A stretch of 42,381 nt of DNA from Candidatus Nanoarchaeia archaeon (GTDB lineage Archaea; Nanobdellota; Nanobdellia; Woesearchaeales; ARS49). Positions 1-42,381 of this stretch are shown here, piece by piece. The DNA lies in the NCBI GenBank assembly GCA_041484255.1, contig JBGPHE010000002.1, forward strand, positions 1 through 42,381, written 5' to 3'. How positions within the stretch are numbered: the first letter of the stretch is position 1; each line of letters begins with the position of its first letter. The notes beneath the pieces were generated by a model. It was not told the origin of the DNA. It saw only the letters and a program-made list of their open reading frames with translations, and did no database searches. Both the position numbers and the translations under genes were made by a program.

Positions 1-2994
1 ACGCCGAACGACAACATCACTGACGGCAACACCACCTGCAGCAACAACGTGACTATCACTGCGCAGCAGAATAACCCGCCCGTCATCGCGCAAGTCATCC
101 TCAACGCGACCAATGTCTCGAACAACACCAATCAGAACCTGACCGTCTTCATCATCAACGCGACGGACGCGGACAACAATGTCGTGCAGAACATCACCGA
201 TTGGCGGCTGAACAGGACCAGCATCGCGGTGCTGAACATGCCGTTCGAGACCAACACGAGCAGCCTGAACCTGGGCGCCATCCGCGACTACAGCACCTGG
301 AGCAACAACGGCACGTTGGGCAATGGTACCGCAGCTGATGCGCCGCGCTGGAACAACTCAGGCCAAGTAGGCGGAGCCTATATCTTTGACGGCATCGACG
401 ACTTCATCGAAGTCCCCCACCAGAGCAGCCTCACGTTCGACAGCGACTTCACCGCGACCGTCTGGCTGCGCCTGAACAAGTCGCAGGCGTCATTCGCGTT
501 CTCCAAGCGAGTCGGCGCTCCGACCTTCCAGCAATGGGACCTCGGAGTCGTCGACACGACCGACTGCACCAGCTCATTCGCCACTGCGGGAACCTCGTTC
601 TGCTTCCTCATCTGCAACGGCGGAGGAACGTGCAACGGCGCAGGAACCGCCAACGGCTACGCCGACAACCGGTTCCACTTCGTCACAGGGGTGCGCAGCG
701 GCACCACTTATAGCCTTTACGTGGACGGCGCGTTCGTTTCGTCGACCACCCGCGCGGGCGACATCAGCAACACGCGCGCATTTGTTATTGGTAATATCGG
801 CGATTTGTCCCCAACTGCAGGCTTTGCGTTCAATGGCACGATTGACGAAGCAATCATTTACAACCGCTCGCTCTCCGCCGCCCAGATCAATCAGCTGTAT
901 GTGGACGGCAACGCGAGCAGGCATTCAATGACGATTGTCCAGAACGAGCTGCTCGCAGGCCAGAACTGGAGCGTCTGCGCCACGCCGAACGATAACATCA
1001 GCGACGGCAACACGACGTGCAGCAACAACGTGACCATCACCTCTGTGCAGAACGTGAGCAACCGGCCGCCGACCATCGCGCAAGTCATCCTGAACACGAC
1101 CAATCCGCTGACGAACGACACGAACCAGAACCTGACGGTCTTCATCATCAACGCGACCGATGTGGACAATGACGTCGTGCAGAACATCACTGACTTCCGC
1201 CTGAACAACGGCACGGTGTTCAAGTCGGTGAACGTGCTGAACATGCCGTTCGAGACCAACCAGAGCGGTAACGTCACCAGCGGAGCCATCCGCGACTACG
1301 GCACGTACGGCAACAACGGCACGCTCGGCAATGGCGGCGCAGCCCAGGCACCAGTCTGGCTGCAGCGCGGCCAGGTCGGCGGGGCATACCAGTTCGACGG
1401 CTCGGACGACTTCATCGACGTCGCGAACAGCACATCCGTCGATTTCACCACGACCTCGCAGGTGAGCATCTCGCTGTGGATCAACCGCACCGGCGGCGGC
1501 ACCGTGCAGCACATCCTGGGCAAGCGCCTTGGCTGCACCGGCTCAGGCGTCCAGTACCAAATGGCCTTTGACACGTTTGACGGGCCGTTCGGCCTCTCCG
1601 CCTTCGCCGCGTCGACCGGCGAGAACCCGCCCGTCGGCCAATGGGTGCACATTGTCGCCACCTATGACGGCACGAACTCGCGTATCTATGTCAACGGCAC
1701 GCTCAATGCGAGCGCGACAGGCGTAGGCATCAACACACCTATCGCCACAGACCTGCGCATCGGTCAGGCGGGAACGTGCACACCGTTCACCGGCATCATC
1801 GACGAACTGCAGATCTGGAACCGCACGCTCTCGCAGCAGGAGGTATCGCAGCTCTATGCGGACGGTCAGACGCACATCCACCTCAGCGCCATCACCCCGC
1901 CGGAAACGGTCGCGGGCGAAGTCTGGCAGGCCTGCGCGACGCCGAACGACAACCAGACCGATGGCAACACGACGTGCAGCAACAACGTGACCATCAACGC
2001 GGTGCAGAACGCGAGCAATGTCGCGCCGGCAATCGCGCAGGTCATCCTGAACACGACGAATGTCGCGCTGAATGACACCAATCAGAACCTGACGACGTTC
2101 ATCATCAACGCGACGGACGCGGACAGCAACGCGGTGCAGAACATCACGGACTTCCGCAAGAACAACGTGAGCATCGCAGTCCTGAACCTGCCGTTCGAGA
2201 ACAACACGAACAACGTGAGCGCAGGCTACATCCATGACTACACGACGTTCCAGAACAACGCGACGCTGGGCAATGGCGTCGTCAGCCAGGCGCCGCGCTG
2301 GAACCAGTCCAGCAGGCTCGGCGGCATGTACGCGTTCGACGGCATCGACGACCTCACCACGGTCGCCGACGCGACCAGCCTGAAGCCGCTCAACAACATC
2401 TCTATCGAGATGTGGCTCAATCTGACCGGCCAGACCGGCGTGACTGTCGGCGGCGCGCCCGCAGGGCTGCAGTACATCTTGCACAAGCCGCGCGTCATCG
2501 GCAGCGGCTGCTTCGAAGGCTATACCATCCTCAAGACCGCCGCCGGAGCCCTTGCCATTGTCGCGACCGGCAGCGGCGGATGCGGAGAGCAGGGCTCCGC
2601 AGTCACCACGACCAACATCACAACCGGCGTCTGGTATCACGTGGTCAGCACGTTTGACGGCAAGACCTTGCGCATCTATCTGAATGGCACGCTCGAAGGA
2701 AGCGGCGCGCACGCGTTCGACCTCTCGTACACGAGCGCGCCGCTCGTCATCGGCCAGACCGCCGACTTCTTCGACGGCCGCTTCAACGGCACCATCAGCG
2801 AGGTGCGCATCTACAACCGCAACTTCTCGGACGCGCAGGTCGCGCAGCTCTACCAGGAAGGGCTCGTCAACAAGCGCCCGATGACGATTGTCCAGCCCGA
2901 GCTGCGCGCGGGCGAGGTCTGGCAGAACTGCGTCACGCCGAACGACAACCAGACCAACGGCAACATCACGTGCAGCAATAACGTCACCATCAGC
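1..2994 (+). repeat. Tandem ~960-1000-nt coding modules (Ig-like plus LamG), three complete copies plus the tail of a fourth at the window edge.
   Basis: The junction motif ACGCCGAACGA(C/T)AAC...GGCAACA(C/T)(C/G)ACGTGCAGCAA(C/T)AACGT occurs at 1, 982, 1939 and 2935, giving periods of 981, 957 and 996 nt. Each module restarts with (P)P.IAQVILN.TN...NQNLT.FIINATD.D. Confidence 0.8.
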
Positions 2995-5900
2995 GCGCAG
3001 CAGAACGTCACCACGTCCTGCCCCGTGACCATCAACGTGAGCACGACATTGACGCAGAACATCACGGTCACCGCCACTGCGCCGTGCGTCACCTTCGGCG
3101 CGAGCAACATCACTCTGGACTGCGCAGGATACACCATCTTCTATGACCCGGTGGGCGCGGGCACTGATGCCATCGTCGCGGAGAACCGCACGAACGTCAC
3201 CGTCAGGAACTGCGTAATCATTGACGCAAACACCGGCGGCTCCAGCGGCATCGGCATCAACTTCACGAGCGTCAATGACAGCGCAGTCATCAACACCAGC
3301 ATCCAGACCAACGGAACGGACAGCAACTACGGCATATTGATCACGAGCGACTCGAACAGGAACATCATCGCCAACAACACCATCCGCACGCAGGGCTCGG
3401 CCATTGACAACATCGGCATCCACCTCACCACACTGGTATCAGGCAACAACGTCACCGGCAACAACATCACGACGAACGGCACGAGCGGCAATATCGGCGT
3501 CCGCATGGTGACCTCGGCAAGCAACAATCTCGTGTCGTACAACAGTATCAGCACGCACGGCGATGCCTCGGGCAACTTCGGCGTTGCCGCGGTGAGCAGC
3601 TCTCCAGGCAACCGCATCATCAGCAACAGCATCACCACGAACGGCTCCTTCAACGCGGGAGGAATCTCGGTCTCGGGCACCGGCACAGGCAATGCCACCG
3701 TCGTGAACAACACCATCAGCACCGATGGAAGTTCTCTCGCGATCGGCATTAACTACGGCATCATCATGTCCGGAGGGTTCGGCAGCAACAACGTGTCTGG
3801 CAATAATATCAGCACCCATGGCGTGTCATCCGACTTCGGCATCGAGATCGACAGCGGAACCAACAGCAACGTGTTCGACTCCAACATCATCGCGACCGCG
3901 GGCAATGGCAGCCAGGCGCTGTTCATCTTCAGGTCGAACGACTCGGTCTTCACGAACACGGTCTTCGACAATCCGAGCGACTGGATGAATTCCAGCGCAA
4001 ATACCTTCAACAATCTGACGAACACCACGTTTAGGATGCCGAACGGCAGCATCCGCATGAACAGCCTTGTCCAGCTGAACGGCTCGCAGGACGTGACCAA
4101 GGCAAGATTGAACATCACGTTCAACCGCGCGTTCCTGAACAGCACGAACCTGTCGTTCCTGAACACGACTGCAGTCATCACGCTCAACGGCATCGGATTC
4201 TCCGCGCCCGTGCCGACCGTGGACTTCACGGACAGCGGCGTGTTCTCGACCTGTCCGGCAAGCGTGTGCGCCGTGGTGAGCTTCTCCGGCGGCGTGCTGG
4301 TGTACAATGTGACGCACTTCACCTCGTTCTCCTCGACCGAGGGCAATGTGAACATCACGCTCACAAAGACCGACTCGCCTGACCCGGTCAACGCGAGCGC
4401 CAACCTGAGCTACCAGATCACGGTCAATGTGACGTCTGACAGCCCTGCGAACATCACGCTGACCGACCAGTACCCTGCGCAGGTCATCTTCCTGACCGCG
4501 CAGCCGTCGCCCATCGGCGGAACGAACAACACATTCATCATCGGCAACCTGACGAACGGCACCAGCTTCGCGGTGAACATCACTGTGCTCGTGCTCAATG
4601 TCAGCAACGGCACGCTCATCAACAACACCGCGAACATCAGCTACCAGAACGCGACCAGCGCGCTCTTCGCGCTGAACGTGACCGAGAACACTACCGTCCT
4701 CAATCCGCCTGTGGTGAACAACACCAACATCACATCCTGCCCGGTCACCATCAACACGAGCACGACATTGACGCAGAATCTTGCGGCAAACCTGACCGCG
4801 GCCCAGTCGTGCATCACCTTCGGCGCGAACAACACCGCGCTGGACTGCAGCGGCTTCAGCCTCAACGGCAACCTGACCGGCAACGGCATCAACGCGACCA
4901 ACCGGCTGAACATCAGTATCAGGAACTGCGTCATCGAGAACTTCACCATGAACATCCTCCTGCAGGGGACGAACATGAGCACGGTCGCCAACAACACCGC
5001 GCGCAACTCGACTCAGCAGAGCATCGAGATCCAGTCGAGCTCGCACGACCGCGTCGAGAACAACACCGCCGCGAGCATCACGAACACCGGAATCAATGTG
5101 ACGACCGGCGTCAACAACACGCTGATGAACAACAACGGCACGTCGGTGTCCGGCGACGGCATTGACATCGACACGAACAGCGTCAACAACACGCTCATCA
5201 ACAACAACGGAACGAGCACATCACAGTACGGCATCCAGATTGCGTCCTCGTTCAACAACACGCTCATCGGCAACCGCGGAACCGCGACCGGCGGACAGGC
5301 TATCAGGCTCGCCCAGAGCAACGGGAACACGCTCGCAAACAGCACCTCGGCCGGCGCGTACGGCATCAGCATTATCACCAGCGACTACAACATCATCCTG
5401 GGCAACAACGCCACAGGCACGACGGCCGGGCTCTTCCTGGGCGATGCCAGCTCGGACTTCAACAACTTCACCGGCAACAGGATCGACGCGCCGTCAGCCG
5501 CGGCCGTGAGCATCGGGGCGAGCCAGAACAACACGTTCGTCAACAACTCGTTCGCGACGGACACCGCCACTGACGTGCAACTGTCGTCCGCGATCGGCAT
5601 CCGCGGCGCCGGAAACCTCTTCATCAACACCACGCTCCGCACCAACGCGACGTGGCTGTCCACCGACGCGAACAGCACCGGCAACAACTTCACGAACACC
5701 GTGTTCGTCAGCTTCAACGGCAGCATCCGCATCATTCCCACGGCGACGCTGCCGAACGCGACATCTCTCGACTTCCGCAAGCTGAACGTGTCGTTCAACC
5801 GCGCGTTCCTCAATGCAACTAATGCATCGTTCCTGAACCAGAGCGCGCAGATTGCGCTGCTCAACCCGACCAGCAGCCAGCCGACCGTGGACTTCACGGA

Positions 5901-8763
5901 CACGAACGCGTTCGTCATCTGTCCCGCAAGCATCTGCACGGTCGACAGCTTCACCGGCGGCACGCTCGTCTTCAACGTGACGCACTTCACGACCTACTCG
6001 TCGACCGCGGGCAACTCCAATCTCACGCTGACAAAGACTGATTCGCCTGACCCGGTCAACGCGAGCAGCCAGCTCAATTACACAATCACAGTAAACGTCA
6101 CGTCCGACAGCCCGAGCAACATCACGCTGACCGACCGGTATCCTGCGCAAGTCATCTTCCTCTCGGCGCAGCCGTCGCCCATCACAGGAACAAATGACAC
6201 GTTCATCATCGGCAACCTGACGAACGGCAGCTCGTTCAGCGCCAACATCAGCGTCTTCGTGCTCAACCTGACCAACGGCACGCTCATCAATAACACGGCG
6301 AACATCTCATTCCAGAACGCCTCAGGAGTTGTCTTCACCGCAAGCGTGACCGAGAACACAACTGTGCTCTCGCAAATCGTGCAGAATGCGACGTTCAACC
6401 TGAGCAATATCTCCGTCATCAAGACCGACGTTCCTGATCCGGTACAGAACGGCACGCAGCTTGTCTACATCATCAACGTGACGAGCAACGGCAACGGAAC
6501 CGCGTTCAATGTGACCGTCAATGATACTTACCCGTCGCAAGTCATCTTCAACAGCTCGCAGCCGTCTCCTGTACCTGGAACGAACAACACGTTCATCCTG
6601 GGCAACCTGACGCCGGGAACGAGCATCCTGCTGAACATCACGGTGAATGTGTCAGGAAGCGTCACGAACGGCACCGTCATCAACAACACCGTGAATGTCA
6701 CGTTCAATAACGAGACGAGCGCGCTGCTGAGCCGCATCGCGACTGCAAACACCACAGTGCAGAACGTGACCGTCAATGTCACGCCCATCTTCAACACCAG
6801 CACCATCTCGGTCACGAAGACTGACGCGCCCGACCCGGTTGAGAACGGCACGCAGCTGAATTACACGATTACGGTCACGAGCACCGGCAACGGCACGGCG
6901 TACAACACGACCGTGACCGAAACGTATCCGAGTGAAGTTATCTTCAACAGCGCTCAGCCGACGCCGAGTTCGGGCAACAACACGTTCATCCTCGGCAACT
7001 TGACGCCAGGCACGATTGTCGTGCTGAATATCACCGTCAATGTCTCGGCAGGCGTCATCAACGGCACCGTCATCAACAATACCGCAACGGTCGCGTTCCA
7101 GAACGAGACCAGCGCATCGCTGAGCGCGTTCGCGACCGCAAGCACGACTGTGCAGAACAGCACGCCGACTCCGACGCCGCCAACGCCGTCCAGCAGCGGC
7201 GGAAGCAGCGGTGGTGGAGGCGGCGGCGTCAGAAGAAATGACACGTCGCAGGGCGCACAGCCCGCGGCAGGCTGCGTCGAGCGCTGGGAGTGCGCGGACT
7301 GGAGCGCGTGTGCGAACAACAAGCAGGTGAGGACGTGCGCAGACGCGAACACGTGCAACACCGCCCAGTTCCTGCCCGCGACCGAACGGCCGTGCCCGCC
7401 GCAAGCGCCGCTGCCTGAAGCAGAACAGCCTGCGCAGCCAGGACAGGCGCAGCCGGGCGAACAGCCTGCGTTGCCTGAAGTAGGCGCGCCGCTGGGATTG
7501 AACGTGCCGCAGGAGCAGCCGACCGTGAGCCCGCTCCAGACAATTATCAACCTGTTCACGCCGTCGCTCTGGCTGCTGATCTTCATCCTGCTCGCAGTCG
7601 TCATCGCGACGTATTCATACATGCGCAACACGCACAGCGCGCCGAGCGTGCCAGGCTACACGCCGCGCACATATGTTCCGCCGCGGGCCGCAATCAAGCC
7701 GCCTGCGGCAAGCCCGCTCAAGCGCAGCCAGAAACAGTTCTATGGCGGACTGCGCGATTTGGACAAGGCATTGGACAAGCTGGACCAGGGCAAGCTGCCT
7801 GCGTCATTGAAGAAAGCAGTGCAGCCCAAGCCGGAAGTCCTGCCCGCGGTTGAGAAAGTGAAGAAATTGCCGTCCAAGCCCGCAGGACCGAGCGTGTTCG
7901 AGAAGATGTTCGAGTACGAAGCGCGCGAGAAGCAGCTCGCACCGGTGCCCGCACCGAAGCCAAAGCACGTCGACAAACCTGCGCGCGCAAAGAAGAGCAT
8001 CTTCGCAAAGCTGTTTGAGCAGAAGCCGCACAGCCACACCGCAAAGAACGCAGAAATGCCGAAGCCAGTGGTCGCTCCGAGGCCATTGCCGTCGTTCAAG
8101 CCTGCAACATTGCCGCCGATCAGAGTCGCGGAGCCGAAGCGCAGGCCGTTGCTCGGACAGAAGGCGTTCTACGGCAGACTGCGCGACCTCGACAAGCAGT
8201 TCGAGCAGCTTGACCGCGCAGCGCAGAAGCCCAAGCCGCGGCCCGCAGAGAAACCGCGCAGAATCGAGATCGAGCCGCTCGTGCTTCCGCCGCTGAAGCA
8301 GAAGCCGAAGAAGCCTGAAACGTTCTATCACAAGATGGACACGATGGACAAGGCGCTTGAGGCGCTCGAACAGGGCAAACTGCCCAAGAAGACTGAGAAG
8401 CGCATCCATCAGGAAGAAGAAAAGCTCCGCGTGCATCCTGAACCGCTGCAGTTGCCGAAACCCGAGCCGATTGTCGTGTGGAAGCCGAAGCGCGAGCAGA
8501 AAGAGCCTCCGCAAGCAAAGCCGAGCGCCGCTGAGCCGCTGCCGCCTCCGCCCGCTCCGAAGCCCGTGTTCAAACCCGCTCCTGAAAAGAAGGCTTCCGT
8601 CGTGAAACCGGTCGTGCTGGAGAGTCTGGCAGACATCAAGGCGAGGGCATTGGCAAGCGTGAAGGCGCCGGTCAGCGAGAGAGCGCGTTTCAAGGGCAAA
8701 TTGGACCGGATGGACGCGGCTCTGGACCGTCTGGATAAGAAACTCAAGAAGAGAAAGATATAA
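1..8763 (+). CDS. Giant surface protein, 5'-truncated by the window edge (>2,900 aa). Architecture: repeated LamG/ConA-like modules, two parallel beta-helix (PbH1/NosD-like) modules, DUF11-type repeats, a 6-Cys module, one TM helix, and a ~380-aa Lys/Pro-rich cytoplasmic tail.
   Basis: The frame is open from base 1. Bases 1-60 translate to TPNDNITDGNTTCSNNVTIT, the module-junction motif that recurs at 982, 1939 and 2935, so the ORF-track start at 49 is internal. LamG_3-like signatures are present (GGAYQFDGSDDFIDV ... IDELQIWNRTLSQQEVSQLY). Beta-helix turns read NNTIxTNG...GI. The DUF11 signature is TKTDSPDPVNAS...YPAQVIFLSAQPSP. The TM helix is LWLLIFILLAVVIATYSYM, and the stop is at 8761-8763. 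Confidence 0.85.
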   Translation, partial: TPNDNITDGNTTCSNNVTITAQQNNPPVIAQVILNATNVSNNTNQNLTVFIINATDADNNVVQNITDWRLNRTSIAVLNMPFETNTSSLNLGAIRDYSTWSNNGTLGNGTAADAPRWNNSGQVGGAYIFDGIDDFIEVPHQSSLTFDSDFTATVWLRLNKSQASFAFSKRVGAPTFQQWDLGVVDTTDCTSSFATAGTSFCFLICNGGGTCNGAGTANGYADNRFHFVTGVRSGTTYSLYVDGAFVSSTTRAGDISNTRAFVIGNIGDLSPTAGFAFNGTIDEAIIYNRSLSAAQINQLYVDGNASRHSMTIVQNELLAGQNWSVCATPNDNISDGNTTCSNNVTITSVQNVSNRPPTIAQVILNTTNPLTNDTNQNLTVFIINATDVDNDVVQNITDFRLNNGTVFKSVNVLNMPFETNQSGNVTSGAIRDYGTYGNNGTLGNGGAAQAPVWLQRGQVGGAYQFDGSDDFIDVANSTSVDFTTTSQVSISLWINRTGGGTVQHILGKRLGCTGSGVQYQMAFDTFDGPFGLSAFAASTGENPPVGQWVHIVATYDGTNSRIYVNGTLNASATGVGINTPIATDLRIGQAGTCTPFTGIIDELQIWNRTLSQQEVSQLYADGQTHIHLSAITPPETVAGEVWQACATPNDNQTDGNTTCSNNVTINAVQNASNVAPAIAQVILNTTNVALNDTNQNLTTFIINATDADSNAVQNITDFRKNNVSIAVLNLPFENNTNNVSAGYIHDYTTFQNNATLGNGVVSQAPRWNQSSRLGGMYAFDGIDDLTTVADATSLKPLNNISIEMWLNLTGQTGVTVGGAPAGLQYILHKPRVIGSGCFEGYTILKTAAGALAIVATGSGGCGEQGSAVTTTNITTGVWYHVVSTFDGKTLRIYLNGTLEGSGAHAFDLSYTSAPLVIGQTADFFDGRFNGTISEVRIYNRNFSDAQVAQLYQEGLVNKRPMTIVQPELRAGEVWQNCVTPNDNQTNGNITCSNNVTISAQQNVTTSCPVTINVSTTLTQNITVTATAPCVTFGASNITLDCAGYTIFYDPVGAGTDAIVAENRTNVTVRNCVIIDANTGGSSGIGINFTSVNDSAVINTSIQTNGTDSNYGILITSDSNRNIIANNTIRTQGSAIDNIGIHLTTLVSGNNVTGNNITTNGTSGNIGVRMVTSASNNLVSYNSISTHGDASGNFGVAAVSSSPGNRIISNSITTNGSFNAGGISVSGTGTGNATVVNNTISTDGSSLAIGINYGIIMSGGFGSNNVSGNNISTHGVSSDFGIEIDSGTNSNVFDSNIIATAGNGSQALFIFRSNDSVFTNTVFDNPSDWMNSSANTFNNLTNTTFRMPNGSIRMNSLVQLNGSQDVTKARLNITFNRAFLNSTNLSFLNTTAVITLNGIGFSAPVPTVDFTDSGVFSTCPASVCAVVSFSGGVLVYNVTHFTSFSSTEGNVNITLTKTDSPDPVNASANLSYQITVNVTSDSPANITLTDQYPAQVIFLTAQPSPIGGTNNTFIIGNLTNGTSFAVNITVLVLNVSNGTLINNTANISYQNATSALFALNVTENTTVLNPPVVNNTNITSCPVTINTSTTLTQNLAANLTAAQSCITFGANNTALDCSGFSLNGNLTGNGINATNRLNISIRNCVIENFTMNILLQGTNMSTVANNTARNSTQQSIEIQSSSHDRVENNTAASITNTGINVTTGVNNTLMNNNGTSVSGDGIDIDTNSVNNTLINNNGTSTSQYGIQIASSFNNTLIGNRGTATGGQAIRLAQSNGNTLANSTSAGAYGISIITSDYNIILGNNATGTTAGLFLGDASSDFNNFTGNRIDAPSAAAVSIGASQNNTFVNNSFATDTATDVQLSSAIGIRGAGNLFINTTLRTNATWLSTDANSTGNNFTNTVFVSFNGSIRIIPTATLPNATSLDFRKLNVSFNRAFLNATNASFLNQSAQIALLNPTSSQPTVDFTDTNAFVICPASICTVDSFTGGTLVFNVTHFTTYSSTAGNSNLTLTKTDSPDPVNASSQLNYTITVNVTSDSPSNITLTDRYPAQVIFLSAQPSPITGTNDTFIIGNLTNGSSFSANISVFVLNLTNGTLINNTANISFQNASGVVFTASVTENTTVLSQIVQNATFNLSNISVIKTDVPDPVQNGTQLVYIINVTSNGNGTAFNVTVNDTYPSQVIFNSSQPSPVPGTNNTFILGNLTPGTSILLNITVNVSGSVTNGTVINNTVNVTFNNETSALLSRIATANTTVQNVTVNVTPIFNTSTISVTKTDAPDPVENGTQLNYTITVTSTGNGTAYNTTVTETYPSEVIFNSAQPTPSSGNNTFILGNLTPGTIVVLNITVNVSAGVINGTVINNTATVAFQNETSASLSAFATASTTVQNSTPTPTPPTPSSSGGSSGGGGGGVRRNDTSQGAQPAAGCVERWECADWSACANNKQVRTCADANTCNTAQFLPATERPCPPQAPLPEAEQPAQPGQAQPGEQPALPEVGAPLGLNVPQEQPTVSPLQTIINLFTPSLWLLIFILLAVVIATYSYMRNTHSAPSVPGYTPRTYVPPRAAIKPPAASPLKRSQKQFYGGLRDLDKALDKLDQGKLPASLKKAVQPKPEVLPAVEKVKKLPSKPAGPSVFEKMFEYEAREKQLAPVPAPKPKHVDKPARAKKSIFAKLFEQKPHSHTAKNAEMPKPVVAPRPLPSFKPATLPPIRVAEPKRRPLLGQKAFYGRLRDLDKQFEQLDRAAQKPKPRPAEKPRRIEIEPLVLPPLKQKPKKPETFYHKMDTMDKALEALEQGKLPKKTEKRIHQEEEKLRVHPEPLQLPKPEPIVVWKPKREQKEPPQAKPSAAEPLPPPPAPKPVFKPAPEKKASVVKPVVLESLADIKARALASVKAPVSERARFKGKLDRMDAALDRLDKKLKKRKI
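3019..6372 (+). repeat. Internal duplication of a ~1.7-kb supermodule (beta-helix, then beta-sandwich, then DUF11).
   Basis: CPVTINVSTTLTQNI at 3019 and CPVTINTSTTLTQNL at 4738 start two colinear copies. Both continue with ...NxTFNRAFLNxTNxSFLN...PTVDFTDxxxFxxCPASxCxVxSFxGGxLVxNVTHFTxxSST.GN.NxTLTKTDSPDPVNAS. Confidence 0.75.
6400..7150 (+). repeat. Two further DUF11-type repeats (~390 nt each).
   Basis: ISVIKTDVPDPVQNGTQL...YPSQVIFNSSQPSP begins near 6410. ISVTKTDAPDPVENGTQL...YPSEVIFNSAQPTP begins near 6806. Confidence 0.75.
7561..7623 (+). other. Single C-terminal transmembrane helix of giant protein 1.
   Basis: PSLWLLIFILLAVVIATYSYM is followed by RNTH and a Lys/Pro/Glu-rich sequence. 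Asn/Thr-rich composition stops abruptly here. Confidence 0.75.
7735..8750 (+). repeat. Four dispersed copies of a ~20-aa amphipathic motif in the cytoplasmic tail.
   Basis: The copies are FYGGLRDLDKALDKLDQGKLP (~7735-7800), FYGRLRDLDKQFEQLDRAAQKP (~8161-8230), FYHKMDTMDKALEALEQGKLP (~8321-8386) and FKGKLDRMDAALDRLDKKLKK (~8686-8750). Confidence 0.8.
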
Positions 8764-8780
8764 AAACCCAAGATGGTCGC

Positions 8781-8791
8781 TTATATATAGA
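8781..8791 (+). promoter_or_regulatory. TATA-like box (CTTATATATAG) upstream of giant gene 2, followed by the SD-like AAGAGGT at 8806-8812.
   Basis: This is the only AT-rich block in the 59-nt spacer. It lies ~37 nt upstream of the GTG at 8823. Confidence 0.4.
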
Positions 8792-8822
8792 GTACTGTGG
8801 GTAAAAAGAGGTTGAGAAGGTA

Positions 8823-11800
8823 GTGACACGAAAAGGTGTGCTTGAAGAGAAAGCACTGATAGCTATCCTCCTACTTGCAGGTCTCCTCGGCGTCGGCGTG
8901 ATGCTCTGGGGCACCGGCATTCTTCATGCGCCGAGCGGCGATGCCACGGGCGCTGCCGTCGCGGGCGCGAATATGCCGCCCGTCTGGACGCCCGAGACGA
9001 CCAAGTATGTTATCGCCAAGAATCAGCAGTTCACGCTCGCGCTTCCGGCGGTCTTCAGCGACCCTGAAGGCGAGCCGCTCACGTTCATCGCCACGCAGAC
9101 CGAGAATCTCGACGTGCAGGTGAGCAACGACATCCTCACCATCACCCCCGAACCCGGCTTTGCGGGCGAGCGCGTCGTGACGGTCATCGCTTCCGACGGA
9201 ACGCAGGTGACGAGCAAGCGCCTCAATATCGAAGTCGGCGACGGCCAGACGACGCCTGAGCAAGTCGCGCCGCAGCCCGAAGCGCCCGTATCTTCCGGAG
9301 AAGCAGCCCCTGCAGAGCGCACGCTCGAAAAGGTCGAGGCCAGCGTCGAACAGGCCGTCTTGCAGCAGCCCGAAGTCCAAGTCATCGTTATTCTCAAGCA
9401 GCCTGCTGCCGCCTTCGCCGCAGCGGCGGACAACACCAAGCAGGAGACGCTCGACGACCAGAAGGCGCGCGTCGACGAGGCGCAGAGCGCGATCGAGCAG
9501 TCCATCAGCGCAGAGACGCCTGCAGCAACGGGCGCAATCACCGGCGCAGCGGTTGAAGACGGCAATAATGACATCGAAATCACGCGCTCGTACGACACCA
9601 TCAACGCAATCGCGGTCAATCTCACGCAGGCAGGACTGGAACAGCTCAGGAACGACCCGAATGTCGAGCAAATCCTGCTTGACCGCACGTTTAGCATCCA
9701 GCTCGCGCAGAGCGTTCCGCTCATCGATGCGGACGACGTCTGGAACCGCACGGCAGGCAGCGTCAATGTCACCGGCCAGGGCGAAAGCATCTGCGTCCTC
9801 GACACCGGCATCGACTTCAACCATTCCGCGTTCACGAACAAGATTGTCGGCGGCTACGACTATGTCAACAACGACAATTCGCCGCAGGACGACGCAAGCA
9901 ACAGCCACGGCACGCACGTCTCGGGCATCGCGGCAGGCAACAGCAGCTCAGTCAAGGGTGTCGCCCCTGACGCGCGCATCGTTCCAATCAAGGTCTGTAA
10001 TGGCGCAAACAGCTGCACCGGCTCGGCGATTCTCGCAGGCATCGACTACTGCAACAACAATTCAGTCGTCTACAACATCGACGCAATCTCGATGAGCCTT
10101 GGCGACAACGGCCAATACAACTCCACGACCTGCCCGACTGCATTCGAGTCCGCGTTCGCGACCTCGGCCAGCCTGGGCATCATCCCCGTTGCCGCATCGG
10201 GCAACAACGGCAACACTGGCGGAGTGAGCTACCCGTCCTGCTCGTCTTATGCCATCAGCGTCGGTTCGTCCAGCAAGGCAGACGCACTCGACAGCTTCTC
10301 GAACCGCGGCGGAGACCGCTTTGACGTGCTCGCGCCCGGCCACAGCATTGTTTCGTCGATTGTCGGCGGCAGCACCGGCTCGTTGACCGGCACGTCGATG
10401 GCCACGCCGCACGTCTCGGGCGCCATCGCGCTCATCCAGCAGTCGCAGAAGTCGCAGGGCAAGTCACCGCTGTCCGTCGAAGAGATGCGGCAGCTGTTCA
10501 AGGACACCGGCGTTGCCGTGAGCGGCCTGCCGCGCATCGACGTCCTTGCCGCACTCGTCCAGCTGGACCAGAACATCACGCTCAATATCTCGGACAATTC
10601 GGTCACGAACAGGACGCCGCCGAGCGCAAAGGTCAAGTTCGCGTCGGCAACCGATTTGAGCCAATTCGTCGACTGCGCGCAGGTGCAGTACAATTTTGTC
10701 TCCATCGATTCCGACCGCTGCCCGCAGTACAACAAGAGCGCGCACATCACGTTCTCCGGCCTGCCCGGCGTTGCCGCGACGCCGTTGCTCGACGGCGAGC
10801 CGTGCGATTCCTCCATCTGCACGAACACCGTATTCAGCGGAGGCGTGCTGGACTTCGACGTCACGGGCTTCAGCAATTACAGCAGCAACAGCACGTTCAC
10901 GACATCGACGCCGTGCGCCACCTGCGACCTGTGCACGGTCTGCGCGGCGGTCGCGGGAACGACCTGCACGCCGTTGACAGACATTGTCGCGACCACGGGC
11001 TCGAACTGCATCAACGTCACCGCAAACAATGTAGTGATCGACTGCGCGGGAGCCACCATCACAACGACAAGCTCCAACTCCGCAGGAGTCCTCATCAACG
11101 GCACCCGCAACAATGTGTCGGTCAGGAACTGCATCTTCAACATGTCCGCGCTCGGCATCTCCACAAGCACTTCGCAGCCGCTGGGGGCGGTGCAGAACGG
11201 CACCATCGCGAACAACGTGTTCAACATCGCCAATACCGGAACTGCGTACGCCATCAGCGTGTATTTCAACGGGACGAACATCACCGGAAACGTCATCACC
11301 AATAACGGCACCGGCGGTGGGTCGGTCATCGGAATATTTATCGAACCGCCCATTTACAACGACACCGCGAACAATGTCACAACCATCTCGGACGTGCACA
11401 TCGAGTACAACAACATCTCGATTGGCTCAGACCTCTTCCCGAGCGAGGGCATTACCCTTGCAGGGCAGGGCAGCGCGAACATCACCGGGTATGTGCGCAA
11501 CACTCGCGACATGGTCATCAACAATAACAAGATTGTCCTGCGGGGCCCGAACTCCGGGAACACCATCCAGCTCGGCATGCAGATCCAGGGCATCAACGGC
11601 ACGATGAACCTGACGAACAACACCATCGATATGAACGGTACGGGCAACTTCACGTTCGCGTTCGAATCGGCGGATTCGCAGTCCATGCGCGTCGACGGGC
11701 TGGTGCTCAACCTCACGCAGGACCAGACCGCGAACTGGTTCTACTCGTCGTTCTCCTCGTCATTGGGACAGTCGCTCGTCGTGTCGAACATCGTGTTCAA

Positions 11801-14800
11801 TGACATCAACGGCAGCATAGCCTATCCCGGGCCGATCACGCCGAACACGGCAGTGATCACGCGCCAAATCAACAGGACGGACGTCAACATCACCTTCAAC
11901 CACGCGTTCGCGAACACCACGATGTTCCCGTTCCTCAGCACGACCGCGAACGTCACCCTGCGCGGCCTGCCGTTCACGCTTCCCAAGATCCTGCGCTCGA
12001 CCAATGAGGTCAATTACGTCGACTGCGGCGCGACCTGCTCGCAGAAGCAGTACTTCAACGGCACATTGATGTTCCGCGTCAGCGCGTTCACCTCCTACAT
12101 CGCGAACGAGAGCGGCGTCGAGCTGTCCAAGAACGACTCGGTCGACCCGGTCAATGTCAGCAATACCATGACGTACACCATCCTCATCAACGCCTCGGCG
12201 AACGCGAGCAATGTCACGCTCACGGACACGCTGCCGCGCAAGGTCACGTTCATCAGCGCGCAGCCGAGCCCGCTGTCGGGAACGACCGACACGTTCATCG
12301 TCGGCAACCTGACAAACGGCACCGAGTTCCGCGTCAACATCACCGTGCGCATCGGCCTGTTCAGGAACGGCACCGTCATCAACAACACGGCGAACATCAC
12401 GTTCCAGAACCAGACCGGCGCGTTCCTCACCCTGAACGTTTCTGAAAACACCACGGTCCTCGGGCTTGTCGTCGCGTCCTGCCCGGTCAAGATCAACGGC
12501 AGCGTCGTGCTGGACCGCAACCTGCAGTCGAACGACACGTGCATCACCTTCGGCAACAGCAGCATCGACCTGGACTGCGACGGGTTCTCGCTCACGTACG
12601 GCATCAACGGCCTGCTGAACGACACGATGGCGGTCAATGTCACGAATTCGACGAACTCCAGCATCGTCAACTGCGTCATGATCAAGGGCAACGTGAGCGG
12701 ATTCCGCACCTACGGCGTCGGCGTCATCACGTCGCCCCGCCTGCGCATCGAGAACAACACCATCGCGACCAATGGCTCGGGCAGCGACGACGGCATCCAC
12801 ATCAGCGACGCCGGCGGAACCAACCCTGGCGGCACCATCAGGCTGGTCACGAACCCGAACAACATCTACGCGCCCAGCTGCGTCGCCAACGCGCCCGGCG
12901 TGAGCTACTGCAGCGTCCTCTATGTGAACGACTTCAACGACCGCGGAACAAAGTTCCCGCTCGGCTTTGGCCGCGGCGGCTGCCAGGTCAGGCACAAGGG
13001 CTACCACTTCAACACCGTGCTTCAGTTCAACCTCTCCGTGCTTCCCACGAGCGGCGCGATGGCAGGCATCGGCGGCGAGTTCGGCGGATGCGCGCTGAAC
13101 GGCGTCGAGATCTGGCACGTGTACGTCAACAACAACTGCCGCCAGTACAAGAGCGTGAAGTTCGGCAGCACGCCGTTCGTCATCGGCGAGAACAACCTCA
13201 CTTGCTACATGACCGGCATCGGCGCGGGCAACTGGCGCGGCTTCGGCTTGGACGCGTTCTCGTACGACCTTCCGCCGTCGAATGCCAGCGGCACCACCAA
13301 CGTCACCGTCAAGGGCAACAGCATCATCGCAAGCTCGGGCAACGACACCAACGGCGTCTTCCTGGACGCGGACAACTCCACCATTACCAATAACACCATC
13401 GTCGCGACGGGCAACAGCCTCGATGACGGCATTGAGACCATCGGCGGCAACGCGGTCATCACCGGCAACGTCATCCTGACGCGCGCGGTCAACCAGAGCC
13501 ACGCGCTCTTCCTCAGCGGCGGAAACAACACCCTCATCGCGAACAACACGCTGAGCGCGAACACGACCGGCAGCGCGGCGCTCTTCATGGGCGGCAGCGT
13601 GACCAACTCGACCGTGCAGAACAACACCCTCGCGTCCAACGGAACGGGAACGAGCGGCATCTACCTGTCCTCGTCCACCGGCCACCGGTTCATCAACAAC
13701 ACGTTCCTGAATACCACTGGCGCGGCAGTCTATGCTGAGCTTTCCCTGAGCAATGTCTTCAGCGCAAGCACCATCCCCGCTGCTCCCATCACCTCGCTGC
13801 TCATCCTGGAAAACGACGGCTCCATCAACTACACCCAGCAGCTCAGCCTGTTCACCCCCGTCAACCTGTCGCAGGTCGTGAACATCAGCTACAACAGCAC
13901 GTTCGTGAACACCTCCGACGCGGCAGGCAGCCAGCTGAACGCCTCGGCATTGCTGAGCTTCTTCGGCATCCTCGACCTTGACGCAGACCCGGTGATCGAC
14001 GCAGGTGATAACGGCTCGTTCGCGCTCTGCCAGGGGCCGCGCTGCGCCAACAGGAACTTCGACCCCGGCAATTCAGTCATGACCTACAATGTCCAGTCGT
14101 TCACCACGTACTCGACCAAGCCCGTGCAGGCGTGCGGCGTCCTGGACTATGCCGCCGAGAACGACACCTCGCTGAACATCGTCCTCACCAGGAACGTGAC
14201 GTCCAACGACACCTGCTTCCAGGTCTTCGCGTCCAACTTCACGCTGGACTGCCAGGGCAACACCATCCTCTACGGCGCCCAGGGAACGGGCGCGGGCATC
14301 GCCGTCGGAAACGCCAGCAATATCACCATCGAGAACTGCATCATCCGCGACATCAACGCCTCGGGCTCGGCCGGCTACGGCATCTACTTCAGCAACAGCA
14401 GCTACGGATTCGTCATCAACAACACCATCACGACGAACGGCACGTCCAGCAACCACGGCGTGCAGGTCGAGACGCTGGCGGGCTCCTCGGTCAACAATTT
14501 CACCATCGTGAACAACACCATCATGACGTTCGGCACGTCCGCCGCCAACAACGGCGTGAACATCGAGATCCAGTCGACGAACCTCAGCTCCAGCAGCAAC
14601 CACACCGTCATCGGCAACAACATCTCGACAAACGGCACGAGCGACAATGTCGGAATCAATATCTTCGCCAGCAACGGCAACATGAGCAACAATACCGTCT
14701 TCAACAACACCATCCGCACGCACGGCTCGACCGGAAACAACAACCACGGCGTCTATCTGCGCGAGGCCACCGGCGCGCTCATCGACAGCACGGTCGCGTA

Positions 14801-17800
14801 CAACAACATCATCACCAACGGCTCGAGCCAGAATAACGGCGTCTTCGCAGACCCCGGCACTATTGGCTCCGGCGTGCTCAAAAACACGCTGGTCGCAAAC
14901 AACACCATCGTCGCGGGCGGAAGCGGCTTCTTTAACGTCGGCGTCGAGTTCATCGCGAACACCAGCACCATCGACAACAACCTCATCAATACCACGGGAG
15001 TGGCCGGCTTCGACTACGGCATCTACGTGAACGGCCTCCAATTGGGAAACATCCCTGCGTTCAACCTGGTCATCACGCGCAACAACATCTCGACCACGGA
15101 CCGCTCCGGAGGCGGCGCCAACAGCCAGAACTTCGGCATTCTGGTGAACAACAACATCCGCAACAGCTATGTCATCGGCAACACCATCACGACCAACGGC
15201 TCCGGCGGCGTCAATATCGGCATCTCGCTGGACGACGACGTCTACAACACCACCGTCGAGAACAACACCGTGGTCACCGGCGGCAAGTATGGCTCCAACT
15301 ACGGCATCGCGCTGCTGTCCGACAGCGCGTTCGACGGCGCGGTCATCGACAACAACGTCACGAACAACACCGTCAACACCACCGGCGACTCCCTGAACAT
15401 CGGCCTCTTCCTGTTCGCGCCGCTGCCGAACGCGAACGTCGTGCAGAACAACCGGCTCCGCATCAACACCGTGCACGCGCGCGGCAACAGCACCAAGGAG
15501 TTCGGCGCGATGCTGTCCGGCAGGGTCTTCTACAACAACCTCACGAACAACCAGCTCATCTCGAACGGCACCGACAACAACGATGGCGTCTTCATCAACA
15601 CGAGCGGCGGCTTTGCCGCGACGGACGACATCATTGAGAACAACAACATCAGCACCTGGGGTAACGGCAGCAGCAACGTCGGCGTCCATCTGACGGATGG
15701 CGTGTCCCAGCACAATATCACCAACAACACCATCGTGACGCACGGCATCGACACCAACCACGGCGTCTTTGTCCAGCTGTCCTCGCCCCGCAACCTCATC
15801 GCGCGCAACAACATCACGATGGCAACGTTCGGCGCGAACAACAGCGGCGTCGATATCTCCGGCAGCACCACGAACATCGTGCGCGACAACCTCATCCGCA
15901 CCAACAACACGCCGTTCGACAACGGCATCCTGCTCACGACCTCGGCGAACAATAACAACGTGAGCAACAACACCATCGTTACGAACGGCACCGTTATCAA
16001 GGTCGTCTCGAGCCAGAGCAACCTCATCAAGGACCAGAACGCGACCACGGTCGCAGGAGGCGGCGTGGTGCTCACGACCGCGACGCTGAACAACTTCACG
16101 GACGACATCATCGCGAGCGACACCGGCATCGGGCTGGAGTTCTCGAACGGCACGTCGAGCGGCACCTTCTTCAGCGGATTCGAGGGCGGAACGCTCTCGC
16201 CGTTAACCACCAGCGGCAACAATGTCTGGGCGATCAACAACACCGACGTCTTCCAGGGCAGCTTCAGCGCGCAGTCGGGCGACATCAACGACTCGCAGAG
16301 CGCGGTGCTCACGCTGGCGCTCTCCGCGGGAGCGGGAACGGTCAGCTTCGCGCGCAAGGTCGAGTCTGAGTCGGGCTTTGACTTCCTGACGTTCAGGATT
16401 GACGGAGTGACGCAGCAGACCTGGTCAGGCCTCCTGCCGTACGCCGTGTTCAACTTTTCGTTCACGAGCGCGAGCACGTTCACCTGGACGTATTCCAAGG
16501 ACAGCTCGGTCACCGTGCAGAACGACACCGCGTTCGTCGACAATATCAACATCTCGTTCGCGGGCGGCGGAGCGCAGAACAACACGTTCACGCGCACGCT
16601 CTTCTACGCCAACCAGACCTGGTTCGTGGTGGGCGCGGGCGACACGAACAACACCGTGCAGAACGTCACCTTTGTCGGCCAGAACGGCAGCATCAACTTC
16701 CCGCCACTCATCCACTTGGGCGAGAGCTCGAACGCGACCATCCAGCGCATGAACAACACGCTCAACCTGTCGTACGTCAACAGCTCGGCGCTGGCCCTGC
16801 CGTTCTTCAACAACACAGCCATCCTGCGCTTCAGCCAGACGCGCTTCATCGACCCGGTGCCGTTCCGCGACCCCGAGGACGATTTGTCGTTCGCGTACTG
16901 CAGGAACTCGACGCCCGGCCACTGCACCAAGCTCGCCTACGTGAACAACGAGTTCGTCATCAATGTCAGCGGCTTCACGTTCTATGCGCTCTCCGAGGGC
17001 CAGGTGAACCTCACCCTGAACAAGACCGACTCTCCTGACCCGGTGCCGGCGAGCAGCCAGCTCAATTACACGATTATCGTGAACAACAGCGGCACGAGCA
17101 CGGCGCTCAACCTGACGCTGCTGGAAATCTACCCGAACGAGGTCATCTTCCTTTCGGCGCAGCCGTCGCCCGAGCCGGGAACGAACAACACGTTCTTCCT
17201 GGGCAACTTCTCGCCCGACAGCCAGATCCAGCTCAACATCACCGTGTTCGTGCGCAACATCACCGCAGACTCGGTCATCAACAACACCGTCAATGCCACG
17301 TTCCTGAACCAGAGCAACGCGACCATCCACGCGAACGTGACCGAAAGCACCACCGTCCTGAACCCCGCGGTGCTGAACATGAGCACCGTCTCCATCGTGA
17401 AGACCGACTCGCCTGACCCGGTCAACGCGAGCAGGAACCTCACGTATGTCATCAACGTGACAAGCACCGGCCCGGGCATCGCGCGCAATGTCTCGGTCAA
17501 TGACACCTATCCGAGCGACGTCATCTTCCTCACCGCGCAGCCGACGCCGATTGCCGGAACGAACAACACGTTCTTCCTCGGAAACATCACGAACGGCACG
17601 AGCGTCCTCATCAACATCACCGTGCTTGTGCGGAATACCAGCGACGGCCTGGTTCTTAACAACAGCGCGAACGTGACGTTCCACAACAACTCGAACTTCA
17701 CGTTCACGGCGGTGGCGACGGCGAACACGACCGTGAACAACCCGCCCGTCATCAACGGAAGCACCATCACCGTGACCAAGTCGAACTCGCCCGACCCGGT

Positions 17801-18722
17801 CTCGGAAGGCGGTACGCTGAGCTACACCATCACCGTCACGAGCAGCGGCACGGCGACCGCGTTCAACGTGACCGTCAATGACACGTACCCGAGCGGCGTC
17901 GTCTTCGACAGTTCGCAGCCAACGCCGATACCCGGAACAAACAACAGCTTCTTGCTCGGCAACCTGACGGCAGGAACGGTTGTCGTAGTCAACATCACCG
18001 TCAATGTAACCGCGCCGGGCGGCAGCACGCTCACCAACAACGTGAACGCCACAGGGCAGAACACCAGCAGCGGCCTCATCAGCGCGACGGCAAGTTCGAG
18101 CGCGACCGTGAGCACGCCCGCAGTGCCCAGCGTAGGCGGCGGAGGCGGCTGGACCACGCCGACCACCGGCGGAGTGAACCGCAGCGCGCTCCCGCCACCG
18201 GCAGCGACCTCAGCCAATGGCGGCGCCTGCATCGAGAGCTGGAACTGCAATGACTGGGGACCGTGCGTCGGCGGAACCGCCTTCAGGACCTGCACGGACT
18301 CGAGCGTCTGCAACACGTTCACCTTGAAGCCCGCGGACCAGAAGACGTGCGAGATGCCCCCCGTACCTGTGCCCGAAGCGCCCAAGATCGAGAAGCCCGA
18401 AGTCCACGTTCCTGAAGTCACCGTGCCCGCGCTGACGCCTGCAAAGGCATTGCCGTGGAAGTGGGTGAGCGCGATTGTCTTGCTGATGATTGCAATCATT
18501 ATCCTTATCGTATCGCTGAGAAGGGGCGGAAAGGAAGGCGCAACGCCTGTTGAGAAGCCCGTTGCAGCGCCGCGCCCTGCGCCCAAGCTGACTCCCTACA
18601 GGCCGCCTGCGCTGCCGAAGCGCGAGGCACTCAAGCTGGACACCAAGGGCATCGCGAACACCCTGAAGGACACGGATAAGATGCTGAAAGAGCTTGAAAA
18701 GGCCCTGAAGAAGCAGCGATAA
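8823..18722 (+). CDS. Giant (3,299 aa) membrane-anchored subtilisin-adhesin. Architecture: N-terminal signal/anchor, Ig/cadherin-like domain, I9-like propeptide, S8 peptidase, three parallel beta-helix modules, four DUF11 repeats, 6-Cys module, TM helix and a short cytoplasmic tail.
   Basis: The gene starts at a GTG. The N-terminal hydrophobic segment is ALIAILLLAGLLGVGVMLW. The S8 triad motifs are ICVLDTGID, HGTHVSGIAAG and GTSMATPHVSGAIAL. Beta-helix turns read NNTI.T.G....GI. DUF11 repeats begin near 12118, 17007, 17388 and 17764. The C-terminal TM helix is WKWVSAIVLLMIAIIILIVSL. Confidence 0.9.
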   Translation: MTRKGVLEEKALIAILLLAGLLGVGVMLWGTGILHAPSGDATGAAVAGANMPPVWTPETTKYVIAKNQQFTLALPAVFSDPEGEPLTFIATQTENLDVQVSNDILTITPEPGFAGERVVTVIASDGTQVTSKRLNIEVGDGQTTPEQVAPQPEAPVSSGEAAPAERTLEKVEASVEQAVLQQPEVQVIVILKQPAAAFAAAADNTKQETLDDQKARVDEAQSAIEQSISAETPAATGAITGAAVEDGNNDIEITRSYDTINAIAVNLTQAGLEQLRNDPNVEQILLDRTFSIQLAQSVPLIDADDVWNRTAGSVNVTGQGESICVLDTGIDFNHSAFTNKIVGGYDYVNNDNSPQDDASNSHGTHVSGIAAGNSSSVKGVAPDARIVPIKVCNGANSCTGSAILAGIDYCNNNSVVYNIDAISMSLGDNGQYNSTTCPTAFESAFATSASLGIIPVAASGNNGNTGGVSYPSCSSYAISVGSSSKADALDSFSNRGGDRFDVLAPGHSIVSSIVGGSTGSLTGTSMATPHVSGAIALIQQSQKSQGKSPLSVEEMRQLFKDTGVAVSGLPRIDVLAALVQLDQNITLNISDNSVTNRTPPSAKVKFASATDLSQFVDCAQVQYNFVSIDSDRCPQYNKSAHITFSGLPGVAATPLLDGEPCDSSICTNTVFSGGVLDFDVTGFSNYSSNSTFTTSTPCATCDLCTVCAAVAGTTCTPLTDIVATTGSNCINVTANNVVIDCAGATITTTSSNSAGVLINGTRNNVSVRNCIFNMSALGISTSTSQPLGAVQNGTIANNVFNIANTGTAYAISVYFNGTNITGNVITNNGTGGGSVIGIFIEPPIYNDTANNVTTISDVHIEYNNISIGSDLFPSEGITLAGQGSANITGYVRNTRDMVINNNKIVLRGPNSGNTIQLGMQIQGINGTMNLTNNTIDMNGTGNFTFAFESADSQSMRVDGLVLNLTQDQTANWFYSSFSSSLGQSLVVSNIVFNDINGSIAYPGPITPNTAVITRQINRTDVNITFNHAFANTTMFPFLSTTANVTLRGLPFTLPKILRSTNEVNYVDCGATCSQKQYFNGTLMFRVSAFTSYIANESGVELSKNDSVDPVNVSNTMTYTILINASANASNVTLTDTLPRKVTFISAQPSPLSGTTDTFIVGNLTNGTEFRVNITVRIGLFRNGTVINNTANITFQNQTGAFLTLNVSENTTVLGLVVASCPVKINGSVVLDRNLQSNDTCITFGNSSIDLDCDGFSLTYGINGLLNDTMAVNVTNSTNSSIVNCVMIKGNVSGFRTYGVGVITSPRLRIENNTIATNGSGSDDGIHISDAGGTNPGGTIRLVTNPNNIYAPSCVANAPGVSYCSVLYVNDFNDRGTKFPLGFGRGGCQVRHKGYHFNTVLQFNLSVLPTSGAMAGIGGEFGGCALNGVEIWHVYVNNNCRQYKSVKFGSTPFVIGENNLTCYMTGIGAGNWRGFGLDAFSYDLPPSNASGTTNVTVKGNSIIASSGNDTNGVFLDADNSTITNNTIVATGNSLDDGIETIGGNAVITGNVILTRAVNQSHALFLSGGNNTLIANNTLSANTTGSAALFMGGSVTNSTVQNNTLASNGTGTSGIYLSSSTGHRFINNTFLNTTGAAVYAELSLSNVFSASTIPAAPITSLLILENDGSINYTQQLSLFTPVNLSQVVNISYNSTFVNTSDAAGSQLNASALLSFFGILDLDADPVIDAGDNGSFALCQGPRCANRNFDPGNSVMTYNVQSFTTYSTKPVQACGVLDYAAENDTSLNIVLTRNVTSNDTCFQVFASNFTLDCQGNTILYGAQGTGAGIAVGNASNITIENCIIRDINASGSAGYGIYFSNSSYGFVINNTITTNGTSSNHGVQVETLAGSSVNNFTIVNNTIMTFGTSAANNGVNIEIQSTNLSSSSNHTVIGNNISTNGTSDNVGINIFASNGNMSNNTVFNNTIRTHGSTGNNNHGVYLREATGALIDSTVAYNNIITNGSSQNNGVFADPGTIGSGVLKNTLVANNTIVAGGSGFFNVGVEFIANTSTIDNNLINTTGVAGFDYGIYVNGLQLGNIPAFNLVITRNNISTTDRSGGGANSQNFGILVNNNIRNSYVIGNTITTNGSGGVNIGISLDDDVYNTTVENNTVVTGGKYGSNYGIALLSDSAFDGAVIDNNVTNNTVNTTGDSLNIGLFLFAPLPNANVVQNNRLRINTVHARGNSTKEFGAMLSGRVFYNNLTNNQLISNGTDNNDGVFINTSGGFAATDDIIENNNISTWGNGSSNVGVHLTDGVSQHNITNNTIVTHGIDTNHGVFVQLSSPRNLIARNNITMATFGANNSGVDISGSTTNIVRDNLIRTNNTPFDNGILLTTSANNNNVSNNTIVTNGTVIKVVSSQSNLIKDQNATTVAGGGVVLTTATLNNFTDDIIASDTGIGLEFSNGTSSGTFFSGFEGGTLSPLTTSGNNVWAINNTDVFQGSFSAQSGDINDSQSAVLTLALSAGAGTVSFARKVESESGFDFLTFRIDGVTQQTWSGLLPYAVFNFSFTSASTFTWTYSKDSSVTVQNDTAFVDNINISFAGGGAQNNTFTRTLFYANQTWFVVGAGDTNNTVQNVTFVGQNGSINFPPLIHLGESSNATIQRMNNTLNLSYVNSSALALPFFNNTAILRFSQTRFIDPVPFRDPEDDLSFAYCRNSTPGHCTKLAYVNNEFVINVSGFTFYALSEGQVNLTLNKTDSPDPVPASSQLNYTIIVNNSGTSTALNLTLLEIYPNEVIFLSAQPSPEPGTNNTFFLGNFSPDSQIQLNITVFVRNITADSVINNTVNATFLNQSNATIHANVTESTTVLNPAVLNMSTVSIVKTDSPDPVNASRNLTYVINVTSTGPGIARNVSVNDTYPSDVIFLTAQPTPIAGTNNTFFLGNITNGTSVLINITVLVRNTSDGLVLNNSANVTFHNNSNFTFTAVATANTTVNNPPVINGSTITVTKSNSPDPVSEGGTLSYTITVTSSGTATAFNVTVNDTYPSGVVFDSSQPTPIPGTNNSFLLGNLTAGTVVVVNITVNVTAPGGSTLTNNVNATGQNTSSGLISATASSSATVSTPAVPSVGGGGGWTTPTTGGVNRSALPPPAATSANGGACIESWNCNDWGPCVGGTAFRTCTDSSVCNTFTLKPADQKTCEMPPVPVPEAPKIEKPEVHVPEVTVPALTPAKALPWKWVSAIVLLMIAIIILIVSLRRGGKEGATPVEKPVAAPRPAPKLTPYRPPALPKREALKLDTKGIANTLKDTDKMLKELEKALKKQR
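9700..10560 (+). other. Subtilisin-like (S8) peptidase domain within giant protein 2.
   Basis: The catalytic Asp codon is 9801-9803 (VLDTG). The His codon is 9906-9908 (HGTHV). The Ser codon is 10395-10397 (GTSMATP). An oxyanion Asn lies in AASGNNG. An I9-like segment (RSYDTINAIAVNLTQAGLEQLRNDPNVEQILLD) lies upstream. Confidence 0.85.
16990..18110 (+). repeat. Three consecutive DUF11-type repeats (~380 nt each) in giant protein 2.
   Basis: The repeats read NLTLNKTDSPDPVPASSQLNYT..YPNEVIFLSAQPSP, VSIVKTDSPDPVNASRNLTYV..YPSDVIFLTAQPTP and ITVTKSNSPDPVSEGGTLSYT..YPSGVVFDSSQPTP. Confidence 0.8.
18455..18517 (+). other. C-terminal transmembrane helix of giant protein 2.
   Basis: WKWVSAIVLLMIAIIILIVSL is followed by RRGGKEG and a 60-aa Lys/Pro-rich tail. 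Confidence 0.75.
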
Positions 18723-19034
18723 TCAGCCGAAGCGCTTTCTGATGTATTCCTGCTGCAAAAGCAGCGTGTAGATGAAGACTGCGATCACGACCAGCTCGAA
18801 CAGCGCGTTGATGTGGATCGGGATGTCGATGATTCCGATGGCACGCAGAATCGTCAGGAGTTCTTCAACGATGTACACGATGACCGCAAAGAAAAGCAAT
18901 TTCCACGGGAACAGGAAGACTCGCGCCTTGGGCTGGGTCTTGAACAGCGCGATAAAGAGCGCGACGACAACCGCGACCATCGCCAGGTTGTAGTACGGCG
19001 CGATCATGCCGAGCGCGACGCCGAAGTCGACCAT
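18723..19034 (-). CDS. Small (103 aa) three-TM membrane protein, paralog of the upstream gene.
   Basis: Three hydrophobic segments are visible. It shares the pattern FK..(5-7)..W..L.....VEE....L...GI with the adjacent gene. The start ATG overlaps the upstream stop (TAATG). Confidence 0.55.
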   Translation of the reverse strand: MVDFGVALGMIAPYYNLAMVAVVVALFIALFKTQPKARVFLFPWKLLFFAVIVYIVEELLTILRAIGIIDIPIHINALFELVVIAVFIYTLLLQQEYIRKRFG

Positions 19035-19336
19035 TAGTCAGCACCCCGCGTGACTTGAATCTGCACGATGAGTGCGGCGATGAGGAATGCGAGGATGATG
19101 CTGGGGATGACATGCGTGAGCCAGGGCGTGCTCCAGATGCCGAAGGTCTTCAGTGCGCCGACAAACTCCTCGACGCAGAAGAACACCAATGCCCAGAGCA
19201 GGTAGCGCCAGGCGCGGAGGCTCTTGCGCTCGCGGGCCTGCTTGAACATGCTGAACGCGATGCCGCCGGCGACGAACGAGAGGATGACTCCCGCGATCTG
19301 GCCGCTGCCGTAAATCCAGTCATACGTGGTCAGCAT
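19034..19336 (-). CDS. Small (100 aa) three-TM membrane protein, paralog of 18723-19034.
   Basis: I place the start at the internal ATG 19336 (MLTTYDWIYGSG...). The longer ORF-track N-terminus is Ser/Pro/Arg-rich and overlaps the divergent promoter region. A TATA-like GTTTAAATAG on the minus strand (19358-19368) lies ~27 nt upstream. Confidence 0.55.
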   Translation of the reverse strand: MLTTYDWIYGSGQIAGVILSFVAGGIAFSMFKQARERKSLRAWRYLLWALVFFCVEEFVGALKTFGIWSTPWLTHVIPSIILAFLIAALIVQIQVTRGAD

Positions 19337-19383
19337 ACCGCTCTTCGCGCCCAAGTCGCTATTTAAACTTTTCGGGACAGAAA

Positions 19384-19393
19384 GATTTATAGG
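19384..19393 (+). promoter_or_regulatory. TATA box (GATTTATAGG) for aglB. A second TATA (19358-19368) faces the minus-strand small membrane gene.
   Basis: The box centre is ~27 nt upstream of the ATG at 19416, matching the spacing seen at the other promoter calls listed here. Confidence 0.45.
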
Positions 19394-19415
19394 GGGCGTT
19401 TGCGCAGAAGCAGGC

Positions 19416-21386
19416 ATGGGACGGTGGCTGAATACAGAACGCCAGGCGATACTGCTCAGTCTCCTCATCATTCTCGCGGTCGGAGGCATCTCGCTGTGGC
19501 AGACGACTAAGCTGGCAGCCATCGACGACCAGGTCAGGCACGCATTGCCGGACGGCACGCCTGCCGAGCTGCAGGCCTTGACGCAGAACTATCAATCGCT
19601 CTACCGTACCGAGTACGGATTGCCGTACGTGTATGATTTTGACTCCTATTATTTCCTCGCGCAGGCGGCGGGAACGCTGCACCAGCCGTGGAACCTCTAT
19701 GTCGCGCTGGAAACTGAGGCATACCGCATCCTGCACGGCAGCAATGCGCTCGTAACCGCCTCTGACGCGGCATTCTTCCTGCCCTTTGTCTTCGGATTGC
19801 TCACACTGACTGCATTTTTCTTCCTTGCGCGCCGCGTGACCGGCAGCACCGAGGCTGCGTTCTTCGCAGGATTGATTCTTGCGCTCCAGCACCGCTTCTT
19901 TGCCGCGACTGCGGCAGGCATGGGCGACACGCAGGCCATCAATCTGCTGTTCAGCGTGCTGTTTGTGCTTATCGTCTTCGTCGCGATCGATGCGTGGCAC
20001 GCAAAGCAGCAGAAGAAAGCAAAAATCACTGCAGCGCTTGCGATTCTCGTGTTTGCGCTGTTCTCGCTTGCCTGGCACGGCGCGCCGTACATTCTTGTCG
20101 TTGTTGCAGCGGGAACAGCTGCACTGCTTGCGCTGCGCTGGCTGCACGACCGCACGAACAAGCGCTTGAGTGCAATGCTTATCGCAATTGTCGTCACTGC
20201 ATTGATCGCGTTTGCTTTCTTCTGGAAGCGCAACATCTGGTTTGTCCTGTTCCCGCAGCAGGGCGTGCTCACGCGGCAGGTTGCCGAGCTCATGCAGGGC
20301 ACGCTGCCATTGCTCGCGCTCGCGTTCGGCGGCAACGTGATGTTCGGCATCGCGCTCGTCGTATTTGCGCTGCTCGCGTGGCAGAATGTCAAGAAGTCGT
20401 CGTTCAAGCGCCTCACCATTCTTTCCTGGTTTGCGCTGCTGACGGTCGCAACCTACATTTCACTGCGATTCATGTACTACGCGCTTCCTCCTGCGGCGAT
20501 TCTTGCAGGCATCGGCTTCCAGCAGGCGTCGAAAGGCGTCCAAAGCATGGTTGGAAAGCAACGTTGGAAGCGCGCGGCAGTGTTCGCAAGCTGCGTCATC
20601 ATCATTGCGGCGCTGTTGATTCCCAATCTTCAGACATCGCAGCGCAATGTCCTGCCGCAGATGCAGGACGCGATGGTTTCTGTCGGCAGGGAGATCGACG
20701 CGCAGGCCTTGCCTGACGCACGCATCATCACGTGGTGGGATACCGGCCACTTGTGGCGCTATGCGGCAAAGCGCGAGCCGTTCCTCGACGGCAAGGGCTT
20801 GACGCCGCGCACGCTGTACTGGCTCACCGGCAGAGCATTCCTCACGCACAATGTCTCTGAAGCGCTGAACGCGTGGAGCGCGATGCTGTGCAACGCGCCG
20901 GAACAGCTGCAGCCGCGCCGCGGCGACACAACATTGCTTGCGCAGCGCGAGAATTGCAGCAATGAAGGCGTTATTGTTGTTGATGAACGCCTGTTGAAGG
21001 ACACGAACAACATCGCAGACCTCGTGCACGCGTACGATCCGCCGTTTTCCATAGGCTCGCTCGCCAATCTTGAGATGCAAAACTGCGCACGAACAGGAGA
21101 ACTGCTGGAATGCGGCAATCTGACGGTCAATTTCACGAGCATGAGCGCGAACGGCATGCCTGTGCGCGTCATCGTGAACGGAACGCGGCGCGAAACGCAG
21201 AATAACGCGACGAGCATTGTCGTCGTGTACACGTCCGGCAATGGCGCGTATGCGTTTGAGAGCCCGCGCGCGATGGCAGACACCGTGCTCGTGCGGTTGT
21301 TCACCGGAGAATCGCTTGGGTTGCTGCCGATTGCGGCCGCGGACGACCCTGAGCGCATCGTCGCGTACCGGTGGACGCCTTCGTAA
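19416..21386 (+). CDS. aglB: Archaeal oligosaccharyltransferase, STT3/AglB family (656 aa).
   Basis: The catalytic WWDxG motif is present as ITWWDTGHLWRY. The first-loop acidic motif is YVYDFDSYYF. The second acidic motif is AAGMGDTQA. About 13 hydrophobic helices are followed by a soluble C-terminal domain. The start is set at MGRWLNTERQ (19416), because the ORF-track start at 19326 overlaps the divergent gene and promoter. Confidence 0.85.
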   Translation: MGRWLNTERQAILLSLLIILAVGGISLWQTTKLAAIDDQVRHALPDGTPAELQALTQNYQSLYRTEYGLPYVYDFDSYYFLAQAAGTLHQPWNLYVALETEAYRILHGSNALVTASDAAFFLPFVFGLLTLTAFFFLARRVTGSTEAAFFAGLILALQHRFFAATAAGMGDTQAINLLFSVLFVLIVFVAIDAWHAKQQKKAKITAALAILVFALFSLAWHGAPYILVVVAAGTAALLALRWLHDRTNKRLSAMLIAIVVTALIAFAFFWKRNIWFVLFPQQGVLTRQVAELMQGTLPLLALAFGGNVMFGIALVVFALLAWQNVKKSSFKRLTILSWFALLTVATYISLRFMYYALPPAAILAGIGFQQASKGVQSMVGKQRWKRAAVFASCVIIIAALLIPNLQTSQRNVLPQMQDAMVSVGREIDAQALPDARIITWWDTGHLWRYAAKREPFLDGKGLTPRTLYWLTGRAFLTHNVSEALNAWSAMLCNAPEQLQPRRGDTTLLAQRENCSNEGVIVVDERLLKDTNNIADLVHAYDPPFSIGSLANLEMQNCARTGELLECGNLTVNFTSMSANGMPVRVIVNGTRRETQNNATSIVVVYTSGNGAYAFESPRAMADTVLVRLFTGESLGLLPIAAADDPERIVAYRWTPS

Positions 21387-21411
21387 ACAAGAAACGCTTT
21401 TATACTCGAAA

Positions 21412-21996
21412 ATGCGCGTGTTCTGTATGAACCAGCGCACGCGCGAACTCTGGAGAAAAGCCGCACATATCGTTATCGGCACGTTCTGCCTCGGGGCTGC
21501 AGTATTTATCGAACAGCATCACGGCTGGGCTGCGCTTGAGCTCACGCTTGCGTGCGTTCTTGCCGTTCTCGTACTCGCAGACGTCCTTATCGCAGATTAT
21601 GGCTGGAAGCTGCCGTTGTATCACCACTTGCAGCGGCCGCACGAGACTGAAGGATTGCACACTGCAACGCTTTCCGTGCTCAGCGCCATTGTCGTAATCA
21701 AGCTGTTTTCCATTCCCGTGGCGATTGCCGCCATCGCGATGCTGATTTATGGCGACTCGGCAGCGGCGATTGCAGGAGCATACGCGCGTTCGCGCAAAAA
21801 GGTTGCCGCGCCGCGCATTGCCGCGATGTTTATCGTGAGTGCATTGATCGGCGTCTACGCGCTGGGCTGGCAAGTCGGCGTCGGCATGGCGATTGTCGCG
21901 ACGGTTGCCGAGTGCTGGACCAAGAAAATCGACGACGCAGTCACGATTCCGATTCTCGCAGGGCTGGCGGGCCAGCTTTTGCTGCATTTCTTATAG
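21412..21996 (+). CDS. Polyprenol (dolichol/phytol) kinase-like integral membrane protein, CTP-dependent cytidylyltransferase-fold family.
   Basis: It reads WRKAAHIVIGTF...LIYGDSAAAIAGAYARSRK...VAECWTKKIDDAV with 5-6 TM helices. The TATA TTTTATAC at ~21393-21400 suggests the second ATG at 21427 may be the true leaderless start. The family assignment rests on motif pattern only. Confidence 0.55.
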   Translation: MRVFCMNQRTRELWRKAAHIVIGTFCLGAAVFIEQHHGWAALELTLACVLAVLVLADVLIADYGWKLPLYHHLQRPHETEGLHTATLSVLSAIVVIKLFSIPVAIAAIAMLIYGDSAAAIAGAYARSRKKVAAPRIAAMFIVSALIGVYALGWQVGVGMAIVATVAECWTKKIDDAVTIPILAGLAGQLLLHFL

Positions 21997-22428
21997 AACA
22001 TACTGCGCGACTGCCGCGATTGCGAAGAACAGCACGCCCAGAATAACCGAATCGCGCATTCCGTTCTTGCGTTGCGTGAGCCGCGATCCTTGCGGGAGCC
22101 CGTGCAGGAAGCACGCGACTGCGCTGAGGAACGCCAATTGCGTTGTCTGCGCAAACGCGAACGTCAGCGCAAGCAGTCCTTGGGCAAGCCACGCGTTTCT
22201 GAACGGCGTGTACACGAGATACGCGAAAATAACCGTCAATCCGACAACGACGTGCCACAGCGACTGCTTGAACGCGAACAGAAAGACCGCGAAAGCGGCG
22301 ACAAACAGCGCGTGTTGAACGAAAACAAAGTATTTCTTGCCGGGCGCGAGCTCTTCTTTCGTGAATCTGCCGAGAATAAAGCCGGTGAGCGTGCCGAGCG
22401 CGGCAATGGCTGCCGCGAGCAGGCTCAT
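21991..22428 (-). CDS. Hypothetical multi-TM membrane protein (~145 aa).
   Basis: The product MSLLAAAIAALGTLTGFILG... contains 4-5 hydrophobic helices. Its ATG at 22428 overlaps the TGA of the upstream Dph2-fragment gene (ATGA). Confidence 0.5.
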   Translation of the reverse strand: MSLLAAAIAALGTLTGFILGRFTKEELAPGKKYFVFVQHALFVAAFAVFLFAFKQSLWHVVVGLTVIFAYLVYTPFRNAWLAQGLLALTFAFAQTTQLAFLSAVACFLHGLPQGSRLTQRKNGMRDSVILGVLFFAIAAVAQYVL

Positions 22429-22679
22429 GCTTCCCATGCGCTGTGCCCCCATTGCACAAGTAGGTCGACGTTCAGCTCCTTGACGACCATCGGGATGTCG
22501 CACGCGCCGTAGCACGAGCCCATCCAGATGAGCACGTTCGCGCCGGTGCGCTTCTCGAGCTCGTCCGCGATGCGCTTGGCTTCGGGCTTGAGCCCGTCAG
22601 GTAGCTGGATGCAGACCAGTTTTGCCTTGCTTTTCTGGATTTCGTCCGCGACGCGTTCCAATTCCAAATCGTATTCCAT
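22425..22679 (-). CDS. dph2: Dph2 (2-(3-amino-3-carboxypropyl)histidine synthase) N-terminal fragment, only 84 aa. It is either half of a split gene or a truncated remnant.
   Basis: MEYDLELERVADEIQKSKAKLVCIQLPDGLKPEAKRIADELEKRTGANVLIWMGSCYGACDIPMVVKELNVDLLVQWGHSAW matches the first ~80 residues of archaeal Dph2 (...LIQxPEGL...YGACD...LIHxGHS), which is normally ~330-340 aa. The ATG lies 3 nt beyond the tRNA-Asn 3' end. Confidence 0.6.
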   Translation of the reverse strand: MEYDLELERVADEIQKSKAKLVCIQLPDGLKPEAKRIADELEKRTGANVLIWMGSCYGACDIPMVVKELNVDLLVQWGHSAWEA

Positions 22680-22681
22680 AA

Positions 22682-22755
22682 CGGGTCTGGCCAGATTTGA
22701 ACTGGCGACCTGTCGGTTAACAGCCGACCGCTCCACCGGGCTAAGCTACAGACCC
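22682..22755 (-). tRNA. tRNA-Asn (anticodon GTT), no encoded CCA.
   Basis: The minus-strand sequence GGGTCTGTAGCTTAGCCCGGTGGAGCGGTCGGCTGTTAACCGACAGGTCGCCAGTTCAAATCTGGCCAGACCC(G) folds as a cloverleaf. The acceptor is GGGTCTG/CAGACCC, the anticodon stem is GTCGG/CCGAC, the anticodon loop is CTGTTAA, and the T arm is GCCAG-TTCAAAT-CTGGC. Confidence 0.9.
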
Positions 22756-22812
22756 ACGTACCGAGAATAAGTCAAAGGTGCAGTTAAAAAGCTTTTGTTG
22801 CGCGCGGAGAAT

Positions 22813-23886
22813 TCAGCACGTGCGCGCGTAATTGTTGATGGCGGTGCGGAATGCGTCGGTCTCTTTCGCGGCGATGCTCGCAAGCAGCTGCTCGATGCCG
22901 ATGAGGATGCCGTCCACGGCGGTCTTGCCGTGCCCTTTGAACACCGGCTTTTCGCTGCACGGGAAGGTCGCGACTCCGTACTGCGCGGCCCTGGCCTTGA
23001 CGCGGTGGCCTGCGCTGCGCATCATTGCGCCGCCGATTTTCTCCCAGGGCTTGCCGCGCTTAATCTCGTATTTGAGCTCCTCGAACGCGTATTTCGCGGC
23101 CGCGGAAAAGAGCTTGATGAACTGGTTGCCCTGCCTGCCGTCGGTGACGATGACGTCGACGGGGCGGGAATCGTGCATGCCGTTGTCCCGGTCGTAGATG
23201 CACGGCTCGGGCTCGACATTGCCGATAAAGCGGTCGGCGAGCTCGGGAACGTCCTTGGCGTCGGGGAACTGCGCCGCAAGCCGCTTGTACGCCTCCTGCT
23301 CTTCCGGCGTTCCCTTATTGCTTTCCACGCCGATGTTCAGCAGGCCGATCCGGACAGACAAGCGCTTGCCGACCGCGCGCGCGTACATCCTGCCGATGTG
23401 CGCATAGGCGACGTAATTGTCCGCGCTGATTTCCGGAACCGCGCCGACGTCGAGCATGTACGCGGAATCGTGCTTCGCGGTGTCGCGGGACTTGGGAGTG
23501 GCCGCAAGGAGCGGCATGAGCTTGAGGCTCGGGAACGCGTACGCGCATGCCTCGAAGGGCTTGATGTATTTGTGCACGCACGGCACGAGCGTGTCGGTTT
23601 TCGAGAGCGTGTAGAATCCTGCGAGGTCGCCTTCCGCAGTCATTTGAGCGAGCTTTTTGGTCGCGCCGTATTTGGCGTCGTCGCCCTGGACAAGGGTGAT
23701 GTTGTGGCGCTGAGGAAGAAGATTCTGCAGGGTGAACGGATTGCCGACCACGAAGAATGCGGTGTCCTGGTGCAGGCCTGCCGCGACCCGGACCGCATGG
23801 GCGACGCGCTCAGGGGGCAGAACGCCATTATGCGGGTCGCCGCCGTATGCATCTACCCCAACAATCGTGTCAATGCCCATCGCCAC
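22813..23886 (-). CDS. plsX: PlsX-like phosphate acyltransferase family protein (PTA/PTB superfamily), 357 aa.
   Basis: The blocks are colinear with bacterial PlsX: VGVDAYGGD (cf. AVDAMGGD), MLDVGAV (LLDVGAN), IGLLNIGVESNKG (VGLLNVGTEDKKG), FIGNVEPEP (FIGNVEARD), DVIVTDGRQGNQFIK (DVVVTDGFTGNVTLK) and FKGHGKT (IKAHGSS). A TATA CCTTAATAAAG on the minus strand lies ~28 nt upstream of the ATG at 23886. Confidence 0.7.
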   Translation of the reverse strand: MAMGIDTIVGVDAYGGDPHNGVLPPERVAHAVRVAAGLHQDTAFFVVGNPFTLQNLLPQRHNITLVQGDDAKYGATKKLAQMTAEGDLAGFYTLSKTDTLVPCVHKYIKPFEACAYAFPSLKLMPLLAATPKSRDTAKHDSAYMLDVGAVPEISADNYVAYAHIGRMYARAVGKRLSVRIGLLNIGVESNKGTPEEQEAYKRLAAQFPDAKDVPELADRFIGNVEPEPCIYDRDNGMHDSRPVDVIVTDGRQGNQFIKLFSAAAKYAFEELKYEIKRGKPWEKIGGAMMRSAGHRVKARAAQYGVATFPCSEKPVFKGHGKTAVDGILIGIEQLLASIAAKETDAFRTAINNYARTC

Positions 23887-23947
23887 TCACAGGACAGCTG
23901 CTGAAAAGGTCTTTATTAAGGTGGTGACACAGGGAAAGAAGAAAAAA

Positions 23948-24021
23948 TGGCCCAGCTCGGAGTTGAACCGAGGACCGCTCGATTATCAGTCGAGTGCTCC
24001 ACCTGGCTGAGCTACTGGGCC
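23948..24021 (-). tRNA. tRNA-Ile (anticodon GAT), no encoded CCA.
   Basis: The minus-strand sequence is GGCCCAGTAGCTCAGCCAGGTGGAGCACTCGACTGATAATCGAGCGGTCCTCGGTTCAACTCCGAGCTGGGCC(A). All four stems pair canonically and the anticodon loop is CTGATAA. Confidence 0.9.
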
Positions 24022-24047
24022 GAGATAGACGAGAGGACTCCAGATGG

Positions 24048-24060
24048 TTTTTTAAACTTA
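24048..24060. promoter_or_regulatory. Shared bidirectional TATA element (TTTTTTAAACTTA) between tRNA-Ile (minus) and the Hel308 fragment (plus).
   Basis: The centre lies ~26 nt from the ATG at 24080 and ~33 nt from the tRNA 5' end at 24021. An in-frame TAA at 24053-24055 prevents any N-terminal extension of the helicase ORF. Confidence 0.5.
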
Positions 24061-24079
24061 TGCATCCTCTGCGGTTCCA

Positions 24080-25609
24080 ATGGGGAAGGTCGTTCAAGTC
24101 GAGCCGAAGGCGGCAGAGCCTACGCTGAATCTTGCGCTGGACACGCTCGCCAAGGGCAAGCAGGCGTTTGTGTTCGTGAATACGAAGCGCTCTGCGGAAA
24201 AGACTGCAGAGGACATCGCCAAAAAGGCGAAGATGGAGACCGAGCACACGCGCGAGCTCTCCGAGCAGGTGCTGAAAGCGCTGCAAAAACCGACCCAGCA
24301 GTGCGAGCGGCTCTCGCGCTGCGTCAAACAAGGCATCGCGTTCCACCACGCAGGCTTGCATGCCCGCCAAAAGGAGCTGATCGAGGACCATTTCCGCAAC
24401 GGCACCATCAAAATCATCTGCTGCACGCCGACGCTGGCCGCGGGCGTCGACTTGCCCGCATTCCGCACCATTATCCGCGACGTGAAGCGCTTCTCGGGCC
24501 ACGGCATGGTGGACATTCCCGTGCTCGAATTCTTACAAATGGCAGGCCGCGCAGGCAGGCCGAGCTTTGACCCGTACGGCGAGGCTATTCTCGTCGCGTC
24601 GAGCGACGCCGAGAAGGACGCATTGTTCGAGCATTACGTGCACGGGCTTCCCGAAGACATCTATTCCAAGCTTGCCGTCGAGCCCGTGCTGCGAACATAC
24701 GTGCTCTCGCTCATCGCCGCAAAGGTCGTGCAGTCGCGCGAGCAGATTTTCGAGTTCTTCGGCCGCACGTTCTGGGCGCACCAGTTCAAGGATGTTGAAA
24801 AGCTCGGCAAGATCATCGAGAAAATGCTGAAACTGCTGGAAGACTGGGAATTCGTCGGCAAGACTGACGATTCCTACCGCGCGACCCTGCTCGGCAAGCG
24901 CATCGCCGAGCTCTATATCGACCCGCTCACGGCGCACCAGTTCGTCATCGCATTGGAACGGACAGTGGCGCTGAAGCAGCGGCCGATGTCGTGGCTGCAT
25001 TTGATCGCCTGCACGTTGGAGATGCGTCCGCAGTTGCGCGTGCGCGCCAAGGAATATGATGAGGTTCAGGAAAAGCTCGCGCAGTACGGCAATTCGCTGC
25101 TGCTGCCCGAACCGTCGATGTTCGAGCCTGAATTCGACGATTATCTGAACGGCTTCAAGACCGCGCTGATGCTGCAGGACTGGACTGAGGAAAAGGACGA
25201 GGAATACTTGTACGAGCACTACGATGTCCGCCCCGGAGAGACGCGCGCCAAGCTCACGACGGGCGATTGGCTGCTGTACGGTCTCGGCGAAGTCGCCCGT
25301 ATCAGGCAGCAGATGGAATTGCTCAAGGATATTCAGCGCATCCGCTATCGTCTGCGCTACGGCGTCAAGGAAGAGTTGCTCGCGTTACTGCGTCTTGAAG
25401 GCATCGGACGTATGAGGGCGCGCACGCTGTTCAAGGCAGGGATCAAGGACTTGGGCGACGTCAGAAAGGCGCAGCTGGGCTCATTGGAGCAGCTGCTCGG
25501 CAAGAAGATCGCGGCAAGCATCAAAAAGCAGGTCGGCGAGGACGTTCCTGATATCGAGGAACTGCCTGAGCCGTCGGCAAACAAGTTCGCGCAGTATGAG
25601 AAGGAATAA
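24080..25609 (+). CDS. hel308: Ski2-like/Hel308-family helicase C-terminal part (RecA2, winged helix, ratchet, HhH), 509 aa. It lacks the RecA1 ATPase half.
   Basis: Motif IV-like FVFVNTKRSAEKTA, motif V CCTPTLAAGVDLPAFRTII and motif VI QMAGRAGRPSFDPYGEAILV are present. A C-terminal HhH-like LEGIGRMRARTLFKAGI is also present. No Walker A (GKT) or DExH motif is found, because the protein begins about where RecA2 starts in full-length (~700 aa) Hel308. Confidence 0.85.
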   Translation: MGKVVQVEPKAAEPTLNLALDTLAKGKQAFVFVNTKRSAEKTAEDIAKKAKMETEHTRELSEQVLKALQKPTQQCERLSRCVKQGIAFHHAGLHARQKELIEDHFRNGTIKIICCTPTLAAGVDLPAFRTIIRDVKRFSGHGMVDIPVLEFLQMAGRAGRPSFDPYGEAILVASSDAEKDALFEHYVHGLPEDIYSKLAVEPVLRTYVLSLIAAKVVQSREQIFEFFGRTFWAHQFKDVEKLGKIIEKMLKLLEDWEFVGKTDDSYRATLLGKRIAELYIDPLTAHQFVIALERTVALKQRPMSWLHLIACTLEMRPQLRVRAKEYDEVQEKLAQYGNSLLLPEPSMFEPEFDDYLNGFKTALMLQDWTEEKDEEYLYEHYDVRPGETRAKLTTGDWLLYGLGEVARIRQQMELLKDIQRIRYRLRYGVKEELLALLRLEGIGRMRARTLFKAGIKDLGDVRKAQLGSLEQLLGKKIAASIKKQVGEDVPDIEELPEPSANKFAQYEKE

Positions 25610-26062
25610 TCAGATCAGCTTTTTCTCGAGCTCGCCGAGCACGTGAATCGGAGTGACGGCTGCGCTCGGCTCGAAGCTGATGGCGGCCAAGCGCGCGCCC
25701 TTAAAGTGGTTGATAACCAGGTGGTCGTACAGGCGCTGCTGCAGCTGCAGGCAGTCGCTGTTATTGGCGAAGCGAAGCAGGAGGTAGAAGCGCCCTTCCT
25801 CGCGCGCCTTGATGTCCATGCTCATCTCGCCAGCCTCGGTAGGAATCGTGATGCCGTCGATGAATCCCTTGACTCCCGCGACCATCAGCTTCTGCTCGTT
25901 TTGAGAAGCGCGCTCATACCGCTCGCCCAAATCGAGCAGCGCCGTGCCGAAGGGCTTCTTGGCGCGCGTTGCTTTGCCGATATAGAGCGGGAGCTTCTCG
26001 TTCCTGAAGCATTCTCCGGTTACGTACAGCGTTTCGCGGTCCGTCGAGGGTTCGGGATTCAT
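25610..26062 (-). CDS. Hypothetical 150-aa soluble protein, translationally coupled to the upstream GGDEF gene.
   Basis: Its ATG at 26062 overlaps the TGA of the GGDEF gene (ATGA). I recognise no motif in the product. Composition is ordinary, unlike the antisense artefact ORFs. Confidence 0.55.
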   Translation of the reverse strand: MNPEPSTDRETLYVTGECFRNEKLPLYIGKATRAKKPFGTALLDLGERYERASQNEQKLMVAGVKGFIDGITIPTEAGEMSMDIKAREEGRFYLLLRFANNSDCLQLQQRLYDHLVINHFKGARLAAISFEPSAAVTPIHVLGELEKKLI

Positions 26063-27174
26063 TGTTTCTCTTCCCCCTTATAAGGCGGCGTTGCTTTTAA
26101 ATATTGTCCTTGATCGGAGCGGAAGTACGCGTACATGTCGTCCGACATGCCGATCGATTCGGGACCATAGATGTTGTCGCGGATGCGTTCGCGAAGAACG
26201 CTTTCGGAGACGACGCGGTTGCGGCCGAGCTTCTTCGCGGCATACAGGCACGCGTCGGTGAGCGTGAAAAACGCCTTGGTGTCTACAGGGCGGTACTGTT
26301 TGACGCCGAGGCTGACGGTGATCGGAATTGGCTTGCCGTCGAAGGTGAACGGATAGTTCTGGATGTGCTTGCGGATGTTCTCGGCAGTCTGCACCGCACC
26401 CGATTCGTCGGTTTCAGGCAGCAGGACAACGAGCTCGTCGCCGCCGTAGCGTCCGAAAATGTCGGTTTCCCTGCGGAGGATGCTATCGCGGACGGTGGCC
26501 GCCATCTCCTTGAGCACGTAGTTGCCCGCAGGGTGTCCGCCGGGTCCGTCGTTGACGCGCTTGAAGTTGTCCATGTCAAAGACGATGAGCGAGAGCGGTC
26601 GCTGGTATTTCTTGGCCTCGTTGATTTCGCGCATGATGGCGCCTTCTTCCTGGTCGTTTCCTTCCATATAGCGCTGGTTGAAGCAGCCGGTCAGGTTGTC
26701 GGAGTATGCAATGGTGCGGAAATACTGCTTTTCCTCCTCGATGCGCTTGGCCTCGAGGGCGTTCTTTTGCGCAATGCGCTGCTGCGCGGCAACGGCTTCC
26801 GCCATCCTCGTCTGGAGCGTGGCGTTCTCGCGCGTGTTCGAGACGTTCATCACGACGAGCCTCAGGACGCTCTGCGCGCTTTTCGCGGCGGAGTCGCGCG
26901 TCGCCTGGTCGTTGGTGCGTTTGTGGGTGTAGTATAAGTGATCCAACGCGCTGTGGAGCGCGCCCTGTGCGATTTCGCGGTCGCGTCCGACGCTCGGCAC
27001 GCGTTTGAGCATGTTCTCGATGGTCTCGATCGTGCAGCCATCCTGACTGTCGCTGCCGACCACGAATTTGTAGAAGTCGCCGAGCGGCTTGTCGCAGAGC
27101 TCCACCAAGTAGTCCAAAAGCTGAATGGTGCGCGTATCCTTGCGGTTGCGCTTGGTGCTCTCGTGGTCTGCCAT
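26059..27174 (-). CDS. GGDEF-domain nucleotide cyclase (diguanylate-cyclase family) with an unknown ~170-aa N-terminal domain and a coiled-coil stalk, 371 aa.
   Basis: It reads LSLIVFDMDNFKRVNDGPGGHPAGNYVLKEMA...RRETDIFGRYGGDELVVLLPET...SLGV...LTDACLYAAKKLGRNRV. The active-site variant is GGDEL. An RxxD (RETD) lies exactly 5 residues upstream, which is the I-site geometry. The start is set at MADHESTK (27174), because the ORF-track N-terminus runs into tRNA-Arg. A TATA lies ~29 nt upstream. Confidence 0.8.
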   Translation of the reverse strand: MADHESTKRNRKDTRTIQLLDYLVELCDKPLGDFYKFVVGSDSQDGCTIETIENMLKRVPSVGRDREIAQGALHSALDHLYYTHKRTNDQATRDSAAKSAQSVLRLVVMNVSNTRENATLQTRMAEAVAAQQRIAQKNALEAKRIEEEKQYFRTIAYSDNLTGCFNQRYMEGNDQEEGAIMREINEAKKYQRPLSLIVFDMDNFKRVNDGPGGHPAGNYVLKEMAATVRDSILRRETDIFGRYGGDELVVLLPETDESGAVQTAENIRKHIQNYPFTFDGKPIPITVSLGVKQYRPVDTKAFFTLTDACLYAAKKLGRNRVVSESVLRERIRDNIYGPESIGMSDDMYAYFRSDQGQYLKATPPYKGEEKQ

Positions 27175-27197
27175 ATCGACGATAATACCGTTTTGCC

Positions 27198-27207
27198 CTT
27201 TATAAAG
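27198..27207 (-). promoter_or_regulatory. TATA box (CTTTATAAAG) for the GGDEF operon.
   Basis: This palindromic TATA is centred ~29 nt upstream of the ATG at 27174. Confidence 0.45.
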
Positions 27208-27244
27208 CTTCTGGTTATTAACTACTAGAAGGTGACGAATAAAA

Positions 27245-27318
27245 CGCCCCTGCTGGGATTTGAACCCAGGTCGACGGGACCGCAACCCGCCAGTCTATCC
27301 AAGCTAGCCTACAGGGGC
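27245..27318 (-). tRNA. tRNA-Arg (anticodon GCG), no encoded CCA.
   Basis: The minus-strand sequence is GCCCCTGTAGGCTAGCTTGGATAGACTGGCGGGTTGCGGTCCCGTCGACCTGGGTTCAAATCCCAGCAGGGGC(G). The acceptor and T arms are perfect. The anticodon stem is GCGGG/CCCGT with loop TTGCGGT. The D stem has one mismatch by my hand fold. Confidence 0.85.
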
Positions 27319-27345
27319 AATAGTGTGAAAATGACTGCAGGTGCT

Positions 27346-29127
27346 TTAAATAGGTTCTGTTCGGCGCCCGCGCTGCGTATCGTACAACGCCTTGACGTCC
27401 TCGAGCGTGCTGATTTCTTCAGGCGAGCGGTCCTCGCGCAGTTTCATGAACCGCGGGAACCGCAGCGCAAATCCCGAACTGTAGCTCGGCGAGGCCTGGA
27501 TTTCCTCGTAATTCACCTCGATGACGACAAACGGCTTGACCTTGATCTCTCTGCCTGAGTCCTGCAGGATGAGCGGCACCAATAAGTCCGTGAGCTTCTG
27601 GAACGAGACGCCTTCCTCTTCTTTCTCTTTCAGCCCGGTGCCGACACGCCCGATCTCGACGTACTCGCCCGTGTCAGAATCCCGAACCGCGACGATAAAG
27701 CTCGCGAACCACGCCGAGCGCTTGCCTTCGCCTTTCTCGGCGCCGACAATCACGACGTCGAGCGGCTCCATCACGGGCTTGATTTTCATGCCGTACCCGA
27801 CGCGCGAGCCGGGCTTGTACACCGCGCCAAGGTTTTTCATCATGATTCCTTCGTTTCCTGCGGCGAGCGATTGGCGGTAGAACGCGTCTGCTTCCTCAGG
27901 CGTGGAAACAATCGCCTGTTTTGCGGGCGTGATGATGCCCTGTTCGGGCTTGACAATGCTCTCGACTATCTTTCTGCGCTCGCCAAAGGGCGTTTTCAGG
28001 TGGCTTGTGCCCGCATAATAGAGCACGTCGAAGACATTGAGCTCGACGGGAAACTCGCCTGCGAGCTGGGCGATGTCGTATTTGCGCTTGATGCGCTGCG
28101 AGATGCTTTGGAACGGGCGATATTTGCCGGTCGCGCGGTCGATGCCGACGGCTTCGGCTTCGATAATGAAGTCTTCGCCGGCGATATTCGATGCGATACG
28201 CTGGACAACGTCAGGGAATTGCGCCGTGACGTTCTCGAGGCGGCGGGTAAAGAGCGTGATGACGCCTGCTTTCTTGTGCACCTGTATCAGAAAGCCGTCG
28301 TATTTGTACTCGGCAGCGGCAGGCGTGCCGACCGTCGCGAAAGCGTCAGGAATATCGACTGCTTTTTGGTACATCATGACCTTGACCGGCCTGCCCGGCT
28401 CGAGCGTAATTGAAGAGAGAGCGCCAAGTCCGCCCTTGCGCAGCGCGGCTGCGACAAGACCGAAGTCATTGGCGATGTCGATCGCTTCCTGCACTGCAGT
28501 AACCGTGGCAGCGTACGGTTCGCGGTTGTCGTCGGGAAAGACAATGTCGTTCTTTTCGGCGTCGTATGTGATGCCGAGCTGCGTCCCAAACGCAGCCCAG
28601 ACAATAGAATCGCGGATGGTTCCTTCACCCAGCCCGATACGAAGCTCGGCAAGGATGGTGCGAACGAGATATTTTGCCTCTTCAGGCGTCGCGCTGGTCA
28701 GCAACTCAGCAAGGAGCTTGACTTTTTTGTCGACGGTGCCTTCGCCTTCTTGCGTGGCGAGCTTGAGCAGGTTGTCAAAGACTTTCTTTGTCGTAAGCTC
28801 CTGCGAGAACAGCGTTGCTTGCGTCTTCTTGCCGATGAATGTCGCGGCAGTCACGCCCAAGTCGCCGCTGGTTGCCCAGTCGGCTTCGACCTTTTCCTGC
28901 GATAAACCAGTTGAAACCGCGATGGCTTTGAGCAATAACTGCGTGCTCATGCCGACTTCGCGCGAGTCCCACTGCGGAAAGATGCGTCCCTGCAATAACA
29001 GCAGGACGTGGTCAAGCTCGTTATCAGGAACCGCGGCGAGAAATTGGGAGAGAAGAGACGTTTTCTCAAGCCGTTTGGCAGTCTTTTCCAGCTGCCCATA
29101 GACCCCCACCAATGCACGATACTGCAT
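27346..29127 (-). CDS. lig: ATP-dependent DNA ligase (archaeal Lig1 type), 593 aa.
   Basis: The adenylation motif is AAEYKYDGFLIQVH (KxDG). Downstream motifs include FIIEAEAV, LNVFDVLY, EGIMMK and KIKP. The OB domain and the C-terminal GFALRFPRF are present. Confidence 0.95.
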   Translation of the reverse strand: MQYRALVGVYGQLEKTAKRLEKTSLLSQFLAAVPDNELDHVLLLLQGRIFPQWDSREVGMSTQLLLKAIAVSTGLSQEKVEADWATSGDLGVTAATFIGKKTQATLFSQELTTKKVFDNLLKLATQEGEGTVDKKVKLLAELLTSATPEEAKYLVRTILAELRIGLGEGTIRDSIVWAAFGTQLGITYDAEKNDIVFPDDNREPYAATVTAVQEAIDIANDFGLVAAALRKGGLGALSSITLEPGRPVKVMMYQKAVDIPDAFATVGTPAAAEYKYDGFLIQVHKKAGVITLFTRRLENVTAQFPDVVQRIASNIAGEDFIIEAEAVGIDRATGKYRPFQSISQRIKRKYDIAQLAGEFPVELNVFDVLYYAGTSHLKTPFGERRKIVESIVKPEQGIITPAKQAIVSTPEEADAFYRQSLAAGNEGIMMKNLGAVYKPGSRVGYGMKIKPVMEPLDVVIVGAEKGEGKRSAWFASFIVAVRDSDTGEYVEIGRVGTGLKEKEEEGVSFQKLTDLLVPLILQDSGREIKVKPFVVIEVNYEEIQASPSYSSGFALRFPRFMKLREDRSPEEISTLEDVKALYDTQRGRRTEPI

Positions 29128-29146
29128 GTGTCAAAAACCCCCTGTA

Positions 29147-29177
29147 CTCAAAAACCCAAATTGAAGGGGTTTTTGAG
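29147..29177. repeat. 11-bp perfect inverted repeat CTCAAAAACCC-(9 nt)-GGGTTTTTGAG in the lig/nitroreductase divergent intergenic region.
   Basis: The arms lie at 29147-29157 and 29167-29177. A direct copy, TCAAAAACCCC, lies at 29131-29141. Confidence 0.6.
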
Positions 29178-29259
29178 CATGCTCGAGAATCACGCTAGAT
29201 TCTCGACAGAAATGCTTATATATGCAGGCGTATAAAAATCTTCATAAAAAGAGGAAGCA

Positions 29260-29895
29260 ATGGAAACACTCGAGTGCATCGAATCCCGTCGGAGCGTCCG
29301 CAAGTATCTGGACCTTCCGGTCGAGTTCGAGAAGATCGGCAACATTCTCAATGCCGGCAGGCTTGCACCGTCAGCAGGAAACGTCCAGGACTGGAAATTC
29401 ATTCTCGTCACCGAGCACGATTTGCGCAAGCAGCTCGCCGAAGCGTCCATGCAGCAGTACTGGATGGAGGGCGCGCCGGTGCACATCGTCGTCTGCTCCC
29501 AGCCGGCGAAGAGCGACCGCATGTACGGCAAGCGCGGCCATGAATTGTACACGATACAGAACGCGTCCGCAGCCGCGCAGAACATGCTGCTCGCGGCGCA
29601 TGATCAGGGTCTCGGCGCGTGCTGGGTCGGCGCGTTCAGCGACACCATGGTCAAGCGTATTCTTTCCATTTCAGAGGGCGCCAAGCCGCTTGCGATCATC
29701 ACGATCGGCTACGCCGATGAAGAGCCGAAGCATCAGAGCAAGTACACCGTGGACAATATCACGTACATCGAGCGCTGGGGCAACCGCATCAAGGACTTCG
29801 CGGCCTATGTCGGCTACTATTCTCAGCACGTCGCCCACGGGGCCGTCGCGGCAAAGTCAGCGATGAAGAAGTTCCTCGACAAGTGGAACAAGTAG
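29260..29895 (+). CDS. Nitroreductase-family flavoprotein, 211 aa.
   Basis: It contains ECIESRRSVRKY...ILNAGRLAPSAGNVQDWKFILV...AAQNMLLAAHDQGLGACWVG. The TATA GTATAAAAAT lies ~26 nt upstream. Confidence 0.85.
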   Translation: METLECIESRRSVRKYLDLPVEFEKIGNILNAGRLAPSAGNVQDWKFILVTEHDLRKQLAEASMQQYWMEGAPVHIVVCSQPAKSDRMYGKRGHELYTIQNASAAAQNMLLAAHDQGLGACWVGAFSDTMVKRILSISEGAKPLAIITIGYADEEPKHQSKYTVDNITYIERWGNRIKDFAAYVGYYSQHVAHGAVAAKSAMKKFLDKWNK

Positions 29896-30288
29896 TCTTC
29901 TGAGCGAGAATAATCACCTTCTTTGGACGAAACCTGCATATATATTAGTAGCCATATATCTACTCTGATATTTATATTGCAGTGCAGAAGTGTTTATATA
30001 TCAGGTTTAATTAATAAAAGAAATAAGCTTAACAAGAACCTTGGCGGGTTCGTGTTAAAAAAATTGTGTGTTTGGATAAACTGTTTCGGTTGTAAGTTTT
30101 GCGTTCTTACGTTGAAGTCTGAATTTGTGCTGTGAAACAATCGTTGGCGCGATCGGCTCACAATCCCCGACTTCTTAGAGAGAGAAAGGCATCACTACCT
30201 AATATGCTTTTCGAATGTGGGAAGGGCATAATGGGATGTGTATGTCACAACATACTAAAAAGACCAACAAAAAAGGGGGATTGACCAA
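29896..30288. other. 393-nt conspicuously AT-rich non-coding region upstream of ftsZ.
   Basis: It contains multiple TATAT/TTTATAT blocks. An imperfect inverted repeat CTGATAT...ATATCAG spans 29964-30003. GAAAC/GTTTC motifs occur in GACGAAACC, CTGTTTCGG and GTGAAACAA. The SD-like AAGGGGGAT lies 8 nt before the ftsZ ATG. Confidence 0.6.
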
Positions 30289-31356
30289 ATGGACTTGATA
30301 GTTCAGAAGGCGGCGGAAAATCAACAGTTTCAGAGCGACGCGGATTTGCGCGTCGGACAGGCAAACATCAAAGTGATTGGCGCGGGCGGAGCGGGCAACA
30401 ACATGGTGACCTGGCTCTACAAGCGCGGCATCAAGGGTGCCGAAATCATCGCGGTGAACACCGACAAGCAGCACCTCCAGATTTCTGAGGCCGACAAGAA
30501 GTTCATCATCGGCCGCGACGTCACGCGAGGACTGGGCTGCGGCGGATTCCCGCAGAAGGGCGCCGAAGCGGCGACCGAGTCAATGTCCGACCTGAAGGCG
30601 GCACTGCACCAGGCAGACATGGTCTTCGTGTGCGCAGGAATGGGCGGCGGAACCGGAACCGGCTCTGCGCCTATCATCGCGCAGCTCGCAAAGGACTCCG
30701 GAGCAATCGTCATCGGCACGGTCACGATGCCGTTCAACATCGAGCGCGCGCGCATCGAAAAGGCCGAGTTCGGCCTCGAGCAGCTGCGCAAGCACTCGGA
30801 CACCGTCATCGTCATCGACAACAACCGCCTCGTGCAGATCGCGGGCAACCTGCCCATCCAGCAGGCCTTCGCGGTCGCGAACGAGCTGGTCTCGACGATG
30901 ATCAAAGGCATCGTGGAAACGATTGCAATCCCGTCGCTGGTCAACCTCGACTTCGCGGACGTCCGGGCCATCATGACGAACGGCGGCGTTGCCGCCATCG
31001 GCGTGGGAAGCTCAGACACGACGAACCGTGTTGACGAAGCGGTCAAGGGAGCGCTCGAAAACCCCCTGCTTGACATCAACTACGCGGGAGCAACCGGCGC
31101 GCTGATCCACGTGATCGGCGGACCGGACATGACTCTTGATGAAATCAACCGCGTGGGCGAACAGGTGACTGCGGAGTTGGACGAAGACGCCAACGTCATC
31201 TGGGGCGCACGAGTGGACGACAGCATGAAGGGCAAGCTCATGGTGATGACGATCATCACCGGCGTGACCTCGCCTTGGATTGTCGGACGCAAGGAAGTCA
31301 AGCACGCAAAGAAGGCGGAAATCGAGGACTCCCTGGGCATCGAACTCATCAATTGA
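30289..31356 (+). CDS. ftsZ: Cell-division GTPase FtsZ, 355 aa.
   Basis: It contains IGAGGAGNN, the tubulin signature GMGGGTGTGSAPIIA, NTDKQHL and DFADVRAIM. Confidence 0.95.
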   Translation: MDLIVQKAAENQQFQSDADLRVGQANIKVIGAGGAGNNMVTWLYKRGIKGAEIIAVNTDKQHLQISEADKKFIIGRDVTRGLGCGGFPQKGAEAATESMSDLKAALHQADMVFVCAGMGGGTGTGSAPIIAQLAKDSGAIVIGTVTMPFNIERARIEKAEFGLEQLRKHSDTVIVIDNNRLVQIAGNLPIQQAFAVANELVSTMIKGIVETIAIPSLVNLDFADVRAIMTNGGVAAIGVGSSDTTNRVDEAVKGALENPLLDINYAGATGALIHVIGGPDMTLDEINRVGEQVTAELDEDANVIWGARVDDSMKGKLMVMTIITGVTSPWIVGRKEVKHAKKAEIEDSLGIELIN

Positions 31357-31440
31357 TGATCACCCCCCTTTGGTCTTTGGTGGTGTACATTCTTTGCCCT
31401 CACTCATACCACCCCCATCGTAGGTGAGGGCAAAACCCGG

Positions 31441-31482
31441 CCCCCTCCGCTCGGAGCGGGGCTTTTTTTCTTTTTATTTTTT
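31441..31482 (+). terminator. GC hairpin plus oligo-T tract downstream of ftsZ.
   Basis: CCCTCCGCT-CGG-AGCGGGG is followed by TTTTTTTCTTTTTATTTTTT (31463-31482). The T/A-rich tract could also act as the TATA for mgtC (ATG at 31502, SD AGGTGA). Confidence 0.5.
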
Positions 31483-31501
31483 GATAATCATCAGGTGAAC
31501 T

Positions 31502-31933
31502 ATGCCCATACCCATTGACGTCGGACTGACGCGGCTTGTTGTGAGTTTGGTATTGGGCGGGCTCATCGGCCTCGAGCGCGAGATTCACGAAAGCCCTGCA
31601 GGTCTCAGAACGATCGCGCTTGTTTCTCTCGGCTCGACGATGTACACGCTCGCTTCATTATTGATGGTCGGCCCCGGCGTGGACATGTCGCGCATCGCGG
31701 CGCAGATCGTCATCGGCATCGGCTTCATCGGCGGCGGAGTCATCTTCCAGTCCAAGAATCAGGTGCACGGATTGACAACTGCAGCAAGCCTCTGGATCGC
31801 TGCCGCCATTGGCTTGATGGTCGGCATGGGCGAATTCCTGTTCTCCACGATTACGGCCATCCTCGTGATGGTTATCCTCTGGTTCGGCCGCTTCGAAAAG
31901 AAGTATTTGCCGCACGAAAGCTTCAGAAGGTAA
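31502..31933 (+). CDS. MgtC/SapB-family membrane protein, 143 aa.
   Basis: It reads LVVSLVLGGLIGLEREIHESPAGLRTIALVSLGS...GIGFIGGGVIF...HGLTTAASLWIAAAIGLMVGMG. Confidence 0.8.
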   Translation: MPIPIDVGLTRLVVSLVLGGLIGLEREIHESPAGLRTIALVSLGSTMYTLASLLMVGPGVDMSRIAAQIVIGIGFIGGGVIFQSKNQVHGLTTAASLWIAAAIGLMVGMGEFLFSTITAILVMVILWFGRFEKKYLPHESFRR

Positions 31934-32329
31934 TCAGATTCGTTTCTGCAGTTCTTTGAGAATCACGTCGTCGCCTGGATACATCTTCAGCGCGAGCGCT
32001 TCCTTAAAGGAGAACAATCGCATTCCGTCGCCCTCGCCGAGGACAAACGACGCAAAGTGGTCGCGCAGGGGCGCGATGAACGCGTGCAGTTCGATGAGCA
32101 GTTCAGGCGTTTGCGGGTTTCTGAACGTGCCGATGCGCGTGTATTCGGTCAGGTCGTGGCCGAGCTCTTCTTTGGTCTCGCGGACCAATGCCTGTTCGGG
32201 AGTTTCGCCGGGCTCGATGCCGCCACCGAAGAACGCCCATTCTGCTTTCGCATTGGGCGAGCGCTTTTGCAGGAGGATACGCTTCTGCGTGTCGTAAAAG
32301 ATGATGATGGATACTTTGCGTTCGTGCAT
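31934..32329 (-). CDS. NUDIX hydrolase, 131 aa.
   Basis: The Nudix box is GGGIEPGETPEQALVRETKEELG. Confidence 0.8.
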   Translation of the reverse strand: MHERKVSIIIFYDTQKRILLQKRSPNAKAEWAFFGGGIEPGETPEQALVRETKEELGHDLTEYTRIGTFRNPQTPELLIELHAFIAPLRDHFASFVLGEGDGMRLFSFKEALALKMYPGDDVILKELQKRI

Positions 32330-32350
32330 GGGTGAAATAAAAGGTCGAAC

Positions 32351-32360
32351 CTTTTTAAAG
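32351..32360. promoter_or_regulatory. Palindromic bidirectional TATA (CTTTTTAAAG) shared by the NUDIX gene (minus) and dph5 (plus).
   Basis: The centre lies ~26 nt from the ATG at 32329 on the minus strand and ~26 nt from the ATG at 32382 on the plus strand. Confidence 0.5.
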
Positions 32361-32381
32361 GCGCTGATGCTCTATCAACGT

Positions 32382-33143
32382 ATGGCATTGTTCCTTATCG
32401 GCATCGGGCTGGGCGACGCGAATGACATCACGCTCAAGGGGCTCGAGCTTGCAAAGCAGGCAGACAAGGTCTACTTGGAAAGCTATACTTCTATCCTGAA
32501 CTGCTCGGTTGCGGATATTGAGAAGCTTATCGGCAAGAAGATCGAGCTCGCAGACCGCACAATTGTGGAACAGAAGGCAGAACAGACGATTCTCGCCGCT
32601 GCGGCAGACGGCGATGCGGCATTGCTTGTCATCGGCGATCCCTTGGTCGCGACCACGCACACGGACTTGCTCCAGCGCGCAGAGAAATTGAAGATTCCGG
32701 TCACCATCGTGCACAATGCAAGCATCATCTCGGCCATCGGCACGACAGGATTGCAGGTGTACAAGTTCGGCAAGACCACGAGCATTCCGTTCGCGGACAA
32801 AGACAGGCTGGCAGAAACGCCGTATCATGTCCTCGCAGAAAACCAGAAGCTCGGCGCGCACACGCTCTTGCTGCTTGACTTGCGCCCGGGCGAGAACAAG
32901 TTCATGTCCGTCAATGACGCCATCGAATACTTGCTCAAGCTCGAACTCCAGCTCAACAAGAACATCTTCACCCGCGACACGCTCTGCATCGGTTGCGCAC
33001 GAATCGGCGCAAAGGACGAAATCATCAAGGCAGGCAAGGCAAAAGACCTGCTGAACATCGACTTCGGCAAGCCCGTGCACTGCCTCGTCGTTCCCGGCAC
33101 GCTCCACTTCATGGAAGAAGACGCGGTGAAACAATGGAGCTGA
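32382..33143 (+). CDS. dph5: Diphthine synthase (Dph5), 253 aa.
   Basis: It reads MALFLIGIGLGDANDITLKGLE...VYLESYTS...ALLVIGDPLVATTH...NASI.S.IG.TGLQVYKFG...HTLLLLD. The start is chosen 26 nt downstream of the TATA. The ORF-track start at 32301 overlaps the divergent gene. Confidence 0.9.
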   Translation: MALFLIGIGLGDANDITLKGLELAKQADKVYLESYTSILNCSVADIEKLIGKKIELADRTIVEQKAEQTILAAAADGDAALLVIGDPLVATTHTDLLQRAEKLKIPVTIVHNASIISAIGTTGLQVYKFGKTTSIPFADKDRLAETPYHVLAENQKLGAHTLLLLDLRPGENKFMSVNDAIEYLLKLELQLNKNIFTRDTLCIGCARIGAKDEIIKAGKAKDLLNIDFGKPVHCLVVPGTLHFMEEDAVKQWS

Positions 33144-33604
33144 GCGACGTCGCGCAGAATCTGTGGAAACGATACAATCTACCCTGGCAGAACAATCCAG
33201 GCAGAGCAAGAGAGTGGGAGGCAAAGTCCTTCGCGCAGGGAATCATCACGCCGTACCGCAAGCTGGAATTCACCGGCCAGCAAGGCCGCAACTTTGTGAA
33301 CAGCCTGAAATACTTGGAGTTCGGATACGGTATTGACGGCGGCTATGGGGGCATCAGCGTGTACGACGGCGGCTCAATGCCTGCAATTTACTACGAGATA
33401 GCTCCTTCAGTCCAGCGCGACTTCGCCGAACGCCTGGGCAAATCAGGCCCGACCGGCGAACAGCTGCGCGAGACCAAGCCGTATCCGCAGACGGGAGGGA
33501 CCATTCTTTCAGGGCTCACGATCATCTCGCTCAGCATCCTCGAGCCGTTCTTCGTCAACTTTATCGAGTCCCGTCCGCTGCCCGACCAAGCAAAGGCACG
33601 GTAA
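33134..33604 (+). CDS. Hypothetical protein (156 aa) with one C-terminal hydrophobic segment.
   Basis: The ATG at 33134 overlaps the dph5 3' end by 10 nt. The product is MELSDVAQNLWKRYNLPW...GGTILSGLTIISLSILEPFFVNFI. I recognise no family. Confidence 0.45.
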   Translation: MELSDVAQNLWKRYNLPWQNNPGRAREWEAKSFAQGIITPYRKLEFTGQQGRNFVNSLKYLEFGYGIDGGYGGISVYDGGSMPAIYYEIAPSVQRDFAERLGKSGPTGEQLRETKPYPQTGGTILSGLTIISLSILEPFFVNFIESRPLPDQAKAR

Positions 33605-33608
33605 CCTG

Positions 33609-33658
33609 TCAAGAACTGCAGTTCTTGAGCACACTTGGCATTTCCTAGGAAATGCCAA
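33609..33658. repeat. Two back-to-back perfect palindromes of 20 nt and 24 nt.
   Basis: TCAAGAACTGCAGTTCTTGA spans 33609-33628. TTGGCATTTCCTAGGAAATGCCAA spans 33635-33658. They are followed by TGTTTTTATATC, a T-run or TATA for tRNA-Gln. Confidence 0.85.
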
Positions 33659-33695
33659 TGTTTTTATATCGTCCTTCTTGTTGATAAGAACATTC

Positions 33696-33768
33696 AGCCC
33701 CGTCGTCTAATGGCTAAGGATAGCGGGCTTTGGACCCGTTGATGTCGGTTCGAATCCGGCCGGGGCTA
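33696..33768 (+). tRNA. tRNA-Gln (anticodon TTG), no encoded CCA.
   Basis: The sequence is AGCCCCGTCGTCTAATGGCTAAGGATAGCGGGCTTTGGACCCGTTGATGTCGGTTCGAATCCGGCCGGGGCTA. The anticodon loop is CTTTGGA. The TATA TTTTTATAT lies ~30 nt upstream. Confidence 0.9.
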
Positions 33769-33770
33769 TC

Positions 33771-34346
33771 CTATTCGCGCGCCTTGATGTAATTGTGCGC
33801 GTCTTCCCAGTTTCTGCAGCGGATGATGCCGGTCGGCACCTGCTGCTGGTTCCAGGGCTTGTTGAGCAGCAGGACAGGCCGCTGGGGCGTGGCGAGCTCT
33901 GCGGCGTGCGGGACCAAGTGGTCGACGACCATCTCGATGCCCAGTTCGCGGCAGTACTGCGCTTTCTTTTGCGGCACAGGATTGCCGTACCTGCCTGTGG
34001 TGAACAGGACGCTTTTGAACGAGTCGCCGTAATACTCGCGCAGCCATGCGCGTGTTTCGGTCATCAGGTCGTCGGGCCTGCTGACAAGGACATAGAGCTC
34101 GTGGTTTTTCCTGAGCTCGGCGATTTCCTGCTGCGAGCCTTCGACAGGATGGAGCCGCAGGACGCGTTCGGGCTGGGAGCAGAACTCGCGGAGCAGCCCC
34201 AAGGGGCTGGTGAGCGTGGACAATGACTTATGGTAGTCGGTGACGTGCGCTTTCCTGACGTCCCGGTCGTAGCGCGAGAACTGGTATTCGAGCACTCCGC
34301 CCATCAGTTCCGCAAGCGTCTCATCGCACGCAATCGCAAGCTTCAT
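33771..34346 (-). CDS. HAD-superfamily 5'(3')-deoxyribonucleotidase-like (NT5C-like) protein, 191 aa.
   Basis: The overall pattern is MKLAIACDETLAEL...YVLVSRP...A..WL..Y......V.F.....K...C.ELGIE..VDH. The N-terminal motif is C-D-E-T rather than the canonical D-x-D-x-T, so activity is uncertain. A TATA lies ~26 nt upstream. Confidence 0.45.
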   Translation of the reverse strand: MKLAIACDETLAELMGGVLEYQFSRYDRDVRKAHVTDYHKSLSTLTSPLGLLREFCSQPERVLRLHPVEGSQQEIAELRKNHELYVLVSRPDDLMTETRAWLREYYGDSFKSVLFTTGRYGNPVPQKKAQYCRELGIEMVVDHLVPHAAELATPQRPVLLLNKPWNQQQVPTGIIRCRNWEDAHNYIKARE

Positions 34347-34385
34347 GGAATTGCGGAGAAATACCCTGTTTTTAAAGTTGCGCAG

Positions 34386-35174
34386 TCAGGAATGCTCGTC
34401 CGGGTGGACGCTCTTTCTGCGGAGCGCGCTCGCGCGGTGGAGCGTCTTGATGCTTCCGGCATCGGTCCAGTCTCCTGAGATGACTGTGTAGCGCATCTCG
34501 CCGAGCGCGATGTACGCGTTGCTGACGTCGGTGATTTCCAGCTCGCCGCGCCAGGACGGCTTGAGCGTTTTGATGATGTCGAACACGCGATGGTCGTACA
34601 AGTATGCGCCCGTGACCGCGTATCTGCTTTTGGGAGTGATCGGTTTTTCCTCGATGCTGACGATTTTGTCGCCCGAAAGCTCGGCGATGCCGTACTTGGC
34701 GCGCCGAATGCCGTTGATGTCCTCGAACAGGCGGTCTTCGGAGACTTCCTTGAGGAAGACGTGCGCTCCGCCGGTGAAGTTCTTGACTGCTTCTGCGAGG
34801 AAGGATTCATCTTCGTACACGTTATCACCTAAGACAACGGCAACAGGATCGTTGCCGACAAACGTGCGCGCGAGCCCGAGCGCTTCGGCGATGCCGCCTG
34901 CGCCGTCCTGCACGCCGAACGCGATGGAGCGCGCAGGCTCTGCGATGCCCACGGTCTCGTGGAGTTTCTTGCCCGAGCCGATGAGCCTGCCGATAGCGTC
35001 GAAATGCTCGCCGCCGGTGACGATGAAGATGTCCTTGACGCCTGCCTTGAGCAGGTTGTTGAGCGGGTAGTAGATCATGGGCTTGTCATAGACCGGCAGC
35101 AGGTGCTTGTTCGTCACCCACGTGAGCGGCCTGAGCCGCGAGCCTGTTCCTCCTGCGAGCACAACTCCTTTCAT
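34386..35174 (-). CDS. rmlA: Glucose-1-phosphate thymidylyltransferase-like sugar nucleotidyltransferase (short RmlA type), 262 aa.
   Basis: It reads MKGVVLAGGTGSRLRPLTWVTNKHLLPVYDKPMIYYPL...VLGDN...EKP. The ATG at 35174 overlaps the rmlB TGA (ATGA). Confidence 0.85.
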   Translation of the reverse strand: MKGVVLAGGTGSRLRPLTWVTNKHLLPVYDKPMIYYPLNNLLKAGVKDIFIVTGGEHFDAIGRLIGSGKKLHETVGIAEPARSIAFGVQDGAGGIAEALGLARTFVGNDPVAVVLGDNVYEDESFLAEAVKNFTGGAHVFLKEVSEDRLFEDINGIRRAKYGIAELSGDKIVSIEEKPITPKSRYAVTGAYLYDHRVFDIIKTLKPSWRGELEITDVSNAYIALGEMRYTVISGDWTDAGSIKTLHRASALRRKSVHPDEHS

Positions 35175-36142
35175 TGTTTTTTCCTCCCTTTGAGCGGCTG
35201 CCACCAGTGCTGGTTCGCGGAATACCAGTCGATGGTGCGCTGCAATGCCTGAGCGAAATCGTGCTGGGGCTTCCAGCCGAGCTTCCTGACCTTGTCGCCC
35301 GTGATCGCATACCTGCGGTCGTGTCCCGGCCGATCCTGCACGGGCTGAATCCAGGAATCATCCTTGCCGTGCGCAGCCAGGATGCGCTTGGTGATTTCGA
35401 TGTTCGAGAGCTCGTTGCCGCCGGGAACATTGTAGCTGTGTCCTGGCTCGCCGTCGCGCAGGACGCGGTCAAGCGCTTCACAGTTGTCCGTGACGTAGAT
35501 CCAGTCGCGGATATTCATGCCGTCGCCGTACAGCGGCACTTTCTTGCCTTCGAGCAGGTTGGTTACGAACAGCGGGATGAGCTTTTCAGGAAACTGGTTT
35601 GGCCCGAAATTGTTCGAGCTGCGCGTGATCACCACAGGCAACCCATACGTTTTGTGATACGATTGGACAAAGAGGTCTGATGCCGCCTTGGATGCGGAGT
35701 ACGGGCTGCTGGGCGCGAGCGGGTCGTCTTCGGTGAAATCACCTTCATTTCTGCTGCCGTAGACTTCGTCGGTGGAAACGTGCAGGAACCGCGACACTTT
35801 TGCGTGGCGCGCGGCATTGAGCAGCGTGATGGTGCCCTGGACATTGGTGCGCTGAAACACGCCAGGATCGCTGATGGAATTGTCCACGTGGCTTTCTGCC
35901 GCGAAATGCGCGACCGCGTCGACGTCTTTCATGCAGTCCGCGACCAGCTTGGCGTCGCAGATGTCGCCGTGCACGAACCGGTAGCGCGGGTTCTGCGCGA
36001 CATCGGCAAGATTCGCGGGATTGCCCGCGTACGTGAGCGCGTCGAGGTTGGTGACGCGGAGTTCGGGATATTTTTGCAGAACGAAGCGTATGAAGTTGCT
36101 GCCGATAAAACCTGCTCCCCCCGTCACGAGCACATGCTTCAT
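35171..36142 (-). CDS. rmlB: dTDP-glucose 4,6-dehydratase, 323 aa.
   Basis: It reads MKHVLVTGGAGFIGSNF...STDEVYG...YSASKAASD...RSSNNFGPNQFPEKLIP. The start is set at 36142, ~29 nt from the TATA at 36167-36176. The ORF-track ATG at 36169 abuts the TATA itself. Confidence 0.9.
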   Translation of the reverse strand: MKHVLVTGGAGFIGSNFIRFVLQKYPELRVTNLDALTYAGNPANLADVAQNPRYRFVHGDICDAKLVADCMKDVDAVAHFAAESHVDNSISDPGVFQRTNVQGTITLLNAARHAKVSRFLHVSTDEVYGSRNEGDFTEDDPLAPSSPYSASKAASDLFVQSYHKTYGLPVVITRSSNNFGPNQFPEKLIPLFVTNLLEGKKVPLYGDGMNIRDWIYVTDNCEALDRVLRDGEPGHSYNVPGGNELSNIEITKRILAAHGKDDSWIQPVQDRPGHDRRYAITGDKVRKLGWKPQHDFAQALQRTIDWYSANQHWWQPLKGRKKQ

Positions 36143-36166
36143 TCCTGTGCGCGTATCGAAGAAATA

Positions 36167-36176
36167 CATTTATAAG
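36167..36176. promoter_or_regulatory. Shared bidirectional TATA (CATTTATAAG) between rmlB (minus) and the 36199 gene (plus).
   Basis: The centre lies ~29 nt from the ATG at 36142 and ~27 nt from the ATG at 36199. Confidence 0.5.
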
Positions 36177-36198
36177 TCTTATGTACTTCAGATACAGA

Positions 36199-36567
36199 AT
36201 GCGCGTCACGAAAGTGCAGGCGTTCATCCTGTTCGCGCTCGGCACGTGCTATGCTGAATTCAGCAGGCGCTTTGCCGGCAAGCCCGTCGCGGTGTCGATG
36301 AACAAGGTCGCGTTCATCGAGCTCGCGCGCAGGGCGAACATCACGAGCAAGAAGGAGCGCGCGGTGTACAAGAACTTGGAGGCGCTGGAAGCGCTGAAGC
36401 TCGTCTCGTATGACAGCAAGAACCTGGCGCTGACGCCGAAGGGACAGAAGGTCTTCGAGCGCGTGCACGCGGACTTGGAGCCGTACATCAACATCAAGGG
36501 CGTGCTCGCGGGCGATGATATCGCGAAGTTCACAACGAGAACGCAAACAATCCTCAAAGGTGACTGA
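36199..36567 (+). CDS. Hypothetical small protein (122 aa), possibly a winged-helix DNA-binding regulator.
   Basis: The product is MRVTKVQAFILFALG...KKERAVYKNLEALEALKLVSYDSKNLALTPKGQKVF. This helix-turn-wing pattern is read by eye only. Confidence 0.4.
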   Translation: MRVTKVQAFILFALGTCYAEFSRRFAGKPVAVSMNKVAFIELARRANITSKKERAVYKNLEALEALKLVSYDSKNLALTPKGQKVFERVHADLEPYINIKGVLAGDDIAKFTTRTQTILKGD

Positions 36568-36568
36568 A

Positions 36569-37027
36569 ATGCCGGTGGAAGAAATCATGCGCGACACGAC
36601 CGCGTTCGGCGGTCTTGCGCTCTATTGTTTTATCGCAGTACTGTTCCTGCTCTTGGGCAATGTCCACGTGTTTGCCGAGCTCGTCATCGGGCTCGCGCTC
36701 TGCTACATCATCATCGCGGCCATCCGCACGTTCTGGTTCCGCAGAAGGCCGGACAAGCAGAAGTATTCGGGATTCTTCACGAAGATCGACGCGGGCTCGT
36801 TCCCGAGCATGCACAGCGCGCGTGTCACCGTGCTCGCAATCATCCTCGCGCAGTTCTTTACGCAGCCCTTGGTCCGCGCATTGCTCGCGCTCGGCGTCGT
36901 CGCGGTCATCACGACGCGCGTCATGCTCAAGCGCCATTATCCGAGCGACGTCATCGGCGGCATCGTGCTGGGCGCGCTCATCGGCTGGATTACGCCGATT
37001 GTTGCTTCTGCGCTCGGCATAGCATAA
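36569..37027 (+). CDS. PAP2-family membrane phosphatase, a candidate polyprenyl/dolichyl-diphosphate phosphatase, 152 aa.
   Basis: The three PAP2 motifs are WFRRRPD (KxxxxxxRP-like), SFPSMHS (PSGH) and TRVMLKRHYPSDV (SRxxxxxHxxxD). The product has 4 TM helices. Confidence 0.7.
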   Translation: MPVEEIMRDTTAFGGLALYCFIAVLFLLLGNVHVFAELVIGLALCYIIIAAIRTFWFRRRPDKQKYSGFFTKIDAGSFPSMHSARVTVLAIILAQFFTQPLVRALLALGVVAVITTRVMLKRHYPSDVIGGIVLGALIGWITPIVASALGIA

Positions 37028-37063
37028 CGTTTAAAAACAGGCATCGTTCCTTCTCGTCTATAC

Positions 37064-37136
37064 AGCCTCGTCGTCTAGTGGCCAAGGATAACGGGCTCTG
37101 GACCCGTTGACGGCGGTTCGAATCCGCCCGAGGCTA
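37064..37136 (+). tRNA. tRNA-Gln (anticodon CTG), no encoded CCA.
   Basis: The sequence is AGCCTCGTCGTCTAGTGGCCAAGGATAACGGGCTCTGGACCCGTTGACGGCGGTTCGAATCCGCCCGAGGCTA. The anticodon loop is CTCTGGA. The TATA TTTAAAAA lies ~27 nt upstream. Confidence 0.9.
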
Positions 37137-37244
37137 TTCTCGCAGAGCAGGCAACAGGCTCGGAGTAGGGGCTCTTTCTCGCGTTCTTCTGTCCGTAGCG
37201 CTGATGCATAACCTTTTTATCCCATATACTACCTCAGTGAGCGT

Positions 37245-38090
37245 GTGGGGGAGTTGCTGCTGGTTTTCGGAAACGGCTACGTCGGGAATAAATTCAAAGC
37301 CCGACTCGGCGAACGCGCAGTCATCAGCCACGCAGACATCGCGGACGCGACAGCAGTGCGCGCCGCGCTTGATCACCACAAGCCGAACACAGTCATCAAC
37401 TGCGCAGGCAAGACCGGCAAGCCGAACGTGGACTGGTGCGAGGACCACAAGGAAGAAACGTATCGTTCAAATGTTCTCGGCCCGAAGATTCTTGCAGAGG
37501 AATGCCAAAAGCGCGCCATTCACCTGACGCATATCGGCAGCGGGTGCGTGTACGCGGGCGACAATGGCGGCAAAGGATACACAGAAGAAGATCCGCCGAA
37601 TTACGACGGCAGCTATTACAGCAACACCAAACGCGAAAGCGAGGCGATGCTCAAGCAATTTGCAGTTCTCCAGCTCAGGATGCGCATGCCGGTGGACTCG
37701 GCGCCGAACGACCGCAATCTCATCACCAAGCTGGTGAAGTACCGCAAGGTCATCAGCGTGCCGAACTCGGTGAGCATCATTGACGATTTCATCACCGCCG
37801 CGCTGCGCTTGATTGAATTGCGCCGCACCGGCATATACAATGTGACCAATCCCGGCGCAATCGTGCACCCGGAGATTCTGGACGCGTACAAGGAGATTGT
37901 CGACCCTTCATTTTCTTACGAACAGATGAGTATGGATGCGCTCGGCAAAATCATCAAGGCAGGGAGAAGCAACTGCGTGCTGAACACGGACAAGCTCGCG
38001 AAGGAAGGCATCACGCTGCCGCACGTCAAGGACGCCATCAGGACCGCGCTGAAGCAGTACAAGCAGCATCTCTCGACGCAGAAGCTTTAA
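37245..38090 (+). CDS. NRS/ER-like (UER1-type) NDP-4-keto-6-deoxyglucose 3,5-epimerase/4-reductase, 281 aa.
   Basis: Similarity to plant NRS/ER is colinear and strong: AGKTGKPNVDWCEDHKEETYRSNV (cf. AGVTGRPNVDWCESHKVETIRTNV), YYSNTKRESEAML, LRMRMPV, RNLITKLVKYRKVISVPNSVSIIDDF and GIYNVTNPGAIVHPEILDAYKEIVDPSF (cf. GIYNFTNPGVVSHNEILEMYRDYIDPSF). The GTG start lies ~27 nt downstream of the TATA CTTTTTATCC. Confidence 0.8.
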   Translation: MGELLLVFGNGYVGNKFKARLGERAVISHADIADATAVRAALDHHKPNTVINCAGKTGKPNVDWCEDHKEETYRSNVLGPKILAEECQKRAIHLTHIGSGCVYAGDNGGKGYTEEDPPNYDGSYYSNTKRESEAMLKQFAVLQLRMRMPVDSAPNDRNLITKLVKYRKVISVPNSVSIIDDFITAALRLIELRRTGIYNVTNPGAIVHPEILDAYKEIVDPSFSYEQMSMDALGKIIKAGRSNCVLNTDKLAKEGITLPHVKDAIRTALKQYKQHLSTQKL

Positions 38091-38114
38091 AAAGCCCGTT
38101 CTTGTCACCGCCCT

Positions 38115-38831
38115 ATGACAGTCCGCACCGTCATCGCCGTTTTTTGCGCACTCATTTTCCTGATTGCGGCCTGCGCGCCGCAGAACGTTCTTGACGCGCA
38201 GCCGCTCAACCTGTCCCAGCCTGCCGGGCCTGACCCGTGCATGACCGTCAAGTGCACCGCGACCACGCACTGCGACAACGGCGCGTGCGTGTGCAACACG
38301 GGAACCAAGAAGTGCGGCGACGCGTGCATTGCGGCAAACAAGTGCTGCGAGGACAAGGAATGCGGCGCCAATAAGTTCTGCCAGAACGGCGCGTGCGCCG
38401 TGCAGCCGGTCTGCAAGTTCAACGAAGCCTGGGACGCCGAGCGCAAGGAATGCTCGTGCGTTACGGGAACAAAGCTCTGCCGCGAGCAGGGCAAGTGCAT
38501 CCCCGCGAAGAGCTGCTGCTGGCACAATGACTGCAGCAGCGACTTCCGCTGCGCATTGACGACGTATGCGGGCGAAGTCTGCATGACCAAGGACGCCAAG
38601 AAGTGCAAGACCATCCACGAAAGCACGCAGCAGGTGTTCGTGTTCGGCGACCAGAGCGAGTACATGGTGCGCGTCCAGCAGGTGCTGGAAGGGCCCCGGT
38701 TCGTCCTGCGCGTCGACAACGAGACCGCTCCCGCGTTGCCGCTGAACAGGGCCACGCAGGTCGCGAACCTCTCGGTTGTCGTGGACAAGTTCGAATCCTT
38801 CGGCGGCTTCTGCCGCGAAGAGCCCGTGTAA
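38115..38831 (+). CDS. Secreted Cys-rich lipoprotein (238 aa) with an internal duplicated Cys motif.
   Basis: The signal peptide with lipobox is MTVRTVIAVFCALIFLIAAC. The two Cys-motif units are CVCNTGTKKCGDACIAANKCCEDKECGANKFC and CSCVTGTKLCREQGKCIPAKSCCWHNDCSSDFRC. The TATA GCTTTAAAAAGC lies ~26 nt upstream. Confidence 0.6.
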   Translation: MTVRTVIAVFCALIFLIAACAPQNVLDAQPLNLSQPAGPDPCMTVKCTATTHCDNGACVCNTGTKKCGDACIAANKCCEDKECGANKFCQNGACAVQPVCKFNEAWDAERKECSCVTGTKLCREQGKCIPAKSCCWHNDCSSDFRCALTTYAGEVCMTKDAKKCKTIHESTQQVFVFGDQSEYMVRVQQVLEGPRFVLRVDNETAPALPLNRATQVANLSVVVDKFESFGGFCREEPV

Positions 38832-38948
38832 GCGCAATCTTTTTAAAGCCCCTTCTGGTTTTCACGTCTATTCGAGAGATACGGCGGTGAAGAGCTTCCG
38901 TATGCTGGAGAAGAGAGCTTCTCAGTCCTCGAGTGGAGAACTATACAC

Positions 38949-39404
38949 ATGGCAAAAATGCACTCCCGTAAGAAGGGAAAGTCCGGCCCGAAGAAGCCGC
39001 TGAAGCCGAGCAAGCCGACATGGCTGCGCTACAAGCCCAAGGAAATCGAGATGCTGGTCGCGAAGCTCGCCAAGGAAGGCAAGACCGCGTCGCAGATCGG
39101 TTTGGTCTTGCGTGACACGTACGGCGTTCCCGACGTCAAGTCGCTCGCGGAAAAGTCCATCACGCAGATTCTCGAGGAGAAGAAGCTGCTCCCCGAACTG
39201 CCGGACGACTTGATCGCGCTCATGCGCAAGTCCATCGCCATCCGCAAGCACATGGAGTCGAACAAGAAGGACGAAGCCGCGCACCGCGGACTCAACCTGA
39301 CCGAATCCAAGATCAGGCGCATCATCAAGTACTACAAGCGCATCGCGCGCTTGCCGGTCGACTGGAAGTACGACCCGGCCAAGCTGAAAATGTACACTGA
39401 GTAA
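38949..39404 (+). CDS. rps15: 30S ribosomal protein S15 (uS15, archaeal/eukaryotic long form), 151 aa.
   Basis: It reads MAKMHSRKKGKSGPKKP...IEMLVAKLAKEGKTASQIGLVLRDTYGVPDVK...HRGLNLTESKIRRIIKYYKR. Confidence 0.95.
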   Translation: MAKMHSRKKGKSGPKKPLKPSKPTWLRYKPKEIEMLVAKLAKEGKTASQIGLVLRDTYGVPDVKSLAEKSITQILEEKKLLPELPDDLIALMRKSIAIRKHMESNKKDEAAHRGLNLTESKIRRIIKYYKRIARLPVDWKYDPAKLKMYTE

Positions 39405-39409
39405 GCGCC

Positions 39410-39428
39410 TTTTTTCTTTTTATTTTTT
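39410..39428 (+). terminator. Oligo-T tract TTTTTTCTTTTTATTTTTT downstream of rps15.
   Basis: This exact 19-mer is also present at 31464-31482 downstream of ftsZ. Oligo-T tracts are the known archaeal termination signal. Confidence 0.45.
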
Positions 39429-39478
39429 CATTTCTTCTTGAGGAACATTTATAATCCCATCGCGCACCATACCGTCGG

Positions 39479-39955
39479 GTGAGTGCTACGAAAAAGACGT
39501 TGTTAGTCGTATTGGGCGGCGGCGGGCATAGCGCGCAGGCGATGCTGCTGGTGAAGCGGCTCGGCAGCCGCTACCGCTACGAATTCGTCGCTGCGACGAG
39601 CAACAGGCACGCGAAGCGGGTGCACCACCGCATTCTGAATCCCCGAACAATGAGCGACCGCAACCCGTTCTGGATTGCAATGAAGGGCGGCATTGCAGGG
39701 ATACAGTCGCTCGGCGTGCTGTCCCGCACGAAAGCGTCAACGATTGTCGCCTGCGGGCCCGCAATCGCGGTTCCGCTCTGCATTCTCGGCAAGTTGTCGG
39801 GCAAAAAAGTCATTTACCTCGAATCCTGGGCGCGCGTGAAGACGGTTTCGCGCTCCGGAAGGCTCACATACCCGTTCGCAGACCTCTTTTTGGTGCAATC
39901 ACAGGAATTGCTGCAGCAATTGCCGCGCGCGCAGTACGCAGGGAGGCTGGCGTGA
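39479..39955 (+). CDS. Alg14-like membrane-anchoring subunit of a split GT28-type glycosyltransferase, 158 aa.
   Basis: It reads LVVLGGGGHSAQAMLLV...IVACGPAIAVPLCILGKLSGKKVIYLESWARVKTVSRSGRLTYPFADLFLVQ. The GTG start lies 28 nt downstream of the TATA ATTTATAAT (39447-39455). Confidence 0.75.
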   Translation: MSATKKTLLVVLGGGGHSAQAMLLVKRLGSRYRYEFVAATSNRHAKRVHHRILNPRTMSDRNPFWIAMKGGIAGIQSLGVLSRTKASTIVACGPAIAVPLCILGKLSGKKVIYLESWARVKTVSRSGRLTYPFADLFLVQSQELLQQLPRAQYAGRLA

Positions 39956-40392
39956 AGGTATTTGTTGCGGTCGGCACCGGCAAGTTCGATGAACTCATCA
40001 AGGCCGTCGATGCATTGGACGTCGAGGCAATCTGCCAGATCGGGCAGGGCGCGTACACGCCGAAAAACCACCGCTGGTTCAGGATGAAGCCGAGCTTGGA
40101 CGCGCTGTACCGCTGGGCAGACGTCATCATCGCGCACGCCGGCGGAGGAACGCTCTTTGAAGTCCTGCCCTTGGGCAAGAAAGTCATCGCGGTTCCGAAC
40201 CAGCACCGCACCGACCGGCACCAGTACGAGTTGCTGAACGAGCTTTCCCGTCGAAATGTGCTGATACCGTGCCGGACCGTCCGCGACCTTCCCAGGACTA
40301 TCACTGCCGCGCGGAAAATCCGGCTCGATGCGTACGTTCCTGAGCGCTGCAACGTGGACAACGTCATCCACACGTTCTTGGAGACGCAATGA
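39952..40392 (+). CDS. Alg13-like catalytic subunit (Glyco_tran_28 C-terminal domain), 146 aa.
   Basis: It reads MKVFVAVGTGKFDELI...ADVIIAHAGGGTLFEVLPLGKKVIAVPN.....HQYELLNEL. The GTG overlaps the Alg14-like stop (GTGA). Confidence 0.75.
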   Translation: MKVFVAVGTGKFDELIKAVDALDVEAICQIGQGAYTPKNHRWFRMKPSLDALYRWADVIIAHAGGGTLFEVLPLGKKVIAVPNQHRTDRHQYELLNELSRRNVLIPCRTVRDLPRTITAARKIRLDAYVPERCNVDNVIHTFLETQ

Positions 40393-41615
40393 GCGCGCTC
40401 AGCGAGTTCCTTCTTTGGCGAACGTTCGAGAAACAGCAGTGGCTTTCGCCCGCTGCGCTCGAACAGCACCAAAACAAGCGCTTGAGAGCGATGCTGTGCT
40501 GGGCGTACAGCACGGTTCCGTATTATCACCAGCTGTTCCGCGAGCACGGCATCCGCCCCGAGAGCATCACGACGCGCAATCTGGCGCACATCCCGATTCT
40601 CAGCAAGAAAGCAGTCCGTCAGCACGGCGCAGACCTGCGCTCGCGCGCGATTCCGCAGAATCAGATGCGTTTTGGCGCGACCACGGGCAGCACCGGCATT
40701 CCGCTCACGATCGGCCACGATGCAATCAGCCGCGCGGCAGGCAAAGCAGTCATGCTGCGCGCGATGCGCGCGCACGGAGTGAGACTTACCGACACGGTGC
40801 TGCGGATTACGCACCGACCGCATAAGCAAACACTGCGCGAGCGGCTCGGCATACTGCCCATCCTGACCGCGAGCGTGTATTCACCCCCTGCGCAGCTTGC
40901 GCGCGAGATGCAGCGCATCAAGCCTGACGTCATCGATGCCTATCCTTCGGTTCTCCATGCAATGGCGTCGTGCGGTGAAGCACTGCCGCGCGTTCGCCGC
41001 GTATTCTCAACGACAGAAATGCTCACCGAAGAGGCGCGCAACCGCATTCAGGACGCGTTCCACGCGCAAGTCATCGACGTGTACGGCGCCGCAGAGTTCC
41101 CGCGGCTTGCCTGGCAGTGTCCCGAAGGCAGCGGCTATCACATTGACTCGGATTATGCGGTTGTCCAGCGCGGCGAGCACGACGAATTGATCGTGACCGG
41201 GCTGTACAACCAAGGAATGCCGCTGATTCGCTACGCCATTGGCGACCGCGCAGTCTTCAGCGACGAACAGTGCGCATGCGGTCGCGGTTTGCCGCTGTTG
41301 GAGCGCATCGAAGGCAGGACTGATGACTTGCTCGTGATGCCGAACGGCGAACACGTCTCGCCCCGCAGGGTCAACGTGCTGGACGGCATCGCTGGCGTCG
41401 ATCAATACCGCATCGTGCAGACTGGGAAAGATCGCATTACTGCAGAAGTTGTTCCTGCAGGCCGCTGGAGCGATGCGCTCGCACAGGATGTGATAGCGCG
41501 CATCAGCGCAGGATTGCCGAATCACGATGTCGTCGTCAGCGCAAAGCCTGTTTCTGCGCTTCCGCGCGGTCCAGGCGGTAAAATCAGAACGGTGGTGTCC
41601 CATGTCCGTGCTTGA
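40389..41615 (+). CDS. Adenylate-forming enzyme of the PaaK / coenzyme F390 synthetase / CapK family, 408 aa.
   Basis: The N-terminal pattern is Q.KRLRAML.WAYSTVPYYHQLFREHGIRPESI....LA.IPILSKK. The AMP-binding loop is GATTGSTGIPLTI. The ATG overlaps the upstream stop (ATGA). Confidence 0.75.
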   Translation: MSALSEFLLWRTFEKQQWLSPAALEQHQNKRLRAMLCWAYSTVPYYHQLFREHGIRPESITTRNLAHIPILSKKAVRQHGADLRSRAIPQNQMRFGATTGSTGIPLTIGHDAISRAAGKAVMLRAMRAHGVRLTDTVLRITHRPHKQTLRERLGILPILTASVYSPPAQLAREMQRIKPDVIDAYPSVLHAMASCGEALPRVRRVFSTTEMLTEEARNRIQDAFHAQVIDVYGAAEFPRLAWQCPEGSGYHIDSDYAVVQRGEHDELIVTGLYNQGMPLIRYAIGDRAVFSDEQCACGRGLPLLERIEGRTDDLLVMPNGEHVSPRRVNVLDGIAGVDQYRIVQTGKDRITAEVVPAGRWSDALAQDVIARISAGLPNHDVVVSAKPVSALPRGPGGKIRTVVSHVRA

Positions 41616-42381
41616 ACGCGTCCAGCAGGACAAGGAAAGCGGGCTGAATGCTATTCTCGTCATTGATTCCTTGCAGGCGAACACGCGCGCGTGCGGCGGT
41701 ATCCGCATCACGCCTGACATTTCTATTGAAGAAACGCGGCTTATCGCGCGTTCGATGAGCGAAAAGTATGCATTGTTTGGATTTTCCAAGAGCGGCGGCG
41801 CAAAGGCGTCCATCGCGATTCCCGATGACGCGACTCCAGAGCAGAAAAAGCGCATCCTGCAGGCGTTTGCGCTCAAGAACAAGGATTTGCTGCGCTCGCG
41901 CGCGTTGATCCCATGGATGGACATGGGCACGTCGCACGAAGACATTCGCACAGTACTTGATGCAGCAGGAATGCCGCACTATCCATTGGAAAACTGCGGC
42001 GCAACGACCGCGTGGTCGGTCTTTGGCAGCATTCTGGGCGTTGCAGACGCTCTCAAGGTCAAAATGAGCGAGTCCACCGCAGCATTGGAAGGCTTCGGCA
42101 ACGTCGGCGGAGCGCTCGCAGAGGAATTGGCGCACGCAGGAACGAAAATAATCGCGATAAGCACCTCGCACGGCGCGATTTACGATCCCAAAGGTCTTCC
42201 CGTCGATGAATTGCTCGTGCTGCGCAGCAAGCACGGCCCTGCGTTTGTCAAGCATACGCGCTTCAAGACGATTTCACACAAAGAACTGCTTGAATTGCCC
42301 GTCACGTTCCTGATTCCCGGCGCGCGTCCGCACAGCATTACCGCAGAACTGAACGTACACGCACAAGCAATCGTTCCTGCG
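41602..42381 (+). CDS. Glu/Leu/Phe/Val (ELFV) amino-acid dehydrogenase-family protein, 3'-truncated by the window edge. It is absent from the ORF track.
   Basis: I translated it by hand and it is open for 260 codons to the window end. The product is MSVLERVQQDKESGLNAILVIDSLQANTRACGGIRITPDISIEETRLIARSMSEKYALFGFSKSGGAKASI... followed by the Rossmann motif LEGFGNVGGALAEELAHAGTKIIAIS. It overlaps the upstream gene by 14 nt. Confidence 0.7.
   Translation, partial: MSVLERVQQDKESGLNAILVIDSLQANTRACGGIRITPDISIEETRLIARSMSEKYALFGFSKSGGAKASIAIPDDATPEQKKRILQAFALKNKDLLRSRALIPWMDMGTSHEDIRTVLDAAGMPHYPLENCGATTAWSVFGSILGVADALKVKMSESTAALEGFGNVGGALAEELAHAGTKIIAISTSHGAIYDPKGLPVDELLVLRSKHGPAFVKHTRFKTISHKELLELPVTFLIPGARPHSITAELNVHAQAIVPA

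Follow-up and report, generated by a model that had tools for sequence, protein, structure and literature searches.

Giant modular surface adhesins or proteases of DPANN archaea, and the chemistry by which the oligosaccharyltransferase AglB modifies N-x-S/T sequons, are both established, so the locus described here extends known biology and does not overturn it. How DPANN archaea attach to their hosts is still poorly understood, and we know of no cultured member of the Woesearchaeota. The giant halomucin of Haloquadratum walsbyi (~9,000 aa) is an archaeal protein of the extracellular space, to which the role of a protective glycosylated coat is ascribed; by description it is secreted and has other domain content, whereas the two giants reported here are anchored by a C-terminal transmembrane (TM) helix. 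Halomucin is mentioned in the paper on the SPEARE proteins of Nanohaloarchaeota, which are the closest analogues: giant proteins that lie mostly outside the cytoplasm, where they carry a serine protease region and adhesion domains, at least one laminin-G among them; a TM helix close to the C-terminus leads into a cytoplasmic part, whose type III restriction-enzyme-like region is their most conserved portion (PMC6642349). Fibrillar adhesins offer another comparison through their stalk domain CLIPPER, which corresponds to DUF11; in the solved CLIPPER domain an isopeptide triad is formed by Lys715, Asp748 (+33) and Asn806 (+91), and neighbouring domains are rare in archaeal CLIPPER proteins (bioRxiv 10.1101/2025.04.25.650565). 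The highest density of glycosylation reported for archaeal surface proteins, one glycosite per 30-40 residues, is that of the S-layer and related proteins of Sulfolobales, where it has been linked to wall stability in a stabilising or protective role (PMC12153357).

The window (the whole stretch of 42,381 nt analysed here, which is an entire contig) carries two same-strand giant genes, g1 and g2, which lie 59 nt apart and together make up 44% of its length (Table 1). The g1 frame (ORF 49-8763) is open to base 1 and translates into 2,920 aa; its N-terminus is not recoverable from the window, since the window is the whole contig, and an orthologue measures at least 4,147 aa. The C-terminal half of g2 (aa 1696-3293) aligns with g1 aa 941-2596 at 33% identity, and both proteins close with a Gly-rich linker, a 6-Cys module, a C-terminal TM helix and a Lys/Arg/Pro-rich tail. 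The sequence-only reading had described this layout and common plan correctly, and its calls of LamG, beta-helix, DUF11 and subtilisin modules are borne out by Pfam matches to Laminin_G_3, Beta_helix/NosD, DUF11 and Peptidase_S8, to which Inhibitor_I9 and Big_9 can be added. We consider that g1 and g2 are probably giant type-I membrane glycoproteins, paralogous to each other and built like fibrillar adhesins, and that they come from a Woesearchaeota-like DPANN archaeon.

Table 1. Features of the giant genes and their neighbours (positions in the window; sequon densities per 100 aa).
Feature	Position	Strand	Description
g1	1-8763	+	giant type-I membrane protein, 5'-truncated by contig end, 191 sequons
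g1 repeat units	1-2934	+	three ~320-aa units, each an unassigned, sequon-dense 'X' module followed by a lectin-like Laminin_G_3 domain
g1 fourth X module, partial	2935-3150	+	
g1 shaft	3160-5556	+	beta-helix, one DUF11/CLIPPER, second beta-helix/NosD
g1 stalk	6010-7200	+	three DUF11/CLIPPER repeats (Lys 2012, 2141, 2273), density 12
g1 6-Cys juxtamembrane module	7273-7395	+	41 aa, preceded by Gly-rich linker
g1 TM helix	7552-7608	+	aa 2518-2536, sole hydrophobic 19-mer in g1
g1 cytoplasmic tail	7609-8760	+	384 aa (aa 2537-2920), Lys/Arg/Pro-rich, sequon-free
g2	8823-18722	+	complete giant type-I membrane protein, 3,299 aa, 189 sequons
g2 N-terminus	8853-9215	+	signal/anchor helix aa 11-29, Big_9/cadherin-like Ig domain aa 50-131, no sequons
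g2 head	9453-10511	+	Inhibitor_I9 propeptide aa 211-291, Peptidase_S8 aa 318-563, density 1.6
g2 internal DUF11/CLIPPER	12120-12410	+	aa 1100-1196
g2 shaft	13287-16097	+	~940 aa of beta-helix/NosD/pectate-lyase-like rungs, density ~7
g2 stalk	17001-18137	+	three DUF11/CLIPPER repeats (Lys 2734, 2860, 2986), density 10
g2 6-Cys juxtamembrane module	18228-18350	+	aa 3136-3176
g2 TM helix and tail	18462-18719	+	TM aa 3214-3232; 67-aa basic cytoplasmic tail
p103	18723-19034	-	103-aa membrane protein, three hydrophobic segments by inspection, convergent with g2
p100	19034-19336	-	100-aa paralogue of p103 (27% identity, E = 1e-8)
AglB oligosaccharyltransferase	19416-21386	+	656 aa, starts 0.7 kb downstream of g2, 6 sequons of its own
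p190	21412-21996	+	194-aa polytopic membrane protein
RmlA	34386-35204	-	glycan pathway
RmlB	35171-36169	-	glycan pathway
PAP2 phosphatase	36515-37027	+	glycan pathway
RmlD	37245-38090	+	glycan pathway
Alg14-like	39479-39955	+	glycan pathway
Alg13/PssE-like	39952-40392	+	glycan pathway

The repeat units of g1 are 62-69% identical to one another, and Laminin_G_3 is matched in three stretches of the protein (9e-59), best at aa 466-616. Its shaft is composed of a right-handed beta-helix (aa 1054-1211), a DUF11/CLIPPER domain (aa ~1448-1565) and a beta-helix/NosD region (aa 1619-1852). The subtilase of g2 (PF00082, 3.2e-45; I9 propeptide PF05922, 4.3e-05) has an intact triad, D327/H362/S525, in DTG, HGTH and GTSMA contexts, and g2 contains two hydrophobic 19-mers, the signal/anchor and the TM helix. 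DUF11 (PF01345) is matched in four stretches in each of g1 and g2 (2e-24 and 3e-27). All eight CLIPPER repeats have a Lys at position 0 and, at +84 to +89, an Asn cluster; the Asp/Glu between them, at +32 to +34, was located by pattern match in five repeats and by eye in three. Four of the 16 ectodomain Lys residues of g1 are these position-0 residues. Judged by this spacing, the repeats plausibly keep the Lys/Asp-or-Glu/Asn triad of an internal isopeptide bond. Sequons overlap the Asn cluster of this presumed isopeptide site, and hence not every sequon would be usable.

The features by which fibrillar adhesins are recognised were found in both giants, namely tandem PF01345 domains, separate heads (Laminin_G_3 in one, Peptidase_S8/Big_9 in the other) and a C-terminal TM helix. 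Like fibrillar adhesins with a CLIPPER stalk, they are large, with an N-terminal head, a repeated Ig-like stalk near the anchor and a comparable spacing of the candidate triad residues. However, those adhesins are held by a sortase or outer-membrane anchor, whereas g1 and g2 have a TM helix followed by a cytoplasmic tail, long beta-helix shafts between head and stalk, and stalk domains bearing 10-13 sequons per 100 aa; unlike archaeal CLIPPER proteins generally, they also add LamG, S8, Big_9 and Beta_helix domains.

The share of the 42-kb contig given over to the giants, and the conservation of their plan beside housekeeping genes, would also suit a structural envelope or glycocalyx scaffold that serves as the main wall or spacer of the cell or stands in for an S-layer; its heads would be accessory, and its glycan coat would give rigidity and protection and not adhesion. 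Small proteins that share the DUF11, 6-Cys and TM cassette of the giants (P0010-P0016) look like abundant coat proteins, another protein combines the 6-Cys module with the archaeal S-layer domain (PF07752), and the dense glycosylation tied to wall stability in Sulfolobales (PMC12153357) points the same way. Nevertheless, we regard a scaffold as unlikely. S-layer families are absent from the Pfam matches of g1 and g2, and LamG lectin-like heads together with a catalytically intact subtilase and CLIPPER stalks mark fibrillar adhesins and not lattice formers. The heads, moreover, are swapped among orthologues, as expected of interaction proteins under diversifying pressure; for example, the g2-like giant of a related locus (L016) does not align to the subtilase region of g2. 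Because the heads vary in this way, no single function can be fixed for the giants.

What g1 and g2 jointly have in common with SPEARE proteins is a giant size, serine protease and LamG domains, and a cytoplasmic tail beyond a C-terminal TM helix, and SPEARE-like sequences have been reported in Woesearchaeota (PMC6642349). One could thus picture a trans-envelope device of the SPEARE type, which attaches to a host, breaches it and channels material, with the tail, which has a conserved repeated motif, as an effector or docking platform. We regard such a device as very unlikely. Pfam searches found the defining type III restriction-enzyme region in neither tail, and no Pfam family above threshold in either (the g1 tail gave one match, below its cutoff). 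Instead, the g1 tail is a low-complexity, basic, Pro-rich segment with a short helix motif, F-x-x-x-[LM]-[DR]-x-[LM]-D-x-x-[LF]-x-x-L-[DE], repeated in four copies of which the last lies at the C-terminus; the g2 tail ends in ...DKMLKELEKALKKQR, and both tails are 18-19% Lys+Arg and 15-16% Pro. Toxin-like or pore-forming domains were not detected in g1 or g2, and the protease and LamG, which SPEARE proteins carry on one polypeptide, are here split over the tandem paralogues g2 and g1. For SPEARE proteins, in turn, neither CLIPPER stalks nor the 6-Cys module nor so extreme a sequon density has been described.

The two giants together hold ~380 predicted N-x-S/T sites. In 2,000 full shuffles of the ectodomains, 73.0 +/- 7.1 sequons are expected for g1 and 79.4 +/- 7.4 for g2, with maxima of 97 and 104, and the observed numbers correspond to z = 16.6 and 14.8, respectively; shuffles inside 30-aa blocks agree (z = 16.8 and 14.7). 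The excess over composition is 2.4-2.6 times and is specific to the +2 position. Ectodomain density reaches 7.8 (g1) and 6.0 (g2) sequons per 100 aa, which is 19-25 times the local proteome background (0.32 per 100 aa, with 3.0% Asn and 5.6% Lys, over the 26 other window proteins totalling 6,910 aa). Expressed per residue, there is one sequon in 12.8 residues of the g1 ectodomain, 16.6 of the g2 ectodomain and 8-10 of the stalks, or 2-3 times the Sulfolobales record (PMC12153357), the comparison being one of predicted sites with glycosites. The extraordinary sequon richness noticed in the sequence-only reading therefore withstands shuffling and comparison with the rest of the window; its count of 11 sequons in the first ~105 residues becomes 12 in the first 107 on recounting, and its picture of ectodomains nearly devoid of Lys (16 in 2,440 aa of g1), with sequons vanishing past the TM helix (none there in either giant), is accurate.

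It could be argued that Asn/Thr/Ser-rich beta-solenoid and Ig repeats bring this richness with them and that most sites are unglycosylated, given that the giants are 11-12% Asn and 11-12% Thr and that NNT and NGT are embedded in the DUF11 consensus and in the beta-helix rung repeat, as in the shaft of g2. We find this explanation highly improbable, for the sequon excess persists under both global and local shuffling, and the mirror and offset motifs are 2-3 times rarer than the sequon itself: [ST]-x-N occurs 70 times in g1 and 85 in g2, N-[ST] 61 and 84, and N-x-x-[ST] 64 and 56, with D-x-[ST] at 22 and 20. N-P-[ST] is almost absent (two in g1 and none in g2), and Asn-x-Thr is commoner than Asn-x-Ser (139:52 in g1 and 125:64 in g2). 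The sequons end exactly at the membrane and spare the heads: beta-helix shafts, X modules and CLIPPER/DUF11 stalks carry 7-13 per 100 aa, whereas the heads (LamG; subtilase and cadherin-like Ig) carry 0-3.8, a contrast seen within g1 between its X modules (9-10) and its Laminin_G_3 domains (2.8-3.8). Sequon positions are also better conserved than the sequences as a whole: at 87.5% identity 54 of 55 are retained, at 37-39% identity ~50% still are, and their total number is kept up.

The giant plan and gene order recur in related loci (L001-L004, L006, L009, L011-L014, L016, L020 and L024), with tandem giants also in L011 and L016. Related archaea also reuse part of the plan in proteins of only 500-560 aa, in which a signal peptide and DUF11 repeats saturated with sequons are followed by the Gly linker, the 6-Cys module and a TM helix. 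Among the loci, the syntenic L024 belongs to a MAG with a protein labelled by NCBI as Candidatus Woesearchaeota archaeon, and its FtsZ and DNA ligase are 91% and 74% identical to those of the window. Although g1 and g2 are repetitive genes on a metagenome contig and g1 runs off its end, an assembly artefact, chimera or repeat collapse is scarcely credible, since their longest DNA repeats are at most ~80-86% identical, their frames stay open for 2,920 and 3,299 codons, and different samples have yielded at least 10 independent contigs that carry orthologous giants with like module order. Of the three outcomes that the sequence-only reading said would count against it (sequon density at shuffled level, collapsed or chimeric assembly, and failed domain calls), none was observed, the assembly point resting on indirect evidence where the reading had asked for long reads.

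Returning to fibrillar-adhesin-like glycoproteins as the preferred reading, we propose that the giants would be exported via Sec, g2 by its N-terminal hydrophobic signal/anchor, and that the AglB of the locus would transfer a lipid-linked glycan to N-x-S/T sites as they emerge, much as Sulfolobales surface proteins are Sec-exported and AglB-modified at N-x-S/T. Glycans would then crowd the shafts, X modules and CLIPPER stalks and leave the distal heads comparatively bare, perhaps resulting in two long, protease-resistant, glycan-sheathed tethers, of which that of g1 may display carbohydrate- or ligand-binding heads (three or more LamG domains) and that of g2 a protease, likely so that the surface of a host cell or particle can be contacted and processed. 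Each tether would be fixed in the membrane by the disulfide-rich 41-aa module, a Pro-rich spacer and the single TM helix, and the basic, Pro-rich tail with its repeated amphipathic motif may be available to an intracellular partner. The earlier suggestion for this locus of an adhesion and processing apparatus or a glycan-cloaked surface scaffold, taken as membrane-anchored, glycan-cloaked proteins for adhesion and processing, is consistent with the CLIPPER stalks, the intact subtilase triad and the crowding of sequons on stalks and shafts, with few on the LamG and protease heads. If the sites are occupied, few proteins predicted in any prokaryote would match g1 and g2 in density of N-glycosylation, and sheathed stalks with bare heads would resemble viral glycan shields. 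The locus is a concrete, conserved and testable candidate for a Woesearchaeota contact apparatus.

The placement of aglB close downstream of the giants was also read correctly from the sequence. The protein matches the STT3 N-terminal membrane domain (PF02516, E = 9.2e-12, 45.6 bits against a cutoff of 24.5) and, far under the equivalog cutoff, archaeo_STT3 (TIGR04154, 8.7e-14). It contains YDFDSYY, the acidic DxD-type motif expected of the first external loop, and WWDTGH (WWDxG), and D74, D76, W440, W441, G444 and H445 are invariant across nine homologues. A scan for D..K/M..I gave MFGI (residue 339) as its one match, at chance level and upstream of WWDTGH; downstream of WWDTGH, neither a DK nor an MI spacing was clear when the alignment was inspected by eye. 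The suggestion that enzyme and bulk substrate are co-localised stands for this window and for a subclade, in which AglB lies inside the core of giant, p103, p100 and p190, but this is not the conserved linkage: AglB occurs within 10 kb in two (L009 and L016) of the six p103-anchored loci with enough flank to judge. As the adjacency is not conserved across the family, it may be incidental.

The core itself is kept in most p103-anchored loci; p100 and p103 are paired in every locus that covers both, p190 is always linked to them, and p103 is 66-96% identical in AglB-anchored relatives. The polyprenol-kinase-like neighbour of the sequence-only reading is p190, an identification that profile and fold searches did not support. 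Its motifs GD..A..G and DD..IP are ones that we take to resemble those of dolichol/polyprenol kinases, and the sole database support for a kinase is the JGI label 'dolichol kinase' on nine orthologues. No relevant Pfam or NCBIfam family matches p190 at E <= 1 (unrelated profiles, far under cutoff, were Sdh_cyt at E = 0.027 and Ilp adhesin at E = 0.18), a 25-sequence profile found no PDB sequence match, and the confident AF2 model (pLDDT 87.6) found no Foldseek match in the PDB at E < 0.001.

A bolder and unlikely extension is that giant(s), p103, p100 and p190, joined by AglB in the subclade, form a dedicated system for a hyper-glycosylated host-contact organelle of Woesearchaeota-like DPANN archaea. 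In such a system the ultra-conserved p103 and p100 could be assembly or anchoring partners, and the tail motif FYxKLDxLDxxLxxLDxGKLP and the C-terminal D-x-x-L-x-x-L-x-x-x-L-K-K could be a docking signal by which the outer tether is coupled to a cytoplasmic machine; the amphipathic C-terminal helix of the tail loosely resembles MIT-interacting motifs. The 6-Cys module, for its part, could correspond, in prokaryotes, to the thrombospondin type-1 repeat (TSR). In both giants it spans 41 aa, in g1 with the pattern CxExWxCxxWxxC...R.C.D...C, and it shares with the TSR a length of ~40-50 aa, six Cys, Trp and Arg residues and a layered arrangement. The TSR pattern is W-x-x-W-x-x-C...R-x-R-x-C, which W-x-C-x-x-W-x-x-C...Q-x-R-x-C of the module resembles, as a resemblance only. 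Searches found no match to Pfam TSP_1 (PF00090) and no PDB sequence match for the module, and six of its eight top Foldseek matches are TSR or TSR-like, all with E > 1 and TM-scores of 0.37-0.47. Besides the ultra-conserved p103/p100 pair, the analysis yields as a by-product an uncurated 41-aa 6-Cys repeat family, which comprises more than 6,000 protein clusters.

The window spans an entire metagenome contig (42,381 bp, G+C ~60%), and its bases 1-18722 are taken up by two plus-strand ORFs, g1 and g2, which are separated by 59 nt as the sequence-only reading had noted. Exact look-ups of g2, AglB (taken from a 686-aa start) and the ligase brought up no DNA beyond the truncated 5' end of g1; as the orthologue in L004 has at least 4,147 aa, the missing N-terminus of g1 would be expected to exceed 1,200 aa. 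A Pfam search backs every domain named in that reading and adds Big_9. The N-terminal part of g1 has at least three units of ~320 aa, each consisting of an unassigned sequon-dense module (X module) and a Laminin_G_3 domain, and a self-search in 150-aa chunks found these units to be mutually 62-69% identical. The middle part leads from a beta-helix and a DUF11 domain into a beta-helix/NosD region, after which come three DUF11 repeats. In the C-terminal part, a Gly linker precedes the 6-Cys module of 41 aa; a spacer rich in Pro separates this module from the TM helix at aa 2518-2536, and the tail beyond the helix has 384 aa. The head of g2 opens with a hydrophobic signal/anchor at aa 11-29; next come Big_9, the Inhibitor_I9 propeptide and a Peptidase_S8 domain with the triad D327/H362/S525, followed by a Cys-rich region, DUF11, ~940 aa of beta-helix, three DUF11 repeats, a linker and 6-Cys module as in g1, a TM helix (aa 3214-3232) and a 67-aa tail. 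Residues 941-2596 of g1 align with residues 1696-3293 of g2 at 33% identity, and the two are paralogues bearing different heads.

Features of the window and their coordinates
Feature	Coordinates	Strand	Description
g1	1-8763	+	giant surface protein; open from base 1 to stop, 5'-truncated, 2,920 aa
6-Cys module of g1	7273-7395	+
Tail motif region of g1	7609-8760	+
g2	8823-18722	+	giant surface protein, 3,299 aa
6-Cys module of g2	18228-18350	+
Tail motif region of g2	18519-18719	+
p103	18723-19034	-	small membrane protein
p100	19034-19336	-	small membrane protein
AglB	19416-21386		oligosaccharyltransferase
p190	21412-21996	+	membrane protein
tRNA Asn-GTT	22681-22756
PlsX (FA_synthesis)	22813-23886	-
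tRNA Ile-GAT	23948-24021
Hel308-like	24080-25609	+
GGDEF-domain protein	26059-27285	-	PF00990, 1e-29
tRNA Arg-GCG	27244-27319
tRNA Gln-TTG	33696-33768
Glycan genes	34386-40392		RmlA, RmlB, RmlD, PAP2 phosphatase, Alg14-like, Alg13(PssE)-like
tRNA Gln-CTG	37064-37136

Predicted N-glycosylation sequons, N-x-S/T with x other than Pro, number 191 in g1 and 189 in g2, with Thr favoured over Ser and N-P-[ST] almost missing. Their density per 100 aa is 7.8 in the g1 ectodomain and 6.0 in that of g2, against 0.32 in the 26 other proteins of the contig. This amounts to one sequon per 12.8 (g1) and 16.6 (g2) residues, as compared with the one glycosite per 30-40 residues that has been termed high in Sulfolobales (PMC12153357). 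Two further remarks of the sequence-only reading hold on counting, viz., that sequons vanish past the TM helix, where neither protein has any, and that the ectodomains are poor in Lys, which makes up 0.66% of that of g1 against 5.6% in the other contig proteins (Asn, 3.0%). Sequon sites are conserved above the residue average, 54 of 55 being retained in an orthologue 87.5% identical, and at 37-39% identity about half of the positions are kept while the totals are held. The load per 100 aa is highest in DUF11 (10-13) and the X module (9-10), followed by the beta-helix (~7), LamG (2.8-3.8), the subtilase (1.6), the I9 propeptide (0.6) and Big_9 (0). Glycan placed at these predicted sites would sheathe the stalks and shafts and leave the working heads comparatively bare.

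DUF11 is now named CLIPPER, and a solved CLIPPER domain has the residues K715, D748 and N806. All eight DUF11/CLIPPER repeats here retain the Lys, in the context TKTDSPDPV, with an acidic residue lying 32-34 positions beyond it (five by pattern match, three by eye) and Asn clustered 84-89 positions beyond it. Of the 16 Lys in the g1 ectodomain, four are these CLIPPER Lys. The solved domain was not among the matches when PDB sequences were searched with the DUF11 stalk, and the candidate isopeptide triad is read here from residue spacing.

Based on this architecture, we consider that g1 and g2 are probably glycan-sheathed, fibrillar-adhesin-like tethers, with lectin-like heads on one and a protease on the other, for contact with a host or surface. 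The earlier observation is confirmed, and its proposal of an adhesion and processing apparatus or a glycan-cloaked surface scaffold is supported, with the caveats that glycosylation is predicted and that its kinase label and the generality of its AglB linkage fare less well, as discussed below. What stands out is the extreme sequon load, the dense stalks as against sparse heads, and the conservation of accessory genes and modules. The same anchored shafts, lectin-like domains and protease could also belong to a structural envelope scaffold, a reading to which we give appreciably less credence and which we regard as unlikely. A conduit resembling the SPEARE proteins of Nanohaloarchaeota seems improbable: these are the closest described analogues, with a protease, LamG domains and a C-terminal TM anchor in common (PMC6642349), but g1 and g2 lack their defining cytoplasmic restriction-enzyme region and are therefore not members of that family. 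Our literature search found nothing specific on giant or glycosylated proteins of Woesearchaeota. It is slightly less probable still that the sequons are a by-product of composition in these Asn-, Ser- and Thr-bearing ectodomains, because shuffling them yields only 73±7 (g1) and 79±7 (g2) sequons (z = 16.6 and 14.8), with an unchanged outcome when restricted to 30-aa blocks, and the control motifs [ST]-x-N, N-[ST], N-x-x-[ST], D-x-[ST] and Q-x-[ST] are two- to ten-fold rarer than sequons; the excess is restricted to the +2 position, and the richness noted earlier exceeds what composition gives. That the giants are an assembly artefact is scarcely credible, as repeats within their DNA reach an identity of at most ~80-86% across stretches of a few hundred bases and hence give no sign of repeat collapse.

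AglB matches STT3, and its YDFDSYY and WWDTGH motifs are invariant across nine homologues, so the aglB neighbour named in the sequence-only reading stands. AglB itself has six sequons, the other 25 non-giant proteins having 16 altogether; five of the six are visible in the sequence C-terminal of WWDTGH, a region that lies outside the cytoplasm in solved AglBs. The polyprenol-kinase-like label given to its other neighbour, p190, may or may not be right: Pfam, NCBIfam, a PDB profile search and a Foldseek search with the confident AF2 model, which is all-helical with eight helices (pLDDT 87.6), gave it no support; several orthologues are labelled "dolichol kinase" by JGI. Between g2 and AglB lie p103 and p100, paralogous ~100-aa membrane proteins (27% identity) with three hydrophobic segments each, by inspection, and an invariant EE...L[RK]..G...P motif, which matched no known family. 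Readings of p103 as VKOR (E = 8e-4) or exosortase (E = 0.16) were dropped because the scores are far below cutoffs and the protein has no Cys.

Only eight AglB homologues were found among 5.8 billion proteins, and contigs were examined for six of them. In five of the six (L001/L002, L003, L004 and L006), p103, p100 and AglB come after a giant dense in sequons or after its 3' end; L007 begins at the contig edge. The slot between giant and AglB holds a GT2 in L001/L002, a sulfotransferase in L006 and a GFO/epimerase in L004, and a GT4 lies downstream of AglB in L003 and L006; these differing glycan-modifying enzymes suggest strain-level variation of the N-glycan. A scan anchored on p103, and independent of AglB, gave 15 loci, in which p190 is usually adjacent to p100/p103. 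Across the loci covering both (L001-L004, L006, L007 and L009-L024), p103 and p100 always occur as a pair. They are much better conserved than their neighbours, with identities of 66-96% for p103 against 39-86% for AglB. In L009, L011, L013, L014 and L016, p103 is followed by giants that have the 6-Cys module (in L011, in the upstream giant only) and a density of 5-7 sequons per 100 aa; in L011 and L016 they form tandem pairs, as in the window. Short C-terminal fragments with the module occur in L020 (3.6 sequons per 100 aa) and L012 (0.5, nearly all tail). The more distant, low-GC loci L018 and L022 have p100/p103 and an adequate downstream flank with no giant; the flank of L019 is too short for judging. 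Of these p103 loci, only L009 and L016 have AglB at a distance below 10 kb. The co-localisation with aglB that was proposed earlier is a subclade feature; the conserved linkage is giant-p103-p100-p190.

As no AglB relatives were found in GTDB species representatives with either a single-sequence or an alignment query, the lineage was read from the NCBI names of p190 orthologues and from synteny with L024 (NCBI assembly GCA_038884975.1), whose p190 is named Candidatus Woesearchaeota archaeon. Gene order in L024 follows that of the window over the stretch running from the giant to FtsZ, MgtC and the methylase (FtsZ 91% and ligase 74% identical), with AglB absent at that site, and the organism is a Woesearchaeota-like DPANN archaeon. 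G+C spreads widely among the syntenic relatives: the window has 60%, L024 has 45.5%, although its FtsZ is still 91% identical, and farther loci have 37-40%. A homology search from the g2 C-terminus returned relatives of 368-558 aa only and did not recover the locus giants, some of which are cut by contig ends. Smaller relatives of 500-560 aa (P0010-P0016) have a signal peptide, two or three DUF11 repeats saturated with sequons, a Gly linker, the 6-Cys module and a TM helix, and reach 9 sequons per 100 aa.

The 6-Cys module has a fixed length of 41 aa and the pattern C-x-E-x-W-x-C-x2-W-x2-C-x6-R-x-C-x-D-x3-C-x6-P-x5-C. Pfam has no model for it, and PDB sequences gave no match, even to a profile of 30 sequences. 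It is a widespread repeat family: by profile search, 6,453 clusters of proteins contain it at E <= 1e-3 and 1,681 at E <= 1e-10 (P0056-P0205 among the carriers), often repeated in tandem, with as many as 16 copies in one protein, and beside CARDB, archaeal S-layer PF07752, PG_binding_1 or Kre9_KNH domains. Foldseek with its AF2 model (pLDDT 78.9) gave no significant match; six of the top eight matches, all non-significant, are thrombospondin type-1 repeat (TSR) or TSR-like proteins, with which its W/C/R pattern agrees, and the possible likeness to TSR is only a lead.

The tails of the giants are rich in Lys+Arg (15-24%) and Pro (10-17%). In them, the motif F-[YKR]-x-x-[LMV]-D-x-[LMI]-D-x-x-[LI]-x-x-L-D-x-G-[KR]-L-P (also written FYxKLDxLDxxLxxLDxGKLP) occurs between one and five times; it is found likewise in the giants of L004, L006, L011 and L016. 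Nearly all tails examined terminate in an amphipathic D-x-x-L-x-x-L-x-x-x-L-K-K helix plus basic residues. A Pfam search of the tails gave no family above threshold; we take the motif to be loosely reminiscent of MIT-interacting motifs.

The glycan genes at 34386-40392, including the PAP2 phosphatase and a split glycosyltransferase pair, form a second group 13 kb from AglB and are consistent with a rhamnose-containing lipid-linked glycan. The split Alg13/14-like pair is similar to the EpsE/EpsF type that has been described in DPANN (PMC8993221).

Among the remaining genes, the Hel308-like protein is conserved (exactly 509 aa) in L001 (14775-16921), L006 and L024 and has Helicase_C, HTH_61, archaeal domain 4 and HhH, with no N-terminal DEAD/RecA1 in a Pfam search; a LAGLIDADG ORF immediately upstream in L001 suggests that the gene is split or interrupted by an intein. 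The GGDEF-domain protein, its signature altered to GGDEL, is retained in L001 (17341-18423); diguanylate cyclase domains are uncommon among archaea. PlsX is conserved in the synteny block (L006, L007, L024), and L008, a contig of a related MAG, has genes for FabH-like and PlsC-like acyltransferases (1-193, 2935-3933); these lipid genes are of bacterial type, in archaeal contigs. The five tRNA genes are spread among housekeeping genes.

Follow-up and report, generated by a model that had tools for sequence, protein, structure and literature searches.

Repeated amphipathic helices in the cytoplasmic tails of giant archaeal surface proteins: a candidate multivalent docking motif

Paxillin LD motifs (consensus LDxLLxxL) are short Leu/Asp helices within disordered sequence that dock weakly onto helical-bundle domains and provide a multivalent scaffold at adhesion sites. 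The ESCRT-III MIM1 element, with the consensus (D/E)xxLxxRLxxL(K/R), has the MIT domain of Vps4 as its partner. MinD carries a C-terminal membrane-targeting helix (KGFLKRLFGG), and in the PGF-CTERM signal a PGF tripeptide precedes a membrane helix, after which the protein ends in a very short basic tail. MIM1 is a Leu-rich amphipathic C-terminal helix with an acidic start and a basic end, which binds the two-helix groove of a small helical domain (PMC7240154), and the MinD helix binds weakly as one copy and better as two (PMC8155659). SPEARE proteins of Nanohaloarchaeota are giant and mostly extracytoplasmic, and combine laminin-G/adhesion domains with a serine protease (Hamm et al. 2019, PMC6642349). 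They possess a C-terminal transmembrane segment, and their most conserved part is the cytoplasmic region, a folded type III restriction-enzyme-like domain (PMC6642349).

Two neighbouring giant, heavily N-glycosylated surface proteins are encoded on the + strand of the window, the whole 42,381-nucleotide stretch of DNA analysed here; all features described below lie on that strand. The gene of protein 1 (P1) is truncated by the left edge of the window, where frame 1 reads open from the first base, leaving the C-terminal 2920 codons (1-8763) of a protein whose complete form, P0002, has 6387 aa. LamG, beta-helix/NosD and DUF11 domains are followed by a Cys-rich module, a membrane segment and the tail. 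The Cys-rich module (GCVERWECADWSAC...RTCADANTCNT...C; 7270-7395), N-terminal to the membrane segment, matched no Pfam family. A conserved juxtamembrane motif, I-x-L-F-x-x-x-L-W, together with a single transmembrane helix occupies positions 7534-7620, the membrane segment itself being 7567-7620. The tail begins thereafter (7624-8760; 379-380 aa; net charge about +44), contains no N-x-S/T sequon, is 16% Pro and 22% Lys+Arg, and is predicted to be disordered except at the motif helices discussed below. Protein 2 (P2; 3299 aa; 8823-18722) possesses, in order, an N-terminal signal/anchor, an I9 propeptide and S8 subtilase, beta-helix/NosD and DUF11 domains, a Cys-rich module, a membrane segment (transmembrane helix at 18456-18518) and a short tail.

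The tails of this family are cytoplasmic, as the earlier note had proposed, because they are free of N-glycosylation sequons (0, compared with 5.9-7.5 per 100 residues on the outer side of the full-length proteins), are strongly cationic, and follow an odd number of membrane segments (1 or 3 per carrier, never 2). Lys and Arg account for 21-29% of tail residues compared to 3-5% of the full-length ectodomains, and the net charge of the tails ranges from +25 to +85, with a polybasic cluster at the C-terminus.

Within the P1 tail we found four copies of motif A, a capped amphipathic helix of 16-18 residues with the consensus [KR]-F-Y-x-K-L-D-x-[LI]-D-K-x-L-x-x-L-D-K-(G-K-L-P). These are copy 1 (QFYGGLRDLDKALDKLDQGKLPA; 7735-7803), copy 2 (AFYGRLRDLDKQFEQLDRA; 8164-8220), copy 3 (TFYHKMDTMDKALEALEQGKLPK; 8320-8388) and copy 4, which includes the polybasic C-terminus (RFKGKLDRMDAALDRLDKKLKKRKI; 8686-8760). 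A short helix ahead of the terminal copy, termed motif C (LESLADIKARALASV; 8617-8661; 5.5 bits, p about 0.002), is conserved among relatives as LP[ST]LQD[IV]KxxAL. An HMM built from 21 motif A copies, all from other organisms, detected each of the four P1 copies, scoring them at 18.5-24.7 bits when run on the full protein and at 22.7-29.1 bits when run on just the tail (24.7-29 bits for copy 1). It found no further match in the 6387-aa protein, and its next best match in the six-frame translation of the window reached just 2.1 bits. When the P1 tail was shuffled with its composition preserved, 0 of 2000 shuffles reached 10 bits (maximum 5.8); a comparable frequency in shuffled sequence, which the earlier note had named as refuting the claim, was not seen. 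The five peptides of the earlier note were all present exactly as quoted (P1 at 7738-7800, 8167-8232, 8323-8385 and 8689-8751; P2 at 18651-18719), and its regular expression matched exactly 4 times in P1 and 0 times elsewhere across the six frames. The motif A copies in P1 are real rather than chance occurrences. Their DNA carries many synonymous differences (62% mean column identity), indicating that the copies are old and have been kept at the protein level.

We measured residue preferences across 26 motif copies from 9 tails, a tiny family in which conservation statistics rest on few independent lineages. F1 and D9 were each present in 24/26 copies and L12 in 21/26, positions 1, 5, 8, 12 and 15 were F, L, I, M or V in 18-24/26, and positions 4, 10 and 17 were K or R in 19-20/26. 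The core pattern [LIVM]Dx[LIMF]Dxx[LIF]xx[LIV][DE] had 10 exact matches in the 9 tails. Whereas the Asp:Glu ratio was 69:28 within motif A, it was 49:147 elsewhere in the same tails; a generic coiled coil would rarely show such an Asp preference confined to the motif, whereas recognition helices typically do. There is selection on F1, L5, [LI]8, D9, L12, L15 and D16, as well as on the G-K-L-P helix stop. The motif has a hydrophobic moment of 0.37-0.66 and a net charge of -2 to +2, and AF2 placed helices exactly at P1 copies 1-4 and at motif C (pLDDT about 66-88 as means of 10-residue blocks) and left the remainder of the tail disordered, bearing out the amphipathic helicity suggested previously. 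The low pTM values (0.18 for P1 and 0.20 for P0006) suggest that the helices do not pack on each other, albeit as weak evidence, given alignments of just 4-5 sequences.

A profile scan of 1.84 billion representative proteins (E <= 1e-3) yielded 7 clusters, one of them P1 itself. All 7 consist of proteins with the same giant archaeal surface-protein architecture, or fragments thereof, in which the motif lies solely after the C-terminal membrane segment, and the carriers come from a few related uncultured sediment archaea. Tail-derived regular expressions for motif A, motif C and a further motif B found 0 matches in more than 28,000 ectodomain residues. Motif A is restricted to this giant surface-protein family. 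Giant proteins from other assemblies carry it, so that the lack of conservation in related genomes that the earlier note had set beforehand as refuting was not what we found. The main giants bear 3-7 copies, with at least 3 in every multi-copy tail, and shorter co-encoded neighbours bear one degenerate terminal copy. A many-copy giant adjoins a one-copy giant in two syntenic loci (4+1 in the window, 1+3 in L008), and a non-syntenic paralogue, P0007 (locus L009), also keeps copies. The tails range from 72 to 529 aa and are otherwise only about 24-37% identical, with the motif positions retained. Copy number (1-7) and spacing vary and linkers diverge, as is usual where linear or helical motifs mediate binding from within disordered regions.

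This distribution bears on the view that the helices serve no specific function, being internal-duplication remnants of a low-complexity tail shared by ancestry within a very narrow clade. Just 7 clusters in a few related archaea, and syntenic loci that imply close lineages, would be consistent with such an origin. Retention of the motif positions in otherwise diverged tails argues against it, as do the synonymous differences among copies, the confinement of the Asp/Glu bias to the motif and the persistence of copies in the non-syntenic paralogue, and we consider it improbable.

The terminal copy of P2 (GIANTLKDTDKMLKELEKALKKQR, including its basic end; 18648-18719) is degenerate. As a motif A match this helix is marginal: the independent HMM gave -0.4 bits for P2 in full and 5.8 bits for its tail, and 9 of 2000 shuffles scored at least as high as the latter (p about 0.005). 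Two things support it: the last 53 aa of P2 matched the region round P1 copy 2 in BLASTP (44% across 57 columns of alignment; E 5e-5 against a tiny database), and the helix lies at the very C-terminus and has a polybasic end, the same as in every relative. The related helix that had been claimed for P2 is therefore present as a sequence but only marginal as a motif match. Taking the likeness of the two tails as evidence of conservation leans on this copy and is weaker than the earlier note had it; the real evidence for conservation comes from other genomes. Likewise, the pattern L-x-x-L-x-x-x-L-K-K does occur at both C-termini as reported, but in only 6 of 9 C-termini overall, including those of P0005 and P0012, which are close relatives of each other. 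The universal C-terminal feature is a terminal motif A copy followed by a polybasic end.

Since positions 1, 5, 8, 12 and 15 (and 19 in terminal copies) are spaced d-a-d-a-d, motif A has the a/d hydrophobic pattern of coiled-coil heptads, a pattern that fits zippering between tails roughly as well as it fits docking. In a zipper, motif A helices would pair between molecules, P1 with P2 included, and the giants would be cross-linked into a submembrane lattice or patch without a separate partner. Asp at e (9 and 16) and the frequent Lys/Arg at g (4 and 11) would permit classical g-e' salt bridges, and the juxtaposition of many-copy and one-copy giants and the minimum of three copies per multi-copy tail are in keeping with such pairing. 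The best PDB profile matches were three-stranded Coil-Ser and other designed coiled coils, which speaks for self-association, albeit at marginal E-values (0.008-0.4) reflecting generic heptad composition. However, each helix spans only about 2.5 heptads, where a stable coiled coil would usually need three or more, Asp greatly exceeds Glu, the near-invariant F1 is not swapped for other hydrophobic residues, and the helices were unpacked in the AF2 single chains, which were modelled from shallow alignments. We regard zippering as a close rival of docking, though rather less likely than not.

In relatives the tails additionally contain motif B, KPG[LIF]FxR[IL]FA, which was not significant in P1 or in other proteins of the window and which resembles the MinD helix. 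The affinity of that helix grows with copy number (PMC8155659), and this, together with the hydrophobic moment of motif A and the cationic tails with their polybasic ends, would fit helices that lie flat on the inner leaflet while the polybasic parts staple the tail to it, an arrangement that might hold a very large ectodomain more firmly in place or monitor its anchoring. The near-neutral charge of motif A and an Asp stripe beside its hydrophobic face would nevertheless be unfavourable on anionic lipids, and the invariant F1 and D9 are left unexplained, making membrane-surface anchoring a very unlikely role.

We tentatively favor, as the best though still uncertain reading, a multivalent docking helix for a putative cytoplasmic or membrane-peripheral partner. 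Each motif A helix would display a Leu/Phe stripe with an Asp stripe along one side and would dock into a groove of that partner. Several weak sites per flexible tail would provide avidity, such that the partner, and hence the giants, may be clustered under the membrane, with the last copy and the polybasic end presumably near the anionic membrane surface. Neither the 42-kb window nor the syntenic loci encoded an MIT domain, a FAT-like domain or another obvious reader, the other loci examined likewise had no MIT domain, and the FtsZ C-terminus (EDSLGIELIN) bore no resemblance to motif A.

Motif A belongs to no named family, as the earlier note had stated: neither tail had a significant Pfam match (top hit Ubiq_cyt_C_chap, 18.8 bits against a cut-off of 21.5), and the CLZ leucine zipper family matched with an E-value of only 2.8. 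The proposed docking would follow the mode of the LD motifs of eukaryotes and of the MIM1 helices of ESCRT-III, although motif A is in neither family. Like LD motifs, it forms several Leu/Asp amphipathic helices in a disordered region, with the core L-D-x-L-D-x-x-L. In contrast to LD motifs, the fifth core position is Asp rather than Leu, and the helices sit in the tail of a membrane protein rather than in a eukaryotic soluble adaptor; LDxLLxxL had 0 matches in the 9 tails, and we found no evidence of homology. Terminal copies resemble MIM1 in being Leu-rich and amphipathic, in having an acidic start and a basic end, and in lying at the extreme C-terminus, with the pattern D-x-x-L-x-x-L-x-x-x-L-K-K, but the Leu spacing is 4-7-11 instead of 4-8-11 and motif A also has several internal copies. 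The MIM1 consensus had 0 matches in the 9 tails and 26 copies, even with L/I/M and K/R relaxed, and the carriers, which are LamG, beta-helix, DUF11 and S8 surface proteins, had no Snf7 match.

Coil-Ser (PDB 1cos; KLQALEKKLEALEHG) shares with the motif A consensus (KLDRLDKKLERLDKG) Leu at a/d and charged flanks, whereas motif A spans about 2.5 heptads, has Asp for Glu, and possesses a conserved F-Y start and a G-K-L-P stop. Motif B (KPGIFQRIFAKK) and the polybasic end are short, cationic and amphipathic in the manner of MinD/FtsA-type helices, in contrast to motif A, which is acidic beside its hydrophobic face. A PGF-CTERM/archaeosortase signal was rejected: the tails are long (72 aa or more), no PGF precedes the membrane segment, and PGF strings occur only within motif B of two relatives.

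By architecture there is a close likeness to SPEARE, giant proteins with extracellular LamG/adhesion domains, a serine protease and a C-terminal anchor, all of which are found here (LamG, beta-helix and DUF11 in P1, the S8 protease in P2, and a C-terminal membrane anchor). The difference lies in the tails, which are disordered, Pro/Lys-rich and equipped with short helical motifs but no Pfam domain; in place of a restriction-enzyme-like cytoplasmic domain, either tail gave only sub-threshold Pfam noise at E <= 10. It is conceivable, though we think it quite unlikely, that these tails represent a new submembrane coupling system whose multivalent F-Y-x-K-L-D-x-L-D helices bring a cytoplasmic factor to the tails and concentrate it there, or else zip SPEARE-like adhesins together. 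If so, contact at the huge glycosylated ectodomain would be passed inward mechanically or by signalling, and an archaeon that may live attached to other cells would have a prokaryotic counterpart to the eukaryotic adhesion-receptor tail with its adaptor.

The contig is archaeal, as judged from its AglB/STT3 oligosaccharyltransferase (19326-21386), Hel308-type helicase with archaeal domain 4 (24080-25609), ATP-dependent DNA ligase (27346-29127, minus strand), ribosomal protein S15 with an S13/S15 N-terminal domain, and FtsZ (30289-31356). Two bacterial-type genes, encoding a GGDEF diguanylate-cyclase domain protein (26059-27285, minus strand) and a PlsX-like (FA_synthesis) protein (22813-23886, minus strand), are also present and are retained at L008 and L010, the syntenic loci of two relatives. 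Five tRNA genes (Asn-GTT, Ile-GAT, Arg-GCG, Gln-TTG and Gln-CTG) are listed in the window, at 22681-22756, 23948-24021, 27244-27319, 33696-33768 and 37064-37136. The window DNA recurs in over 20 runs labelled 'sediment metagenome', and the tail region of giant protein 1 (P1) is identical in contigs of four sediment runs, leaving no population variation to read.

The first 18.7 kb of the window is filled by 2 giant genes on the plus strand. The P1 reading frame is open from base 1, and the public full-length form (P0002) comprises 6387 aa, while giant protein 2 (P2; 8823-18722, plus strand) comprises 3299 aa. Each has a hydrophobic signal or anchor at its N-terminus and closes with a Cys-rich module, a single transmembrane helix and a basic tail. 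Pfam domains in P1 are LamG, right-handed beta-helix/NosD and DUF11; those in P2 are an I9 propeptide and S8 subtilase, beta-helix/NosD and DUF11. The I9 and S8 domains lie near the P2 N-terminus (9770-10510, residues about 318-563), and one of the two adjoining giants is therefore a tethered protease.

The earlier note had described a repeated amphipathic motif, here motif A, in the tails of both proteins, and each peptide that it quoted was found where it had been placed: 4 copies in P1 (7738-7800, 8167-8232, 8323-8385 and 8689-8751, plus strand) and a terminal helix in P2 (18651-18719, plus strand). As a non-circular test of chance, we used an HMM trained on 21 copies taken exclusively from proteins of other organisms. 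On full-length P1 its matches were exactly the 4 copies (18.5-24.7 bits), and when the whole window was translated in six frames, the best match outside them scored 2.1 bits. The motif might have proved equally frequent in shuffled sequence, as the earlier note had allowed. Instead, the copies scored 22.7-29.1 bits in the isolated P1 tail, while none of 2000 composition-preserving shuffles of that tail reached 10 bits (maximum 5.8). Mean column identity of the 4 copies at the DNA level was 62%, with many synonymous differences, indicating that they did not arise by recent DNA duplication. The P2 claim was upheld in part: the helix is present, while its match to the motif is weak. The whole protein gave -0.4 bits and the tail gave 5.8 bits, which 9 of 2000 shuffles equalled or passed. 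In a BLASTP comparison within a very small database, the last 53 aa of P2 aligned with the surroundings of P1 copy 2 (44% across 57 aligned columns; E 5e-5), and the helix lies at the very C-terminus and closes in basic residues, as does the last copy of every relative. A one-copy giant at the syntenic locus L008 lends further support.

We searched 1.84 billion representative proteins by HMMER with an eight-copy profile, at a cut-off of E <= 1e-3. Seven clusters were recovered, P1 itself included; the others were P0001 (longer form P0012, 4191 aa), P0003 (2568 aa), P0004 (6696 aa), P0007 (4708 aa), and the contig-end fragments P0005 and P0006. All seven share a common build, in which an ectodomain of beta-helix, LamG and DUF11 domains is followed by the Cys-rich module, a juxtamembrane I-D-L-F-x-A-x-L-W, a membrane segment and the tail, and in all seven motif A is confined to the tail. 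Overall tail identity is only ~24-37%, and the islands of conservation in the alignment coincide with the motif copies. Thus, the motif is kept in the diverged tails of relatives and is not peculiar to the 2 genes of the window, the other outcome that the earlier note had considered damaging. L008 (P0003) and L010 (P0012) are syntenic with the window, with giant gene(s), two small membrane proteins, STT3 and, farther on, the helicase and GGDEF genes. At L008 one terminal copy, IDRSEKALERLDKTLRRMKKK, is carried by the first giant (3255 aa) and three copies by the second (P0003), an arrangement that mirrors the 4+1 of the window. P0007 sits in a different gene context (locus L009), indicating that the motif goes with the protein rather than with its neighborhood.

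Other searches were less productive. A word-index protein search with the P1 tail returned one relative, P0001, and one with the C-terminal 206 aa of P2 returned none; the same type of search with alignment A2 (Cys-rich module, membrane segment and first motif) returned nothing, its own members included. A DNA-pattern scan of metagenomes, in which two Leu were coded DTN (CTN codons left out), found only the P0003 and P0004 contigs together with 29 chance matches; with such a pattern the outcome carries no weight as to absence elsewhere. A literature search found no description of the motif. The family is tiny, its members being drawn from a few related uncultured archaea.

The earlier note had assumed that the tails are cytoplasmic, and four features bear this out. 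N-x-S/T sequons occur at 5.9-7.5 per 100 residues in full-length ectodomains, with totals of 411 in full-length P1 and 189 in P2 (ectodomains at 1-7533 and 8823-18455 of the window), compared to zero in the tails. Lys+Arg content is 3-5% in full-length ectodomains and 21-29% in tails; the short P2 tail has a net charge of +10 and the other tails have +25 to +85; and the Cys-rich module is followed by 1 or 3 membrane segments, never 2. In P0007 (L009, 10001-24127) and the L008 giant at 192-9959, three hydrophobic segments replace the single one, and the tail therefore remains on the same side. The extreme sequon density occurs beside glycosylation genes: AglB/STT3 lies directly downstream of the giants, and Alg14/Alg13-like and sugar-nucleotide epimerase/dehydratase genes are also encoded on the contig (35171-40392).

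The region preceding the tail is itself distinctive. Alignment A5 shows family-wide conservation of the juxtamembrane/membrane stretch (7534-7620; I-D-L-F-x-A-x-L-W ... L-T-x-A-Y), a pattern that hints at possible contacts within the membrane. The Cys-rich module (CxExWxCxxWxxC...RxCxD...C), at 7270-7395 and 18225-18350, lies ahead of the membrane segment and had no Pfam match. When genomes were scanned with A2, only this module matched, sometimes in tandem. The matches (L001-L007) came from 7 unrelated MAGs, six of them archaeal and one from Parcubacteria, whose proteins have short or no tails and lack motif A. Module and tail motif can therefore occur apart.

Across 26 copies the consensus of motif A is [KR]-F-Y-x-K-L-D-x-[LI]-D-K-x-L-x-x-L-D-K. 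The best conserved positions are F1 and D9 (24/26 each), followed by L12 (21/26), L5 (19/26), L15 (18/26), D16 (17/26) and Y2 (16/26), while positions 4, 10 and 17 are Lys/Arg in 19-20 of the 26. A helix stop, G-K-L-P-A, often follows the internal copies, and a polybasic end always follows the terminal ones. Within the motif core Asp outnumbers Glu 69:28, compared to 49:147 in the remainder of the same tails. That this bias is confined to the motif, and that the motif is conserved amid diverged linkers, both argue against its being a functionless relic, which we regard as improbable.

AlphaFold2, run on the P1 membrane segment and tail with an alignment of four relatives, predicted helices for the membrane segment, for all 4 copies and for motif C, a short conserved helix before the terminal copy (LESLADIKARALASV, 8617-8661). 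Mean pLDDT in 10-residue blocks was ~66-88 over the motif helices, all else was disordered, and pTM was 0.18; the P0006 tail behaved likewise (pTM 0.20). An intramolecular helical bundle is unsupported by these models, which instead depict the helices as pre-formed or inducible elements of a flexible chain rather than parts of a folded domain.

On a helical wheel, Phe and Leu form a single stripe, with Asp 9, 13 and 16 directly alongside and basic residues on the opposite side. Direct binding of the helices to the membrane would accord with the polybasic context and with motif B (KPG[LIF]FxR[IL]FA), a third element found in relatives, but the acidic flank of motif A makes it quite unlikely. 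Clear motif B copies, e.g. KPGFFESLFARK and KPGFLARIFASSK, are present in the tails of P0007 and of the L008 giant at 192-9959; in P1 the element was not significant, as 36% of shuffles scored equally well. Just upstream of P0007 is a 418-aa coiled-coil-rich protein (L009, 8211-9467, minus strand) that starts MFRFLKELFGK and whose amphipathic N-terminus is motif B-like.

Taken together, the data support the view that motif A, a multivalent helical motif specific to this family, serves in protein interaction on the cytoplasmic side. What the helices would bind is a matter of graded likelihood. We tentatively favor docking onto a separate, putative partner, because some two thirds of the helix surface shows residue-specific conservation, Asp prevails over Glu, a defined stop closes the helix, and the motif persists while copy number and spacing vary. 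Pairing of motif A helices with each other is a close rival, possible although somewhat doubtful: the helices show the a/d/e/g pattern of a leucine zipper, designed Coil-Ser coiled coils were the best PDB matches of the profile (E 0.008), and many-copy and one-copy giants are co-encoded, but each unit spans only ~2.5 heptads and the helices are unpacked in AlphaFold2, weak evidence given the shallow alignments.

With respect to a docking partner, no MIT domain or similar was found in the window. Mimicry of the FtsZ C-terminal peptide was also considered and rejected, as the window FtsZ ends EDSLGIELIN, unrelated to the motif. Convergent with the end of the P2 gene are two paralogous ~100-aa proteins with three membrane segments each (18723-19034 and 19034-19336, both minus strand). 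They share 69-83% identity with their counterparts at L008 (17704-18317) and L010 (12577-13190), compared to 31-39% for neighboring genes; they matched no Pfam family and are not next to P0007 at L009. We consider both proteins candidates for a membrane partner of the giants.

In small or symbiotic archaea, giant surface proteins are thought to serve in contacts between cells, and to our knowledge almost nothing is known of how they connect to the cell interior. A 17-residue peptide with 2 nearly invariant residues (F1 and D9) offers an easy experimental handle, and a partner, if one exists, would be a lead to the machinery inside the cell that underlies archaeal adhesion. The closest parallel in whole-protein build is with the SPEARE proteins of Nanohaloarchaeota, which are likewise giant, lie mostly outside the cell and combine LamG/adhesion and serine-protease domains with a C-terminal membrane anchor; their cytoplasmic C-terminus, a restriction-enzyme-like domain, is their most conserved part (PMC6642349). 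The window giants share this kind of chassis, but in place of the enzyme domain they carry a disordered, multivalent helix-motif tail, for which neither P1 nor P2 gave a Pfam match. On our reading of motif A, its mode of working would resemble that of the ESCRT-III MIM1 helices (PMC7240154) and of paxillin LD motifs, although neither consensus is matched by any copy and the carrier proteins are unrelated. Motif A is therefore a member of neither the MIM1 nor the LD class, and we place it among the amphipathic helical binding motifs carried in disordered tails.

Follow-up and report, generated by a model that had tools for sequence, protein, structure and literature searches.

Organization of the two-gene cassette

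The window analyzed here is a stretch of 42,381 nt of DNA from a Candidatus Nanoarchaeia archaeon (JBGPHE010000002.1:1-42381). Two overlapping ORFs lie on its minus strand. The upstream ORF (26059-27174, ATG at 27174, stop codon at 26059-26061) encodes a 371-aa GGDEF-family cyclase, and the downstream ORF (25610-26062) encodes a 150-aa protein, referred to here as the partner. The ATGA coupling of the two genes described in an initial annotation of this DNA was borne out by the ORF calls, which overlap by 4 nt. A longer ORF of the cyclase with a TTG start runs into a tRNA-Arg(GCG) gene (27244..27319, minus strand; ARAGORN and Rfam), and the ATG was therefore taken as the true start. The cyclases of related loci likewise start with MAD. 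The tRNA gene marks the upstream edge of the two-gene cassette. A tRNA-targeted mobile insertion was considered and dropped because a search for repeats flanking the cassette gave none that were att-like or otherwise meaningful.

A TATA-like box, TTTATAAA (27199..27206, minus strand), was read from the sequence with its center ∼28 nt upstream of the cyclase ATG; it forms a putative archaeal promoter, and the mRNA would be leaderless or near-leaderless. A purine-rich, Shine-Dalgarno (SD)-like string, GGGGGAAGAG (26068..26077, minus strand), is located within the 3′-terminal part of the cyclase gene and precedes the partner ATG by 5-14 nt. In the nine loci whose junctions were examined, the cyclase and partner genes either overlap by 4 nt or are separated by ≤28 nt, and an SD-like string is present; strings resembling GGAGG, GAGG, or GGGGG lie before the partner start in most of the eight loci other than the window. 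These strings suggest that the two genes are co-transcribed and that their translation is coupled. The C-terminal portion of a Hel308-type helicase gene (24080..25609, plus strand) converges on the cassette and abuts the partner stop codon with zero spacer, forming the downstream edge. This helicase comes after the partner in every locus of sufficient length, and it is probably context rather than a part of the cyclase/partner system.

Domain structure and catalytic residues of the cyclase

The cyclase gene is a real GGDEF gene, as the initial annotation stated. Residues 156-320 matched PF00990 over model positions 1-161 of 161 (E 8e-30, 104 bits vs. a cut-off of 23.8), and TIGR00254 gave E 1.6e-38 and 132 bits (cut-off 37.4). 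A phmmer search of PDB sequences with the cyclase returned 47 GGDEF matches. Based on the Pfam and PDB matches, the catalytic domain was assigned to residues 156-323 (26206..26709, minus strand). The motifs quoted earlier were all found: FDMDNFKRVND (199-209), RETD (235-238), and RYGGDEL (242-248).

The region upstream of the catalytic domain had been described as a single sensor domain of ∼170 aa. The full-length AF2 model, of low confidence (pLDDT 65), gives instead a helical region of ∼90 aa followed by a helix of ∼70 residues that leads into the GGDEF domain. The all-helical region, residues 1-95 (26890..27174, minus strand; helices 5-27, 31-39, 49-57, and 65-86, pLDDT 39-77), had zero Pfam or NCBIfam matches and is possibly an input domain; the quality of the model did not permit a fold search of this region. 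Residues 96-155 (26710..26889, minus strand) make up most of a predicted helix spanning 90-158. By analogy with stalked diguanylate cyclases they probably form a coiled-coil stalk that dimerizes the enzyme, and the NCBIfam SiaD model (stalk plus GGDEF) covers residues 64-321. Due to the low confidence of the full-length model, a dimerizing function of the stalk is only suggested.

Key residues were tabulated from a MAFFT alignment of 124 sequences (115 bacterial relatives and nine archaeal cyclases). The active-site hairpin GGDEL (26431..26445, minus strand), located from the ORF translation and this alignment, corresponds to GG(D/E)EF. G244, G245, D246, and E247 are present, together with the metal-binding D200 (PleD D327), the guanine-contacting N208 (PleD N335), the phosphate-binding K314 and R318 (PleD K442 and R446), as well as the transition-state K205 (PleD K332). 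D200, K205, N208, D209, H214, R242, G245, D246, E247, and K314 are conserved in all nine aligned archaeal cyclases; one to three of the nine deviate at each of D202, G244, and R318. The terminal Leu of the hairpin does not stand out as the deviation it was first taken for, the last position being I, L, or M in 21 of the 115 bacterial relatives (F 94, I 19, L 1, M 1). The residues of the catalytic site are intact apart from the base-specifying Asp, which is replaced by Asn. Judged by these residues, the window cyclase is apparently catalytically competent, and activity is predicted.

The inhibitory site and the PleD R313 position

The primary inhibitory site RETD (R235-E-T-D238; 26461..26472, minus strand) is canonical as originally described, with five residues between RETD and GGDEL. 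In the MAFFT columns the I-site Arg is present in eight of the nine archaeal cyclases and the Asp in all nine; the spacing looks non-canonical by eye in three of them (L006, L019, and L022). R268 is at the likely position of PleD R390.

PleD R313 acts in trans in the I-site cross-linking of GGDEF domains (PMC12943098). At the aligned position the window cyclase has Glu186 (26617..26619, minus strand). Glu is found here in 9/9 archaeal cyclases, vs. R in 108 and K in five of the 115 bacterial relatives.

Base-specifying positions

The initial annotation placed Asn at the position of PleD D344 by hand alignment, and phmmer alignments to solved structures confirmed this assignment. The segment GHPAGNY of the cyclase aligns with GHPGGDY (6hbz), GHNIGDQ (5llw), and GHLVGSQ (6d9m). 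The residue is Asn218 (codon AAC, 26521..26523, minus strand) at the guanine-specifying position, and counting in the 6d9m alignment equates it with GacA Ser348. The same count places Gln167 (26674..26676, minus strand) at the cross-dimer base-stacking position (GacA Tyr304, Idiomarina Arg537). The roles of the selectivity and cross-dimer positions have been described previously (PMC6456294, PMC9140294).

The D344 position is Asp in 115/115 bacterial relatives in the 124-sequence alignment. It is also Asp, accompanied by a GGDEF motif, in eight of the 10 archaeal family members; only the window and L028/L029 have Asn. The L003 codon at the Asn218 site is GAC (Asp). Asn218 is therefore, as far as the aligned sequences go, an allele-level feature and not a family trait. 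The window and L028 cyclases are just 37% identical, and L028 combines the Asn with Asp at the cross-dimer position in an otherwise intact site. The cross-dimer position is nearly always basic in the bacterial relatives (K 64, R 50, H 1) vs. non-basic in 7/10 archaeal members (Q, G, G, Q, Q, K, R, R, Y, D).

A non-Asp residue at the selectivity position had suggested an analogy to the Hypr enzymes. Hypr enzymes are defined by Ser/Thr at that position (PMC6456294, PMC9140294), so the analogy is only partial, the window residue being Asn and not shared by the whole family. Gln occurs among the cross-dimer residues of cGAMP-producing Hypr enzymes (PMC6456294). As a whole, the archaeal cyclase family looks like ordinary diguanylate cyclases. 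With Asn218 and Gln167 at both base-reading positions, the nucleotide preference of the window allele is probably relaxed or shifted off strict GTP. The Asp-to-Asn change might also simply lower the activity. D344 is reported to be essential for GGDEF activity (PMC7288161). No account of what an Asp-to-Asn change does in a GGDEF active site was found in the literature searched.

The partner is predicted to be a degenerate GGDEF-fold protein

The partner had been called unknown, and at the level of sequence models this description holds. The single sequence had no Pfam, NCBIfam, or PADLOC match, and phmmer against the PDB gave chance matches only (E about 1). The fold, however, is that of a GGDEF domain. 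The AF2 model of the partner reached pLDDT 91.3 and pTM 0.86, and the top 47 matches of a Foldseek search of the PDB were all GGDEF domains (TM 0.51-0.76, E down to 7e-6). Comparison of 20 partner sequences with the 124-sequence GGDEF alignment by hhalign gave a probability of 88% (E 2.8e-6), in register; a first hhalign run, with six partner and five cyclase sequences, had been too shallow (2.6%). A search of the PDB with the partner profile found GGDEF domains in six of the nine matches listed, including the top two (E 0.009 and 0.029; range to 0.45).

By structure model and profile alignment, the partner is a GGDEF-fold protein that stands alone and is catalytically degenerate; it founds a small family that lacks annotation. 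Approximately 14 true cluster representatives were found among 1.84 billion proteins, and family lengths are 136-163 aa. One candidate relative from the exhaustive search, P0135 (1262 aa, eight "stretches"), was rejected as a repetitive false positive.

Of the structural core, the partner retains the wide turn (DxxT), an Arg preceding the hairpin, and the I-site strand Asp. The GGDEF hairpin is gone, as are the phosphate-binding loop and the two base contacts: in the profile alignments, KAR-EEGRFYLLLR stands in place of GRYGGDELVVLLP, and the partner has no FKxxND..GH..GD segment. The D327 position carries a variable acidic or other residue. In the RxxD motif the Asp (D83) is kept and the Arg position is M, I, V, or L in all members, so the partner could not bind c-di-GMP in the manner of PelD or PopA. 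A conserved charged cluster (D83, K85, R87, E89, and R97) is located on the hairpin strands, and the window partner keeps all family-conserved residues. The earlier proposal that this protein is a receptor or effector is thus modified: a degenerate GGDEF fold favors a regulatory pseudo-subunit over a classical effector.

Partner Lys30 (25973..25975, minus strand) aligns with PleD Arg313 in a weak HMMER alignment of the partner profile to PleD (E 0.45), anchored by one conserved Pro, and Lys is found at this position in 16/20 family members. Set against the Glu of all nine aligned archaeal cyclases, this alignment suggests complementary residues at the R313 position.

Conservation of the pair and its archaeal context

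The downstream gene is conserved beside homologous cyclases in 11 of 12 informative related loci, counting L010, which retains just a C-terminal cyclase fragment; a 13th locus (L026) was too short to score for the pair. L027 is the exception: its cyclase is absent and its partner is truncated at the N terminus. Where it occurs, the pair occupies the same chromosomal site, and it stays adjacent even though partner identity drops to ∼25%. Since these loci form one syntenic lineage and the helicase neighbor is equally constant, the gene order alone is weak evidence of function.

Marker genes in the window are archaeal, which argues against a bacterial contig. They include uS15 with the archaeal/eukaryotic N-domain (PF08069), the Hel308-type helicase, an ATP-dependent DNA ligase, STT3, Alg14, and an Alg13-like glycosyltransferase (PF04101). 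Related loci also hold a fragment of a diphthamide-synthesis gene. No EAL, HD-GYP, or PilZ genes were detected in the window, and a search of these 42 kb for genes of c-di-GMP phosphodiesterases or receptors was negative. A metagenome scan returned only two loci, both already found. Scans of viral contigs and of a viral fold library gave nothing beyond generic phage GGDEF proteins. In PADLOC neither the cyclase nor the partner matched; the helicase neighbor matched HamB-type models through its generic helicase domain only. The operon contains no signal-activated effector, as it consists of two genes only and the second is without an effector-like domain.

Rapid divergence of the cassette

Between genomes that share 96-97% identity in the flanking genes, the identity of the pair is 50-60%. 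Between the window and L003, amino acid identity is 69% in the N-terminal region of the cyclase, 57% in the GGDEF domain, and 50% in the partner, vs. 96-97% in the flanking genes. Nucleotide identity is 51-75% inside the cassette and 85-100% outside. The edge is sharp: the 150-nt block 27356-27207, which includes the tRNA gene, is 100% identical to L003, and the next block is 65% identical. In a second comparison (L019 vs. L028) the cassette is 30-32% identical at the amino acid level, vs. 68-99% for other genes. Altogether, cassette divergence is far above that of the backbone in three close genome pairs, despite the fixed locus. The dN/dS of the cassette genes is 0.33-0.43, compared with 0.04-0.11 in the flanks.

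The window catalytic domain lies on a long branch. It is 54-57% identical to those of L003, L001, L008, and L006, whereas L003, L001, and L008 are 71-75% identical among themselves. Two insertions are unique to the window cyclase, a GP that follows ND and a stretch of six residues within helix alpha0. With 18 sequences, the alignment proved too divergent for pattern analysis. Uniformly faster evolution of the cassette was rejected, since the L003 and L001 cyclases are 73% identical against a backbone of 78%; the excess divergence would be episodic or due to allele replacement.

In certain genome pairs, high divergence is likewise seen in other genes nearby, such as a PlsX-like gene and some hypothetical genes.

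A proposed cyclase and pseudo-subunit module

We propose, with a probability of about 45%, that the two genes encode a cyclase and pseudo-subunit module in which the partner docks on the GGDEF domain of the cyclase. The module would be a lineage-specific archaeal two-gene operon, with the cyclase followed by a translationally coupled GGDEF-fold partner. The first gene would encode a soluble cyclase composed of a helical N-terminal region, a long dimerizing helix, and a catalytically complete, product-inhibitable GGDEF domain. Going by their residues, most cyclases of the family should make c-di-GMP from two GTP. The partner would dock as a pseudo-subunit either directly or through product bound at the I-site, using Lys30 where the archaeal cyclases replaced the trans Arg (PleD R313) by Glu. 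Docking may keep the catalytic domain out of a productive homodimer, or alternatively it may relay a signal. The Glu/Lys complementarity suggests that product feedback runs via the hetero-partner and not via a second catalytic domain.

The partner could instead be a receptor or effector that binds the cyclic dinucleotide at a new site on the degenerate GGDEF scaffold and signals onward without regulating the cyclase. Degenerate GGDEF nucleotide sensors are well known, e.g., CC3396 and YybT (PMC12943098, PMC7288161), the charged hairpin-strand residues are conserved, the partner appears to be co-transcribed with the cyclase, and no other receptor gene was seen in the window. We consider this rather unlikely, because the RxxD Arg is missing in all family members, a protein of only 136-163 aa carries no output domain, and the Glu/Lys complementarity is better explained by contact with the cyclase. 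A further reading is an obligate asymmetric heterodimer of one active and one dead GGDEF-fold subunit, with a non-canonical product and an antiviral or host-interaction role in genetic conflict. It would account for the sharp divergence island, the low L019-L028 identity, the raised dN/dS, and the unusually variable base-reading positions with Asn in two distant alleles. It is very unlikely in our estimate: the partner is without nucleotide-binding elements and so could not hold an acceptor nucleotide like Cas10 Palm1 or cyclase C2, the cassette occupies one fixed chromosomal position in every genome rather than a mobile island, dN/dS is below 1, and the divergent PlsX-like and hypothetical genes show that the cassette is not alone. 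The defense module envisaged in the initial annotation received no direct support either, with no PADLOC matches, effector domain, or relatives on viral contigs. The very rapid divergence of the pair may keep a conflict-type role open. The boldest form of this idea makes the asymmetric complex of cyclase and dead twin the working unit of a new, conflict-driven archaeal cyclic-nucleotide system, in which alleles such as those of the window and L028 would make products other than c-di-GMP and the partner would serve as a gatekeeper or sensor of matching specificity; this, too, is very improbable.

Decay of the window copy has also to be weighed. Asp218Asn would kill GTP recognition, and together with the two insertions and Phe248Leu it would reflect relaxed selection on a dispensable, horizontally acquired bacterial gene. 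The essential role of D344, the long branch, the unique insertions, and the loss of the cyclase in L027 point in this direction. All other catalytic, phosphate-binding, and I-site residues are nevertheless intact, both ORFs are complete, dN/dS is 0.33-0.43 rather than about 1, and the window partner keeps the conserved residues of its family. L028, at 37% identity, independently has Asn in an otherwise intact site, which argues for a tolerated or selected variant, and we regard decay as decidedly unlikely. Contamination from a bacterial or chimeric contig is effectively refuted. The nearest GGDEF domains beyond the family are bacterial (∼46% identical, mostly Myxococcota FHA-GGDEF proteins), and a scan of GTDB representative genomes with the cyclase gave bacterial GGDEF loci only. 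The gene order with the archaeal ligase, Hel308, uS15, STT3, and the Dph fragment recurs, however, on independent assemblies, including contigs of different samples with lengths of 390 kb and 875 kb. Identity of the flanks to L003 stays at 87-100% as far as the cassette edges, and the GC3 of both genes (0.80-0.81) matches that of their neighbors.

c-di-GMP signaling is treated as a bacterial invention. A 2023 review considered neither c-di-GMP nor its enzymes established in any archaeon, and no detection of c-di-GMP in archaea is on record (PMC10249747). A GGDEF cyclase with an apparently intact catalytic site at a fixed locus across a rare archaeal lineage offers a place to test for archaeal GGDEF-made nucleotides, and the Asn alleles are natural variants at a position that decides which nucleotide GGDEF enzymes use. 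The partner indicates that GGDEF-fold proteins can diverge past sequence models and yet persist as stand-alone subunits, so censuses of c-di-GMP signaling may miss such components. If the hetero-complex reading were true, the pair would be the first cyclic-dinucleotide signaling or immunity module with GGDEF chemistry in Archaea.

Comparison with known systems

The window cyclase shares its domain (PF00990) and its metal-, phosphate-, and ribose-contacting residues with PleD, WspR, and Idiomarina PadC. Like canonical diguanylate cyclases, it has RxxD five residues before GG(D/E)EF and a (predicted) helical stalk. It differs from them in the archaeal host, in Asn at the guanine-specifying position, and in an N-terminal region that resembles nothing known. 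At the family level, the differences are the Glu in place of PleD R313 and the mostly non-basic cross-dimer position. The Hypr enzymes Geobacter GacA and Bdellovibrio Bd0367, which make 3′,3′-cGAMP, resemble the window cyclase in the non-Asp selectivity residue, in the non-Arg (Gln167) cross-dimer stacking residue, and in the central Asp of GGDEx, which is required in Hypr enzymes. GacA (6d9m) was the second-best PDB sequence match. The window cyclase is unlike them in having Asn instead of Ser/Thr, a trait not common to its family, in a motif that ends in Leu rather than GGDE[F/Y], and in being without a receiver domain; the archaeal system has no known cGAMP riboswitch or other receptor.

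PelD and PopA are degenerate GGDEF domains used as nucleotide sensors. The partner resembles these and LapD, CC3396/PdeA, YybT/GdpP, and GdpS in having a GGDEF fold without the catalytic motif, and LapD GGDEF was among its fold matches (6pwj, 6pwk, and 3pjw). The known domains belong to multidomain proteins and remain recognizable to sequence models, whereas the partner stands alone and escapes both Pfam and NCBIfam. The RxxD site is intact in PelD and PopA, which use it, and is missing from the partner. The partner has also lost the whole P-loop and base-contact segment, and it is encoded directly behind an apparently active cyclase.

In Pseudomonas SiaD-SiaC, the activity of a stalked GGDEF cyclase is controlled by a small protein partner, an arrangement similar to that proposed for the archaeal pair. 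The SiaD model aligns to the stalk and catalytic domain of the window cyclase, and the SiaD-SiaC structure 7e6g was found among both the cyclase sequence matches and the partner fold matches. SiaC is not known to have a GGDEF fold and binds to the SiaD stalk, whereas the archaeal partner resembles a paralogous copy of the catalytic domain's own fold. Catalytic and degenerate copies of a nucleotide-cyclase fold are encoded together in Cas10 (Palm1/Palm2) and in mammalian adenylyl cyclase (C1/C2). There the degenerate half helps bind the substrate and both halves reside in one polypeptide. The archaeal halves are encoded by separate genes, the dead copy is without recognizable nucleotide-binding residues, and by this analogy they would form a putative heterodimer.

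The GGDEF Cyclase and Its Base-Reading Positions

The cyclase ORF (371 aa, minus strand) was read from the ATG at 27174 to a stop codon at 26059-26061. The ATG was taken as the start because a longer, TTG-initiated version would collide with the upstream tRNA-Arg gene at 27244-27319, and because all relatives begin with MAD... in the alignment. Residues 156-320 cover PF00990 end to end (E 8e-30), and the protein matches TIGR00254 at 132 bits. Its sequence matched 47 solved GGDEF structures, the best being 6hbz and the second 6d9m (the Hypr enzyme GacA of Geobacter). We concluded that the window cyclase belongs to the GGDEF family. Residue counts were taken from an alignment of this protein with eight archaeal relatives and the 115 best bacterial matches. 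D159 (of the DxLT turn), D200, K205, N208, D209, H214, R242, G245, D246, E247, and K314 are conserved throughout; the window cyclase and nearly all other aligned sequences also have R235 and D238 of the I-site, D202, G244, and R318.

Both active-site deviations pointed out in the initial annotation are present, but their weight is unequal. Leu248, the last residue of GGDEL, is a conservative change: among the bacterial relatives this position is F (94), I (19), L (1), or M (1). Asn218 stands out, since the same position is Asp in 115/115 bacterial relatives. Counting residues along the 6d9m alignment places Asn218 on GacA Ser348, N208 on Asn339, and Gln167 on Tyr304, which confirms Asn at the guanine-specifying position (PleD D344). 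In GTPases an Asp binds the guanine, and by this analogy Asn218 may weaken the selection of GTP. GacA Tyr304, the cross-dimer residue, stacks on the base held by the other protomer; Arg occupies this position in 94% of predicted diguanylate cyclases (PMC6456294).

The AF2 model of the whole cyclase is weak (pLDDT 65) and has an all-helical N-terminus with a single helix (90-158) leading into the GGDEF domain. Judging from this helix layout, the predicted "sensor" is a ∼90-aa region plus a stalk, instead of the single N-terminal domain of ∼170 aa first proposed.

Only four full-length relatives (40-57% identity) were found among 5.8 billion clustered proteins; beyond them the matches are bacterial GGDEF domains at ∼46% identity, over the domain only. 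Additional members were found via the partner, giving a comparison set of ten archaeal cyclases. Eight of the ten have Asp at the D344 position; the window cyclase and that of locus L028 (6934-8004; same gene in L029 at 2010-3080) have Asn. The L028/L029 protein reads GHAAGNYVLKE around this Asn, has GGEEF as its motif, carries Asp as the cross-dimer residue, and is only 37% identical to the window cyclase. The L028 backbone is nearest to that of locus L019 (helicase 90% identical), whose cyclase has Asp at the D344 position. The Asn is a recurrent variant at the allele level, not a family hallmark. The cross-dimer residues of the ten archaeal cyclases are Q, G, G, Q, Q, K, R, R, Y, and D; the bacterial relatives always have K, R, or H. 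Given the Asp in 8/10 and the mixed cross-dimer residues, the archaeal family resembles ordinary diguanylate cyclases whose base-reading positions have loosened. The window cyclase has neither the Asp-344 of a strictly guanine-specific cyclase nor the Ser/Thr of Hypr enzymes. The nearest 115 bacterial GGDEF domains all carry GGEEF, and 9/10 archaeal members have GGDEF/AGDEF or, in the window, GGDEL. FHA-GGDEF (Myxococcota) and GGDEF with PF20975 are the nearest bacterial architectures; no donor lineage for a transfer was identifiable among these 115 matches.

A Cryptic GGDEF Fold in the Partner

Searches with the partner as a single sequence found nothing, and the initial annotation had left this 150-aa protein unassigned. 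Inspected by eye, the N-terminus (TD-x-x-T-x-Y ... KA...KPFG) looks like the beginning of a GGDEF domain. An AF2 model built from seven sequences only (pLDDT 91.3, pTM 0.86) has its strands and helices ordered as in a GGDEF domain, and the first 47 Foldseek matches in the PDB are GGDEF domains (TM 0.51-0.76, E down to 7e-6, 10-17% identity). When a 20-member partner alignment was compared by hhalign with a 124-member GGDEF-domain alignment, the probability was 88% (E 2.8e-6). The register places partner D8 and T11 on the DxLT turn, P37 on the conserved Pro preceding strand 1, D83 on the I-site Asp, and R87 on the Arg preceding GGDEF. An HMM of 18 partners gave nine weak matches among PDB sequences, six of them GGDEF domains (5euh, E 0.009; DosC, 0.029; PleD, 0.45). 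In the alignments the partner lacks the FKxxND..GH..GD segment, the GGDEF hairpin (the corresponding stretch reads AR-EEGRF), and the Arg of RxxD. The protein is a cryptic GGDEF fold with all catalytic elements missing. Among 1.84 billion representatives, an exhaustive HMM search recovered no more than ∼14 true members, each a stand-alone protein of 136-163 aa.

Linkage of the Two Genes

The partner ORF (25610-26062, minus strand) overlaps the cyclase ORF by ATGA, and a purine-rich GGGGGAAGAG lies 5' of its ATG. Upstream of the cyclase, a TTTATAAA box (27206-27199, minus strand) is centred ∼28 nt 5' of the ATG, a spacing that would fit an archaeal promoter giving a leaderless mRNA. In nine loci with compared junctions, the partner either overlaps the cyclase by 4 nt or starts 2-28 nt after it, in most cases behind an SD-like string; in addition, L028/L029 have a 4-nt overlap. 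In locus L010 a C-terminal fragment of the cyclase lies directly upstream of the partner; locus L026 is too short for adjacency to be judged. The arrangement is kept while partner identity drops to 22-27% and backbone identity to 58%.

The exception is L027 (NCBI GCA_040961635.1, JBFOMZ010137249.1, 1-1194), the only locus with a partner minus the upstream cyclase. Here the partner comes immediately after a tRNA-Arg-like sequence; it is truncated at the N-terminus to 136 aa and has lost the DxxT motif, and no remnant of the cyclase is present at the locus. The gene before them resembles, by eye, a Ham1/ITPase-type NTP pyrophosphatase. Since all loci are syntenic, adjacency on its own counts for little; some weight is added by the coupled starts and by the joint loss or truncation.

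Host and Surrounding Genes

The contig is archaeal, and the possibility of a bacterial origin raised by the initial annotation is not borne out. The window encodes uS15 with the archaeal/eukaryotic N-domain (PF08069), an ATP-dependent DNA ligase including its N-terminal DNA-binding domain, the C-terminal two-thirds of Hel308 including archaeal domain 4, STT3, FtsZ, Alg14, and an Alg13-like glycosyltransferase. Contigs of relatives, as long as 390 kb (Ga0394876_0000024) and 875 kb (Ga0247727_10000001), carry the same genes plus a diphthamide-synthesis fragment, and the GC3 of the cyclase and partner genes equals that of their neighbours. No EAL, HD-GYP, or PilZ domain was found in the 36 window ORFs scanned. 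An Rfam scan of the window gave five tRNAs and nothing else; three lie within 5 kb of the cassette (both genes), and two tRNA-Gln genes (anticodons TTG and CTG; 33696-33768 and 37064-37136, both plus strand) are 3.3 kb apart.

The convergent Hel308-type gene (24080-25609, plus strand), whose stop abuts that of the partner with no spacer, covers positions 223-712 of a 739-position model and begins within the second RecA domain. All relatives share this form, at 491-524 aa. The N-terminal half is not encoded next to it, and a tRNA-Ile lies upstream; the gene looks like a conserved split or truncated Hel308. Two giant plus-strand ORFs (2904 aa, 49-8763; 3299 aa, 8823-18722) occupy the first 18.7 kb. 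Weak Big_9, NosD, and CLIPPER matches of their counterpart in locus L001 (3270 aa) suggest very large proteins of the cell surface or of an adhesin-like type. Both the giant ORFs and the split genes are in keeping with a DPANN-like archaeon of small genome size.

At 22813-23886 (minus strand) lies a PlsX-like gene of bacterial type (FA_synthesis domain), which is highly divergent between some relatives (L003-L001, 28%; L001-L008, 70%); one relative, L022, has a bacterial-type NAD-dependent glycerol-3-phosphate dehydrogenase (13704-14750). The Alg14-like and Alg13-like (Glyco_tran_28_C) genes (39479-39955 and 39952-40392, plus strand) are adjacent and overlap; they make up a split glycosyltransferase pair of the kind seen in eukaryotes and archaea. 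STT3 (19326-21386) and nucleotide-sugar genes (34386-36169 and 37245-38090) lie in their vicinity. In L028 the place of the DNA ligase in relatives (4866-6933, ∼2 kb) has no called gene; the ligase may be disrupted there, or gene calling may have missed it.

Divergence of the Cassette

Between the window and related locus L003, the helicase and ligase proteins are 96 and 97% identical, compared with 60% for the cyclase and 50% for the partner. Every 150-nt block from 27206 to 25620, a stretch bounded by the tRNA and the helicase stop, shows 51-75% nucleotide identity, and every block outside the cassette shows 85-100%. The dN/dS ratio is 0.33-0.43 in the cassette vs. 0.04-0.11 in the flanks, and dS is ∼1.0 vs. 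0.16-0.47. The L019 and L028 cassettes are 30-32% identical, vs. 68-99% for seven other genes. L001 and L008 differ similarly (cassette ∼70%, helicase 98%), but their PlsX-like gene is likewise at 70%. The L003 and L001 cyclases (73%) track the backbone (78%), whereas other genome pairs show the excess, which argues that the divergence is episodic. The window GGDEF domain is about equidistant (54-57%) from those of L003, L001, L008, and L006, and in its N-terminal region the window cyclase shares 69% identity with L003. The excess would stem either from allele replacement by recombination or from bursts hitting the catalytic domain and the partner together.

Such episodic divergence is also what might suggest a conflict-type role for the pair, and it is the sole feature in favour of one. 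The pair has no matches to defence models and no effector domain, viral searches found no viral relatives, and the cassette sits at a fixed locus.

Proposed Mechanism

Taken together, the observation of an archaeal GGDEF protein in the initial annotation is confirmed and its interpretation is supported in part. New here are the cryptic GGDEF-fold partner behind an archaeal cyclase, a complementary Glu/Lys change between the two, and the rapid joint divergence of the pair within a rare archaeal lineage. The mechanism of the pair is hypothetical and is drawn from sequence comparison with PleD. In PleD, R313 is supplied by the adjacent GGDEF domain to I-site-bound c-di-GMP and cross-links the two domains in an inactive arrangement (PMC12943098). 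At the R313 position the bacterial relatives have Arg (108/115) or Lys (5/115), the archaeal cyclases have Glu (9/9 aligned), and the partner family has Lys (16/20). The cis half of the site, RxxD, is kept in the window, L001, L003, L008, and most other archaeal cyclases, and R268 in 5/9 aligned archaeal cyclases including the same four. Because of the Glu/Lys pattern and the retained cis half, we favour a mechanism in which the partner would be a pseudo-subunit docking on the GGDEF domain of the cyclase. The pattern is as expected if the partner, rather than a second catalytic domain as in PleD, were to close this site or contact helix alpha0.
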